A stretch of 56,397 bases of DNA from Promethearchaeia archaeon (GTDB taxonomy: Archaea; Asgardarchaeota; Lokiarchaeia; Sigyniarchaeales; SOKP01): NCBI GenBank assembly GCA_029856045.1, contig JAHQWG010000008.1, forward strand, positions 1 through 56,397, in the 5' to 3' direction. Position 1 is the stretch's first letter. The number at the start of each line of letters is the position of its first letter. Of this stretch, positions 1 through 56,397 are shown piece by piece. Below the pieces are notes generated by a model. It was not told the origin of the DNA, did not search any database, and was given only the letters and a program-made list of their open reading frames with translations. A program made the translations under genes and the position numbers.

Positions 1-762
1 GGTTAAAATATAGAATTTATTGTCCCTAATAGCTTGAAACACAATCTCTGCTACTTTTTTAGGAGATAGACCGGAATTAACCATTTGGTTAAATAATTTC
101 TGAGATGACTTAAATTCAGGATGACTTATTACTTCAGATGGATCATTTCTTAATTCAGATGGACGATTTCGTTCACATTCAAGAATTCTAGTTTTAACAA
201 ATCCTGGACAAAGAACGGAAACTTTGATTTTGGATTTTATATACGAAAGTTCGGCGACAAGGGTCTCAGAAAGAGCAACAATCCCGTTTTTAGTTATGCC
301 ATAAATACCATTTCCTGGGATTAATCCCGCTAGGGATGATGTATTGATAATATGACATTTGGTATCTTGTTTAAGCATTATGGGAACAAAAATCCGAACT
401 CCATAAATTACGCCCCATAAATTAACTCCTACAATCCATTCCAAATCTGCAAAAGTATATTCCCAGAGGTAGGTACTTACGGCAACGCCTGCATTATTGA
501 ATAACAAATGCACAGCTCCAAATGTATCGAGTGTTTTTTTAGCAAGTGCTTTAATATCATTAACTTTTGAAACATCTGTCAGCACCGATATTACTGTTGC
601 ACCTGTTGATTTTAATTATTTCTCGGTGTTAGAAAGCATTTTAGTTTCAATATCAGCTAGAACTACTTTCATTCCTTCTTGGCAGCATCTTTCGGCTATA
701 CCACGACCTATTCCGCTTGCACCACCAGTAATGACTGCAACTTTATCTTTAAATTCTTTCAT
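1..762 (-). pseudogene. Short-chain dehydrogenase/reductase with one in-frame TAA (codon 49, 616-618); runs off the window start
   Basis: Manual translation: MKEFKDKVAVITGGASGIG...TEK*LKST...FNNAGV...NTSS...YGITK. The frame stays open after the single stop. Confidence 0.85.
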
Positions 763-814
763 TTTTTAATCATATCTATCTTTTATGATTTTAGATTATA
801 ATTTTATTTTTATT

Positions 815-833
815 ATGTACTTAATATGTACAT
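815..833. promoter_or_regulatory. Possible operator, inverted repeat ATGTAC-N7-GTACAT upstream of the SDR
   Basis: Perfect 6-bp arms about 50 bp upstream of the SDR start; another TGTACAT near 858-864. Confidence 0.3.
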
Positions 834-1105
834 TTTCTTATATAAATGTATCGATTCTGTACATAAATATATTTTTAAAAAAATCATTAAGAGTTTCTCC
901 ATAGGAACCATTGATTTTCGTCTTAAAGGATGGAACATTTTAAATTTCACAAAAAGAGAGAATTAGATAATTAAAGAACGAATGTTTTATTATATTAGAT
1001 TTAATTATGAACAAATTATGCGATTATCCTAATTTAACTAAACTGACAAAACATATTACCTCTATATTATCTCCATATTAATTACTAAATCTTTACACAA
1101 AATAC

Positions 1106-2038
1106 GTGAAAAATCTTTTTATATCAGATTTGATACCGGAGTTTTTAATTTCAAAAGAAATTGAAGAAGGTAATTCTAAATCAACAATTAAGGCATATAA
1201 TTATGATTTAGAAAAATACATTGAGATTGTTGGAGATTCGAACATTGAACTCGTAACACCAACCAAAATTAGACTTTTCATAAAAAGTTTAAAAGATAAA
1301 AATTATACAAAAAGAGGAATTGCAAGAAAGATTGCTACTTTAAGATCTTTTTTTAAATTTCTCATAAGGAATGAATTCATATCAAAAAACCCAATGGAAA
1401 AAATCTCAAGCCCAAAAATTAAAATAGAAGAAAATATACCAAAATATTTAGAAATTAATGATATGAAGCTTATTCTTGAAAAATTAAAGGATAAAAGCAT
1501 TTTTAATACCAAAAAGAGTGAAAGATATTATCTTCTAGTAAGATTGCTATACGCGACAATGGCTCGAGTGAGTGAGATTTCAAATATTAAAATTAAAGAC
1601 ATTAATTTTCAAGAAAGATTTGTTCACCTTAGGGGTAAGGGTAATAAAGAAAGAATTGTTCCCGTTGATAAGGATTCTCTAATTTTAATTGAAAAATATT
1701 TAAAAAATCGCTTAATTTATGCTGAAGATGATTACTTGCTTGTTAATACTCGTAATTTAAAACTTTCTCCTCGTGTAATTCAGGAAGATATAAAGGTTAT
1801 TAAAGAAAAATGTGGCTTTTCTCAATTAAAACAAATTACTCCACATATTTTTCGCCATACTGGAGCCACCCATTTAAGAAGAGCTGGAATGGATATTAGT
1901 GAATTACAGGACATATTAGGACACTCAAGTTCAAACACAACTAGAATTTATGCTAAAAATGATATAAGTAATCTAAGAAGATCTTATAATAAAATGCACC
2001 CTCTTACTTCAAAAGAGGACTTAAGAATCAACAAATAA
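1106..2038 (+). CDS. xerA: Xer-family tyrosine recombinase (XerA-like)
   Basis: N-terminal SAM-like domain; catalytic residues in YATMARVSE (R), GKGNKER (K), HIFRH, LGH and TTRIY (Y). Confidence 0.9.
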   Translation: MKNLFISDLIPEFLISKEIEEGNSKSTIKAYNYDLEKYIEIVGDSNIELVTPTKIRLFIKSLKDKNYTKRGIARKIATLRSFFKFLIRNEFISKNPMEKISSPKIKIEENIPKYLEINDMKLILEKLKDKSIFNTKKSERYYLLVRLLYATMARVSEISNIKIKDINFQERFVHLRGKGNKERIVPVDKDSLILIEKYLKNRLIYAEDDYLLVNTRNLKLSPRVIQEDIKVIKEKCGFSQLKQITPHIFRHTGATHLRRAGMDISELQDILGHSSSNTTRIYAKNDISNLRRSYNKMHPLTSKEDLRINK

Positions 2039-3238
2039 TTTTCTTTCTAAAATTTCTTCTAAATATTCTTCCAATTTTTCTGCGGGAACATCAAGTAGAG
2101 CTATTTTTAAATGTCTACCACGAGATTCTTCATCAATCCTAATCGAATCTGCCAACAAAATCTTTAATGTATTAAGTTGTCGTATATATTTTCTAAAAGA
2201 CATTTTAACATGAGGTTCAATTTCATAAGTTTCACAAATGATTTTGTAATCCTCGTATGCATCATCAATTGTTGTAAACGATTTTTCACTATTTAATAAA
2301 GCTCTTACAACCGCATACAGGGATAAAAGTTCTTGATCTTTTAATCGATCAATAATATCAGCTCTAAATTCAGGATATGCAACTTCTGCAGCAGCATTTC
2401 GAATAATTTCAGCAGAGAACTCATCTATTCCCTCTTTGTCCATATATTGCCCACTTAATCTTAGTATTTCAATACCATGTCTCATATTTTTCGTATCTTC
2501 AACAATTTTCGCAATTAATTCGAGACTATCTTCATTCATAACGCCGTCTTTAAAAGCTAAGTCTACTCGATAATTTAATATTTCTTTTGCATCATCGAGA
2601 TTATATGGTTTTAATTCAATTTTTTTGTTAATCCGGGATAATAATCTTTCTGACTCTATTCGAATCCAATCATGTTTTCTCGAAATTAACAATAACGACA
2701 TTCTTACATTATGATGTCCGAAAGTTTCAGCAGTATCTAGTAAAGCCCATATATCATTTTTTGAAATTAAATGAATCTCATCTAAGATCAACAGAATGTA
2801 GCCATTATCATTTTTAACCTTAGTAATTATTTGTTTCATTGCCTCATCATCGGAAAAACCTCTTCCTGAACCTTGACAATACTTTCCCAATAAAGTTCGA
2901 ACAATTTTACTTTTAGTTCTAAAATTAACACAATCAAAATGCTCAATGAATAAATTAATACCCTTTTCAAGCACTGTTTCTCGAAAATTTCTCCCAAAAA
3001 ACTTTGCAGAAACGGTTTTCCCAACACCACCTTTGCCAATTAATAAACAATTACTAGAAAATTTCCCTTTTCCTTCAATTATACCCCTAAAATTGTGTAT
3101 AAGTTCTCTGATTATATCATCTCGGCAGTATAATTTTTTCGGTACATAACTTAAATTAAGAGAACTAGAATCTCGAAATACTGATCTTTTGCTTAATTCT
3201 TTTCGAAAATTTTCCTTATCCATATTTTTAGGGACCAA
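2021..3238 (-). CDS. cdc6: Orc1/Cdc6 replication initiation AAA+ ATPase
   Basis: YVPKKLYCRD start, Walker A GKGGVGKT, Walker B ILDEIH, C-terminal winged helix ending SRGR; overlaps the xerA 3' end by 18 bp. Confidence 0.93.
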   Translation of the reverse strand: MVPKNMDKENFRKELSKRSVFRDSSSLNLSYVPKKLYCRDDIIRELIHNFRGIIEGKGKFSSNCLLIGKGGVGKTVSAKFFGRNFRETVLEKGINLFIEHFDCVNFRTKSKIVRTLLGKYCQGSGRGFSDDEAMKQIITKVKNDNGYILLILDEIHLISKNDIWALLDTAETFGHHNVRMSLLLISRKHDWIRIESERLLSRINKKIELKPYNLDDAKEILNYRVDLAFKDGVMNEDSLELIAKIVEDTKNMRHGIEILRLSGQYMDKEGIDEFSAEIIRNAAAEVAYPEFRADIIDRLKDQELLSLYAVVRALLNSEKSFTTIDDAYEDYKIICETYEIEPHVKMSFRKYIRQLNTLKILLADSIRIDEESRGRHLKIALLDVPAEKLEEYLEEILERKLFVDS

Positions 3239-3468
3239 AAATGTATAGAACTATTGCTCAGTTTATCCTTAATAAAGTAAAATTTGCTATTTGATAAATA
3301 ATTTATCTATTATTTAAAGTTAAAACATCTAAAAAAATAAGAAATTATATCATTTTCGATATTGTTTTTAACTTTTAAATTATTTAAATAAATTTAAAAA
3401 AATAGAAAATATTAGAATTTAAAGAAATGAAACAATAAAATCGATTAATTTCCATTAATTTTTAAAAA

Positions 3469-4377
3469 ATGAAAGTAAGTTTAATCGGACTTAATAACTG
3501 TGGTAAAACAAGTATCTGCTCGGTTGTATTCGGTCAAAAAAATGCTGAAGATACTCAATCCTTAAATCCTACAATATTTTATGAGGTTAGGCATTATCCC
3601 TTTTTAGGATTTCAAATTGGAATCTTCGATTTTGGTGGTCAAGAAGATCATAGAAAGGATTATGAAAAAAACCCTGAACTCTTTGCTGGAACAGATATTC
3701 TTATTCCAGTTGTTGATTTACACGACCCTAAGAATTTTAAAAATGCCAAAAAATATTTTAAAGAAATTTTAGATATTTTTAATCAAAGTAATAAAAAACC
3801 AAAGATTTTTTTACTCCTTCATAAATTTGATACAAAAAACTATCAGAAAGAGTTAATAGATGCAAATATTAGACAAGCAAGAAATATCTTTTTAGATCTT
3901 TTCGTAGAATTTGATTTTAATTTCATATTTACAAGCATTTTTGAACAAAATGATTTGAGATCAATATTTCGGGACATTTTACTCTCTTCCCATGCGAAAT
4001 TAAAGATAAATATTCAAAAAATGGAAAAAGATCTTCAAGAAATTAAAACAAACATAATTATTACGGATATATTAGGAAATATATTAATTCATAATGTTCA
4101 AAATTTAGGTAGTGGGTTTATTTTAAGGCAAGATTTACGAGATTTTCTATATTCTTGTAATAATATCCGAGAAAAAATTTTTACTTCAGATTCTGCTAAC
4201 TTTAAAGGTAAAAATGATGATGGAAAAGAAATTGAGATTTATATATTTAAATACATAATTTCTGTAATCATAATGAAATCAAGAGACTTAGATGTGAATT
4301 CACATGATAAAGTTGCAATTTTATTAAATAATGTTAGATTATTAGCAGATTTAATAGTCAGCGCAAATTTTAACTAG
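3469..4377 (+). CDS. Small GTPase of Rag/Gtr-like type with a C-terminal roadblock/longin-like domain
   Basis: G1 GLNNCGKTS, G3 DFGGQ, G4 HKFD, G5 TSI; about 120-aa alpha/beta C-terminal domain. Confidence 0.8.
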   Translation: MKVSLIGLNNCGKTSICSVVFGQKNAEDTQSLNPTIFYEVRHYPFLGFQIGIFDFGGQEDHRKDYEKNPELFAGTDILIPVVDLHDPKNFKNAKKYFKEILDIFNQSNKKPKIFLLLHKFDTKNYQKELIDANIRQARNIFLDLFVEFDFNFIFTSIFEQNDLRSIFRDILLSSHAKLKINIQKMEKDLQEIKTNIIITDILGNILIHNVQNLGSGFILRQDLRDFLYSCNNIREKIFTSDSANFKGKNDDGKEIEIYIFKYIISVIIMKSRDLDVNSHDKVAILLNNVRLLADLIVSANFN

Positions 4378-4457
4378 AATTAGACTATAATTATTTTAAT
4401 TTTTTTTTCTGAAGGAGATTTAAAATTAACTGCAGTATATTTAATTGTGAGGATCAT

Positions 4458-4688
4458 TCATTTATTCTTTCCTGATGATTGATACCAATCAAGCCAATCC
4501 TTTTTTCGATCTTTTTTCTTGTCATAATCGTCTATTTCTTCAAAATTAGTTTCTCTAATTTCTTTCCACATTCGATCCAACTCAGTTCTTGTCACAGTTA
4601 AACCACAACTTAAACATACCACCATTTTTAACTTTGAATTCCATTCCATCACACCAGCACATTCAGGGCACCTAGTAAATGCAATCAC
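4458..4688 (-). CDS. Small zinc-ribbon protein
   Basis: CPEC-x15-CLSC with a charged helical tail. Confidence 0.75.
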   Translation of the reverse strand: MIAFTRCPECAGVMEWNSKLKMVVCLSCGLTVTRTELDRMWKEIRETNFEEIDDYDKKKDRKKDWLDWYQSSGKNK

Positions 4689-4991
4689 CTTTTCCGAGTA
4701 TAATTAGTATGATTTATTATTGATTCCTTTTTATAAATAAAAAATACTATTCCAAAAAAATTTTACTATTTTTCTCGGTTTAATTAAGTAATAATGGTAG
4801 AAAATTATAAAATCAATTGATTAAAATATTATTTAACTGTAAATAATAAATCTTAATTTGCTGATTTAAGAAATATTGAAGTATATTTGGTTATTAATAA
4901 TTTATATGAGAAAGGAAAAGAATACTATAGTAGATAAATAAGAATTCTGCAAGAAAGAAATTTTGAAATAACAAATAAATTTTAGTTCTAA

Positions 4992-5822
4992 GTGAAAAAA
5001 ATGTTAAATAAGGATTTAAAAGATTACATTGATTTAGTGAATAAAGGGTCCAGTGATTTTTTAAAGAAAAAAGTCTCATTAGTAACGGGCGGTGCTGGAG
5101 GGATAGGTACAGCAATTTGTAAGGAATTAGCGAATTTAGGATCCATTGTTTATATTTGCGATATTAAGGAAGCAAAAAGTCTCGCAAATGAGATTAATGC
5201 CGGGTATTCTGATGTGCGAGCTATACCTATAAAAACTGATATATCTAATAAGTCTGAAGTTAAAAATATGTTTGAACAAATATTAAATGAAAATGGGGGT
5301 GTGGATATATTAATAAATAACGCAGCTGTGTATGGAGAGCCTCCACTTAATTTTTTAGAAATTTCATATGAAAATTTTAAAAAAATAATTAGTGTAGATT
5401 TAAGCGGAGCTATTTACTGCACTATCGCCGCGATTCCGCATATGATTAAAAAAGGTTGGGGGAAAATAATGTTCACAGCCGCACCATTAAGTTCTTCAGG
5501 AATTCCAGCACCTTATTTAGCAGGAAAGTCCGGATTTATTGGATTAACTAAATTTTTTTCTGAAAAATTAAAGAAATATGGAATTGGAACGTTTGCGGTT
5601 GTTCTAAGACATATTTATACGCCCATGATTAAAAAAGTAATAGAAAGTAGAAATATTGATATTAAAAATGCTAAAAAAGACTTGGATAAGAAATCACTTA
5701 CAGGAAGAATGGCTACTACAGAAGAAATCGCCAAAATGTTCGCATACTTTGCCTTGCCAATATCAAATCATATGAGCGGTCAAACCATTCTTGCAGATGG
5801 TGGAATTTCATATTTAAGATAA
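4992..5822 (+). CDS. SDR family oxidoreductase (FabG-like); ATG at 5001 is an alternative start
   Basis: TGGAGGIG, NNAA, YLAGK (YxxxK), C-terminal SGQTILADGG. Confidence 0.9.
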   Translation: MKKMLNKDLKDYIDLVNKGSSDFLKKKVSLVTGGAGGIGTAICKELANLGSIVYICDIKEAKSLANEINAGYSDVRAIPIKTDISNKSEVKNMFEQILNENGGVDILINNAAVYGEPPLNFLEISYENFKKIISVDLSGAIYCTIAAIPHMIKKGWGKIMFTAAPLSSSGIPAPYLAGKSGFIGLTKFFSEKLKKYGIGTFAVVLRHIYTPMIKKVIESRNIDIKNAKKDLDKKSLTGRMATTEEIAKMFAYFALPISNHMSGQTILADGGISYLR

Positions 5823-5835
5823 CAGGTGAAATAGA

Positions 5836-6552
5836 ATGGAAAGCATGAGAGAATTAAAAGGAAAAAATTGCATATTTTTAGGCGCAAACGATTCATTTGG
5901 AAGGGAATTATGCAAAAATTTGGCTAAAGTTGGTCTTAATTTAGGTTTAATAGATTTTGACCACTTTGATTCATTAAATTTATCGAACAACCTTAAAAAT
6001 ATAGGGGTTAAATCTATAAGTGCAACAGTTATTCCGGGAAAGGCTATTAGTTTTGAAAAGGCAGTTGCTAGAATAATAGAATATTTAGGAGATTTAGATT
6101 TTCTTATTTGTGCTTATTATTTTGATGAGGATATTAGCTATGAAAATGATGAATTTCATATAGATAAATTAAGCATGGAAAAATGGGATAATGTCCTCGA
6201 AAAATGGGCAGGGAGCTATTTTTTGATGATAAAATCAGTTTTACCTCACATGCTTAATAAAAATAAAGGTAAAATTATCTTTACAAATCTAACTTCAGGC
6301 TACACTGGTGAGGGAGAAGGTGAAGGACAACTATCGGGAATAAGTTCATTATATTTCTCTGCTTGTTCTAGCGCAATAACTGGAACGATGACCTCTATTG
6401 CCAGAGAAATCATTCCTCTCGGTGTAAAGGTTAATGGCGTAGCTTTCAATCCTACACTTAAAAGGGATGATGATAGAATACTAAATGCTTTTATATTTTT
6501 ACTCTCCGATATATCGTATTATACATGCGGGCAAATAATACGGCTATATTAA
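5836..6552 (+). CDS. Degenerate SDR-fold protein
   Basis: SDR pattern (GVKVNGV, CGQII), but the glycine motif reads GANDSFG and there is no YxxxK. Confidence 0.75.
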   Translation: MESMRELKGKNCIFLGANDSFGRELCKNLAKVGLNLGLIDFDHFDSLNLSNNLKNIGVKSISATVIPGKAISFEKAVARIIEYLGDLDFLICAYYFDEDISYENDEFHIDKLSMEKWDNVLEKWAGSYFLMIKSVLPHMLNKNKGKIIFTNLTSGYTGEGEGEGQLSGISSLYFSACSSAITGTMTSIAREIIPLGVKVNGVAFNPTLKRDDDRILNAFIFLLSDISYYTCGQIIRLY

Positions 6553-6566
6553 AATAGAAAGTAGTA

Positions 6567-7205
6567 GTGAAAAAAATGGATAAAGAATTAAAATCAAAAA
6601 TCGTAAAAAAATGGGTTGGAGATTTACCATTTGAGCAGAAAGTAATAAAATTGTTTGAAAAAGTAAGAGATATACCTTTTGGGAGAGCGGGTTCAAGAGA
6701 CCCAAAAGATGTTTATGAGAAAAATATCGGAACTTGCTCTGGAAAGAATTTATTATTAAGAGAATTGTATGATGAAATTGGATTACAAACAAAAGACATG
6801 CTAACCTTACATAGATTCAACGATCTAGTTTGGTTTTCCACAAATTCTTACCCACTCGTTCAAATTCCAACAAAAGTGAAGGAAATCCTAAATAAAGGTC
6901 CAATATACGATTTTCACAACTTTATAAAAATTTTTATTAATGGTAAATGGATTATAGCAGACGCAACTTTTGATACGCCTTTAAAAAAATATGGATTTAT
7001 TATTAATGAAAATTGGAATGGAAAAACGGATATGACTATGTGTATTGTTGGCACTACTAAAATTTGGGATTGCGGTCATCAAGGATTAGAAATGAAGTCA
7101 AAAATGACGGCACTACTTACAGAAAATATTCAAAGAAATAGATTATTATTTCTTAAGAAATTAAGTGAATGGATTGCAGAACTGAGAAATAAAGGTTTCC
7201 CTTAA
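6567..7205 (+). CDS. Transglutaminase-like cysteine-triad protein
   Basis: GTCSGK (Cys), DFHNF (His), WIIADAT (Asp). Confidence 0.75.
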   Translation: MKKMDKELKSKIVKKWVGDLPFEQKVIKLFEKVRDIPFGRAGSRDPKDVYEKNIGTCSGKNLLLRELYDEIGLQTKDMLTLHRFNDLVWFSTNSYPLVQIPTKVKEILNKGPIYDFHNFIKIFINGKWIIADATFDTPLKKYGFIINENWNGKTDMTMCIVGTTKIWDCGHQGLEMKSKMTALLTENIQRNRLLFLKKLSEWIAELRNKGFP

Positions 7206-7293
7206 AATTTTTTTCTGTATCCTCTTTTTTAAAAAAGATTTTTCTTATATTCACTTAATTAATAATTAAACTAAAAAAAAAATTGAATTTAAA

Positions 7294-8508
7294 ATGGTTA
7301 AAGCTGACGTATATTTTTTTAGTGCAACTGCTCTAAAATCTAAAGATTCCTTATCAAAAGTTAAAGGTCCTTTAAGTCTTGAATATCTTGGATTCAATAA
7401 GGAGGTTAAAAAAAATGATAGAGTTTGCATTAAAACACATTTTGGAGCATTGGAAAATACGCGGTATTTAAGACCCACTTACATGCGGTTCCTTTGTGAT
7501 TATGTAAAAGAGTTTGGTGCTAGTCCATCAGTTGCAGAAAGCTGTGGATGGGGATTACCGGGTGCTGGAGGTGAATATGGAGGAAGAGCTAGTGAGAAAG
7601 AATATTTAGGGGTTGCATTGAAACACGGCTTTACGAAAGAAACAATGGGAGCTCCCATTTTAATGCTAGATGGGCCAATAGGAATAGATTATGAAAGCCA
7701 AAAAATTAATGGTAAATGGTTTAATGAAGTATTGGTCGCTGGAAGATTAAGAGAATTTGACTTGCTTATATCCGCTGCTCATTTTAAAGGACATTCAGGT
7801 ACAGGTTTTGGCGGAGCGTTAAAAAATATAGGCATTGGGTGTGTATCGAAAGGTGGAAAAGTTCAAGCTCACACTGGAAAAAATCTCACAAGAAATTTTG
7901 AAAAATGTGTAAGTGAATGCACTGATTGTATTGATATCTGCCCTACTAATTCTTTAAGAAAAGATACAAATAATAAAATCATATATAACAAAGATACATG
8001 CAAAAATTGTTATATGTGTGTCTCTGCATGTAATGAGGAAGTCTTCAAAAGAGAGAAAATAGCTCGTGAACAATTTATCGAACAAATGATTGATAACGCT
8101 CTTGGCGTAGTTGAATTTTTTAATCAAGAAAAAATATTTTATATTAATTACGCTATTGACATAACTCACCAATGTGATTGTTCGGGCGGTTCTGACGTAA
8201 ATTTCGTCCAAGACGTCGGAATTCTCGCTAGTAGAGATCCGGTAGCAGTTGATATGGCATGTGTTGATCTCACTCATAAATCACCTGCGTTACCTAATTC
8301 ATGCTTAGATGGATTAGAGATTCCAGAGAAAAACGGTATTCATGAATGGTTTTCTTATATTCCAAGGTTTAACTATGAAAACAATGAAACAGATTTGAAT
8401 AGAAACGCAGAATATCAAGATTTTTGGAAAATTCAATTAAATGCGGCTGAAAAATTAGGGCTTGGAACAAAAAAATATAACTTAATTGAAATAACTGAAT
8501 TTGAATAA
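7294..8508 (+). CDS. DUF362-family Fe-S protein with a 2x[4Fe-4S] ferredoxin insert
   Basis: IKTHFG, HFKGH...GGALKN.GIG, CTDCIDICP/CKNCYMCVSAC, CDC, SRDPVAVD. Confidence 0.85.
   Translation: MVKADVYFFSATALKSKDSLSKVKGPLSLEYLGFNKEVKKNDRVCIKTHFGALENTRYLRPTYMRFLCDYVKEFGASPSVAESCGWGLPGAGGEYGGRASEKEYLGVALKHGFTKETMGAPILMLDGPIGIDYESQKINGKWFNEVLVAGRLREFDLLISAAHFKGHSGTGFGGALKNIGIGCVSKGGKVQAHTGKNLTRNFEKCVSECTDCIDICPTNSLRKDTNNKIIYNKDTCKNCYMCVSACNEEVFKREKIAREQFIEQMIDNALGVVEFFNQEKIFYINYAIDITHQCDCSGGSDVNFVQDVGILASRDPVAVDMACVDLTHKSPALPNSCLDGLEIPEKNGIHEWFSYIPRFNYENNETDLNRNAEYQDFWKIQLNAAEKLGLGTKKYNLIEITEFE
8461..8498 (+). repeat. Direct repeat A, copy 1 (3' end of the DUF362 gene)
   Basis: 36/38 identical to 11654-11691. 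Confidence 0.85.
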
Positions 8509-8538
8509 AAAGATTAAATAACCAGAATAAATTAGATA

Positions 8539-10710
8539 ATGGAAAATAAAAATAATACAGAAATTAGTACTAAAGACGGAAAATGGTCGCAATGGTGGCG
8601 AATTCCACGTTTTATTGTTTATATATTTGGAATCATTACCATTTATTGGTATTTCTGGTGTATTATTGGTTTAGTAATCGGAATCATTTATTTTATTTTT
8701 TTGAATGATCCAGCTTGGAAGCGTAATGGAATTGTATTAAGTCTATATATTGGCTTTATAACTACACTTATTTATCTAAATTTGCATGGAATTGGAATTT
8801 GGTTTCCCCCTCTTAATTTGGTCCTGTGGTATGGAACAGGATTTATTATAACCTATTTAATAATAATAATTGCATGGATTTCGCGTAAAAAAAGGTTCCT
8901 AAGTATTAGGTTTACACAATGGATTTCTCATAAATCAGAGAAGATCTCAAATAAAATGAAAATTTTGATTGATTTTTTCTTAATATTAATTCCCATTACA
9001 TCGTGGATTTTAATAAGTATTGATTTTGAAGTAATGCTTGATAATAACCCACATATTCTTTGGATACATGCTCCCTCTAAAGTGAAAGTTGGCGAAAATT
9101 TTAACATAACAATTGAGGCATGGGATCAATTTGAACGTTTAAGCGCGGTTTATAACGGAGAAGTTAAGTTTTCTATTGAGTCCTACGATCTCTCCAATTA
9201 TAATTCCATCAATTCTGTAGATGCTTTATTGCCCAATGAATATATTTTTACGGGTCAATTGCTGGGCTCGGACATTGCTTACGAAATTCTCGATGGTAAG
9301 GATAATGGCAGACATGTATTCGAAATCTCAATTAATACTCTAGGTATTCATTATATTCGTGTAGAAGATAGTATCACTCAAAATACATTCTATAGTAATC
9401 CCATTATTGTGGATAATTTTCCTGACTCGGAAAGAATGCTTTACTGGGGTGATCTACATACACATTCTTACTTATCTGATGGAAGTGGAACACCCGAGCA
9501 TAATTTTTATTATGCAAGATATATCGCCTGTATTGATTATATGGCTCTTACAGATCATGGAGAAATTTTATTATTTTCACCTGGATCCTTGGACATAATT
9601 GAATTTGCTACAAATAATGCTAATGAACCGAATATATTTGTAACCTTTCAAGGAATTGAGTGGACAAACACTCGAACGGGTCATTATACATGCATTTTCA
9701 GTGGGGATCAACTATTAAAAAATCCAATTTTATCATATTTAACAGTACCATCTACTAATGGATTATGGGATGCTCTTGACAATTTTACATCTAGTACAGG
9801 TTCTAACGCATTAGCGCTTCCTCATCACACCACTAAGAGATCATACCCACAAGACTGGACATATATCAACCCAAAATATGTTAAAATTGCTGAAGTCTGT
9901 TCTGTTCATGGTGATTTTTTATATGAGCAACGAGATGAGCTTAATTATCGTGGAGCTATCGATCCCCCTCCAATATACACACCTGGTTCTTCTATTATAG
10001 ACGCTTTAAAAATGGGAAAAAAATTGACCCTTTATGCGGCAAGTGATGTCCACGATGGTCATCCTGGACATAGCTTATGTCATACGAGGGCTTTTATTGG
10101 TCATCAACGACCATTTTCTACATGGCATACGCGCAATGAGCATCCATATCCTGGAGGATTAACAGCCGTTTACGCTGATAATCTTACAAGAGGGGGTATT
10201 TTTGATGGTTTGGAAAATCAAAGAATTTTTGCAAACTCTGATCATGGTCGCCCCATATTACACTTTACAATTAATGGAATTGATGTAGGAGATAACTCAA
10301 CAGTTTTTGTGGCAAATAAAAATTCTAGTAGGGAAATTAATCTATTTTTAGCTCAAGATGGCGCTCCAGTAGCTTTAAAATCACAAGCAGCACAAACAAC
10401 CTCCAATTGGTTGCCTAATTGGAATGCAACAATTGAAATCATTAAAAACGGGGAATTATGGTATAAAGAAAGAGTAAATTCTCCCATCCAAAAAATCTCA
10501 AAAAATGATGACGAACCGATTGTTGGAGCTAATTATGAAGATAATTGCTTAAAAATCGGGGATAACTATTATATTAATACTTATAGTGATAATCCTATTA
10601 ATCCCACTACACTCAATACTGGAGGTTGTGACTTTTATTTGATTAGAGTTGTTGGTGAAAATGGAAGAACCTCCTATGTGGGGCCAATTTGGGTGGAATC
10701 TGTAAATTAA
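8539..10710 (+). CDS. Membrane-anchored PHP-like metallohydrolase (DUF3604/CehA-McbA-like)
   Basis: About four N-terminal TM segments; WGDLHTHS, TDH, PHH and SDVH metal motifs. Confidence 0.8.
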   Translation: MENKNNTEISTKDGKWSQWWRIPRFIVYIFGIITIYWYFWCIIGLVIGIIYFIFLNDPAWKRNGIVLSLYIGFITTLIYLNLHGIGIWFPPLNLVLWYGTGFIITYLIIIIAWISRKKRFLSIRFTQWISHKSEKISNKMKILIDFFLILIPITSWILISIDFEVMLDNNPHILWIHAPSKVKVGENFNITIEAWDQFERLSAVYNGEVKFSIESYDLSNYNSINSVDALLPNEYIFTGQLLGSDIAYEILDGKDNGRHVFEISINTLGIHYIRVEDSITQNTFYSNPIIVDNFPDSERMLYWGDLHTHSYLSDGSGTPEHNFYYARYIACIDYMALTDHGEILLFSPGSLDIIEFATNNANEPNIFVTFQGIEWTNTRTGHYTCIFSGDQLLKNPILSYLTVPSTNGLWDALDNFTSSTGSNALALPHHTTKRSYPQDWTYINPKYVKIAEVCSVHGDFLYEQRDELNYRGAIDPPPIYTPGSSIIDALKMGKKLTLYAASDVHDGHPGHSLCHTRAFIGHQRPFSTWHTRNEHPYPGGLTAVYADNLTRGGIFDGLENQRIFANSDHGRPILHFTINGIDVGDNSTVFVANKNSSREINLFLAQDGAPVALKSQAAQTTSNWLPNWNATIEIIKNGELWYKERVNSPIQKISKNDDEPIVGANYEDNCLKIGDNYYINTYSDNPINPTTLNTGGCDFYLIRVVGENGRTSYVGPIWVESVN

Positions 10711-10715
10711 ATAAA

Positions 10716-11423
10716 TCATCCAAACCGTTCTTGAACAATAATATACTCAAAACCTAAGGTTATAAATTCAATTAAAACACTGATGATTAATGTCGCTAAA
10801 AGTCCAATTAATACCATTTCGAGTCCAAATGTTAACCAATGTCTTTCAGAATACAAACTTCTCATAACTCCTACGATAAATAAACCACCAAATGAAAAAA
10901 TGGTTGCTATAATAAAAGACCAGAATTGCAGAGGAATAATAAAAGGAGCTAGTGGTAAAAGACTTCCAACAATAAAGGATAAAGTCATAAATAGTGCATT
11001 TATTGTTGGTTCTCTAATATTTAATTCTTTAGAATTTATATTTCGTATTTTATTTATAATTTTTGGGTGTTTTTTTAATAATTTATTTAGATCATCTAAT
11101 TCTTCATTATAAAAACTACCTTCTTCTTTTAAAGATTTTAAAAGATCTTCAGAACTGAAAAAATCTTTAGTCTTAAAATTTTTAGAATAACTTCTTAGAC
11201 ATTGATTCTTGGTTTTTATCGAAATATATGCTCCAAAACCCATTGAAATCGAACCAGAGATCATCTCAGCTATTAAAGCAATTAATAACAGAAATGGATA
11301 ATCGTAAACTAACATAATTAACGCAATCATTAAAACATAAGTGGAAATCAATCCATCTTGAAAGCCAAAAATAAAATCTTTAAACCTCTCTCCTCGATCT
11401 GAATAAATAAATTCTCTAATCAT
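10716..11423 (-). CDS. VIT1/CCC1 family iron/manganese transporter
   Basis: IFGFQDGLIS, SMGFGAYIS, PLAPF. Confidence 0.88.
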   Translation of the reverse strand: MIREFIYSDRGERFKDFIFGFQDGLISTYVLMIALIMLVYDYPFLLLIALIAEMISGSISMGFGAYISIKTKNQCLRSYSKNFKTKDFFSSEDLLKSLKEEGSFYNEELDDLNKLLKKHPKIINKIRNINSKELNIREPTINALFMTLSFIVGSLLPLAPFIIPLQFWSFIIATIFSFGGLFIVGVMRSLYSERHWLTFGLEMVLIGLLATLIISVLIEFITLGFEYIIVQERFG

Positions 11424-11473
11424 AATTTTTTCACACTTATCTATTTCTTAAAGTAATTAATATTTTTTTTTTA

Positions 11474-11510
11474 ATTTCCAATTCAGAGTAAAATATATTC
11501 TATTGGAAAT
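11474..11510. promoter_or_regulatory. Inverted repeat ATTTCCAAT-N19-ATTGGAAAT upstream of the VIT1 gene
   Basis: Perfect 9-bp arms about 50 bp upstream of the start codon. Confidence 0.35.
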
Positions 11511-11653
11511 ATTAAGTAAAAAGTTCAATTCTTGCGATTTTTAAATTATCATCTAAAAATTATTCTACATAATTTAATTATTAAAAAAATTTAAAGACAA
11601 TCCAAAATATCTCTATTTTTTAATGCAATAATTCATCAATGTGATTGTTGGGA

Positions 11654-11691
11654 CTTGGAACAAAAAAATATTACTTAATTGAAATAAATGA
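11654..11691 (+). repeat. Direct repeat A, copy 2 (orphan DUF362 3' end, LGTKKYYLIEIND*)
   Basis: Matches 8461-8498. Confidence 0.85.
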
Positions 11692-11784
11692 TTGAAGTGG
11701 TTTTTATATATATTTTTAAAAAGTTATTTATTACTTTTAGTTATCCTAAAATTATTATAAAAAATTAAAAGGTGTTAAAATTTT

Positions 11785-12315
11785 ATGGCAGAAGCTAAGA
11801 ATTGGGTTTTTTTATTTCCTATAATTGCAGCTATAGTATTATTAATTTCTCTATTATATCCAATAATGCATATCGCTATAAATATTCCTGCAATCCCGCT
11901 GTTAATAGAAGGTGATTTATTACCATTTGGAGGGGGAATCGTTGATGAACTAGAGTCATATGTAGCAATCTTACCTGAGGCGGCGAGCCTTCAAACTACA
12001 TTTTATTGGCTAGGAATAGTTTTTATGGTTTTTTTCATTCTTGGAGCATTATTTTTGATAATATCAGCTATTAGAGTTGTATCTGGGAATATAGAACTTA
12101 AGAAAGCAAGGAAAAAATGGTTGAGAAATGGTCTTTCTTATATTATAACTGAACTAATATTTTTTTATGGTATGACATTTATAGTTTCATATGCTTTAGA
12201 ACAAATGGGTCTAGGAATTGAAATAATTTTTACAATGAGACTGGGAATGATTCTAATAATTGTTGCTGGAGGAATATTGATTTTTGCATATATTTGTGCA
12301 AAAATTGCAGGATAA
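11785..12315 (+). CDS. Hypothetical four-TM membrane protein
   Basis: Four hydrophobic segments; AGGTG upstream. Confidence 0.75.
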   Translation: MAEAKNWVFLFPIIAAIVLLISLLYPIMHIAINIPAIPLLIEGDLLPFGGGIVDELESYVAILPEAASLQTTFYWLGIVFMVFFILGALFLIISAIRVVSGNIELKKARKKWLRNGLSYIITELIFFYGMTFIVSYALEQMGLGIEIIFTMRLGMILIIVAGGILIFAYICAKIAG

Positions 12316-12409
12316 TTAATTAAATTGGCTCCTTTCTTTTAGGCCAAAGTATTACCTATAAAAGAATACATTATTTAAGCATTAAAATTAAGAAATTGAA
12401 GGAATATAA

Positions 12410-13219
12410 ATGCCTTTATTTAAATTTGAAGATGTTGAAATAAATTATGTTAAGAGAGGTAGAGGAGAACCTCTCGTGTTGATTCAAGGGCTTGGGCAAA
12501 AAATCTCAAGTTGGACCCTTCAAATGCCATATTTTCGACGGAAGATGATGATCATAGCATTAGATAACAGAGGTGTTGGAGATAGTTCAAGACCAAATTA
12601 TCCTTATACAATGGATATGTTTGTGGATGAGACTAAAGGTCTTTTGGATTTTTTAGATATTCAGGATAAGATTCATCTAATGGGGATAAGCATGGGGGGA
12701 ATGATTGCTCAAAATTTTGCCTTAAAATATCCTGAAACGGTTAAAACCTTAATATTATTAGCAACATCAGCATATTTGGACCCTGATCCTTACCTTGAAC
12801 AAACCAAATTTATTGTTGAAAAATTAGATTTAGATGCAGGATTTCAAAAAAAGCTTGATTCAATGTTTTCAAAATCTTTCATAAAAGAATTAAAAGAAGA
12901 CAAAATATTATTTGATGCTCTTAAAAACAAAATGATGTTAGAAAATCCTACACGGTTGCAAGATTATATTAATCGAGCCGCCGCCATATCAGGACACGAT
13001 ACACGTGAGTCATTGCATAAAATAATGCAACCCACATTAATCATGGCAGGGACAGAAGATCAAATAATCCCTTTTGAGCACTCGAAATTCTTACATGAAA
13101 AAATTCCAAATTCAATATTAAAAGAATTTCCAAGCTTTGGACACGGAAGTTTATTAGTTGAAGATGCAGAAAAAATTAATGATTTAATTTGGAATTTCAT
13201 AGAAAAGCATCTTAATTAA
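12410..13219 (+). CDS. Alpha/beta hydrolase (enol-lactonase/esterase-like)
   Basis: DNRGVG, nucleophile elbow GISMGG, GTED, GH. Confidence 0.9.
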   Translation: MPLFKFEDVEINYVKRGRGEPLVLIQGLGQKISSWTLQMPYFRRKMMIIALDNRGVGDSSRPNYPYTMDMFVDETKGLLDFLDIQDKIHLMGISMGGMIAQNFALKYPETVKTLILLATSAYLDPDPYLEQTKFIVEKLDLDAGFQKKLDSMFSKSFIKELKEDKILFDALKNKMMLENPTRLQDYINRAAAISGHDTRESLHKIMQPTLIMAGTEDQIIPFEHSKFLHEKIPNSILKEFPSFGHGSLLVEDAEKINDLIWNFIEKHLN

Positions 13220-13287
13220 TTTTAAAATTATTTTACGTGAATTTATATACTTTCCCTAAAAGCATATAAGAAAATGCATAGTAGAGA

Positions 13288-13941
13288 TTATTCTTCTAAT
13301 TTTTTACCAACAACAAATATTTCTGCGAGATATTGTTTTAGTTGAGGATAGGTATTTGAGTTGATTGAAGCAAAAGCCTTAAAAGCATTAGCGTCAAATA
13401 ATTTATCCATATCACTAGTAGGTAATGGTTTCAAAAAATAGGATCCTGAATCCACAAATCTCAAAATATCTTTTGTTATATCTTCAAGTCTGGGAAGATC
13501 ATACAAATATTTATGCCCAACTTTAATATCTGCCCTTGATAACTCTAATACTTTACCCATTCCGAGAATTTCTCCCAATATTCGATTAAGACTACGTGCA
13601 TTAGGGCATGTAATAAAAGCTAAACCATCTTTCTCTAAATAATAGTTAATCTTTTTAACAACTTTTAATCCATCTTCTCGTTTAAAATGTTCCAAAACAG
13701 CTGAACAAACAATTAAATCAAATTTTTCAGCTGTATCAAATTCCAATATGTCAGCTTTTATATATTTTATCTTAGAACTTATTTTCTGAGGGTTCAAATC
13801 TAAAACTGTTAATTCTCTGGAAATTTTAGATGTATATTTACCATCTTTCCCCCCAATATCTAAAACTTTTTCAAAAATTTCCCTTTTTCCGTATTCCTGA
13901 ATCTTTTTTATCATTAGATTATTTAAAAAGTCTTCTAACAT
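13288..13941 (-). CDS. Class I SAM-dependent methyltransferase
   Basis: VLDIGGKDG, FDLIVCSAVLEH, ITCPN. Confidence 0.88.
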   Translation of the reverse strand: MLEDFLNNLMIKKIQEYGKREIFEKVLDIGGKDGKYTSKISRELTVLDLNPQKISSKIKYIKADILEFDTAEKFDLIVCSAVLEHFKREDGLKVVKKINYYLEKDGLAFITCPNARSLNRILGEILGMGKVLELSRADIKVGHKYLYDLPRLEDITKDILRFVDSGSYFLKPLPTSDMDKLFDANAFKAFASINSNTYPQLKQYLAEIFVVGKKLEE

Positions 13942-14015
13942 GAGCTTGCATTAATTCTTTTTTGTATATTTTATCTTAATCTGTGGTTTCATAAAAGTAA
14001 AAAAAAAAAGTTTAA

Positions 14016-14300
14016 TTAATCGATATCTAAATCTCCAAAATAATATCTTTTTCTAATTGGTTTTTTTACCTTCCAGACGCATTTTAATCCCTTTTTGAAT
14101 TGAACTAGATCACCCTTCTCAAAGGATATTTTTGAACCATCTTCACCAGCAACTTCCACCTCACCATCTAAAACGTAAAAAGTTTCTGTATCATCATAAA
14201 ACCAATCAAATTCTGAAACTTCTTTAGACCATGTTCCCCAAGAATCCACATTTAATTTTTTTAATTCATCTTCAGTTGCTTTCTTTTTTTTCATTGACAT
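14016..14300 (-). CDS. Cupin domain protein (DUF861/Cupin_3-like)
   Basis: W.W....F.W.Y...ETFYVLDGEV...GDLVQFKKG..C.W.V. Confidence 0.85.
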   Translation of the reverse strand: MSMKKKKATEDELKKLNVDSWGTWSKEVSEFDWFYDDTETFYVLDGEVEVAGEDGSKISFEKGDLVQFKKGLKCVWKVKKPIRKRYYFGDLDID

Positions 14301-14390
14301 GACATATCATCTTTCTATAAAATTTATATAAATAAAATATATACTTTTAAATTTTTAAATAATTAAACTATAATTTAGGAAAAAAACAAA

Positions 14391-16133
14391 TTGAGAGTAG
14401 AAATGAGTGAAAAAAGTGAAAATAGTAAGGTTCCTAAAACTGGTGGAGATTTATTAATTGAATGTCTTCTTCAGGAAAATGTGAAATATTTGTTTGGAAT
14501 ACCTGGTGGGCAACTTTTGCCTATGTATGATGCAGTATTTAGATGGGGTAAGGAGAAAGGAATTCAAACAATACTTGTAAGACATGAACAAGCAGCAGCT
14601 CATGCAGCAGATGCGTATGCACGTGTTACTGGAGAATTGGGTGTATGTTTTGGAACCGTGGGACCAGGTGTAACCGATATGGTTCCTGGTGTTGGAGCTG
14701 CTTGGTCTGATAATACACCTCTTCTAGTAATTGGTGCTCAAGTAAAACGAGTATTAGACGGTAAATCTACACTTCAGGGCGATCTTGATCAAATAACCTT
14801 AATGAAACCTATTACCAAAGCTCAATTAAGAATTCAAAATCCTTTAGAGATTCCTAAAATCATTCCAAGAGCGATAAGAATTGCGTTTTCAGGTCAAATG
14901 GGACCTGTTTATGTGGATATTCGTGAAGAGGCTTTTTATGGGCAAGTTCCTTCAGATGCAAAATATGAGATATTATCCCCCGATAAATATCGACCTCAAT
15001 TAGGTGTTGCTGGTGATTCTAAAGCAATAGAGGAGGCTATAAAACTTATAAAAAATGCAAAAAAGCCTTTAATAATTTGTGGAGGAGAAGTTAATTGTTA
15101 TAATGCGTCAGAAGAATTAAAAAAATTATCAGAAAAGTATGCAATTCCTGCAGCTACATCTGGTACGGGTATTGGGGGAATTTCAAGTGATTCTCCAACT
15201 CATTTAGGTGCTGGTGCAATTTCTGATGCTGTTATGAATGCTGCAAATAATGCGGATGTTGTAATTTCAGTTGGATGTAAATGGGATTATACAATGGGGC
15301 TAGGACTTCCACCATTATGGCCTAAAAATCAAGAATTAATACAGATTAATATTGATCCTTCTGAAATTGGAAAAAATAGACCCGTAGATGTTGGAATTGT
15401 GGGAAATTGTAAGACTATTTTAAATCAATTACTTGAAAAATTAGAAGGAGAAATATCAGAAAATTGTTTTTCAGAGTGGAATATTGACCAACAAGAAAAA
15501 AAAGAAGATGCATTAAAAAGAAGATTAAAAAAATTTAATTCAGAAAACGTTCCTATACTTCCTGAGAGGTTTATCAAAGAAATATTTGAATTTTTTCCAT
15601 CAAACTCAATTATAATCATGGATAGTGGGAATACTTCTTTTTATGCAGCCGAACAGATGGATTTATATAAACCACGCCCTCCAAGAAGTACATTAGCTTC
15701 AGTTGGTATGGGACATCTTGGTGCTGGTATAGGTTTTGCGCTGGGTGCTAAGTTGGCATATCCAGATAGGCAGACTGTAGTCATGCAAGGTGATGGAAGC
15801 TTTTTATTTAATGTTCAAGAGCTTGATACTGCAATGCGATACAATTTGCCCTTTATTGTAGTTATTGCTAACGATAACGCTTGGGGTATGATTAAATCTG
15901 GACAATCAATGTTTTCAGGAAAACGATATCTTAATGTGGATATACCAAATATAGATTATGCAGCAATTGCTAAGGGATTCGGTTGTTACGCTGAGACCGT
16001 CGTTAAACCAGAAGAGATTAAACCTGCCCTACAGAGGGCTGTCAATTCGGGAAAAGCTTCCGTCATAAATGTAAAAATTAAATGGGACACACCAAAAGCC
16101 ACTAAAACATTGTTTAATTTAGGAATAATTTAA
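14391..16133 (+). CDS. Thiamine-diphosphate-dependent enzyme, acetolactate synthase-like family (ATG at 14403 likely)
   Basis: FGIPGG, RHEQAAAHAADAYAR, GDGSF...NDNAWG ThDP motif. Confidence 0.92.
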   Translation: MRVEMSEKSENSKVPKTGGDLLIECLLQENVKYLFGIPGGQLLPMYDAVFRWGKEKGIQTILVRHEQAAAHAADAYARVTGELGVCFGTVGPGVTDMVPGVGAAWSDNTPLLVIGAQVKRVLDGKSTLQGDLDQITLMKPITKAQLRIQNPLEIPKIIPRAIRIAFSGQMGPVYVDIREEAFYGQVPSDAKYEILSPDKYRPQLGVAGDSKAIEEAIKLIKNAKKPLIICGGEVNCYNASEELKKLSEKYAIPAATSGTGIGGISSDSPTHLGAGAISDAVMNAANNADVVISVGCKWDYTMGLGLPPLWPKNQELIQINIDPSEIGKNRPVDVGIVGNCKTILNQLLEKLEGEISENCFSEWNIDQQEKKEDALKRRLKKFNSENVPILPERFIKEIFEFFPSNSIIIMDSGNTSFYAAEQMDLYKPRPPRSTLASVGMGHLGAGIGFALGAKLAYPDRQTVVMQGDGSFLFNVQELDTAMRYNLPFIVVIANDNAWGMIKSGQSMFSGKRYLNVDIPNIDYAAIAKGFGCYAETVVKPEEIKPALQRAVNSGKASVINVKIKWDTPKATKTLFNLGII

Positions 16134-16236
16134 TTCAAAGAAAAAAAAGGAGTTTAAATATCAACTTCTAGAGATTGCAATAGGTTTATTTAATTGAATC
16201 TAAGGGGTTTAGAATGAATAAATGGAGTATAATTGC
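15665..16236 (+). repeat. Direct repeat B, copy 1 (3' part of the ThDP enzyme gene plus about 100 bp downstream)
   Basis: Matches 17869-18440 at offset 2204, with 12 substitutions counted by eye. Confidence 0.97.
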
Positions 16237-16245
16237 AATCTATTT

Positions 16246-16268
16246 CCAGACTCCAGACTCCAGACTCT
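16246..16268 (+). repeat. Heptamer tandem repeat (CCAGACT)x3
   Basis: ccagactccagactccagactc about 10 bp after the end of repeat B copy 1. Confidence 0.8.
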
Positions 16269-16404
16269 AAAATTTTTAAAGACATTAAAATAATTTTGAT
16301 GTTATTAAAATTTAAAAATGACCACTCTTTTATTTTAGTAATTAAAATTACCTACAAAGATGTCATATATCCACAGCAATTAAAAAAAAAGAGATGATAA
16401 AAAT

Positions 16405-17454
16405 ATGATTTTGCAATTTGACACAGCTTGGGCAATCCCTTGGTATACGACTATGGTGATTGTTAACGTCGTGGGCCTGGTGTATTGTGCAATTGTTTAC
16501 AAACGATCCCTGATTCCAAGGGATGGAAAGGATTTAACATATCGGAAATGGATGCGAATTATGGGGGTAATCTTTACGTTAGTTTCTGCATATCGAGCGA
16601 TTGGTGTATGGTCTTTACCATATACTTTCCGACTACCGAACACGGTAGCGGAAGTTTCATTCGCTGGGTTATTTGCATATGCGATGTTACGTTTTAATAC
16701 TTATTTGCATGCTACCGACGACACACGTGCTAATAAATTCAAGTCATTCATAACAAAGACTCCCTATATCCTAGTAGGATGTTTAGTTCTATCACAATTC
16801 ATTGACACATGGGGAGGGGTCACCCATTTTGCATTAAGGGGTGTATTCGTGGAGACATTATGGGGGATTGGGTTCCTGTCAGTACTCCCACTTGCTATTA
16901 TACAACTGCGCCGTGTTCTCTCGATAAAAGATAAGGAAGCAAAAGAACGGTTACGAATAATGAAGTATTCTGCGATAATAATTGCAGCTTGGTGCGTGAT
17001 TTATTGTATGTACAGGTGGATCTTTACTTTACCGGGAATGTGGGCCGGGGCGTTATATATATTAGAAACGGGGTTACCTCCTCTTGAAACTGGCTTACAA
17101 GCGATAATTGATGCCCTTGGAATTATAACGCGAACATCGCTAGAGTACAGAGATTGGGGTTTTGGTTTTCTAATATGGCACTCTGCCTACTTTAGCATCT
17201 GTACTTGGATTTCAATATTCTTAATGAAAGCGCCACGACCCCGGGAAATTTCTGGGAAACATAACGCTAAGCTAACGCTAATAACGCTAGCGCTAATAAC
17301 GATAGCGCTAATAGCGCTAATAACGATAATTGGCTTACCAGCTGACATTGATGAGAAAATTATTCTTTTCGTTTTGGGAGGCTTATTTCTCGGACCCATT
17401 GCCTACATTTTCGTTTTAGAAATCAAGCGTGTCAAGTTAAAGACTATAGAATAA
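16405..17454 (+). CDS. Uncharacterised polytopic membrane protein with visibly atypical, GC-richer codons
   Basis: About nine hydrophobic segments; frequent GCG/ACG/CGG codons unlike the neighbours. Confidence 0.8.
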   Translation: MILQFDTAWAIPWYTTMVIVNVVGLVYCAIVYKRSLIPRDGKDLTYRKWMRIMGVIFTLVSAYRAIGVWSLPYTFRLPNTVAEVSFAGLFAYAMLRFNTYLHATDDTRANKFKSFITKTPYILVGCLVLSQFIDTWGGVTHFALRGVFVETLWGIGFLSVLPLAIIQLRRVLSIKDKEAKERLRIMKYSAIIIAAWCVIYCMYRWIFTLPGMWAGALYILETGLPPLETGLQAIIDALGIITRTSLEYRDWGFGFLIWHSAYFSICTWISIFLMKAPRPREISGKHNAKLTLITLALITIALIALITIIGLPADIDEKIILFVLGGLFLGPIAYIFVLEIKRVKLKTIE

Positions 17455-17646
17455 ATTTTAATTTTATTTTTTTTCGTTTTCCATATTTTTTGCCAATTTT
17501 TGATTCAAGACTGAGTTTATCACTCAATCCACCAAAGAACGGTCCTAAAAAGGCGTATAGTACAAGCATTGAGGAATAAACACTCCCCACAAAAAAAGGT
17601 GGAAGTCCCAATATACTTACTGCATATTTTAAGATAAATCCTGAAA
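17444..17646 (-). pseudogene. Fragment of an MFS (glycoside-pentoside-hexuronide-like) transporter N-terminus
   Basis: YAVSILGLPP...FLGPFFGGLSDK...KYGKRK resembles motif A of MFS transporters (compare GIISDNTRSKFGRRR in 21196-22518); truncated on both sides. Confidence 0.6.
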
Positions 17647-17870
17647 TTGAACTACACCTTCCTAAAGGAAGGTGATTCCTTCCTTGAGAAAGACGTTTCC
17701 TCATTCCTCGACAACTGCCGAAAGATATTTCTAAGAATTTCTTTAGGTCTTACATTATCTCCAAAGGCGTGACTTCCCGTCGCCCCAACGGTAGTATTTC
17801 CATTATTTCTAATGATCGTGATCTTCATTTCTTCTTTTAAAATTCTCATTCCCTCTTTTCTTAGATTAAT
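17647..17870 (-). mobile_element. tnpB: IS200/IS605-family remnant: tnpB 3' tail plus right end (omega/reRNA scaffold region)
   Basis: INLRKEG...TVGATGSHAFGD...ESPSFRKV* resembles TnpB C-termini after the DRDxNAA motif; terminal inverted repeat CACCTTCCT-TT-AGGAAGGTG followed by TAGTTCAA. Confidence 0.8.
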
Positions 17871-18337
17871 ATAAACCACGCCCTCCAAGAAGTACATTAG
17901 CTTCAGTTGGTATGGGACATCTTGGTGCTGGTATAGGTTTTGCGCTGGGTGCTAAGTTGGCATATCTAGATAGGCAGACTGTAGTCATGCAAGGTAATGG
18001 AAGCTTTTTATTTAATGTTCAAGAGCTTGATACTGCAATGCGATACAACTTGCCCTTTATTGTAGTTATTGCTAACGATAACGCTTGGGGTATGATTAAA
18101 TCTGGACAATCAATGTTTTCAGGAAAACGATATCTTAATGTGGATATACCAAATATAGATTATGCAGCAATTGCTAAGGGATTCGGTTGTTACGCTGAGA
18201 CCGTCGTTAAACCAGAAGAGATTAAACCTACCCTACAGAGGGCTGTCAATTCGGGAAAAACTTCCGTTATAAATGTAAAAATTAAATGGGACACACCAAA
18301 AGCCACGAAAACATTATTTAATCTAGGAATAATTTAA
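17869..18337 (+). pseudogene. 5'-truncated copy of the ThDP enzyme gene
   Basis: Only the last ~155 codons are present; ThDP motif GDG changed to GNG. Confidence 0.9.
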
Positions 18338-18440
18338 TTCAAAGAAAAAAAAGGAGTTTAAATATCAACTTCTAGAGATTGCAATAGGTTTATTTAATTG
18401 AACCTAAGGGGTTTAGAATGAATAAAAAGAGTATAATTGC
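17869..18440 (+). repeat. Direct repeat B, copy 2
   Basis: About 98% identical to 15665-16236. Confidence 0.97.
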
Positions 18441-18528
18441 GTTAGCAATCTTATTAGCGGTTGCATATGGGATCAATATGTCGATGGCAGGAGTAGCGAT
18501 TCCTGGTTGCGCTGATGGTGTTCCGTAA
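18418..18528 (+). CDS. 36-aa small protein with a signal-peptide-like N-terminus (MNKKSIIALAILLAVAYGINMSMAGVAIPGCADGVP)
   Basis: AGGGGT upstream, basic n-region plus hydrophobic h-region, T-tract downstream; below the ORF-track size cutoff. Confidence 0.6.
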   Translation: MNKKSIIALAILLAVAYGINMSMAGVAIPGCADGVP

Positions 18529-18578
18529 GTAATTCAAGCTAATATACATTTTTTTTTCTTTTTTTTTAAAGAGGTTAA

Positions 18579-19970
<1,392 letters not shown>

Positions 19971-20091
19971 CTTTTATTTTGTCCTAATTCATAAAATTAA
20001 CTTCTCAATAACAATATTTTATTAAAATATATCTTACGAATTAATATATTAAAATTAATTAAAAACAAATACTCTCTCTTATGGAAAAATA

Positions 20092-21165
20092 ATGATATTA
20101 GGTCAAAAAGAAAAACTGTTTTTAGATTTAATGAGAAATTTTATCGAAGCAATAAATGGTATAGAGGCTATTTGGATATATGATCGAGAAGGTCTTTTGA
20201 TTAGCAAATATGCTCGAGCAGAATTATCTAAAGATGGATTAAATGAATATGAGAGAGAAGAAATTTATGGTGCCTTCGCAAGTATATTCAATCCTTTGTT
20301 AAAAAAAATTAATTCTGAATATAAAATTGGAGAATTGGGTTCAATCACATTTGAAACTCCAGATCATCATATAGTTTTTCTAGAAGCAGGTTCAAAAGCT
20401 GTAGTTCTCATCATAACAATGTATGATTTGGAAATAAGTTCAATCTTACCATATTGTTATTTATTTGTTGAAAAAGTTGTCCAGATAATAGAAGAGAGTT
20501 TTGATTCAAGATATAACACATTAATGATACCAAAATTAATGATTGGTAATTCTTTTGATAATACTTTAAAAACTTCCTTTGTAAAAACGGAAGATAATGA
20601 AATATATATAGGTAGAAAAAAAGAAGTACAATTTTTTAAGCTTATTATTCTCGGTGATGCTGCAGTTGGAAAGACAAGTATGGTTTCTCGATTTGTAAAA
20701 GGTAAGTTCTCAACAGATTATAGACCAACGCTAGGGATCTCCATAACAACTATGCGATTTAACATTCAAGGTTTTGAAGATTCTCAAGTGAGGTTTTTAA
20801 TTTTTGATTTAGCTGGTCAAGAATTTTTTAAACGTGTTAGACATATGTATTTATCAGGAGCACAAGCAGTTTTTATAGTATATGATATAACTAGAAGAGA
20901 AACTTTTGAGGGTGCAGATTATTGGTTTGAAGATGCTAAAAAAGAATTGGGAGATATGCCTTTTGTATTAATTGGAAATAAAATCGACTTAGAAAATGAA
21001 AGGCAAATATCAACCGAAGAAGGAATGGAAAAAGCGAAGAAATTTAGATGCACATTCGTGGAGACTTCTGTAAAGGCAAATGTAAATATTGAAGATACAT
21101 TTAAAATTTTAGGGATTGGGATGTTTTTTAGAAAAATTGAAGATTTTGATGGTCTTGAATCTTAA
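20092..21165 (+). CDS. Roadblock/longin-like domain fused to a Rab-like small GTPase
   Basis: N-terminal WIYDREGLLIS roadblock-like fold; GDAAVGKTS, PTLG, DLAGQ, GNKID, ETSVK. Confidence 0.88.
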   Translation: MILGQKEKLFLDLMRNFIEAINGIEAIWIYDREGLLISKYARAELSKDGLNEYEREEIYGAFASIFNPLLKKINSEYKIGELGSITFETPDHHIVFLEAGSKAVVLIITMYDLEISSILPYCYLFVEKVVQIIEESFDSRYNTLMIPKLMIGNSFDNTLKTSFVKTEDNEIYIGRKKEVQFFKLIILGDAAVGKTSMVSRFVKGKFSTDYRPTLGISITTMRFNIQGFEDSQVRFLIFDLAGQEFFKRVRHMYLSGAQAVFIVYDITRRETFEGADYWFEDAKKELGDMPFVLIGNKIDLENERQISTEEGMEKAKKFRCTFVETSVKANVNIEDTFKILGIGMFFRKIEDFDGLES

Positions 21166-21195
21166 TTATTACATTTCTTAATTATATTTGCGCGA

Positions 21196-22518
21196 TTATT
21201 TTTTCACTAAAGTCTCCTTAACTCTAAGAAATAATGGAATAGAGCCTATAAAGAAAATCGTTCCGAAAACAAAAACGAAAGATTCTGGGACAAATCCTAT
21301 AATCACGAAATAAGTTGCTACTAATCCTCCAACGAAAGCCCCAATTACTTGTGATATTGTATAAACTATATTAAATACTCCAAAGAATTTCCCTCTTTGA
21401 TCCTTAGGTAATAAATCTTGAGACCATGTATCCATTGGTGTTACAATTCCTAAAACACCTATTAGAATAAATGGAAGTGCAACTATAAATAAAATAAAAT
21501 TTACTTCTGTTCCAATCTTTACAAATGGTGCCAAAAAAAAACCTATACATATAATGATGATTGAAATTGGTATATATTTTCTACGTCCATATTTATCAGC
21601 CAGTTTTCCTAAGTATGCAGTTATGATAAACAAAATTGGAAATCCGAATGCAACTCCAAGAAGTAACTCTATTGTTGACAAGTTCAATGCAAAAATCCAA
21701 ATAAACAAGAAAGGCATTACTGTAGAAATTCCTGATCTAAAGATAGTAATGGCAAGAATTAATTTAAAAAGCTCTTTATTCGATTTAAGTTGTTCGATAT
21801 TAACTATTTCTTTAAGTTCAACAAAAAATTTCTTTTTTGGAGGTAATTCTGAAACAGGTTTTTCTTTTATAAAAAGAAATCCTATCAAACCAGCAATTAT
21901 AATACTAACTCCTCCTATTGAAAGAACAAATAAATGCCCTTCTTGTCCTATAACTGTTTCTCCAGCCACCTCTTGCCCAAATATAAGATCTGCGATTAAA
22001 AAAGCTGCAATAGCAATCAATAAACCTAAATACCCTATTATATTTATTCTCCCATTCGCTCTTCCTCTAAGTTCTAAATCTACTGTATCGGGGATTAATG
22101 ATCTTTCAGAAACGTAATAAGCATTTGAAGCAATACCAATGATCACCACATCCAATATAATACAAATAGTATAAGCAACCATGACATCTCCTCCGCTAAG
22201 ATCTAAAGAAAAGGCAAATATAATCATTGAAATTCCTACAATAATTCCAGATAGTAAATATGGTCTTCGCCTACCAAATTTAGAACGTGTATTATCGCTA
22301 ATAATTCCCCATGTAAGGTTCCATATAAGCCCCATAATCGCTGATAAAATAACCATCACCGATATAAAAAGTGGAGCTAAATTCAAAACTTGATCTAAAT
22401 ATGTATTTAAATAATTCTGTTCGAAGAAACCAAATATTTGATCACCAGCGAAAAGAATTCCGATTATAAGAACTTGCCTGCGTAAAAATTTATTAAAAAC
22501 TTTTTCCTTTTTTTCCAT
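21196..22518 (-). CDS. MFS transporter (sugar/glycoside-like)
   Basis: 12 TM; GIISDNTRSKFGRRRP and GKLADKYGRRK. Confidence 0.9.
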   Translation of the reverse strand: MEKKEKVFNKFLRRQVLIIGILFAGDQIFGFFEQNYLNTYLDQVLNLAPLFISVMVILSAIMGLIWNLTWGIISDNTRSKFGRRRPYLLSGIIVGISMIIFAFSLDLSGGDVMVAYTICIILDVVIIGIASNAYYVSERSLIPDTVDLELRGRANGRINIIGYLGLLIAIAAFLIADLIFGQEVAGETVIGQEGHLFVLSIGGVSIIIAGLIGFLFIKEKPVSELPPKKKFFVELKEIVNIEQLKSNKELFKLILAITIFRSGISTVMPFLFIWIFALNLSTIELLLGVAFGFPILFIITAYLGKLADKYGRRKYIPISIIIICIGFFLAPFVKIGTEVNFILFIVALPFILIGVLGIVTPMDTWSQDLLPKDQRGKFFGVFNIVYTISQVIGAFVGGLVATYFVIIGFVPESFVFVFGTIFFIGSIPLFLRVKETLVKK

Positions 22519-22618
22519 TTTAAATTCTCCTAAATTTAAATAAAAAACTTTTATTGATTGTAATTTTGTTTTTATTTTTTAAAAGTATGTGCAAATAAAA
22601 AAATTGAATTTTATTTGA

Positions 22619-23623
22619 CTATAACACAAACTTTTCAAATTTTATTTTTTCAGATAGTTCTCTCACATCTTTTTTAGAGAATAATCCTGCTCCAGACATT
22701 AAGGTATTTGCAGCTCCACACGCCATTCCCCATCTAAAACATTGTTCAAGATCATTTCCTAAATAGTATCCGACAATAAAACCACCTAACAGAGAATCAC
22801 CTGAACCAACTGTATTTATAGGATTATCTACAATAATTTTTCCAAATAAACAAGTTTTTTGCAAAGCGGAAACACAAATTGCACCCCAACGATTTAAAGT
22901 AGTAATAACTATTTCTGTTTCATTAGATAATAATTCTCTTGATTTTTTTGCAATATTTTCAATATTTTCATTAGGATTTTTCATATATTTTTGAATTTCT
23001 GGTGAATCTGGAAAAAGAGTTGCTAATTCTTCCAAATTCGGTTTTAGTAGCCAAGGTCTTGACTTATATCCTTCAATTAATTCAAGTCCACTAGTATCTA
23101 ATGCACATCTTGCTCCTTTTTTCTTACAAATATTTATCATATCAAAATAAATGTTATTAGGGACTCCAGGAGGGATAGATCCACAAAAAGCAACAATGTC
23201 ATCTTGATTAACAGTATCAGCAATTAATCCCATAAAAGTATCTAATTCAGATTTATTCATAGTAAAACCTTTTTCTCTTATATGGGTTGCCGAATGAGTT
23301 CTAGGGTCAATTATCGTCTTATTAGATCTTGTATAACCATCTATTGGATTGAATTGAAATGAAATTTGTTTTGAATCTAAAAAGGAATTGTATATTGGAA
23401 TTTCTTCTTTTCCTATACAAGCTAAAACTTTAATTTCAATATCTTTTTCTTGAATTAGAGCATTACTCAACGTATTAGCGCTTAATGCGAAAGAAATACC
23501 TTTTCCTAAGGGGAATTTCTGACTTCTTAGAGCTTTAAATGTCCTACCAACTTTAAAATTATTAATTTCGATTACTTCATCGATGGTTGGATTTAATAAT
23601 ACTCCGATAATTTTTTGTTCCAT
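22619..23623 (-). CDS. PfkB-family 1-phosphofructokinase/hexose-phosphate kinase
   Basis: LNPTID, GKG, GSIPPG, LDTSG, KPNLEE, NTVGSGDS. Confidence 0.88.
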   Translation of the reverse strand: MEQKIIGVLLNPTIDEVIEINNFKVGRTFKALRSQKFPLGKGISFALSANTLSNALIQEKDIEIKVLACIGKEEIPIYNSFLDSKQISFQFNPIDGYTRSNKTIIDPRTHSATHIREKGFTMNKSELDTFMGLIADTVNQDDIVAFCGSIPPGVPNNIYFDMINICKKKGARCALDTSGLELIEGYKSRPWLLKPNLEELATLFPDSPEIQKYMKNPNENIENIAKKSRELLSNETEIVITTLNRWGAICVSALQKTCLFGKIIVDNPINTVGSGDSLLGGFIVGYYLGNDLEQCFRWGMACGAANTLMSGAGLFSKKDVRELSEKIKFEKFVL

Positions 23624-23828
23624 ATTTTTACTCTTTTTCCTAATTTTTTTTAATTTTATTTCTACTTCTAAGAATTTAAACGTTTTTATATCTAAACATT
23701 CATAAATTTTGAATAAGTAAAAATTATATTTTTTTTTTAATGTATGAATATTCTAAAAAGATCAAATATTTTTAATTAAAAACCATTCAATTTATAACTA
23801 TTTATTTACAATGGAATCCATTTAACTA

Positions 23829-26606
23829 TTGGGAAATATTGTGAAAAGTAAGAAAGATAAAATTAATTTAAAAATTAAACTGGATAGATCCTTAGATGCA
23901 TTTCTTTATAGAAAAGGCTGGAGAAAATCTTGGGATAGAAGGTTTAAAAAATTATATTGGTATTATCGAATGCCAATATTGTTGAAATTTTTCGAAAAAA
24001 TATTCCATTATGATTTTAATGAGTTTAATATTTATGCTTTAGGACAATCCCACCTTGATGCTTGTTGGAAATGGACAAAACTTTCATCAATTCGACGAGC
24101 GATTCTTACTTTTGAAAGAGCAGTAAAAAATTTAAAAAAATACTCTCATTTCATTTTCAGTCAAACTTCACCTCAATATTATGATTGGATAAAGAGATTA
24201 AGACCAAAATTATTTAATGAAATAAAGAAGTTTGTAGAACGAGGAAAATTTGAATTAATTGGTGGAATGTGGATTGAACCTGATGCTAATTTACCTTCTG
24301 GAGAATCTTTTGTACGGCAAAGATTTTATGGACAATTATTTTACTTAGAAAATTTTGGAAAATTAAGTAAAACAGCAGCGTTACCTGATAGTTTTGGATT
24401 TTCCGGAAATTTACCGCAAATTTTAACTAAATCAGGAGCCGAATATTTTTGGACTACAAAGATAACTTGGAATGATTATAATAGATTTCCTTTTGCTAAC
24501 TTTTTATGGCAAGGAATTGATGGAAGCTCAATTTTTTCTCATTGTTTTGTTTATAATATTTCAGTTTTATGGCATCTTTCCAAATACAAAGAATTAGCGA
24601 AACTTCCAAAAAAGACAGGTTTAATTTTTAATTCAACTATGAATTTAGATGAAATTAACTCGAATTTCCAAGAGAATTATGTTAAAACGTGCGGGATTTT
24701 TTATGGTTTTGGTGATGGAGCAATGGGTCCTTTCGAAGAAGAGATTACACTATATTCTGATATTGGTAGATTAGGATTATTAAAATTTACAACGATTGAA
24801 AATTTTTTTAAAATTTTGAAAAAAGAATGCAATGAATTAATCCCAATATGGAATGATGAGTTATATCTTGAAACCCATCGGGCATGTTATACAAGCCAAT
24901 CAAATATTAAAAAATTAAATCGATTAGCAGAAATTAATTTAAGAAATTTTGAAATATTAAATACCTTTTTTACACTATTTTCTAAGAAATATGAATATCC
25001 AAGGAGAAAAAGTGAAGATTTATGGAAGATAACTCTATTCAATCAATTTCATGATATTTTACCAGGATCGAGTATTCAAGATGTCTATTATGAACAAGAA
25101 CCAGAATTACATAATGTTATTCATGACACAAAACATTCTTCAAAAATGATAATGCAAATGATCTCTGTTGCACTTATAAATGATAAATCAAGGTTAAATG
25201 ATAATAAATTTCTAATCTTTAATCCTTTAAGTTGGACAAGGAACGGGACAATTAAAATGGAAAATGGAAAAAAATATTTTGAATACCAAGTAAAAAGGAT
25301 CCCAGCATTATCTTTTAAAATAGTAGATATATCACTCTTAAAAAATGAAATTAAGCAAAATAATGAGAGTTTAATTATAATAGAAACTAGTAAGCAAATT
25401 ATTTTGGAAAATAAGAAAATAAAACTTGCTATAGATAAAAATTCAGGCAAAATTTCATCATTAATTTCAAAAACATTTAAAAAAGAGTTCATACGGGTGG
25501 GAGATGGAATTGGTTTTCATGTTTTTCGCAATAAACCTCAAAAAAAATATTGTGTTTGGAACATCGATAAGAGGTATTCACGTCATCCAATAAAACTAGG
25601 TAGAGTCAAAGGTCTAAGAGTAATAAAGGAAAAAAACAGGAAAATTATGGTTAAACTCATATTTGTATTTAGAAATTCCAAAATTATTCAATATATTATT
25701 TTGCGAGCAGAAGCAGATTATATTGAATTTCGAACTGAGATGGAAATATTTGATAAAAATATGATTTTCAAAATTAGATTTCCATTTGACTTAAACACGA
25801 ATGAATTAATTTCTGAAATACCATATGGTGCATTAAAAAGAAAAATCATTCCTAAAACAGAATTTGAAAAAGCTAAATGGGAATTTCCTGCACAAAAATG
25901 GGTAGCTATTTCAGATCAAAATTACGGTATCGTATTAGTAAATGATAGTAAATATGGATTCAATTCTACGAAAAAAGGCTTATATATAACTTTATTAAAT
26001 ACACCTCGTTACCCAACCGATCCATTCTTTTCTTATATTAAACGAGTTCCAAAAAAAGAAAGAGAGAAATATATTGATCAGGGGCATCATATTATAAATT
26101 ATGCATTGAAAATTTTCGAAGGTAATTGGGTGAAAGCAGAAGTATGGAAATTTGGTTATGAATTTAATTACCCTCTTATATTTGAGAAGCTTAAAAAAGA
26201 CTATGATAATCAAAGAGTTATTGAAAAGTGTTTAGACACAGAAACTAAACGAGATATAATCAACTTTATTCAAAAAGAAAAATCATTTATTGAAATAAGC
26301 GAACCTAATATAATATTAGAAGTTATAAAACCTCATGAAACAATTCCAATGGGAAAATTTGGTCAAAAAATTTTTCACCAAAATATCAAGGAAGGATTGA
26401 TTTTAAGGTTATACGAGACTGCGGGTAAAACAACAAGCTGTGAAATTAAATTTAATGATTTTTTTAAATTAAAAGCAGTCTTTGAAACAGATTTACTCGA
26501 ACTTAATAAATTTAATAAAAGTATTTTTAAAATTTCAGATAATCGTGAATTTAATATTAATTTTACTCCTTTTGAGATTAAAACACTTCATATAAAATTA
26601 AATTAA
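23829..26606 (+). CDS. GH38 alpha-mannosidase
   Basis: SHLDACWKW, GGMWIEPD, LPDSFG, ELYLETHR, NQFHDILPGSSI. Confidence 0.93.
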   Translation: MGNIVKSKKDKINLKIKLDRSLDAFLYRKGWRKSWDRRFKKLYWYYRMPILLKFFEKIFHYDFNEFNIYALGQSHLDACWKWTKLSSIRRAILTFERAVKNLKKYSHFIFSQTSPQYYDWIKRLRPKLFNEIKKFVERGKFELIGGMWIEPDANLPSGESFVRQRFYGQLFYLENFGKLSKTAALPDSFGFSGNLPQILTKSGAEYFWTTKITWNDYNRFPFANFLWQGIDGSSIFSHCFVYNISVLWHLSKYKELAKLPKKTGLIFNSTMNLDEINSNFQENYVKTCGIFYGFGDGAMGPFEEEITLYSDIGRLGLLKFTTIENFFKILKKECNELIPIWNDELYLETHRACYTSQSNIKKLNRLAEINLRNFEILNTFFTLFSKKYEYPRRKSEDLWKITLFNQFHDILPGSSIQDVYYEQEPELHNVIHDTKHSSKMIMQMISVALINDKSRLNDNKFLIFNPLSWTRNGTIKMENGKKYFEYQVKRIPALSFKIVDISLLKNEIKQNNESLIIIETSKQIILENKKIKLAIDKNSGKISSLISKTFKKEFIRVGDGIGFHVFRNKPQKKYCVWNIDKRYSRHPIKLGRVKGLRVIKEKNRKIMVKLIFVFRNSKIIQYIILRAEADYIEFRTEMEIFDKNMIFKIRFPFDLNTNELISEIPYGALKRKIIPKTEFEKAKWEFPAQKWVAISDQNYGIVLVNDSKYGFNSTKKGLYITLLNTPRYPTDPFFSYIKRVPKKEREKYIDQGHHIINYALKIFEGNWVKAEVWKFGYEFNYPLIFEKLKKDYDNQRVIEKCLDTETKRDIINFIQKEKSFIEISEPNIILEVIKPHETIPMGKFGQKIFHQNIKEGLILRLYETAGKTTSCEIKFNDFFKLKAVFETDLLELNKFNKSIFKISDNREFNINFTPFEIKTLHIKLN

Positions 26607-26748
26607 GAACTTTAAGTCAAATTAGTTAATTTTTTTTAAAAATTCAAAATTTTTACTAACTATTATTTAATAAACGGAATTTTTTTAAATTTTCATTATT
26701 TCTCTTTATTCGTAAATTTAAATAAATATTTTTTAAGGAAATAAAAAT

Positions 26749-29253
26749 ATGAGTAAGATTAACGAAAAATTAGAAATTCAAAAGCAAGGGCCAAAATTTT
26801 CCATTGCGGAACCTCATGATTTGTTACCCAAATCAAAGTGGCTCAGAGATTATTATTTTAAAGGAGTCGAAAGAGAATGGAACAATGAATACACACCTTT
26901 CACAACTGGCACTGATTGGGATATTGTTTTTTATGAAGGTGATTATTATATTGTCCCTGAGTTGCATTACTTTATGGGTACTAAAGATAATGGACCATTT
27001 GCTTTTTCTATCAGATCTAGGGCATCTCCTGTTAAACTGCCTGAAAATTTCTGGAAAAAATCACTACCAGAACGTAGAGCTTTATTTTTTGAAGAAGTAA
27101 TGTTAAATTATATACCTCAAGAGATTATTTCAGAAAATGATTTAATAGCAGGAGGGAGATTTAACACTCAATTAAGTAAGTGCTTCAATGAAAAAGAAGC
27201 AAAAATATTTTGGAGAAAAAATCTAAAAAATAGAAGATCTATTTTTAAATTTCATAAAAATGGATTTGGAAACTGCGGTGCAACTGGCGGACACATAATT
27301 GCTGATTACGAAACCGTTGTTAAGAAAGGATTTAAGTTTATTTATGAAAAAATCAAAAAAAATTACGAAGAGTTAAGTGAAAAAGATAAGAAAGGTCCCA
27401 AAGGTCAAGAACTTAGAGCAATGATGATATCTGCTCAAATTCCGCAAAAATTGGCGGAAAAATATGCTGAAGAATGTAGAAGATTAAAAAATGAAGAATC
27501 AACTTCCGAACGTGCAGAAGAACTTGAACAAATGGCAAAAAATCTAGAAATAGTTCCATGGGAACCTGCTAAAACTTTCTGGCAAGGAGTTCAATCTTTG
27601 TGGCTTATACATATGTTAATAATTGCTGAAGAATCTTATCCCGGACCAGGAGTTTCTTTTGGAAGAACAGACTTACAATTATGGCCTTTATATAAAAAAG
27701 ATGTGATTGATGAGAAAAATATAACAAAAGATTTCGCTAAAGAGATCTTAGGAAGTTTTTGGTTTCATTGTAATACGGTTTATGATGCCCAAATAAAGAT
27801 TGGAGGAAATCAGGGTATCACAAGTGGCTTCGGGCAATTAATGACTTTATCCGGATGCGGAGCACAGGGAGAGGATTTAACAAATGAATTGACTTATACA
27901 ATACTAGAAGTTATAGACGAATGGAGCCCAATATTAGAACCTAAGCCAAATGTACGTTTGCATCGAAATACTCCAGATAAATTACTTGAAATTGCTGTAG
28001 ATATGATTATAAGCGCTCAAGGAGCTCCGTTTTTATTAAATTTCGATGAAAGAAGTATTGCCGGAATGATTGTAGAAGGCATTCCTAAAGAGGAAGCATG
28101 GGATTATGCTTGTGTTGGTTGTTTAGAGAACACAATGCAAGGTAATGATCGCTCAGGAACAGTTAATTGTAATCCAAATTTAGCGAAAAGCATAGAATTA
28201 ACTCTATGGAACGGAAAAAATATACCCGATAAAAATGACACTTCAAAATCAAAAGAACAATTTGGTCCGAAAACGGGAGATCCTGAAAATTTTGACACGT
28301 GGGAAGAGTTTTGGGAAGCATGGGTTAAACAGATGAAATTTATTATAAGATATACCGTTGAAGTGTACAATTCAACGGAAGAACTTCGTGGACAATATCT
28401 CCCAACACCATATTTATCAACTATCGTTAGAGGTTGTGCAGAAAAAGGATTAGATGTAAGACAAGGTGGTCCAGAACTAAGATTTATAACAATTGAAGGT
28501 GTTGGATATGCAACTGCAGTAGATTCTTTATTAGCAATTAAGAAATACGTTTATGAAGATAAAAAATATACCATAGCTCAAATTAAAAAAGCTATAATGG
28601 AAGATTATCAAGGTAAAGAGAATATTATAATGCAAACCTTATTCAAAAATAAGGCTCCAAAATACGGAATTGATGATGATGAGTTTGATGAGTTAGGTAG
28701 GAAAGTAATGAAAACATGGTCTGATGAGTGCTGGAAATATAAAACTCAAACTAATTTCCAATTCCGTCCTGGAATGCTTTCATGGAACTACTGGGCTGGA
28801 AATGACGCTGCAAATACAGTCGCTACTCCAAACGGTAGAAATAAAGGAAGATTTTTATCAAATGCGATTTGTCCTACAAATGGAGCGGATATAAAAGGTC
28901 CAACGGCTGTAACTAATTCAGTAGGAAAAGTTTTAGGAGGCAAGACTGAGGATGGAGAATATATAAATTATTTACCTAATGGATCAAGTCATATCATATC
29001 GTTTGATCCAAGTATGTTACGAGATCCCGAACATAAAAATAAATTTAAAGCTTATTTACGAGGGTATATTGAAAATGGCGGTACGGCTTTGCAAATAAAT
29101 ATGATAGATGCAGAAATGTTAAGAGATGCTCAAAAACATCCTCAGAATTATAAAAATTTACTTGTAAGAGTTACAGGTTATAACGCCTACTTTCATGCGA
29201 TTGGAAGGGAACTTCAAGATGAAATAATTGCTAGGGAGTCTCACCAAATGTAA
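26749..29253 (+). CDS. Glycyl radical enzyme (PFL2/eliminase-like, substrate unknown)
   Basis: Cys loop VGCLE; Gly loop LLVRVTGYNAYF. Confidence 0.93.
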   Translation: MSKINEKLEIQKQGPKFSIAEPHDLLPKSKWLRDYYFKGVEREWNNEYTPFTTGTDWDIVFYEGDYYIVPELHYFMGTKDNGPFAFSIRSRASPVKLPENFWKKSLPERRALFFEEVMLNYIPQEIISENDLIAGGRFNTQLSKCFNEKEAKIFWRKNLKNRRSIFKFHKNGFGNCGATGGHIIADYETVVKKGFKFIYEKIKKNYEELSEKDKKGPKGQELRAMMISAQIPQKLAEKYAEECRRLKNEESTSERAEELEQMAKNLEIVPWEPAKTFWQGVQSLWLIHMLIIAEESYPGPGVSFGRTDLQLWPLYKKDVIDEKNITKDFAKEILGSFWFHCNTVYDAQIKIGGNQGITSGFGQLMTLSGCGAQGEDLTNELTYTILEVIDEWSPILEPKPNVRLHRNTPDKLLEIAVDMIISAQGAPFLLNFDERSIAGMIVEGIPKEEAWDYACVGCLENTMQGNDRSGTVNCNPNLAKSIELTLWNGKNIPDKNDTSKSKEQFGPKTGDPENFDTWEEFWEAWVKQMKFIIRYTVEVYNSTEELRGQYLPTPYLSTIVRGCAEKGLDVRQGGPELRFITIEGVGYATAVDSLLAIKKYVYEDKKYTIAQIKKAIMEDYQGKENIIMQTLFKNKAPKYGIDDDEFDELGRKVMKTWSDECWKYKTQTNFQFRPGMLSWNYWAGNDAANTVATPNGRNKGRFLSNAICPTNGADIKGPTAVTNSVGKVLGGKTEDGEYINYLPNGSSHIISFDPSMLRDPEHKNKFKAYLRGYIENGGTALQINMIDAEMLRDAQKHPQNYKNLLVRVTGYNAYFHAIGRELQDEIIARESHQM

Positions 29254-30187
29254 TAATAAATGGATATCAATAAAAATCATAAAAAAAGAGTTGATAAGTA
29301 AAATGGGTAAAGAAAAAGGATTAATAAAATGGTTTTCCGAATTTTCCGAGGAAGCAATTACTTTTACAGAGCCAGAAATTATTGTAAAATTAGTTTCAAC
29401 GATTGATCCCCGTGGTTGGCCTCATATATCTCTTATTTCTTGTAATCGAGCAAAAAATAAAAATCAAGTAGTTTGGGGACAATTTACTGAAGGATTAAGC
29501 AAGAAGTATGTGGAAGAGAATCCAAAACAAGGAATATTTTGGATGCCAACAAAGATGCCATTTAAAATTCTTCAAGCAAAAGTAAAGCTGAATTATACGA
29601 AAACAGAGGGAGAAGACATAGAATATTTTAATAAATTAGATCTTATGCGATATAATGCATATCTTAGTGTCTGGAAAGTTTTTTATAATGATGTTATAGC
29701 GGTTTCTCCAATTAGGAAATTATCTTTAATAGGAATTATTAAAGGAATTTTATTGGATATGATTGGAAAAGGAGCGGCAAAAACAAAACTGTCTGAAAAA
29801 CGTTTAAATATTCTTGGGTATAAATTGTTTAAAGGTCCTATAAATCCTAAATTTATTTCTTATATTGACCCTTCCGATGGCTATCCGATTATTATTCCGT
29901 GTATTCAATTACAGGCTGCTGATCATAATAGGCTTATCTTTCCACTTACGGTTTTAAAAGAAGATTTGGAAAAAATTCCGACTAATTCGAAAATCGCTGT
30001 TTTTGGAATGAATACGGATTTAGTTAGTCAATTGGTTAATGGGACGTTTATAGGGTTTAAAAAATTTAGGGCAATAAAGTTTGGCATAGTTGAAATTGAA
30101 GAGATTTATAATAGTTGTCCGCCTTTAGTCGGAAAAATTTATCCAGAAATTGAGACACGACCAAAAGTTACAAATTTTCATTTATAA
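29228..30187 (+). CDS. Tandem pyridoxamine-5'-phosphate-oxidase-like (split barrel) protein; true start probably about 29303
   Basis: Two repeats, STIDPRGWPHIS and SYIDPSDGYPII. Confidence 0.7.
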   Translation: MLGSLTKCNNKWISIKIIKKELISKMGKEKGLIKWFSEFSEEAITFTEPEIIVKLVSTIDPRGWPHISLISCNRAKNKNQVVWGQFTEGLSKKYVEENPKQGIFWMPTKMPFKILQAKVKLNYTKTEGEDIEYFNKLDLMRYNAYLSVWKVFYNDVIAVSPIRKLSLIGIIKGILLDMIGKGAAKTKLSEKRLNILGYKLFKGPINPKFISYIDPSDGYPIIIPCIQLQAADHNRLIFPLTVLKEDLEKIPTNSKIAVFGMNTDLVSQLVNGTFIGFKKFRAIKFGIVEIEEIYNSCPPLVGKIYPEIETRPKVTNFHL

Positions 30188-30317
30188 TTAACTTTTTTTT
30201 TCCTTATCGATATTTTAATGTATTTTTTTTATAATATTTTTCTTAAGTCAAAAATTTTAAGGAACTATAATCTTTAATCCATTTGTTTAAATTATAATTT
30301 CTTAAACGATATTTGCA

Positions 30318-30401
30318 TTCATCTAAATCTACTTCCTCTATTCTTGGAGCAATAAAATAAGTCATTGTTGTCTTTCCTAATTCTTTAAATTTGATATCAA
30401 A
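30318..30401 (-). pseudogene. Orphan 3' fragment resembling the PCNA C-terminus
   Basis: FDIKFKELGKTTMTYFIAPRIEEVDLDE resembles the PCNA Y(Y/F)LAP(R/K)IEE terminus; no upstream coding part. Confidence 0.6.
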
Positions 30402-30503
30402 GTTATTTCTATCAAAAATAATTAACAAAAAAAGAAATAAATATAAGTTCAAAAATAGAATAATTTTTAAAATTAAATATTTTTATTTAAATAATTTTTA
30501 GGG

Positions 30504-30875
30504 ATGAAATTGGGGAAAAAATCACTCACTAATGAATTAATGAATAAAATTGAGGTCTATTTTAAGGGCATGCACTACTTATCCAATTGTGGGAGCCCGT
30601 TTGACGAATCGAAATTTGAAAAATTAGATCGCATACTTGTAAAGGCAGATGCCGCTTTTGGACCGGCTAAAAGAGCAGAAATGATGGCTGAAACAAAGAA
30701 AATTCTCCCTGTTAAAATGGGTGACGGATGGAGAGACGGAAGAGACAGTTTGAGATTAAATCTTATAAATGGGTTAAATCAAGGCTTTAAAGCCTTCAAT
30801 AAAGCTCTAATGGAAACCTCTCCGGATAAAGATACAGCCAAAAAAATGTTGAAAATCCTGAACAAATATAAATAA
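30504..30875 (+). CDS. Hypothetical protein
   Basis: 123-aa ORF with coding-like, GC-richer composition. Confidence 0.65.
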   Translation: MKLGKKSLTNELMNKIEVYFKGMHYLSNCGSPFDESKFEKLDRILVKADAAFGPAKRAEMMAETKKILPVKMGDGWRDGRDSLRLNLINGLNQGFKAFNKALMETSPDKDTAKKMLKILNKYK

Positions 30876-31193
30876 AGAAGTAATTTCTTGTGTTCTGTAT
30901 TATGGTGAGGTTCAATTACCATTTTTTGCAAATATGACATGAATCTTAGACCTAAAAAATTACTAATATATCATGACACAATCGATTTTTAGTAAAAATG
31001 AGAATATTTTAAGGAATTAATTTTTGTAAGTGAAATTAAAATAACTTAATAGTATTAGTTCTCAATTTATTTTAAGAAAATTTTGAGGAAATCGATTACA
31101 AATGCTATCTATTTAAATATTAAGTATTTTTAATTAATATTGTTCATTTAAATATAATTTAAAGAAGGTAAAAATAAAGAGAGAAATTTAAAA

Positions 31194-31556
31194 ATGTCAA
31201 GTGATCAACTCGCTTTTTTAGAAAAAATGAAGAAATTAGCAGAAGAAAATGAGGAATTTAAAGAAGAATTAGAGGATCTTGATGAAATTATCGCTCAAAA
31301 TGTAATTACAGATGTTAATTATAAGTTCTGGATTAAATTTGGAGGAGGAAAATTTGAGTATGGCGAAGGCGAGATAGATAATCCTTCATTTACAATGTCT
31401 TGCACTGCAGCTATTATGACCGGCATGGGCACGGGAGAAGTTGAAGGTACTTCAGCCTATATGTCAGGTGATTTAGCTATAGAAGGAGATTTACAAGGTG
31501 CAATAGCCTATGGCGAAATTACTGGAATCGCCAGAGACATTTTAGAAGAAGAATAA
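31194..31556 (+). CDS. SCP2 sterol/lipid-binding domain protein
   Basis: AYMSGDLAIEGDL C-terminal motif; 120 aa, acidic. Confidence 0.88.
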   Translation: MSSDQLAFLEKMKKLAEENEEFKEELEDLDEIIAQNVITDVNYKFWIKFGGGKFEYGEGEIDNPSFTMSCTAAIMTGMGTGEVEGTSAYMSGDLAIEGDLQGAIAYGEITGIARDILEEE

Positions 31557-31685
31557 AATAATTCTAAAAAATAATTGATTTATTCCATTTTTTTTATTTT
31601 TTATTATTTTTTTTATAATCATTAAACAAACTTTATTTTTATAGCATTTTTCATTATTTATCCATTATAAAACAGTTTTCTTAAA

Positions 31686-32663
31686 ATGATAAATTTGATA
31701 AATTCTAAACACGGATTAATATTTGAAATTCAGAGAATGTCTACAGAGGATGGTCCTGGAATCAGGACAACAATATTTTTTAAAGGCTGCCCCTTAAAAT
31801 GTGTATGGTGTCATAATCCTGAATCGATCTCAAAGGAGCCCCAACTTCAATGGTTTAAAAATAAATGTATTGGCTGTAATACTTGTATTGAAACTTGTCA
31901 GCAACAAGCCTTATCTTTTGGTAAAGATGGATTAAAAATAGATCGAGATAAATGTATCTCGTGTGGAAATTGTGCCGATGAGTGTCCTAGTACTGCATTA
32001 AATATGATTGGTAAAAAATGGGATCGTAATGATTTATTTCATGAGATAGAGAAGGATAAAGTTTATTATACAACATCTAAAGGTGGTATTACAGTTTCAG
32101 GAGGCGAGCCTACATTACAATCGAAATTTATAGAAGATTTTCTAAAGAAATGTAAAGAAAATAGCATCAAAGCTGCACTAGATACTTGCGGATATGCATC
32201 AAAGGAAATTTACCAAAAACTATTACCGTATGTAGATTTAGTCCTTTTTGACATCAAAGAGATTAATCCCAGAAAACATAAGGAATTTACCGGCGTTTCT
32301 AATGAGAGAATTTTAGAAAATGCTATTTGGATTTTAGATTATATAGAAAAGCATGATAAAAAAATGTGGATAAGAACGCCTTTAATTCCGAATTTTACTG
32401 CTACTGAAGAAAATATCAAAGGAATAGGAAATTTCATTGTAAATGATTTAGGGAATAAAATTGAACGTTGGGATCTTTTAGCCTTCAATTCGCTTTGCTC
32501 GGGAAAATATTCCCGATTGGGGATATCGTGGGTATTAAAGGATGAACCGTTATTAACTGATGAAAAAATGGAATATTTTTATAAAATTGCTAAAGAAATC
32601 GGTGTTATTAATGTTCAATGGTCAGGATTAACTAAAAAAATTGATTCTGAAAATAACAACTGA
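31686..32663 (+). CDS. Glycyl-radical enzyme activating enzyme (radical SAM with ferredoxin insert)
   Basis: DGPGIRTTIFFKGCPLKCVWCHNPE; two CxxCxxCxxxC motifs; SGGEP. Confidence 0.95.
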   Translation: MINLINSKHGLIFEIQRMSTEDGPGIRTTIFFKGCPLKCVWCHNPESISKEPQLQWFKNKCIGCNTCIETCQQQALSFGKDGLKIDRDKCISCGNCADECPSTALNMIGKKWDRNDLFHEIEKDKVYYTTSKGGITVSGGEPTLQSKFIEDFLKKCKENSIKAALDTCGYASKEIYQKLLPYVDLVLFDIKEINPRKHKEFTGVSNERILENAIWILDYIEKHDKKMWIRTPLIPNFTATEENIKGIGNFIVNDLGNKIERWDLLAFNSLCSGKYSRLGISWVLKDEPLLTDEKMEYFYKIAKEIGVINVQWSGLTKKIDSENNN

Positions 32664-32774
32664 ATTACTTAACAAATTTTTTCCTATCTATTTCTTCTAG
32701 CTAAATAAATATTTTTTAACCTAGCTATTTATTAATAATATAAGTTTAAGGTCAGAAATAAAATGTGATTTTTA

Positions 32775-33911
32775 TTGGATAAAATAATAATAGTCCGCTG
32801 GGACACTCAACTTGGTCCCCAGTTCATTATACAATATCCACCAGAAAAGGAAATGCCTAAGAAAGATTTATTTGTAAAAATATGGGCAAAATATGAATTA
32901 CAAAAAGAAAAATCAATCATTGTGCTTACCACAGAAGATATAGATAGGGATATAGGTAAAAAAAATATAAATTATTTGACAGTTACTCAACAATATGAAG
33001 GAGAATTATATTTTTTTATTCTTGAGTTAGAAAGATTACAAAAAGACCAAAACTTTGAAGATTATTCTGAGATATTGGGGTCTATTAGCAAGAACCTTAT
33101 TGAACTAATTCATTCTGATAAATTTATGAGAGCACTATCCGAAGGATATAATCAAATTAAGGGTTTTGTTAAATTAGAAAAAGAACAAAACATAATTAAC
33201 ATATTTAAAGATAAAATAAAAACTCATATTTTAAAAGTTCTTGAAAAGGGAGTGATTTCAAAAGTTGAACTAATAAATAAATTAAAGGAAAATTATGGTT
33301 TTTCTGGAGAAAATATTGATTTATTATTATCTTCATTTTTAAAGGAAGGGTTAATTCTTAAAAAAGATTTACCTGGAATTAAAGAATGTATATTTCTGGT
33401 TAAAGACTTAGTATGTATAAGAATTCCACCAAATTTTTCAACTTTAAATCTGGGTCACAAGAAAAAAGAAGGAAAAGAGCTTAAAGTAAGTTCCAAGAAA
33501 TTCTATAAAGATTATATTAATAAATTAAAAGAATTTTTCACTAATTTTGATGTTATAAGTGAAATTAAAGATAATACATTATATGCACTTTTCTTTAATG
33601 AAAATATTTACAATCTGATAAAAAAATTAAGAGAAACAACTATTCCAGTTGAAAAAGCATTAATAGTATTAGAAGATAAACAAGAATTATTTAATGATCT
33701 TTTGGATAAAACGATTATTTTTGAAAGAAAAGGCATGATATATTTATTTTCTGATATAAGGTTTATTAGGTTCCTTCCGATTTTTATTCTTAAAAATCTC
33801 AAGGAGCGTTATGATAACATGGAAATCACTTCAGATCAATATGTTACTCATATTGAAATTCTTTTAAATGAGTTAAATAAAGAAAAAAAAGAAATTTATA
33901 CTATTATTTAA
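32775..33911 (+). CDS. Longin/uDENN-like N-terminal domain protein with winged-helix-like segments
   Basis: IIVRWDTQLGPQFIIQYP resembles the (F/W)DxxxGP start of uDENN/NPRL2-like longins. Confidence 0.55.
   Translation: MDKIIIVRWDTQLGPQFIIQYPPEKEMPKKDLFVKIWAKYELQKEKSIIVLTTEDIDRDIGKKNINYLTVTQQYEGELYFFILELERLQKDQNFEDYSEILGSISKNLIELIHSDKFMRALSEGYNQIKGFVKLEKEQNIINIFKDKIKTHILKVLEKGVISKVELINKLKENYGFSGENIDLLLSSFLKEGLILKKDLPGIKECIFLVKDLVCIRIPPNFSTLNLGHKKKEGKELKVSSKKFYKDYINKLKEFFTNFDVISEIKDNTLYALFFNENIYNLIKKLRETTIPVEKALIVLEDKQELFNDLLDKTIIFERKGMIYLFSDIRFIRFLPIFILKNLKERYDNMEITSDQYVTHIEILLNELNKEKKEIYTII
33837..33911 (+). repeat. Direct repeat C, copy 1 (last 25 codons of 32775-33911)
   Basis: 70/75 identical to 35486-35560. 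Confidence 0.95.
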
Positions 33912-34163
33912 AATTGAAAATTTAACAATTTTATCTAGAAAAAAAGTTTATTCTAAGATTTATATTTTAGTTGTTTGCTATACTCCTATAATATGAATTG
34001 CACGATCTTTGTTCTAATGTTATGTATACGCTATATATTTTGACGGTCATATTTAAATAAAAAATTACAGATTAAAAAGATGTAAATATTTATATTTATA
34101 GCTGTTTTTAGATTAGAACTAGATATAAATAATATGATAAAAAATAAGACAAAAGTGAATTAA

Positions 34164-35435
34164 ATGAAAAATCAAAAAATCTATCTTTTTTTATCAATCT
34201 TGATTATTCTAAATTTTTGCTTCTATCTTCAAGATGCGTCTGCCAGCACCTTAATTTCAGGAGAGTGGCACAAAACTTGGGGTGAGCACCTAAGAGATCA
34301 ATTTAGGGCGGTAGCAATTGACTCTTCGGGAAATATTATCCTCGCAGGTTTCTCGGAATATATTTCAGATCAGGAACACAGTTTTTCTTATATGCGCATA
34401 CTTAAATGCGATAATGCAGGAAACCAAATATGGAGCCAGACATGGAATAATTCTCAATATGATTATTGTACCGGAATGGTTATAGATTCTTCAGACAATA
34501 TCTATCTTGGCGGCAGTAGCAGCAGACCTTCGGGACTCGCTGATATCTGTTTGGTGAAATATGATTCCGACGGTAATTACCAATGGAATCGTACATGGGG
34601 CGGAAAGGGGATCGATTTTGGTCGGGCAATTGCCTCAGACTCCTTAGGTAATTTGTATATTGCGGGAGGATCAGGAGAGTACCATGAATCTACGCATTTA
34701 TGCCTTATGAAATTTGACAGTTCGGGAGAATCACTATGGAACTTTACTTGGGATGGGGGATTCGAATCTGAGTGCTGGGCAATGATAATTGACACGTCAG
34801 ATAACATCTTTCTTGGAGGAGTCTATTATAAAGGTCCTGCTTCAATGGGATTAGATATGTGTTATTTTAAGATTAACAGTGCGGGGGTATTGCAATGGAA
34901 TAATACTTGGGGTGGAAACCAGAGCGATTTTATCAACGTAATAGCTTTAGATAGTTTGGGAAATATTTATCTTGGGGGTCATACAGAGAGTTTCAATTCA
35001 AGAGTCCATGATCATGATATGTGTTGCATTAAACTTAATGACGTGGGAGTTCAACAATGGAATATTACAATAGATAGTATAGGGCAAGAACTCTGTAGTA
35101 ATATTTTTACAGACTCTTCGGATAATATCTACTTTATTGAGTTTATAAAATATCACAATCTTTTTTTATTAAAATATAATAGTTCGGGGGTTTTATTATC
35201 AAACTATTCATTGGAGGGAAGTTATCTTGATTATTGTTATGCTACAGCAATGGATTCTGCAGAAAATATTTATCTTGCGGGAGAAGGCGGGAAGGACATG
35301 GTGCTGCTTAAGATTTCGCTGAGGACTATAACTTTCATTCCGGGATACGATTTATTTCTACTGATTGGTGTAGCCCTGACCGTTTCGCTGGTTCTCTATA
35401 AAAAGCATTATAAATCGCTGAAAAAGATTATTTAA
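34164..35435 (+). CDS. Secreted beta-propeller (SBBP-like repeat) surface protein with an IPGY-TM-basic C-terminal anchor
   Basis: Signal peptide; about seven W..TWGG...DS.GNIY..G repeats; IPGYDLFLLIG...KKHYK; GC-richer than the flanks. Confidence 0.88.
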   Translation: MKNQKIYLFLSILIILNFCFYLQDASASTLISGEWHKTWGEHLRDQFRAVAIDSSGNIILAGFSEYISDQEHSFSYMRILKCDNAGNQIWSQTWNNSQYDYCTGMVIDSSDNIYLGGSSSRPSGLADICLVKYDSDGNYQWNRTWGGKGIDFGRAIASDSLGNLYIAGGSGEYHESTHLCLMKFDSSGESLWNFTWDGGFESECWAMIIDTSDNIFLGGVYYKGPASMGLDMCYFKINSAGVLQWNNTWGGNQSDFINVIALDSLGNIYLGGHTESFNSRVHDHDMCCIKLNDVGVQQWNITIDSIGQELCSNIFTDSSDNIYFIEFIKYHNLFLLKYNSSGVLLSNYSLEGSYLDYCYATAMDSAENIYLAGEGGKDMVLLKISLRTITFIPGYDLFLLIGVALTVSLVLYKKHYKSLKKII

Positions 35436-35485
35436 ACTTTTTTTCTTTCTTTTTTGCTTATTCAGTATGATTTTGAAGAAAAAAG

Positions 35486-35560
35486 CAATATGTTAATCAT
35501 ATTGAAATTCTTCTAAAGGAATTAAATAAAGAAAAAAAAGAAATTTATACTATTATCTAA
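35486..35560 (+). repeat. Direct repeat C, copy 2 (orphan QYVNHIEILLKELNKEKKEIYTII*)
   Basis: Matches 33837-33911. Confidence 0.95.
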
Positions 35561-35578
35561 CAAGAAAATTTAAGTAAA

Positions 35579-36172
35579 TTATTGTGGTTTTGCCAATATC
35601 GCTTTTACTCGTAATGTATTGAACATACTAGTGGGGGCAGGTCTAATTAAACATACTGTATCTGCACCACGCCCTGTACCTCCAATACAGATAATATCCT
35701 TATCTAGTGATCTTATTATCCCAGCATCGACGGCCATCATTGAAATCTCAATGCAAACTTTTACACCTTGGCTAAAGTTTTCACGTAGAAAATATGCCAT
35801 CATTTCGACAAAACACCATTGATTCATTTTCATTCGAATATTTCGCTCTATTCCAGCCATAGCATGAGTCCCTGAAAAAATCTTTAGACCTTTTCTTCTT
35901 AATTCTTCCATTTTTAATTCATCGAATTCTTGGGGCACTGATTCTTCACCTCTGACTACAAAATGATAAGTGTGAGTAATTAAAACTAAATTATATTGAG
36001 TTGGATCAAAAATATCAAGAATTTTTTCCGCAGTTGTTCCAGTAGTACTTGCAAAAACTATATCTTTAATATTTAATAAATCAGCATATTTCTTAGCAAT
36101 CTGAAGCGCTTTCTCAGTATTGGCTGGTCCAGGTTTTTCAAAAATTGTTATTTCCATATTTAAATCTGGCAT
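35579..36172 (-). CDS. Pyruvate-kinase C-terminal alpha/beta-domain-like conserved protein
   Basis: FEKPGPANT, VFASTTG.TA, SQGVKVCIEI..MAVDAG, IGGTGRGADT. Confidence 0.8.
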   Translation of the reverse strand: MPDLNMEITIFEKPGPANTEKALQIAKKYADLLNIKDIVFASTTGTTAEKILDIFDPTQYNLVLITHTYHFVVRGEESVPQEFDELKMEELRRKGLKIFSGTHAMAGIERNIRMKMNQWCFVEMMAYFLRENFSQGVKVCIEISMMAVDAGIIRSLDKDIICIGGTGRGADTVCLIRPAPTSMFNTLRVKAILAKPQ

Positions 36173-36649
36173 TCAATAAAACCTTCTATTTTTTAATATG
36201 TATTATATTTCATTTATTAGATTTTAAATTTTTATATCAAATTAAAATTTATTTAAAGATTATACTATTTTAACAAAATGCGTTATAGAAATAAGTTTGA
36301 AAAGAGAATTCTATTATTTAAACTAAAACTGAGCTAAATAACTTAATAAAATTTGAAAAAAGGTTTATTTTTATATTCAATTTGAATTTTTATGAAATAT
36401 TGACCCAAATCCTTTTTTAATATATTTTAAAAATTTTACAATTAAAATTCATTATAATGTAGAAAAGGTAAGAAGAGAATACAAATTAAATACAAGGTAT
36501 AGTAAAAAACAATTAATTAATAGTCAATTTTTTAAGCTAAGATTTTAGCATTAATATTTATAATTCTTATTACGTATGATTAATTAAATTTTAATTATAC
36601 AACCATTTTCTAATTTATAGGATTAAATATCAAAAAAAAGGTTAATTCC

Positions 36650-37354
36650 ATGCTTAGAAGGAAAGAAGAACATATAAAGGGTGGTGAGAAGATTCGCAGT
36701 ATTCTTCTTGGACTTAACGATGGGTTAATATCTACTTTTACACTACTCGTCGGTGTTGCTGTAGCTACAATGGCTCTTGGAAATACTATAGTTATTTTAA
36801 CCGGTTTAGCAGAGATGTTTTCCGCAGCAATAAGTATGGGTCTTGGAGAATATATCTCATCCAAATCACAATTGAAATATTATAGGAATGAAATTATAAG
36901 AGAAAGTGCAGAGATTGATTTATTTCCCGAAGAAGAAAAATTAGAAGTTCGAGAGTCATTCGAAAAAATGGGGGTTACAGGTACAGCTCTAAATGAAGTT
37001 GTAGAGAGTATAACATCTGATAAGCAAAGATGGTTAGATTTTATGGTAAAAGATGAATTAGGTTTTTCAGATGAACCTTATAGTCCAATATTAGGGGGTA
37101 CATTAACTTTTCTAGCTTTTTTAATAGGAGCTTTTATCCCACTTTTTCCATATTTTATAGAATTAGGATTTATTTCTTTGATTATATCATCTTCTCTCTC
37201 ATTCATTATTTTATTTACGGTTGGTGCACTTAAAAAGTATATTACTGGAGAAAAATGGTTGAAGGCAGGAATAGAAATGGTAATAATTGGTGCAATTGCA
37301 TTTACAGTTTCTTATTTAATTGGATTGATATTAGAACGTATGGTTGTTGGGTAA
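36650..37354 (+). CDS. VIT1/CCC1 family transporter
   Basis: LGLNDGLIS, SMGLGEYIS, PEEEKLE, PLFPY. Confidence 0.92.
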   Translation: MLRRKEEHIKGGEKIRSILLGLNDGLISTFTLLVGVAVATMALGNTIVILTGLAEMFSAAISMGLGEYISSKSQLKYYRNEIIRESAEIDLFPEEEKLEVRESFEKMGVTGTALNEVVESITSDKQRWLDFMVKDELGFSDEPYSPILGGTLTFLAFLIGAFIPLFPYFIELGFISLIISSSLSFIILFTVGALKKYITGEKWLKAGIEMVIIGAIAFTVSYLIGLILERMVVG

Positions 37355-37368
37355 ATATAATAATTTTT

Positions 37369-37944
37369 TTAATTCATTTCGATTTTTTCATAAAAAATCG
37401 AACTATGATCACACAACGGACATTTTGATGGAATTTTGCCAATCTCAATGTTTCCACAAATTTTACAAACATAAATTTCATATTTTTTAAATAGCTTTTT
37501 TTGTGTAAGAATTTTAAAAAATTTGGTGAACAATTTTGAATGAATTTTTTCAGCCATTTTTGCTAATTTAAAAGATAATTCAGCTACATTTTCTTTATTT
37601 TTTTTTGCAGATTTTTCAAAATTTTTATACATTATTTTAAACTCATAGTTTTCACCATCAATAGCATTAAGAAGATTGGAACTCGTATCTTTAACTTGTT
37701 TATAAATCTCATCTTCATTTATTTTAACAATTTCATTCAGATTTATCGGCGACTCAATTATTGAAGATAATGCTTTTAAATGATTTTTTATATGAATGCT
37801 TTCTGCAAAAGCCGTTGCAATAAATAAATGAGCAATTTCAAGAAGGTTTTCTTTTACTGCTTGTTCGGCAAATAATTCATATTTTCGTTTAGCAATGCTT
37901 TCTCCAATTAAAGCCTCTTTTAAATTATTAATAATATTCTCCAT
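37369..37944 (-). CDS. Rubrerythrin
   Basis: GES.A...Y, AE.IH, GE.YE, AE.IH diiron motifs; CKIC...CPLC rubredoxin site. Confidence 0.92.
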   Translation of the reverse strand: MENIINNLKEALIGESIAKRKYELFAEQAVKENLLEIAHLFIATAFAESIHIKNHLKALSSIIESPINLNEIVKINEDEIYKQVKDTSSNLLNAIDGENYEFKIMYKNFEKSAKKNKENVAELSFKLAKMAEKIHSKLFTKFFKILTQKKLFKKYEIYVCKICGNIEIGKIPSKCPLCDHSSIFYEKIEMN

Positions 37945-38005
37945 AATTTTTTCTCATCTAACTTCTTGTTAACATTTCAATTCCTAAATTAGAAACATAA
38001 TAGAT

Positions 38006-38224
38006 TTATTGATGTCTATTGTATAACCTTATGCCAATAATCCCTATTATAATTAAGAGGGAATAAAGAATCATTGGAAATCCATAAAATTCTTGAAGAG
38101 TAAAATAGAAGTAAGCAAGAATTATTAATGAGAAGAATATAACAAATATACATATTGCATAAAATATACGATCAAAAATTATTTCTTTACGTAGTCTTTT
38201 TCTCATACGTAGTCTTTTTCTCAT
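38006..38224 (-). CDS. Small two-TM hypothetical protein
   Basis: GGAG upstream; two hydrophobic helices; the start carries an 18-bp tandem duplication. Confidence 0.65.
   Translation of the reverse strand: MRKRLRMRKRLRKEIIFDRIFYAICIFVIFFSLIILAYFYFTLQEFYGFPMILYSLLIIIGIIGIRLYNRHQ
38189..38224 (-). repeat. 18-bp perfect tandem duplication ATGAGAAAAAGACTACGT x2 (MRKRLR x2)
   Basis: Seen directly. Confidence 0.9.
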
Positions 38225-38279
38225 ATTAAATACTCCTTAAACCTAATTCTATTTCTTTATCTTTCTTTTAATAATAATT

Positions 38280-41200
38280 TTAATAATGTTCGCCTATATC
38301 CTCTCCAAACTTTTTTAAATCATCTAATAACAAACTAATTCGCTTCCTATTTGATAATAATAGCCTTATTTTATCGATTTCCTTTATATCCGGCATTTCA
38401 ATACCTAATCTCATCTGTTTAAATAACGTATTTGCCTGATTTATATAGGTTCTTGCTTGATTTAATAATTTACCTTCTAATGGCGTTATTGAAAGGCGTC
38501 TCTTTAATTTTGAAAAATTATAAAACCATAACATTCCACTCAATAAAATAATTAAGATAATAGCAATTATATCAAAAATATGAGGATATCTAGGATTGGG
38601 ATATTCATATTCTTCATATGATGGCTCGGGATCTTGATATATAACAGTGAATTTGAATGTTAGAGTTTCCGCAGCTAATTCTGGATGATCCAAAAGTAAA
38701 ACAAAATAATAATCACCTGTTTTATCAAACCAAGTAGTATCAAAATAGACCATAAAGTTTCCAGGTTGTGTTTCAAACATCGGGAGAATCGGTATTTCGA
38801 ATCCCATTAATGAAGCATTTATCATTGTCCCATCTTCATATACAAACCCTGAAATAAAGAATAAATCATCATCTAAATACTCTTTTATCTCATCGTAATT
38901 CAATAAATTTGCGGTTAAATAGATTTTATCCCCAGTTTTAACTGTATTATTTACAACGGATAAATTAAAATCATAAAATTTGTTAAATGCCCATTTACCA
39001 ATATTGACCGCAAATGGGCTATTACTAAAGCTTTCAAGTCCAGAAATTCCAAACATATCCTTGTCTCCTATGGCTAAAACTCTTCCTTTTCCGTATGTTG
39101 CTACCCCAATATAATCGCATAATAAATCTACATTTTCGGAATTTGCATTTAATTTTCCAATATTAACTGGATCAAGCAATTTAATGGTACCTATCCCATC
39201 AAAAAGGTTGTATAAATTGGTGCGATTATTACTAGATATAAATTTATTACCAGAATTATATCCGGAAGTAGTTAGGTTAAATTTTGTTAAGAGATTATTG
39301 ATTGTAGTAATATTATTTTCTGTATTGTTTTCGATAAAAAACACTAAAACTCCACCATTTTCAACCCATTCTATAATATCTTCAGTTTCATTTATTGAAT
39401 AAGCTGATTCTGGATCATTTAAAATTAGTACATCGAAGAGTTGTATTATGTCATGATTAATATTATTTGTCGTTATGACTTCATTTTCTAGGTAATATCC
39501 ACCAAGTATACTTCCTAATAAATTCTCCGTTCCTTCCATATCTTCGGTGAGAGATGAGAAATTTAAAGCTGTTAAATCATATTCAATACCAGGCAAGAGT
39601 GTCACAATTGTTGCGCCTTTGGGTTCCAAATTACTCCATAACTCACGTAATCCATAAAAATTCCCATAAGGATGGTCATATCTTTCATCCCATTCAAAGT
39701 TTATATCAGTTCCATTCATATATAGTGTTATATTATTATGAACTACGTCAAAAAGTGCTCTTCCACGATAATCACTTATAGTAAAATTTACTAAAAGATC
39801 ATAGAATTTCACATTTTGTGAATAAAATGAAATGTTAAATGCAATTTCTCCCGGTCTCGATATTGGAGGTGCCATAACAAATAATGGGATGCAAAAATAG
39901 GGATCGACAAGATCATAATTTAAAGTTTTATTAAAAGTCATATCAACAGAAAATGCTGGGTCTGTTTGATTATCATCTTTACTTCCGAACCCTGTTAAAA
40001 GATCTGATAATCCTGCGCTAAAATTTAGAAGAATAAAATCACAAAATTGTTTCCCGAAATCATCTATTGTAACATATAAATCCGAAATTTCAGTTAATGA
40101 GTAAATCGTAATATTATAAATACCAAGATCACCGGGGAAGAAAATTTTGAAGGGGATTTGATCAATTTTTTCAGGTGATATGAACAAGGAATTCAAATTC
40201 CAACTTTGATATTGAATATAATCAATAATAAATATATTACGCACAAGATAATTGTTGAAAATATTTTCATCGGAATTAGCTGTAAAAAATCCAAGATCAG
40301 GTCCAATTAAACTAATAATTAGTTCTAAACCTAATATCCAGCCACAAGTATAGACTCCTACGCTTGTTGGCGTCCAATTAGCATTAAATTCTAAAATATC
40401 AAATGGTTTAAGATTTTCTACCAAAAAAATAACAGAAAACACTTCTAAAACACCATATTCATTTGTTTTATTAATAGCAAATATAACTTCAGTTGAATTT
40501 ATAAGTGTCGATCCGACATTCATTATTTTTACTGAGGATTCATATCTTTCATTAAGTTTCCCAATTCTAGAAAAATCAACTTCAAGAACTATTAAATCAG
40601 TTATATTATTGTAAATTGTGATGTTTGAATTAATTAATCTCATTTGATCAATCAATGCATCATAAGCAGAACTATTATCTGTTCCAATGCCTGTTCCAAG
40701 TATTGATGTAAAATTTATTTGATCATTGGGTTGAAAATTTTCCGCCATATCCCAAATCATTGCAAATCCAGGATCTTCTAAACCCTGCTGATATGTGGAA
40801 TCATTCGCTAAATTATAGGAACCATCTTCTTGAGTTAAATCAATTAATAAATTAGTGCTATTTCCAATTTCCCAAGAACTTAAATTATGAGAAGTTGAAT
40901 TAAATCCGATGGCTGTAAAATTAGAAGTATAATCATAATAAGTATTATTATTTTCATCATAAATATAAATTAATTCATCATTTTCATCATATTGACAAAT
41001 GTCATCAAGAGATGCGGTATTATACTCCATGTAATTTGTCATATTTCCAGCAGTTTCATTTAAAAATAAATCAGCTTTAAAAAATGAGACTAATTGTAGA
41101 TTGTTAATTTGGGTAATACCTAAATTGAAAAAATACAAATTAAATTTAAATGCATTTATTCGATTAGTATAATTTTTAAAAAGATATGTATCATTTTCAT

Positions 41201-43145
41201 ATTCTGCTGAATAATCCCAAGATTCAACGATGGCTACTATATAGAGTTCAATATCTTCTACTTTTAAAATACTTAAATATCTTTTATACTGTTCCCAACC
41301 AACAGGTGATAGCGTAATTTGATGCATTTCACGAATTACATTAAATTCCGAGAACCAATTAGTTCTTGTGTTGTTATATCTTAATCCAAATTGATTTAAG
41401 AGTAAATGTATTGTAGTAAAATTATAATCAGAACCATTATTTATCATTAATATTGGAAGCATCATTTGGGAACTCAAGAGAGCTGAAATATCATATGCAT
41501 GTAAATTTGGAGGGCGATTAATTGAGTCTGTTAATTTAATTGAGTCTTGAGAATATATAAATCCGGGATATATTAATGGCGCTGGTAAATTCAAAGCATT
41601 ATATTGTTTTGCTGTAAAATAGTCTAGTAAAAAGTTATATGATGCAGATACATTGATTAATCCAGTACCCACGGCATTTTTATCATCAGAAATTTGAATA
41701 GTTGTACTTATCAAAGCATATCTTATTAACTCAGGTGTTGCTAATGGAAATGCTTCTAATAATAAGGCTATAGCACCACTTGTAACTGATGATGCCGCAC
41801 CTGTGCCACTGGCCATTGTATAATTACCATCGATTATAGATCCATATTCCGGTTGTGGAAATGTCCCTTCAGGGATATAAAAATCTGAATATCCAAAATC
41901 TTCAAGTGTATAACCTAAAATTGAAAAATTATCTAGAGAACCGGAAAATACCTTTGCTCTTGGACCAATAAGGTTTATACCAGGTGCGAGAATATCAGGA
42001 CACATTCTAAAGTCTAGTGAAGGACCTCTACTACTGAAGTCTGCAACATTATGATTGGAATGATTATATACACCAACTGTGATTGATTTTAATGCCATTC
42101 CAGGTGTATCTAAACTCATATAACTTCCTCCCTCATCTCCAGCGGGTGTAACTACAATAACGCCTTTCTCTACAACATTATTAATAGCCATAGAGACAGG
42201 ATCCATATAAAATCCAGGAATACTAGCACAAAATAGTAGAATATCAGCACCATGAGATAAAGACCATTCTATTCCTGAAATGATAAAAGACCAATAAGTA
42301 ATACCAATCGAATCATAAATTTTTACATTTAAATAGGATGCACCTGGAGCAACTCCCTTATATGAAGAATTATATTTACCTATCCCACAAGCAATTCCTG
42401 CATGAAAAGTGCCTCGCCCATTAAAATCAGTATAATATAATGGTTCTTCTGGCACCATAGAAACGGCACCTATTACTTTAGTTTTAAGAGTAATATTATC
42501 TTCAGCTGGGAAACCCAAATCGCCATCGTATTGACCTGTAAGATCTACCCCAGTATCTAATACAGAAATTATAATATTGGAACCATTATAACCCAAATCC
42601 CACAAATTTGTAGCACCAATAATCTCTGTAAAATTGCAAAATGAATTTGAACCTTGAAAATCAGCCTTTTTTATATAATTTTCACTATTTCCTATTAATT
42701 CAGCCTCACCATTCTCCCAAATTGAAATTACTTTTGAATAATCTGCATTTTTTTTAAGATCAGAGATAAAGCATTCCATTAATATACCATCAATTATCGT
42801 GTATTCCTTTTTAATTTCATATTTGATTTTATTCCCCTCTAAATATATTTTAAAATCAGTTAAAACTGATTTCTTTCCACTTGAATAATCAAATAGAATT
42901 ATTACTTCAATTTTTTTATCTTCTTCTAAGTTATTTTCAATTACATGAAAATATAATTCTTTTAATTTATCACTCAATTTTTCTATTGGATTTTTGAGAA
43001 TAACTGAATTATTTTTTCCTACAATGACATTTAAATCTGCTGATTTAGAGAGTACTAATAAATTTGAAAATAAAAAAATTGAAAAAATAAATAATGTTAG
43101 CAGATTGGTTTTATTTCTTTTTTTAATTGACGTCCATCTCCCCAT
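38280..43145 (-). CDS. Giant membrane-anchored S8 subtilase-like protein, catalytically degenerate, Site-1-protease-like architecture
   Basis: Signal/TM, prodomain, VLDTGVD; His motif NGRGTFH, oxyanion PAGDEG, Ser motif SGTGAA; GATase/DUF4350-like domain; C-terminal TM plus cytoplasmic tail. Confidence 0.85.
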   Translation of the reverse strand: MGRWTSIKKRNKTNLLTLFIFSIFLFSNLLVLSKSADLNVIVGKNNSVILKNPIEKLSDKLKELYFHVIENNLEEDKKIEVIILFDYSSGKKSVLTDFKIYLEGNKIKYEIKKEYTIIDGILMECFISDLKKNADYSKVISIWENGEAELIGNSENYIKKADFQGSNSFCNFTEIIGATNLWDLGYNGSNIIISVLDTGVDLTGQYDGDLGFPAEDNITLKTKVIGAVSMVPEEPLYYTDFNGRGTFHAGIACGIGKYNSSYKGVAPGASYLNVKIYDSIGITYWSFIISGIEWSLSHGADILLFCASIPGFYMDPVSMAINNVVEKGVIVVTPAGDEGGSYMSLDTPGMALKSITVGVYNHSNHNVADFSSRGPSLDFRMCPDILAPGINLIGPRAKVFSGSLDNFSILGYTLEDFGYSDFYIPEGTFPQPEYGSIIDGNYTMASGTGAASSVTSGAIALLLEAFPLATPELIRYALISTTIQISDDKNAVGTGLINVSASYNFLLDYFTAKQYNALNLPAPLIYPGFIYSQDSIKLTDSINRPPNLHAYDISALLSSQMMLPILMINNGSDYNFTTIHLLLNQFGLRYNNTRTNWFSEFNVIREMHQITLSPVGWEQYKRYLSILKVEDIELYIVAIVESWDYSAEYENDTYLFKNYTNRINAFKFNLYFFNLGITQINNLQLVSFFKADLFLNETAGNMTNYMEYNTASLDDICQYDENDELIYIYDENNNTYYDYTSNFTAIGFNSTSHNLSSWEIGNSTNLLIDLTQEDGSYNLANDSTYQQGLEDPGFAMIWDMAENFQPNDQINFTSILGTGIGTDNSSAYDALIDQMRLINSNITIYNNITDLIVLEVDFSRIGKLNERYESSVKIMNVGSTLINSTEVIFAINKTNEYGVLEVFSVIFLVENLKPFDILEFNANWTPTSVGVYTCGWILGLELIISLIGPDLGFFTANSDENIFNNYLVRNIFIIDYIQYQSWNLNSLFISPEKIDQIPFKIFFPGDLGIYNITIYSLTEISDLYVTIDDFGKQFCDFILLNFSAGLSDLLTGFGSKDDNQTDPAFSVDMTFNKTLNYDLVDPYFCIPLFVMAPPISRPGEIAFNISFYSQNVKFYDLLVNFTISDYRGRALFDVVHNNITLYMNGTDINFEWDERYDHPYGNFYGLRELWSNLEPKGATIVTLLPGIEYDLTALNFSSLTEDMEGTENLLGSILGGYYLENEVITTNNINHDIIQLFDVLILNDPESAYSINETEDIIEWVENGGVLVFFIENNTENNITTINNLLTKFNLTTSGYNSGNKFISSNNRTNLYNLFDGIGTIKLLDPVNIGKLNANSENVDLLCDYIGVATYGKGRVLAIGDKDMFGISGLESFSNSPFAVNIGKWAFNKFYDFNLSVVNNTVKTGDKIYLTANLLNYDEIKEYLDDDLFFISGFVYEDGTMINASLMGFEIPILPMFETQPGNFMVYFDTTWFDKTGDYYFVLLLDHPELAAETLTFKFTVIYQDPEPSYEEYEYPNPRYPHIFDIIAIILIILLSGMLWFYNFSKLKRRLSITPLEGKLLNQARTYINQANTLFKQMRLGIEMPDIKEIDKIRLLLSNRKRISLLLDDLKKFGEDIGEHY

Positions 43146-43155
43146 TTTTATTTAT

Positions 43156-44817
43156 TTATTTTTTTGCTTTATCTATTTTGGGTTTAACTGTTGAAACAAA
43201 AGTAAAGTAATCAATCATATCAATTGAGACCTTAATATCGACAGAATCTATAGCTATATGATTCTCTTCAAGTTTTGCCAAGATTACATCTATTAATTTT
43301 TCCCGTTTCATATTTGAGAGCAATCTAATTCGTTCACCACGTTGTATAACAAAATCAATCTCTTTAATATCTTTTAAAATATTGAGTATATCAAGTTGTA
43401 TAGTTTTAAATTCAATTTCTACGGCATAACCTTTTCCTGGCAGTTTATTTTTTAGCTCTTCAGGAGTTCCGAAATCGTAAAACCCTATATTTTTCAAAAA
43501 AATGGCTGCTTTATCACAATATTCAATTTCATCCAAATAATGAGAGATTACAACTAATGTAATATCATATTCTTTATTAATAAAATCCAAGTATTGCCAC
43601 AGTTCATATCGAGCTTGAGGATCAAGACCAGAAGTTGGTTCATCCAAGAAAATAACATGAGGATTATGTACCATAGAAATTGCTATACTGACTCTTCTTT
43701 TTTGACCACCAGAAAGTGAATCAACCGGTTGATTTGCAACAAGAGCAATTCCTAAATCCTCCAAGATCTTTTTGCCTCTTTGAATAATTATATCTTCAGG
43801 AATTCCGTATTGGCGACCGAAGCTTACTATATTTTCTAATGCATTAAAATTTCCATACATCCGGCTTAATTCCTGTGGAATATATCCAATAAAAGGGGAT
43901 ACCGTTTTAGTATCTCTTGCATTATATCCAAATAGATTAATTTTACCTTTATAATCATACTCTCCTAAAATTGCTTTTAATGTGGTGGACTTTCCAGCTC
44001 CAGATTCTCCAATAATTCCTAAAATTTCTCCACGATTTAATTCAAAATTTACATCATGAATTATAGTTTTACCTCCTAATTTAACCAATAAATCTTTAAC
44101 TTCTAACACTTTTTTAGAAAGAGAAAGTTCTTCACCAATTTGAAAAGTAATATTTTGGGGTTGAACTTTTCCAATATCCGACTTATTTGAAACTTGAATA
44201 ACCCAATCTTGTGAGACAAATTCCTTAAATTCTTCATTTAATGGATTTTCTCGGTCAAATGCATCAAGTACTTCTATGATAAATTCTCTATTTTCCACCT
44301 TTTTAATGGTTCCATAAACAACAACTTTTTCAGCTTTTTTTTCTGACAATAGAATTCCATCAATTAAACATGTAATTCGAAATTTTGGTAGGAAACTTTC
44401 TAACCACTCTATTGCGTTATGATATTCTTTACCTCTAAAAAAAATTAATTCTTGACGATCAACTTTAAAACTATTCCTTAAAACAAAAATACTTGGATAT
44501 AATAATAAACTTTCTTTAGTTTTTCTAAAGTTTCTTGGAATTTTTACTATATGTCTTCCAATGAGAATATTTTCAGACCCTAATTCACCTTCTTCTAACA
44601 ATAGATACAATTCATCAGTAAAAATTTGGGATGTAAATTTTCTCAATAATGTACCTTTTGCTTTTATGAATTCTGAGTTAAACCAAGTTCCTGTAACCTC
44701 AATGTCAATAATATAATTTTGCCGATCTCTAAGCCATAAAAAAATCTCATCAAATTGATTAGCTGAGAAGATTGCCTCCTCTATTAATTCCTCCACACCA
44801 ACTTTTCTTATCGTCAT
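43156..44817 (-). CDS. ABC-2-type ATPase with a ~230-aa N-terminal extension
   Basis: GESGAGKST, LSGGQ, FLDEPT, SH. Confidence 0.92.
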   Translation of the reverse strand: MTIRKVGVEELIEEAIFSANQFDEIFLWLRDRQNYIIDIEVTGTWFNSEFIKAKGTLLRKFTSQIFTDELYLLLEEGELGSENILIGRHIVKIPRNFRKTKESLLLYPSIFVLRNSFKVDRQELIFFRGKEYHNAIEWLESFLPKFRITCLIDGILLSEKKAEKVVVYGTIKKVENREFIIEVLDAFDRENPLNEEFKEFVSQDWVIQVSNKSDIGKVQPQNITFQIGEELSLSKKVLEVKDLLVKLGGKTIIHDVNFELNRGEILGIIGESGAGKSTTLKAILGEYDYKGKINLFGYNARDTKTVSPFIGYIPQELSRMYGNFNALENIVSFGRQYGIPEDIIIQRGKKILEDLGIALVANQPVDSLSGGQKRRVSIAISMVHNPHVIFLDEPTSGLDPQARYELWQYLDFINKEYDITLVVISHYLDEIEYCDKAAIFLKNIGFYDFGTPEELKNKLPGKGYAVEIEFKTIQLDILNILKDIKEIDFVIQRGERIRLLSNMKREKLIDVILAKLEENHIAIDSVDIKVSIDMIDYFTFVSTVKPKIDKAKK

Positions 44818-44860
44818 TTTTTATATTTTTTTTTAATTTTTTTCTAATAAAATTTTAAAT

Positions 44861-46033
44861 CTATAATAACACTTTTTTACGTTTGTAAAATATATATGCT
44901 GCAAGAAAGAATATAATACATTCACTAAATTGAATTAAATAATAAATATATTCAGATAAAGGAGATTGTCCTCGTAGGGCAATAGATACAATTAATAAAC
45001 TTGTATTAGCTAAAGGTAACAAACTTAAAATTAACTCATTTTGTACAAACAAAACTGCAATTATTTGAAAGAGAAAAACAAAAATGAATAGCTGCAGCGC
45101 TTCTAAGGGTTCTCTAGCTATTGAAGACATAAATAAACCATATATAATTCCTAATAAAGCGCATAAGAATAAAATCCAGAAAAAATCAAAAACCGATCCT
45201 CTAATTTGTAATCCAAGAAAATAAGATAATATTAAAAGAATTAGAATTAAAGATGTCATTAATGTTTGTAAAGAAATTAATTTTGATAGGATAATTTCAA
45301 ACTTATTAGCTGGTGTTAATGCTAATCTATCTTTAGGAATATCAGAAACAATTAATTGAGCACCCGTTAAAGATGCAATTGCAAATATAACCATTGGAAA
45401 AAATAATGAAACTCCTGAAAAAAGTTGTCTACCTGTTTCAGGAATATTTGCACGAGTAATTTCATAATCAAAAACTCCAGTAAAATTATTCTCTTCCTTA
45501 AAGTCTTCAATTATTACATCAATTATGGCTTGAGATGCTTGAAATCCTGACAATTCTAAAACATCTATTACTACAACTAGTATTGTTGGAAAATGAATTG
45601 ATAAATTATACTCAAACATCTCAGGAATTATTATATAAGCACTTATTATACCTTGACCTAACAAAATTTCCAATTTGGTTTGATTATTAGACTCTATTAT
45701 CTCCACCTCTTCAGCTTCTTCGTATTGCATGCATTTATTAACAAAAATTTTTGATAAATCAATATTTGGAAATCCTTCACTATTATCATTATCAATTAAC
45801 CCAATGGTTGGAATCTCAAGTCCTCCACCCATCATTGAAGCTAAGCCCCCACCTCCATCATCCCCTCCTGTGCCATTACCTCCAAATACCCCACCAAGAA
45901 ATAAAACTAAAAAAACTGGCAGAGCATAAATTATAAACATAGCAAAAATATCTTTCAATAATACTTTCAATTCTTTTATATAGAGCCCTCGAATTCTGAA
46001 AATACTCTTTTTTATTTCTTCCAGTTTCCCCAT
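44861..46033 (-). CDS. ABC-2 type permease
   Basis: KELKVLLKD start, one TM plus extracellular domain plus five TM. Confidence 0.85.
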   Translation of the reverse strand: MGKLEEIKKSIFRIRGLYIKELKVLLKDIFAMFIIYALPVFLVLFLGGVFGGNGTGGDDGGGGLASMMGGGLEIPTIGLIDNDNSEGFPNIDLSKIFVNKCMQYEEAEEVEIIESNNQTKLEILLGQGIISAYIIIPEMFEYNLSIHFPTILVVVIDVLELSGFQASQAIIDVIIEDFKEENNFTGVFDYEITRANIPETGRQLFSGVSLFFPMVIFAIASLTGAQLIVSDIPKDRLALTPANKFEIILSKLISLQTLMTSLILILLILSYFLGLQIRGSVFDFFWILFLCALLGIIYGLFMSSIAREPLEALQLFIFVFLFQIIAVLFVQNELILSLLPLANTSLLIVSIALRGQSPLSEYIYYLIQFSECIIFFLAAYIFYKRKKVLL

Positions 46034-46058
46034 TTATTTCACTTTTACTAAGATTTTT

Positions 46059-47192
46059 TCAAACAAACTCCTTTTTAATATATTGAAAATACACTATATT
46101 AATAACAAAAAAGAACAGCGTTATAATTGATAAATTTAACAGATTTGGCCAAATATCTAATAAAGTTTTACCTCTATATGCTAAATCCACAAACGCGGCA
46201 GTAGCTTGTTCTAATGGTAAAAAATTAACAATTGCTGGGATTCTCACAATTTGAGTTATTAACAACATCATTATAAAAAAGAATAGAAATAATTGTGAAG
46301 ATTGTAAGCGGCTAGAGCTAATAGAAGAAAAAAATACTCCAATAACTACACTATTCACAGCGAAAAGTAACAACATCAAAAACAATTCAATAAAAAGACA
46401 TCTATATTGAATTCCGAACACAAATTCCAAAAATAATAAAATCAATACTATTTGAAGTATAGCTAAAATTGAATAAGAGATAATCTTCCCAATAATTACT
46501 TCAAATCTAAATGTTGGAGTTGTTAATAATCTTTTAAGTGGTTTATCTCCTACAATACATTGCGTCGTAATTAAATTTATACATGCAAAAATCATTATTG
46601 AGACAAGAAATGGAGCTGCAATTTGTAATATATTTAATGATTCTACAGGTTTCATAACAGGGAAATAAAAAAGGTCAGACTCAAATTGTTGATTTATTAT
46701 TTGATAATGAACGGTCGCATCCATAATTGAAGCTTGAGCGGAAAAAGCACTAAAGAAATCAATAAAATCGATAAAAATTGGCAATTCTGTTGATTTATTG
46801 TTTTTTAAATTTTCAGAAAAATTTTCAATTAAAATAATATATGCTACAATTTCTTCGGTTGGTAATTTTTCCTTAGCTTGTTCCTCGAATTCTTCCGCAG
46901 TCATATTAAAATCTTCTTTTACTTTCACTGAAACTTCTGCAGTCGTATTATATTTAAATGTATCGATAAATTCTTGGGATTCATCAGAATCATCATAGTC
47001 GATAATATAAAGTTCTACCAGACCACCCATTAGAGAAAATTCTCCTATACCAATTAAAGTTATGACACAAATAGGAATTATAAATAAAATAACCATTGAG
47101 ACTTTATCTTTAACCAATGTATCTAATTCTTTCCTAATTAGAGAAAATATCCTTCGCCTACGCTCTTTTAAAGATCTAATATCGATACTCAT
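46059..47192 (-). CDS. ABC-2 type permease
   Basis: KELDTLVKDK, LKRLLTTP...EVIIGK. Confidence 0.87.
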   Translation of the reverse strand: MSIDIRSLKERRRRIFSLIRKELDTLVKDKVSMVILFIIPICVITLIGIGEFSLMGGLVELYIIDYDDSDESQEFIDTFKYNTTAEVSVKVKEDFNMTAEEFEEQAKEKLPTEEIVAYIILIENFSENLKNNKSTELPIFIDFIDFFSAFSAQASIMDATVHYQIINQQFESDLFYFPVMKPVESLNILQIAAPFLVSIMIFACINLITTQCIVGDKPLKRLLTTPTFRFEVIIGKIISYSILAILQIVLILLFLEFVFGIQYRCLFIELFLMLLLFAVNSVVIGVFFSSISSSRLQSSQLFLFFFIMMLLITQIVRIPAIVNFLPLEQATAAFVDLAYRGKTLLDIWPNLLNLSIITLFFFVINIVYFQYIKKEFV

Positions 47193-47309
47193 AATCTATT
47201 TCTATTATTCTCCTATAAAATAAAATAAAACAATAAGAATATAAATAAATATTCTAAAAATTTTAAATATAATAAGTGTTCAGTATTTCTTAAAATATTT
47301 CAAGTAAAT

Positions 47310-48320
47310 ATGTCCAAGATTAAAGCTTCTGGCAAAATTGATAATAAAAAAGATGAATATTCAGACTTTAGCCTAATTTTAGATAAAGTATATGCAAGTT
47401 ATGAGAGTGGAAAAAATGTTCTTGAAGATATATCATTTAGGGCTAAAAAAGGAGATATTCTTGGAATTATCGGAGGAAGTGGTGCCGGAAAAAGTACTTT
47501 GCTTCGCGCAATGACAGGTCAATTAGATAGAAAAATCTTACATAAAGGAAATGTAATAACTGCTGGTATAAATGTTTTAAAAAAAAGAGAAGAATTAATA
47601 AATAAGATTGGATATGTTCCACAACTAGAATATCTTTCATTATATTTTGAATTTAATGCTATAGATAATTGCATCTTTTTTGGAAAGAATTATCAATTAG
47701 ATAAAAATACAATTAGAGAGAATGCAAAAGAAATTTTAGAAGTTTTGGGGTTTGATGAAGAATTAATGCATAAACCAGTTAAAAGGTTATCTGGTGGAGA
47801 GAAAAAGAGAGTTAGTATAGCTGTTGGATTAATTAATACTCCAGAAATCTTATTTTTGGACGAACCAACCACAGGTTTAGATCCTCATCTTCGACTTGCA
47901 GTTTTAAATTTCTTATTAAAAATAAATAGAAAATATAACACAACTATTATAATTGTATCTCATAATCTTGAAATCTCTGATTACTGTGATTTAATTGCGG
48001 TTTTAATTAAAGGAAAATTAAGAAGTTTTGGTAGTGCTGATGGTATGATCCAATCACTTCCATCAGAGGGAAAAGTTATTTTATGCAAATTCAAATATCT
48101 TGATTTAAATCAAATTGAAGCAATTAAAGGGTTAAAAAACGTAGAATTTATATTGCATGCTGGAAGAAACCAAATTAAATTATTTTTAAAAGACTTTTCA
48201 CAATTCAGAAAAACCTATAACCAATTAATTGAGTTAAATCTTCCATTGTCATCTTTTTCAATAAAGCGAGGTAGCTTTATTGACTACTTTAGAATAATTG
48301 GAGAGAAGGTAATACAATAA
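47310..48320 (+). CDS. ABC-2-type ATPase, divergent from the permease operon
   Basis: GGSGAGKST, LSGGE, FLDEPT, SH. Confidence 0.93.
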   Translation: MSKIKASGKIDNKKDEYSDFSLILDKVYASYESGKNVLEDISFRAKKGDILGIIGGSGAGKSTLLRAMTGQLDRKILHKGNVITAGINVLKKREELINKIGYVPQLEYLSLYFEFNAIDNCIFFGKNYQLDKNTIRENAKEILEVLGFDEELMHKPVKRLSGGEKKRVSIAVGLINTPEILFLDEPTTGLDPHLRLAVLNFLLKINRKYNTTIIIVSHNLEISDYCDLIAVLIKGKLRSFGSADGMIQSLPSEGKVILCKFKYLDLNQIEAIKGLKNVEFILHAGRNQIKLFLKDFSQFRKTYNQLIELNLPLSSFSIKRGSFIDYFRIIGEKVIQ

Positions 48321-48321
48321 T

Positions 48322-48431
48322 GGGAGGGTAGTCTAGCTTGGTATGATTCTCGGTTCAAAGTAAATAAGAATAATATGCTTAAACTTGCCAAAGGAACCGA
48401 GCGATCGTGAGTTCAAATCTCACCCTTCCCA
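48322..48431 (+). tRNA. Intron-containing tRNA, most likely tRNA-Pro(CGG) with a 36-nt intron (48357-48392) at position 34/35
   Basis: Acceptor GGGAGGG/CCTTCCC plus A73; anticodon stem CTCGG/CCGAG; T-arm GTGAG-TTCAAAT-CTCAC; Pro-like GTCTAG..GGTATGATTCTCG body; short variable loop. The tRNA is clear, the isotype less so. Confidence 0.8.
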
Positions 48432-48495
48432 TTTATAAAGATATTTAGAAAAAAATAGAAGTTAATTCCAATAATTCATGAATTTAATATAATAA

Positions 48496-48780
48496 TCAAT
48501 CTTTAATTGTTTCTAGTAGGCTTATTAAGCGATAAATTATTGTGCGAGCATGGAATGGGCAATTTGGGTCAGTGCTTAAATCACCGATTAACGATAGTGC
48601 ATTACTAGCTAATACTGCTGGGGAATCATCGCCAGCTTTTAAATGTTCAAGAGATTTTTGAGCTTTTCTCTTTATATTACGTGGTACTGTGCGATCTTGA
48701 AGAAGCATGTCGATTAAAGTTGCAACGTCTGTAAAAGTTTCTCTTATCTCTTTTTTAAATTTACTCCATACATCGCTCAT
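48496..48780 (-). CDS. UPF0147 family protein (start at MSDVW preferred)
   Basis: DRTVPRNIKR, DPNCPFHART. Confidence 0.88.
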   Translation of the reverse strand: MSDVWSKFKKEIRETFTDVATLIDMLLQDRTVPRNIKRKAQKSLEHLKAGDDSPAVLASNALSLIGDLSTDPNCPFHARTIIYRLISLLETIKD

Positions 48781-48921
48781 ATATAATTCACCTATGTTGA
48801 TATCAAAAAGAGTATCCATCTACGACAATATATAAAATAAATTTTGAAATTTAACTTTTTTGATTTACTTATCTACTTACTACAATTTAAAGAATATAAA
48901 CTATTAAAAAAAATTGATAAC

Positions 48922-51831
48922 TTAAATAATTTGATTTATTTTTTTCAATATTTTGGGGATTTCTTTAGAATAATCAACTATTTTTTCTTTATAATTATCT
49001 CTCAGTTCAGTAAAATCATCATAATTTCTATTTTTAATTTTATTCACGAAATTAACTCCTAATTCAGATAATTCCCCAAATAAATGATTTATCTGTCTAT
49101 TCTTCTCAATTATGGTTGAATCAATCTTCTTCCTTTTCTTTCGTATATGATTTCTTAACTTTCCTCGTGGAATCCGCAAATCTTCAATCATTTTATCGCA
49201 ATGGAGAAGTAAATTATATGCAAGAACTTTCTCCCCTTCTTTTAATGAATCTTCAATTACTTCAGTTCTCCAAGTTAAAATTCTACCTCTAGCGTAAGTA
49301 TCAGGGTTCAAAGATATACTATCTATTTTTTGTTTAATTAAAAATTTTAAAAACTCTGGATAATCACTAGGAGCCTGGCCGCAAATCCCCACGTATTTTC
49401 TGCGTTCGTGAGCAACTTTTATTAAATGTTCAATAGCTCGCTTAATTGCTTCACTATTGGCAATATAATTATATTTTTCCGCAAGAGGGAATAGTTTTTG
49501 ATTATCTCTACCACAACCAAAGACTAACTGTGTTAAATCATTTGAACCAATTGAAAATCCATCAAAATAATTACAAAAAATATCAGCTAGAAATATATTT
49601 GATGGAATTTCTGCCATTACATAAACTTTTAATCCATCTTGACCTCTTACAAGTCCTTCCACTTGCATCAATTTAATAATTGCTTCTGCTTCATCCGGGG
49701 TTCTACAAAATGGCACCATAGGAATAATATTCGTCAAACCCCATGATCGAGCTCTTTTCATAGCACGTAATTCTAAACGAAATGCTTCCTCAAAATCTTC
49801 AGAAACATATCTTGAACCACCTCGAAATCCGAGCATTGGATTATTTTCATCATGTTCATATAACCAGCCGCCAATAAGATTTTTATATTCATTTGTTTTG
49901 AAATCAGAAAGCCTTACAACAGCTTCAGCAATAGAACCATCGGGCAATGTTTTCCAAACTCCAGCAGCTATTATTGCAATACCCTCAGCTAACTTTTGAA
50001 CATAATATTCCTCTTTATTATCATATCCAGTTGTAAGATCTGCAATTTTTTCTAAAGTATTTCTTAAATTCTCAATTTCTAGTAAAAATGGATCTTTTTT
50101 TATTAAATCGCTTTTTTTTAATGATTCAATTTGTTCTTTTTTTTCCAATAATTCATGCATGTGAATGATTAAATCATCAAAATGTAGTAATGCATTAGGA
50201 TGAATTTGAATCAAATCGTTGATAATAAATTCTAATCTTGCAAGACCTGTCCCATCGGGATATTTTCCGGATGATAAGGCTCCTTTTGGAATCCCAAGAT
50301 TTACTAAAATTTTAGTTTTGGTTCTCGGCAAGTTATTAAACTCAATTGTGTCATAATCAAACTCAACTTCTCCGCCCCAGATTCTTGCTTCTCCTTCGGA
50401 ACAATCAAGAGTAATAGATATATTCCCTTTTTTTGCATATTCCTTAAGAATTTGGACTATATTATCAGCACCTACAATTGACGCTAATTCTAATTCACGT
50501 GAAACAATCGCAGCGTGGCATGTTGGACCTCCTCTTTCAGTTATTACACCATTTAGGTTTTGCATGTAAGAAGTCCAATCAGGATTGGTTTCTAAGGTAA
50601 CTAATATATCTCCTTCCTCCAGAAGATGAGCATAATTAATATCTTCAATTACTTTTAGTCTACCAATTGCGATTTTACGACCAATAGCAGTACCAGTCGA
50701 ACTTATCAATTTGCCTTTTTCTTTTAAATCTTGAGGATTATCAATTAAATAATAGATTTCTTCTTTATCCCCCTTAATCGAATGAACCGTTTCTGGACGC
50801 GCTTGGACAATATAAATCTTATCATTATTTCCTATAGCCCATTCTATATCCATACGTTTTCCATAATGTTTTCGAATTTTCATACCATATTTGGCAAGTT
50901 CAATTGCTTGTTCTCCAGTCAAACAGAATTTATTTTGTAATTCAACAGGAACAGGAATTGTTTTTGTTCCACCAATTTCTGTATCGAATATTAATTGATT
51001 CTTTTTAGTAACAAGATCACTGGCAATTATTGTAAGGCCCTTAGGATTATGTTTGAAAATAATATTTTCATCTCCTTCTTCCGCTCCTTGAACAATCAAT
51101 TCTCCTAATCCCCATACTCCCCTTATAACAATAACATTTTCATTTCCTGAATCCGGATCTTCTGTAAACATTACTCCTGATGACTTTACTCCTCCTAAGC
51201 CACCCGCCATTTCTTGAACTCCAACACTTAATTTGACATCAAAATGATCATACCCGGATCGCTCTCTGTAAGCGGTGGCACGTGTTGTAAATATTGAAGC
51301 CATATCTTTTAAAATATATCTTAAAATATTTTCTTCGCCACTAATGTTTAAGTGAGTATCTTGTTGTCCTGCAAAACTAGATTCTGGTAAATCTTCAGCA
51401 GTTGCACTGGAACGGATTGCAAATGATGTTACTTCTCCAATTTTTTCTAGTAATTTATGATAAGCATCTAAAATTTCATCTTGCATACTATCTGGTATTT
51501 GGGATTGTTCAATTGCAGTCCTAATGCTAGCACAGATCTGATCTACTCTCTGTATTGCCGAAATATCCTCGCTTTGTAGTTCTTTTTTTATTGAACCAAT
51601 TTGTCTTCGAATATATTCTTTCAGTGTAATCTCTTCATTTTTTATCGTATAATAATTATTTTCCAAAATGTAATCAAATGCATTGGCACTTACTGCAAAT
51701 CCTAATGGAACAGGTATATTAAAACTTAATAATTCACCTAAACTTGCGTTCTTACCTCCTACGAGGTCAATATCAGAGGTCCTTACTTCCTCAAAAAACT
51801 TAATAAATTGATAATTGCCTAAAGACGACAT
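48922..51831 (-). CDS. ppsA: Phosphoenolpyruvate synthase (pyruvate, water dikinase) with a C-terminal helical extension
   Basis: VGGKNASLGE, RSSATAED, GGPTCHAAIVSRE phospho-His site, FSIGSNDLTQ, GICGQ. Confidence 0.95.
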   Translation of the reverse strand: MSSLGNYQFIKFFEEVRTSDIDLVGGKNASLGELLSFNIPVPLGFAVSANAFDYILENNYYTIKNEEITLKEYIRRQIGSIKKELQSEDISAIQRVDQICASIRTAIEQSQIPDSMQDEILDAYHKLLEKIGEVTSFAIRSSATAEDLPESSFAGQQDTHLNISGEENILRYILKDMASIFTTRATAYRERSGYDHFDVKLSVGVQEMAGGLGGVKSSGVMFTEDPDSGNENVIVIRGVWGLGELIVQGAEEGDENIIFKHNPKGLTIIASDLVTKKNQLIFDTEIGGTKTIPVPVELQNKFCLTGEQAIELAKYGMKIRKHYGKRMDIEWAIGNNDKIYIVQARPETVHSIKGDKEEIYYLIDNPQDLKEKGKLISSTGTAIGRKIAIGRLKVIEDINYAHLLEEGDILVTLETNPDWTSYMQNLNGVITERGGPTCHAAIVSRELELASIVGADNIVQILKEYAKKGNISITLDCSEGEARIWGGEVEFDYDTIEFNNLPRTKTKILVNLGIPKGALSSGKYPDGTGLARLEFIINDLIQIHPNALLHFDDLIIHMHELLEKKEQIESLKKSDLIKKDPFLLEIENLRNTLEKIADLTTGYDNKEEYYVQKLAEGIAIIAAGVWKTLPDGSIAEAVVRLSDFKTNEYKNLIGGWLYEHDENNPMLGFRGGSRYVSEDFEEAFRLELRAMKRARSWGLTNIIPMVPFCRTPDEAEAIIKLMQVEGLVRGQDGLKVYVMAEIPSNIFLADIFCNYFDGFSIGSNDLTQLVFGCGRDNQKLFPLAEKYNYIANSEAIKRAIEHLIKVAHERRKYVGICGQAPSDYPEFLKFLIKQKIDSISLNPDTYARGRILTWRTEVIEDSLKEGEKVLAYNLLLHCDKMIEDLRIPRGKLRNHIRKKRKKIDSTIIEKNRQINHLFGELSELGVNFVNKIKNRNYDDFTELRDNYKEKIVDYSKEIPKILKKINQII

Positions 51832-52007
51832 GAGTATATCAAAATTTAATTATTGATTTGATAAAATTAATTTATTAGTATTTTAAAAAACAATCTGATT
51901 AAAAGTTTGTTTTGATTTTTATATTTAATTAGTATAGCTAAAATATAAATCATTTTTTGCTAAAATTTTTAATATCGAAAAAAATGAAAATTAAATATAA
52001 ATAAGAA

Positions 52008-52946
52008 ATGATATCATTAACAGAAAATTCTAAAGAAAAAATGAAATATAATGATTTATCTCTTTATATTATTATTGTAATTGGTCTTTCCTTTAGTGTA
52101 TTTGGAATCTTTTATGTTTTAGGACTTATTTTCCAATTTTTATCCAGTGAAATTATTAACATTTTCATTTTGGCATATATGTTCCTGCCAACCTTAACAG
52201 CAATAATTATCCAAAAATTTATCCGAAAAGAAAAAATTTTGAATATTAAGGGGTTAAAATTTGGTAAATTCACTTATTATTTAATTGCAATTGTTTTAAG
52301 CTTTATAATTGTTTTTTTAGCATTTTTTATTGCTCTCTCCTTTCCTGGAGTAGAGTATGATAAAAACTTGGAGATCTTGCAACAATATGCAGATTTACCA
52401 GAATCCTTATTATCACTACCAGATCCCGCCATGATTTATATATTAACATCAATTCCAAATGCAATTATTTTTGGTGCTACATATAATGCATTTTTTGCAT
52501 TTGGTGAAGAGCTGGGTTGGAGAGGATTTATGTTAGATTCATTGGGTAAAAAAAAATTTGGATTTTGGAGGGCTTCAATTTTAATTGGAATTGTGTGGGG
52601 GTTCTGGCATGCACCAATTATATTATTTTTTGGGCTGAATTATCCTGAACACCGAATTGAAGGTGTTTTTATGATGGTCGGTTTTACAGTATTACTTTCA
52701 CCAATCCTAACATATTTAACATTAAAAGGCGAATCAGTTTTCATTGCCTCAGTTTTCCACGGAACAATTAATGCAATTGCAGGGATTTCTATAGTCCTAA
52801 AAGGTGGAAATGATTTAATAAATTCTGTGGCTGGATTATCTGGATTCATTGCTTGTATCATAATTATAATAATAATGGTAACTATTGATAGGTTTCTTGT
52901 AAAGAATCCATTAATAAACCAAAAAGAGAAATTTAAAGCAAATTAA
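52008..52946 (+). CDS. CPBP (Abi/CAAX type II) intramembrane metalloprotease
   Basis: GEELGWRG, WGFWH, FHGTIN. Confidence 0.92.
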   Translation: MISLTENSKEKMKYNDLSLYIIIVIGLSFSVFGIFYVLGLIFQFLSSEIINIFILAYMFLPTLTAIIIQKFIRKEKILNIKGLKFGKFTYYLIAIVLSFIIVFLAFFIALSFPGVEYDKNLEILQQYADLPESLLSLPDPAMIYILTSIPNAIIFGATYNAFFAFGEELGWRGFMLDSLGKKKFGFWRASILIGIVWGFWHAPIILFFGLNYPEHRIEGVFMMVGFTVLLSPILTYLTLKGESVFIASVFHGTINAIAGISIVLKGGNDLINSVAGLSGFIACIIIIIIMVTIDRFLVKNPLINQKEKFKAN

Positions 52947-53013
52947 TTATTCTTTTCAGAAATTATAATGTAAAAAAAATTGAAATAAGATAAGAAAAAG
53001 TTAAATTAGATTC

Positions 53014-54651
53014 TTATTTTTGCTTTTCTATATCTCTTAATTCTCGATGAAGAACCTTTCCTACTATTGTTTTGGGTAATTCTTCAATGAATTCTACGTA
53101 TCGTGGATATTTATCAAAACCCATATTTTCTTTAGCCCAATCAATTATATCTTGGTTAGAAACTTTATCTTTAAATTCCTCTTTTAAAACAACATAAGCT
53201 TTTATGTTTTCATTACCATCATCATCAACAATACCAATTACACCACATTCTTCAATTACTTCGTAATTATATAATAAATCTTCGATTTCTGCGGGATAAA
53301 CGGAATGCCCTTTATATTTTATTAAGTTTTTAAGTCTATCTTTTATTATCAAATATCCATCTTCATCCATTAAAGCTAAATCACCTGTCCATAACCAACC
53401 CTCTTTTATCGTGTCATTTGTTTCTTTTTCTCTCTTATAGTAGCCTTTCATCATTTGTGGACCTCTAACAACCAATTCTCCTACTTCATTAATTCCAAGA
53501 AGATTTCCTTCAGGATCACAAATCTTTACATCAGTGTTAGGTACTGGCATTCCTATTGTATAATTTTTAAATATTCCTTCAAATGGGTTTGCAGTAACAA
53601 GTGGAGACATTTCAGTTAATCCATAGGCATTACGAAGTTTTGAACCCGTTAATTCTTCAAATCTTTTTCCTATCTCATCTGGGAGCGGCCCTGCAGAACT
53701 AACACAATATTTTATATAAGATAAATCATGTTTTTCTATTCCTTCATAATTATTTAAATTATTATATAAAGCAGCCACACCAGGAAAGAAAGTTACTCTC
53801 GCTGCCTCAATAACCTCTAAAACTTCGTGAGCTTCTCTAGGATTAAATACACATGCAAGTTTCCAACCACAATGAATGGCAATATTCATCATATATCCCA
53901 TATAGATGTGATAAAATGGTAATGCTGCAAGAAGTACTTCTTTACCAAGTTCTTTCTCAGGAAACCATGCTTCTCCTTGGAAAACATTTGCAACAATGCT
54001 TCCATGAGTTAATATTGCACCTTTTGGATAACCCGTAGTTCCTCCTGTATATTGTAACATGGCAACATCATCTTGAGTTATTTTAATATCCGGAGGATTT
54101 GGCTTAGTCTCACGAATTATGTCTTCAAATGTAGGTTCACCACCACTAGCGGGATATTCAGGTTTTGCCATTGGGTCTGATGATAAATAAGGCCCTAGAT
54201 TACTATAAAATGTGTGTTTAACCCCTGTTTGATCAATAATTGGATCAACCATCGAGTTAAAACCCTCCCAGCCAATATAGACTTTGGTTTCACTATCATT
54301 TAATTGCCTTTTAATTTCCAAACTTTTAAATAATGGAGATATGGTCGTAACTACTGCTCCTATTTTTAAAATACCATAATAATACGCAACAAATGCTGGA
54401 TTATTAGTAAAATGTATTGCTACGCAATCACCTTTTTTAATACCAAGCTCAGTTAATTTTGTGGCTACACGATATACTATATCCTGTAATTGAATATATG
54501 TAAGCTCAAAACCCATAAAGTAAGTTATAACATTATTAGTATAAGTTTTAACTGAATCTTCAAAAAAGTCTACAAGTGTTTTAGTTGGAATAATGACTTC
54601 TTTAGGAACACTTTTAGGCCAATGTTTGTAATATATTTTTTGATCTGACAT
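53014..54651 (-). CDS. Long-chain fatty acid-CoA ligase
   Basis: YTGGTTGYPKG, YGLTE, TGD, LPKTIVGKVL. Confidence 0.93.
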   Translation of the reverse strand: MSDQKIYYKHWPKSVPKEVIIPTKTLVDFFEDSVKTYTNNVITYFMGFELTYIQLQDIVYRVATKLTELGIKKGDCVAIHFTNNPAFVAYYYGILKIGAVVTTISPLFKSLEIKRQLNDSETKVYIGWEGFNSMVDPIIDQTGVKHTFYSNLGPYLSSDPMAKPEYPASGGEPTFEDIIRETKPNPPDIKITQDDVAMLQYTGGTTGYPKGAILTHGSIVANVFQGEAWFPEKELGKEVLLAALPFYHIYMGYMMNIAIHCGWKLACVFNPREAHEVLEVIEAARVTFFPGVAALYNNLNNYEGIEKHDLSYIKYCVSSAGPLPDEIGKRFEELTGSKLRNAYGLTEMSPLVTANPFEGIFKNYTIGMPVPNTDVKICDPEGNLLGINEVGELVVRGPQMMKGYYKREKETNDTIKEGWLWTGDLALMDEDGYLIIKDRLKNLIKYKGHSVYPAEIEDLLYNYEVIEECGVIGIVDDDGNENIKAYVVLKEEFKDKVSNQDIIDWAKENMGFDKYPRYVEFIEELPKTIVGKVLHRELRDIEKQK

Positions 54652-54768
54652 AAATTTAGTTTAAATATTATTATATTTAACTTTAATTTTTCCCATAAAA
54701 GTATAAGCATTAAGAACGGGGACTGCTTTTATTTATAAAATTCTCAAAGAGCTTAATTCTAAGTATTA

Positions 54769-55050
54769 TTACATTTTAATGGACAATAATCTTTTAAAAG
54801 TCGAGTTTAATCCAATTTCTTCAACTTTTTTGCTTAAAAATTTCATATTAATTTTATTTTTATTAAGATGAAAAATTGTTAAAAAATCAAATATATCTTG
54901 ATATTCAAGAAGTCCTGAATCTGGAATATCATCAATTTTTCCCATATACATAATTTTTCCTAATAATACGTATTCAAGAGGTGCAATACATAAATCATGG
55001 CCCAATAATTTTTATTGAATAGCATTATTTAGAACTTCTAGCTCTCTCCA
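54769..55050 (-). pseudogene. Degraded 3' half of a nucleotidyltransferase-like (DUF6036-like) gene
   Basis: IAPLEYVLLGK...QDIFDF pattern; the upstream LEVLNNAI segment is disrupted by a stop or frameshift. Confidence 0.45.
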
Positions 55051-55481
55051 ATTTTAAGAAATTTCCCGAATATTTGAGGCGATTCGAGAAGAGCTACGAG
55101 GAATATAGGGTTATTTATGCGGAAGATACAAGAAACCCAAGTTTAAAGGGACAAGGTATGTATTTCAAACATAGAAGAATAAAGCTGAATCGGTGGTATC
55201 GGAATTATCTTCAATTAAAGGAGCAATATCTCGCTGTAATTTGAAATAAAAGGATTGCGAAAAAATTTAAATGACATCACTATCTTTTGTAACCACCCAA
55301 AAAAATTTTTTCAAAACTTCTGTCTTATAATTTTTGAAATCAATTTCATTTATAAATATGAGTATGTTTATCGTATGATCATAACCTAAGTAGGTGCAAA
55401 ATATCGGATAAAAGTATATTTAAAAAGTTGAAGAGATAATTATAATATAATTAAACTCATTTTGTAGTAAATCGAGATGCC

Positions 55482-55664
55482 ATGTCCGATAAAACTGAAA
55501 AATATTCTATGAAAATACCTAAAAAATTGAAAGACTTGTTCCAAGAATATATCAATGAAAACCCAAATTTAGGATTTAATAAAGTCTCACAATTTGTCTT
55601 ATTTATTCTACAACAAAAAGCCGTAGAAATAAAAAAAGAATTAGATAAGAATAAAAAAACATAA
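55482..55664 (+). CDS. Ribbon-helix-helix (CopG-like) DNA-binding protein
   Basis: YSMKIPKKL...GFNKVSQFV. Confidence 0.75.
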   Translation: MSDKTEKYSMKIPKKLKDLFQEYINENPNLGFNKVSQFVLFILQQKAVEIKKELDKNKKT

Positions 55665-55964
55665 AAACTTTAACTTTTAAAATAATTCCATTGGATCAGG
55701 GTGTAATTAACTATGAATAAATTATTTCTTTAAATAGAAGTAAAATAATTTGTATGTATTATGTTATTTCCTACTATTTTTGAACTTGGATATGAATTAA
55801 ATCTTCTCCCTATTAATTCAACGGACTGTGCTATGGGTAATTCTGATAAGTTTCAATTAGAACTAACATCTTTCATTTTGTTTTTTAGGATTTAATTTTT
55901 TTTTGATTTTATTTAAATATCAAAAAGATAACTCCTTTTGTTTAAAAAAAGAGAATTTAAAATT

Positions 55965-56397
55965 TTAAAGATAGTCATTTTTTACTCGTAGCAATAGAGT
56001 AAAAAGTATGATTAAACCTCCTATAAAAATAAAAACAATAAAAACATTCCATTTGTCGAGAATAATTCCTATAAATGGGAAAATAAGTGCTCTTAAGAAA
56101 CTTGTAAACATGTTAATAGTGCTGAGAACTGTTGCTCTATTTTCAGACTCAACCTGTTTATTTATACCATTAATATATATTAGATATCTAGGATATCCAG
56201 TTGCTACGATTGTAAGGATTAATAAAATACCTAATATAGCATTAAAAGTAAATCCTAAAAAAATATATGTAATACCACAGATTATATCAACTGAGATTAA
56301 AAGGATCAATTTATTCTTGATTCTCTGCGAAATCATGGGTATAACATTTAGAAAAATTAAGTTTACTACACCTATTGCGGAAGCTACAAAACCAAAA
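55965..56397 (-). CDS. MFS transporter, C-terminal part (runs off the window end)
   Basis: Frame open to the window edge; INKQVESENRATVLS motif; TM helices. Confidence 0.8.
   Translation of the reverse strand, partial: FGFVASAIGVVNLIFLNVIPMISQRIKNKLILLISVDIICGITYIFLGFTFNAILGILLILTIVATGYPRYLIYINGINKQVESENRATVLSTINMFTSFLRALIFPFIGIILDKWNVFIVFIFIGGLIILFTLLLRVKNDYL

Follow-up and report, generated by a model that had tools for sequence, protein, structure and literature searches.

Insertion of gene blocks between duplicated gene ends in an Asgard archaeal genome that encodes almost no integrases

In the genome of a Promethearchaeia archaeon, blocks of ordinary genes have been inserted behind resident genes so that each block lies between two direct copies of the host gene's end. 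Insertion without an integrase, by the cell's own recombination, is the most likely origin of these cassettes; the process is known in bacteria and is very common here. On this account, an Asgard archaeon nearly devoid of integrases and transposases would gain and move genes via its own recombination and end-joining, and since the scars record the previous allele, gene imports into the lineage closest to eukaryotes could be counted, dated and traced by means of them.

Three cassettes in the window

The genome studied (G000) is a metagenome bin of 55 contigs and 3.34 Mb, and was compared with four genomes of the same genus (G001-G004); the window is the whole stretch of 56,397 nucleotides that was analysed. 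Self-comparison of the window by blastn returned only three non-trivial matches, every one direct and each coinciding with the 3' end of a gene on the + strand, thereby reproducing the arrangement that an earlier note had described three times on this strand, a gene followed by cargo and a second copy of the gene's 3' end. The first copies are the ends of intact + strand open reading frames (ORFs), namely a DUF362 gene (i), a ThDP gene (ii) and a further ORF (iii). The repeats measure 38 nt at 94.7% identity in (i) (8461-8498/11654-11691; 44 nt at 91% in another alignment), 577 nt at 97.7% in (ii) and 75 nt at 93.3% in (iii) (33837-33911/35486-35560; 95 nt at 85% in another alignment), with E-values against the whole genome of 3.5e-8, 0 and 2e-24, respectively. 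The features are:

7294-8508, + strand: host gene (i), DUF362/4Fe-4S protein (Pfam), intact, chimeric by mosaic analysis
8455-8498, + strand: copy 1 of repeat (i), stopping 10 nt short of the stop codon
8499-11620, both strands: cargo (i), with a DUF3604-type protein (8539-10710, +) and VIT1 (10716-11423, -)
11621-11691, + strand: stump (i), two pieces, 11621-11652 resembling 8154-8185 and 11648-11691 resembling 8455-8498
14391-16133, + strand: host gene (ii), ThDP-dependent enzyme (Pfam), intact, congener orthologues 92-95% identical
15660-16236, + strand: copy 1 of repeat (ii), consisting of the final 474 nt of the ThDP gene, a spacer and about 23 nt of a small ORF
16237-17863, no single strand: cargo (ii), a patchwork of a 133-nt piece, a 349-aa ORF, an MFS-like fragment and a piece of about 220 nt
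17864-18440, + strand: copy 2 of repeat (ii), a non-functional 3' fragment of the ThDP gene, then the intact small ORF and purA (18579-19970)
32775-33911, + strand: host gene (iii), 378-aa ORF without a Pfam family; compared with congeners, a recombination mosaic
33837-33931, + strand: copy 1 of repeat (iii), the gene's last 75 nt and about 20 nt of weaker similarity
33932-35485, + strand: cargo (iii), an SBBP beta-propeller protein at 34164-35435 (Pfam)
35486-35580, + strand: stump (iii), adjoining the old neighbour, a PK_C-like gene (35579-36172, -), as in the empty sites

The search for empty sites that the earlier note had proposed was successful for all three cassettes, with cargo-less, single-copy sites in one to four congeners each: G002 for (i), G004, G001 and G002 for (ii), and G001-G004 for (iii). 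Both copies of every repeat align with the one that the empty site has, so that all three are insertions (1.6-3.2 kb, i.e. below 20 kb) with duplications longer than 30 bp. Thus, cargo (i) is missing between DUF362 and orf176 in G002 and cargo (iii) is missing from its site in all four congeners. In cassette (ii), copy 2 runs on into the small ORF and purA as at the empty sites, and at copy 1 the small ORF is truncated after its first ~23 nt.

The cargo identities proposed earlier stood in part. Pfam supports the DUF3604-type protein, VIT1 and the beta-propeller protein; the Longin-like label of host gene (iii) was not supported, the TnpB fragment proposed for cargo (ii) was not recovered (a search with PF07282 finds a single TnpB in the whole genome), and the MFS-like fragment (17444-17704, -) has only a weak, sub-threshold match. 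The 349-aa ORF (16405-17454), previously a candidate membrane protein, belongs to no Pfam family, and the 133-nt piece carries (CCAGACT)x3. Restriction-modification genes are absent from the Pfam-scanned cargo, which consists instead of the DUF3604 protein, VIT1, the 349-aa ORF and the beta-propeller protein.

Divergence of the two copies

If a gene end were duplicated in place and the stump then decayed neutrally, a dN/dS of about 0.55 would be expected between working ends and stumps. Pooled over 19 pairs from the genome, the changes number 228 synonymous, 198 non-synonymous and two stops, giving a dN/dS of 0.19 (p = 5e-19), and this origin is therefore rejected; the low pooled value comes from a few long pairs, short pairs looking near neutral. 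The enrichment in synonymous changes noticed earlier in the three window cassettes is modest there (8 synonymous versus 8 non-synonymous, binomial p = 0.013) and becomes strong only on pooling genome-wide. The associated proposal, that the copies are alleles which diverged under selection, has gained support from the pooled ratio, from the tails of cassette (i), which match two different congeners, and from cassette (iii), where four of the five differences between copies fall at sites that vary among congeners. As judged from these comparisons, the two copies appear to be largely different alleles.

In cassette (i), the stump matches two separate stretches of DUF362, which indicates an internal deletion of ~270 nt in the stump. 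The last codons of the working gene (EFE*) are not homologous to the tail of the stump (ND*): the tail of copy 1 and the bases that follow it match G004, whereas the ND* tail of copy 2 and the right flank match the empty site of G002. The working DUF362 has accordingly acquired a new, unrelated C-terminal tail. Moreover, its ancestry changes within the gene, the middle being G002-like and the last ~370 nt G004-like (maximum chi-square p = 4e-4), with the switch at 8142/8143, about 10 nt from the left edge of the stump at 8154. Cassette (i) is hence a chimeric gene accompanied by a displaced 3' fragment that begins near the chimera junction, which supports, for this locus, the view that incoming DNA replaced the host gene's 3' end. 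Among the window cassettes, an ancestry switch could be resolved in (i) only.

In cassette (ii), copy 2 carries the damage (GDG to GNG, P to L and a stop at codon 2), and the working copy has, beside the cargo, one non-synonymous difference and a cluster of four synonymous ones. All eight polarisable changes fall on 'c2-left plus c1-right', the pattern expected if an incoming copy that was damaged beforehand had undergone a single crossover near 16040-16068. With its copies 97.7% identical this cassette is probably young, and in-place duplication with decay could also fit it.

Origin of the cargo

The earlier note held that the incoming DNA brought its native downstream neighbours with it. This was not borne out: no relative searched has any of the cargos beside the host gene. 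For the DUF3604 protein, identity to the best relatives is 61-65%, and these belong to other genera and other contexts; neither DUF362 nor VIT1 lies beside them, and the search did not find a donor genome. The closest homologues of the beta-propeller protein, at two congener loci and within G000 itself, share 30-42% amino acid identity, and the donor search for this cargo returned only such paralogues, that in G001 (C206) lying at a locus without a paralogue of the host gene. Orthologues of the 349-aa ORF are 92-96% identical in congeners and occupy other loci; in G004 the gene is 118 kb away and flanked by an 84-nt direct repeat of its own, and in G001 it has a third context. Also against native neighbours are the junctions of cassette (ii), both of which lie inside ORFs, and the unrelated tail gained by the working gene in (i).

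Distribution across the genome

The suggestion that such cassettes represent a general route of gene gain was upheld for this genome, in which a genome-wide scan found about 29 cases. Local repeats are direct in 265 instances and inverted in one. Orphan 3' stumps lie downstream of their own gene 22 times and never upstream; orphan 5' stumps lie upstream seven times and downstream four times. In a 40-kb stretch syntenic with one congener, five blocks are specific to this genome, and scars mark three of them. Three cassettes (C51, C29 and C49:79-87 kb) lack simple synteny in congeners and hence have no readable empty site.

Several other cassettes extend the picture drawn from the window. A 4.65-kb operon cassette (C27:521135-525792) occurs in G004 at a different locus, between 128-nt repeats, where G000 has an empty site; a wider search found this unit within the genus only. 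From the placement of this operon and of the cargo (ii) gene at other loci it follows that at least some primary events joined cargo to new sites without homology. For gene B on contig C49, identity of the stump to the working allele of G001 is 95.2%, versus 91.0% to G000's own working copy; an ancestry switch in this gene is only suggestive (p = 0.07). At C49, as in (i), the working gene has an unrelated new tail. In cassette (ii) and several others the repeat covers two gene ends, and both junctions are therefore illegitimate relative to the normal gene order.

No integrase or transposase was found among the 35 cargo ORFs scanned by Pfam (of 69 cargo ORFs of at least 60 aa), and when the junctions of 29 cassettes were searched for a core or terminal motif in common, only A-rich low complexity emerged, in agreement with the earlier reading that the cargos encode no integrase and the repeats share no common core.

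Proposed mechanism

The explanation that we consider best, and hold to be somewhat more probable than its negation, is homology-anchored insertion driven by host recombination, without a recombinase and with a long target duplication. One edge of the incoming DNA, which would stem from a related lineage, would bear a short version of the resident gene's end; the shared copy spans 38-577 nt in the window and in a relative reaches about 830 nt. Host homologous recombination would cross over within or just upstream of the shared stretch, and the other edge would be closed by non-homologous joining, either beforehand, such that a circularised fragment integrates by single-crossover 'insertion-duplication', or during entry of a linear fragment, as in homology-facilitated illegitimate recombination. 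The block would consequently be flanked by two copies of the shared stretch, the upstream one finishing the working gene and the downstream one staying behind as a non-functional stump next to the former neighbours. As the incoming stretch derives from another lineage, working end and stump would be different alleles, and since only insertions that spare the gene survive, 3' stumps should lie downstream and 5' stumps upstream. In this scheme, crossing over, end-joining, the shape of the incoming DNA (a circle or a linear piece) and its route into the cell are inferred.

A bolder extension of this scheme, which we regard as doubtful, envisages self-propagating, enzyme-free mobile cassettes. The two copies would recombine to release a circle of stump and cargo, which could re-enter the empty site of any relative by a single crossover; whole operons would also reach new loci through joining that duplicates tens to hundreds of target bases. 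If true, such cassettes would be a main channel of gene flow among Asgard archaea. Signs of a circle that carried the repeat of its old site to a new one were looked for, but neither the 338-nt spacer beside the G004 cassette (C7) nor the unexplained flanks of cargo (ii) had a match in the other locus. Three JGI metagenome contigs that cover cassette (ii) have terminal overlaps of 58-119 nt, which both a circle and an assembly-graph loop would fit, and these overlaps were excluded as evidence.

Alternative explanations

The strongest rival, possible although we think it unlikely, is a purely illegitimate insertion that leaves a long duplication of the target. Here the two ends of the block would be attached at staggered positions, through template switching in replication or between two copies of the chromosome, so that both copies start identical and resident; later homologous exchange with relatives would overwrite the working gene and leave the stump as the fossil of an older allele. 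Such an origin would account for junctions inside ORFs at both ends of cassette (ii), whose near-identical copies have their damage in non-functional parts, for the same cargo at different loci, each time with its own target duplication, and for the new C-terminal tails of working genes; the host genes are, furthermore, pervasive recombination mosaics. It needs, however, an extra recombination event per cassette to make the copies allelic. Later random replacement would also not be expected to place the DUF362 switch within about 10 nt of the stump edge, and the differences clustered beside the cargo in the working copy of (ii) likewise count against it.

A nuclease-driven selfish replacer of gene ends, comparable to yeast WHO elements or fungal mitochondrial mobile ORFs, is improbable. 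In such systems a nuclease cuts the empty allele and repair copies in the cargo together with a resistant gene end, which would yield the anatomy of cassette (i), with its chimeric host, displaced 3' fragment and junction at the fragment's edge (PMC7282813), and a PD-(D/E)XK domain protein is encoded by one other cassette of this genome. Yet Pfam recognises no nuclease family in the three window cargos, no repeats flank the DUF3604 orthologues in nine other genomes, and host genes and cargos all differ.

Decayed site-specific integrative elements (attL/attR), with the integrase lost or acting in trans, are very improbable: the target gene's 3' end is rebuilt, as with many integrases that target gene ends, but the sole tyrosine recombinase match (PF00589) of the whole genome sits in a stretch syntenic with G004, the coreless repeats range from 38 to 577 nt, and the cargos are short runs of ordinary genes. 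Aloposons and published Asgard integrated elements were also considered and, being integrase- or tRNA-based, are unrelated. Least probable of all is a strain-chimeric assembly artefact, a concern given that the genome is a 55-contig metagenome bin. Three independent JGI contigs, from other assemblies, are 100% identical to window positions 15882-18229 and thus reproduce the two junctions of (ii); G000 and G004 share orthologous stumps that have defects in common, and the 10-contig genome G004 bears scars of the same kind.

Comparison with known systems

Campbell-type integration of a circle by a single crossover (insertion-duplication) is a laboratory tool of bacterial and yeast genetics and is also seen with plasmids. 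It shares with the cassettes the order repeat-cargo-repeat, the hybrid copies and a gene left intact only if the homologous piece includes the gene end; what would set the archaeal cassettes apart is a natural and frequent form that needs neither replicon nor integrase.

The WHO homing elements found at FBA1 in Torulaspora and Lachancea encode the endonuclease that initiates their insertion (Coughlan et al. 2020, PMC7282813). They too consist of a chimeric host gene, then cargo, then displaced host 3' fragments, but use one target gene, whereas here the targets are many and unrelated and the window cargos have no nuclease gene.

In homology-facilitated illegitimate recombination and in the C-terminal displacement at rhs and T6SS loci (de Vries and Wackernagel 2002; Jackson 2009; Kirchberger 2017, PMC5361080), as is proposed here, an anchor in a conserved gene is followed by new downstream DNA and the old 3' end is orphaned downstream. 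The swapped tip of rhs/T6SS genes is the variable toxin part, in contrast to the duplicated conserved gene end seen here, which has no toxin-immunity logic, and, unlike in homology-facilitated illegitimate recombination, none of the relatives searched has the cargo adjoining the anchor.

Nobusato et al. 2000, as cited by Furuta, Abe and Kobayashi 2010 (PMC2853133), described insertion with long target duplication. There the bacterial inserts carry restriction-modification genes, which served as a screening criterion of the surveys, and no archaeal case passed the screen. The same account describes blocks below 20 kb, present in one genome and empty in a relative, with direct duplications that exceed 30 bp, vary in length (46-423 bp there) and often cover the 3' end of a gene, without mobile-element genes and with the mechanism left unresolved (PMC2853133), all of which resembles the present cassettes. 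The archaeal cassettes differ in that their cargo comprises ordinary metabolic, transport and surface genes, that about 29 cases occur in 3.3 Mb, and that the two copies are often different alleles.

Cassettes and their repeats

Self-comparison of the window gave exactly three matches, all direct, and in 3/3 cases copy 1 lies at the 3' end of a plus-strand gene that is itself intact. The arrangement put forward in the earlier note, in which a gene, its cargo and a second copy of the gene's 3' end follow one another three times on the + strand, is thus upheld. The second copy, a dead remnant beyond the cargo, is termed the stump.

8461-8498/11654-11691, direct: repeat of cassette (i), 38 nt, 94.7% identity
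7294-8508, + strand: host gene (i), DUF362 with 4Fe-4S motifs
Cargo (i): DUF3604-type protein and VIT1
15660-16236/17864-18440, direct: repeat of cassette (ii), 577 nt, 97.7% identity
14391-16133, + strand: host gene (ii), ThDP enzyme
Cargo (ii): 349-aa ORF without Pfam family, the putative membrane protein of the earlier note, and a weak MFS-like fragment
33837-33911/35486-35560, direct: repeat of cassette (iii), 75 nt, 93.3% identity
32775-33911, + strand: host gene (iii), ORF without Pfam family
Cargo (iii): SBBP beta-propeller protein

Neither the 'tnpB fragment' label in cargo (ii) nor the 'Longin-like' label for host gene (iii) was recovered. The left joint of cargo (ii) includes 133 nt of unmatched origin with a (CCAGACT)x3 run (16245-16265), which may have been added as filler during joining. 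Elsewhere in the window, 20092-21165 encodes a Ras-family GTPase, a typical Asgard signature protein, whose N terminus has a weak, sub-threshold Roadblock/LC7 match. This protein agrees with the assignment of the genome to the Asgard archaea (Lokiarchaeia).

Empty sites in related genomes

The genome (G000) is a 55-contig bin of 3.34 Mb and 29% GC, of which the window is contig C8. It was compared with four same-genus relatives, G001-G004 (DNA identity ~88-93%), and the empty sites expected by the earlier note were found among them for all three cassettes. In G004, G001 and G002 the ThDP gene is followed directly by the small ORF and purA, and both copies of repeat (ii) align to a single stretch there. 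Host gene (iii) directly abuts a PK_C-like gene in 4/4 congeners, and in G002 an ORF matching window 11785-12315 directly follows DUF362. In all three cassettes the ancestral context is continued by copy 1 with the left flank and by copy 2 with the right flank. An assembly artefact is the least probable of the explanations considered: 15882-18229, which crosses both (ii) junctions, is 100% identical in three JGI metagenome contigs (samples 3300008516, 3300008517 and 3300028837).

Two further blocks, 36257-37999 (VIT1 and rubrerythrin) and 30216-31005 (two small ORFs), are present here and absent in G004. Both lack long duplications at their flanks, and stumps therefore mark 3/5 G000-specific blocks in the 40-kb G004-syntenic stretch. 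In G004 a 3.6-kb block (L011 12434-16050, G004:C1) lies right before DUF362 and contains decayed DUF362 5'-region fragments at L011 14512-14689; here the gene that hosts (i) has the mirror-image form of the scar, with its 5' stump upstream.

Allelic nature of the copies

The earlier claim that the two copies are different alleles is largely supported. The 19 ungapped pairs (3.7 kb) differ by 228 synonymous and 198 non-synonymous changes plus 2 stops. Their dN/dS is 0.19, whereas in-place duplication followed by neutral decay of the stump predicts ~0.55 and is rejected (p = 5e-19); long pairs contribute most of the signal, and short pairs look near neutral. Tails in (i) match congeners: the working DUF362 ends EFE* then AAAAGA, as in G004 (ELE*), and the stump, with its ND* ending, shares its right flank with G002 (TD*). 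DUF362 is a mosaic (maximum chi-square 18.6, p = 4e-4) that passes from G002-like to G004-like ancestry between 8142 and 8143; the leftmost recognisable piece of its stump corresponds to position 8154. In (iii), 4/5 copy differences lie at sites variable among congeners. The C49 gene B stump is 95.2% identical to the working G001 allele and 91.0% to that of G000, and the C27 stump B' has diverged by 17% from B at low dN/dS, B itself differing by just 1-3% among G000, G001 and G004. Along host gene (iii), the centre (33121-33370) is 97-99% identical to congeners and both ends 82-90%, a pattern that points to frequent between-species recombination.

In cassette (ii), copy 2 has the derived state at all four differences within 15660-16038, GDG -> GNG among them; copy 1 has it at one coding change and at three changes in the truncated small ORF. 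The eight polarisable changes (8/8) all fall on 'copy 2 left plus copy 1 right', a distribution that fits one crossover near 16040-16068 with an incoming copy already damaged; in-place duplication with decay nearly fits it too. Four more differences, all synonymous, cluster in 16076-16125, at genus-polymorphic sites.

Genome-wide geometry and recombinases

The scar is a real and frequent feature, and its recurrence as a general pattern was confirmed. Local repeats in G000 (within 15 kb) are direct in 265 cases and inverted in 1. ORFs were called genome-wide and fragments embedded in full-length paralogues set aside; among the remaining orphan fragments, 22 3' fragments lie downstream of the parent gene and 0 upstream, 5' fragments lie upstream in 7 cases and downstream in 4, and 2 are internal. 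At one convergent gene junction (L054, C27:514799-519046) insertions are stacked, with repeat pairs of 301 nt and 105 nt (~98% identity within each) and three copies of a ~57-nt core. At L055 (C49:32000-41500) two convergent genes, adjacent in G001 and G003, have cargo on one side in G004 and on the other in G002; G000 has cargo on both sides, and its two stumps stand back to back between the cargos.

Cargos span 0.65-8.3 kb. As the earlier note saw for three cassettes, integrases were not found: 0/35 scanned cargo ORFs (of 69 of at least 60 aa) encode an integrase or transposase. Those scanned include hydrolases, methyltransferases, ABC transporters, ATP-grasp enzymes, a glycosyltransferase, a glycyl-radical enzyme with its activase, a B12-binding protein with URO-D, a HEPN protein and a PD-(D/E)XK protein. 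The proposed lack of a common repeat core also holds, the junctions sharing no motif beyond A-rich runs. The genome has one TnpB and a single tyrosine recombinase match (PF00589, 1445-1963), which, lying inside the G004-syntenic stretch, is probably a chromosomal Xer-type enzyme rather than an island integrase. Site-specific integration is accordingly very unlikely.

Origin of the scars

The model of the earlier note, in which DNA from a relative replaced a gene's 3' end, survives as to insertion relative to empty sites, allelic copies and the lack of a recombinase. It is not supported as to cargo being the donor's native neighbour: no donor with cargo adjoining the host gene was found in the searched genomes, and the (ii) cargo gene lies elsewhere in congeners. 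Its orthologues there are 92-96% identical; that of G004, 118 kb away, has 84-nt direct repeats of its own on either side, that of G001 has a different left flank, and in G002 and G001 a 94-nt self-stump follows. Similarly, a 4.65-kb operon cassette (C27:521135-525792; PALP enzyme and amino-acid ABC transporter, between ~340-nt repeats) has an empty counterpart in G004, which carries the block, 91% identical, at another locus (L078 4410-9643, G004:C7) between 128-nt repeats; that site is empty in G000 (C36:152272-152396). On its left, the block ends at exactly the same base in the two loci.

Insertion-duplication by host recombination is modestly favoured, the layout being as classical insertion-duplication predicts. 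Incoming DNA, circular or else linear and homologous at one end, would carry a short stretch of a gene end that recombines with the chromosome at that gene, so duplicating the homology on both sides of the insert. The gene would remain whole solely where this stretch includes its end, and the non-homologous joint(s) would have to arise through end joining or template switching. Host recombination with related-lineage DNA would account for copies that are allelic, for a chimeric DUF362 and for the lack of any recombinase. The main rival, purely illegitimate insertion with staggered joints and later allelic exchange, is a distinctly less probable account; it draws support from cargos that change locus and from repeats spanning two gene ends, as in (ii) and several other cassettes, where both joints consequently disrupt the usual order of genes. 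Nor does the earlier note's model fit these two-ended repeats, or the unrelated new tail gained by the working gene in (i) and at C49.

Relationship to known systems

The mobile elements published for Asgard archaea are integrase- or tRNA-based. The anatomy of cassette (i) resembles that of WHO elements (PMC7282813), but it has no nuclease gene, and nuclease-driven homing is unlikely. The displacement logic of the scars is that of homology-facilitated illegitimate recombination and of rhs/T6SS C-terminal displacement (PMC5361080). The scars belong to the class 'insertion with long target duplication', which is known from bacterial restriction-modification genes, with no archaeal case and with the mechanism unresolved there (PMC2853133).
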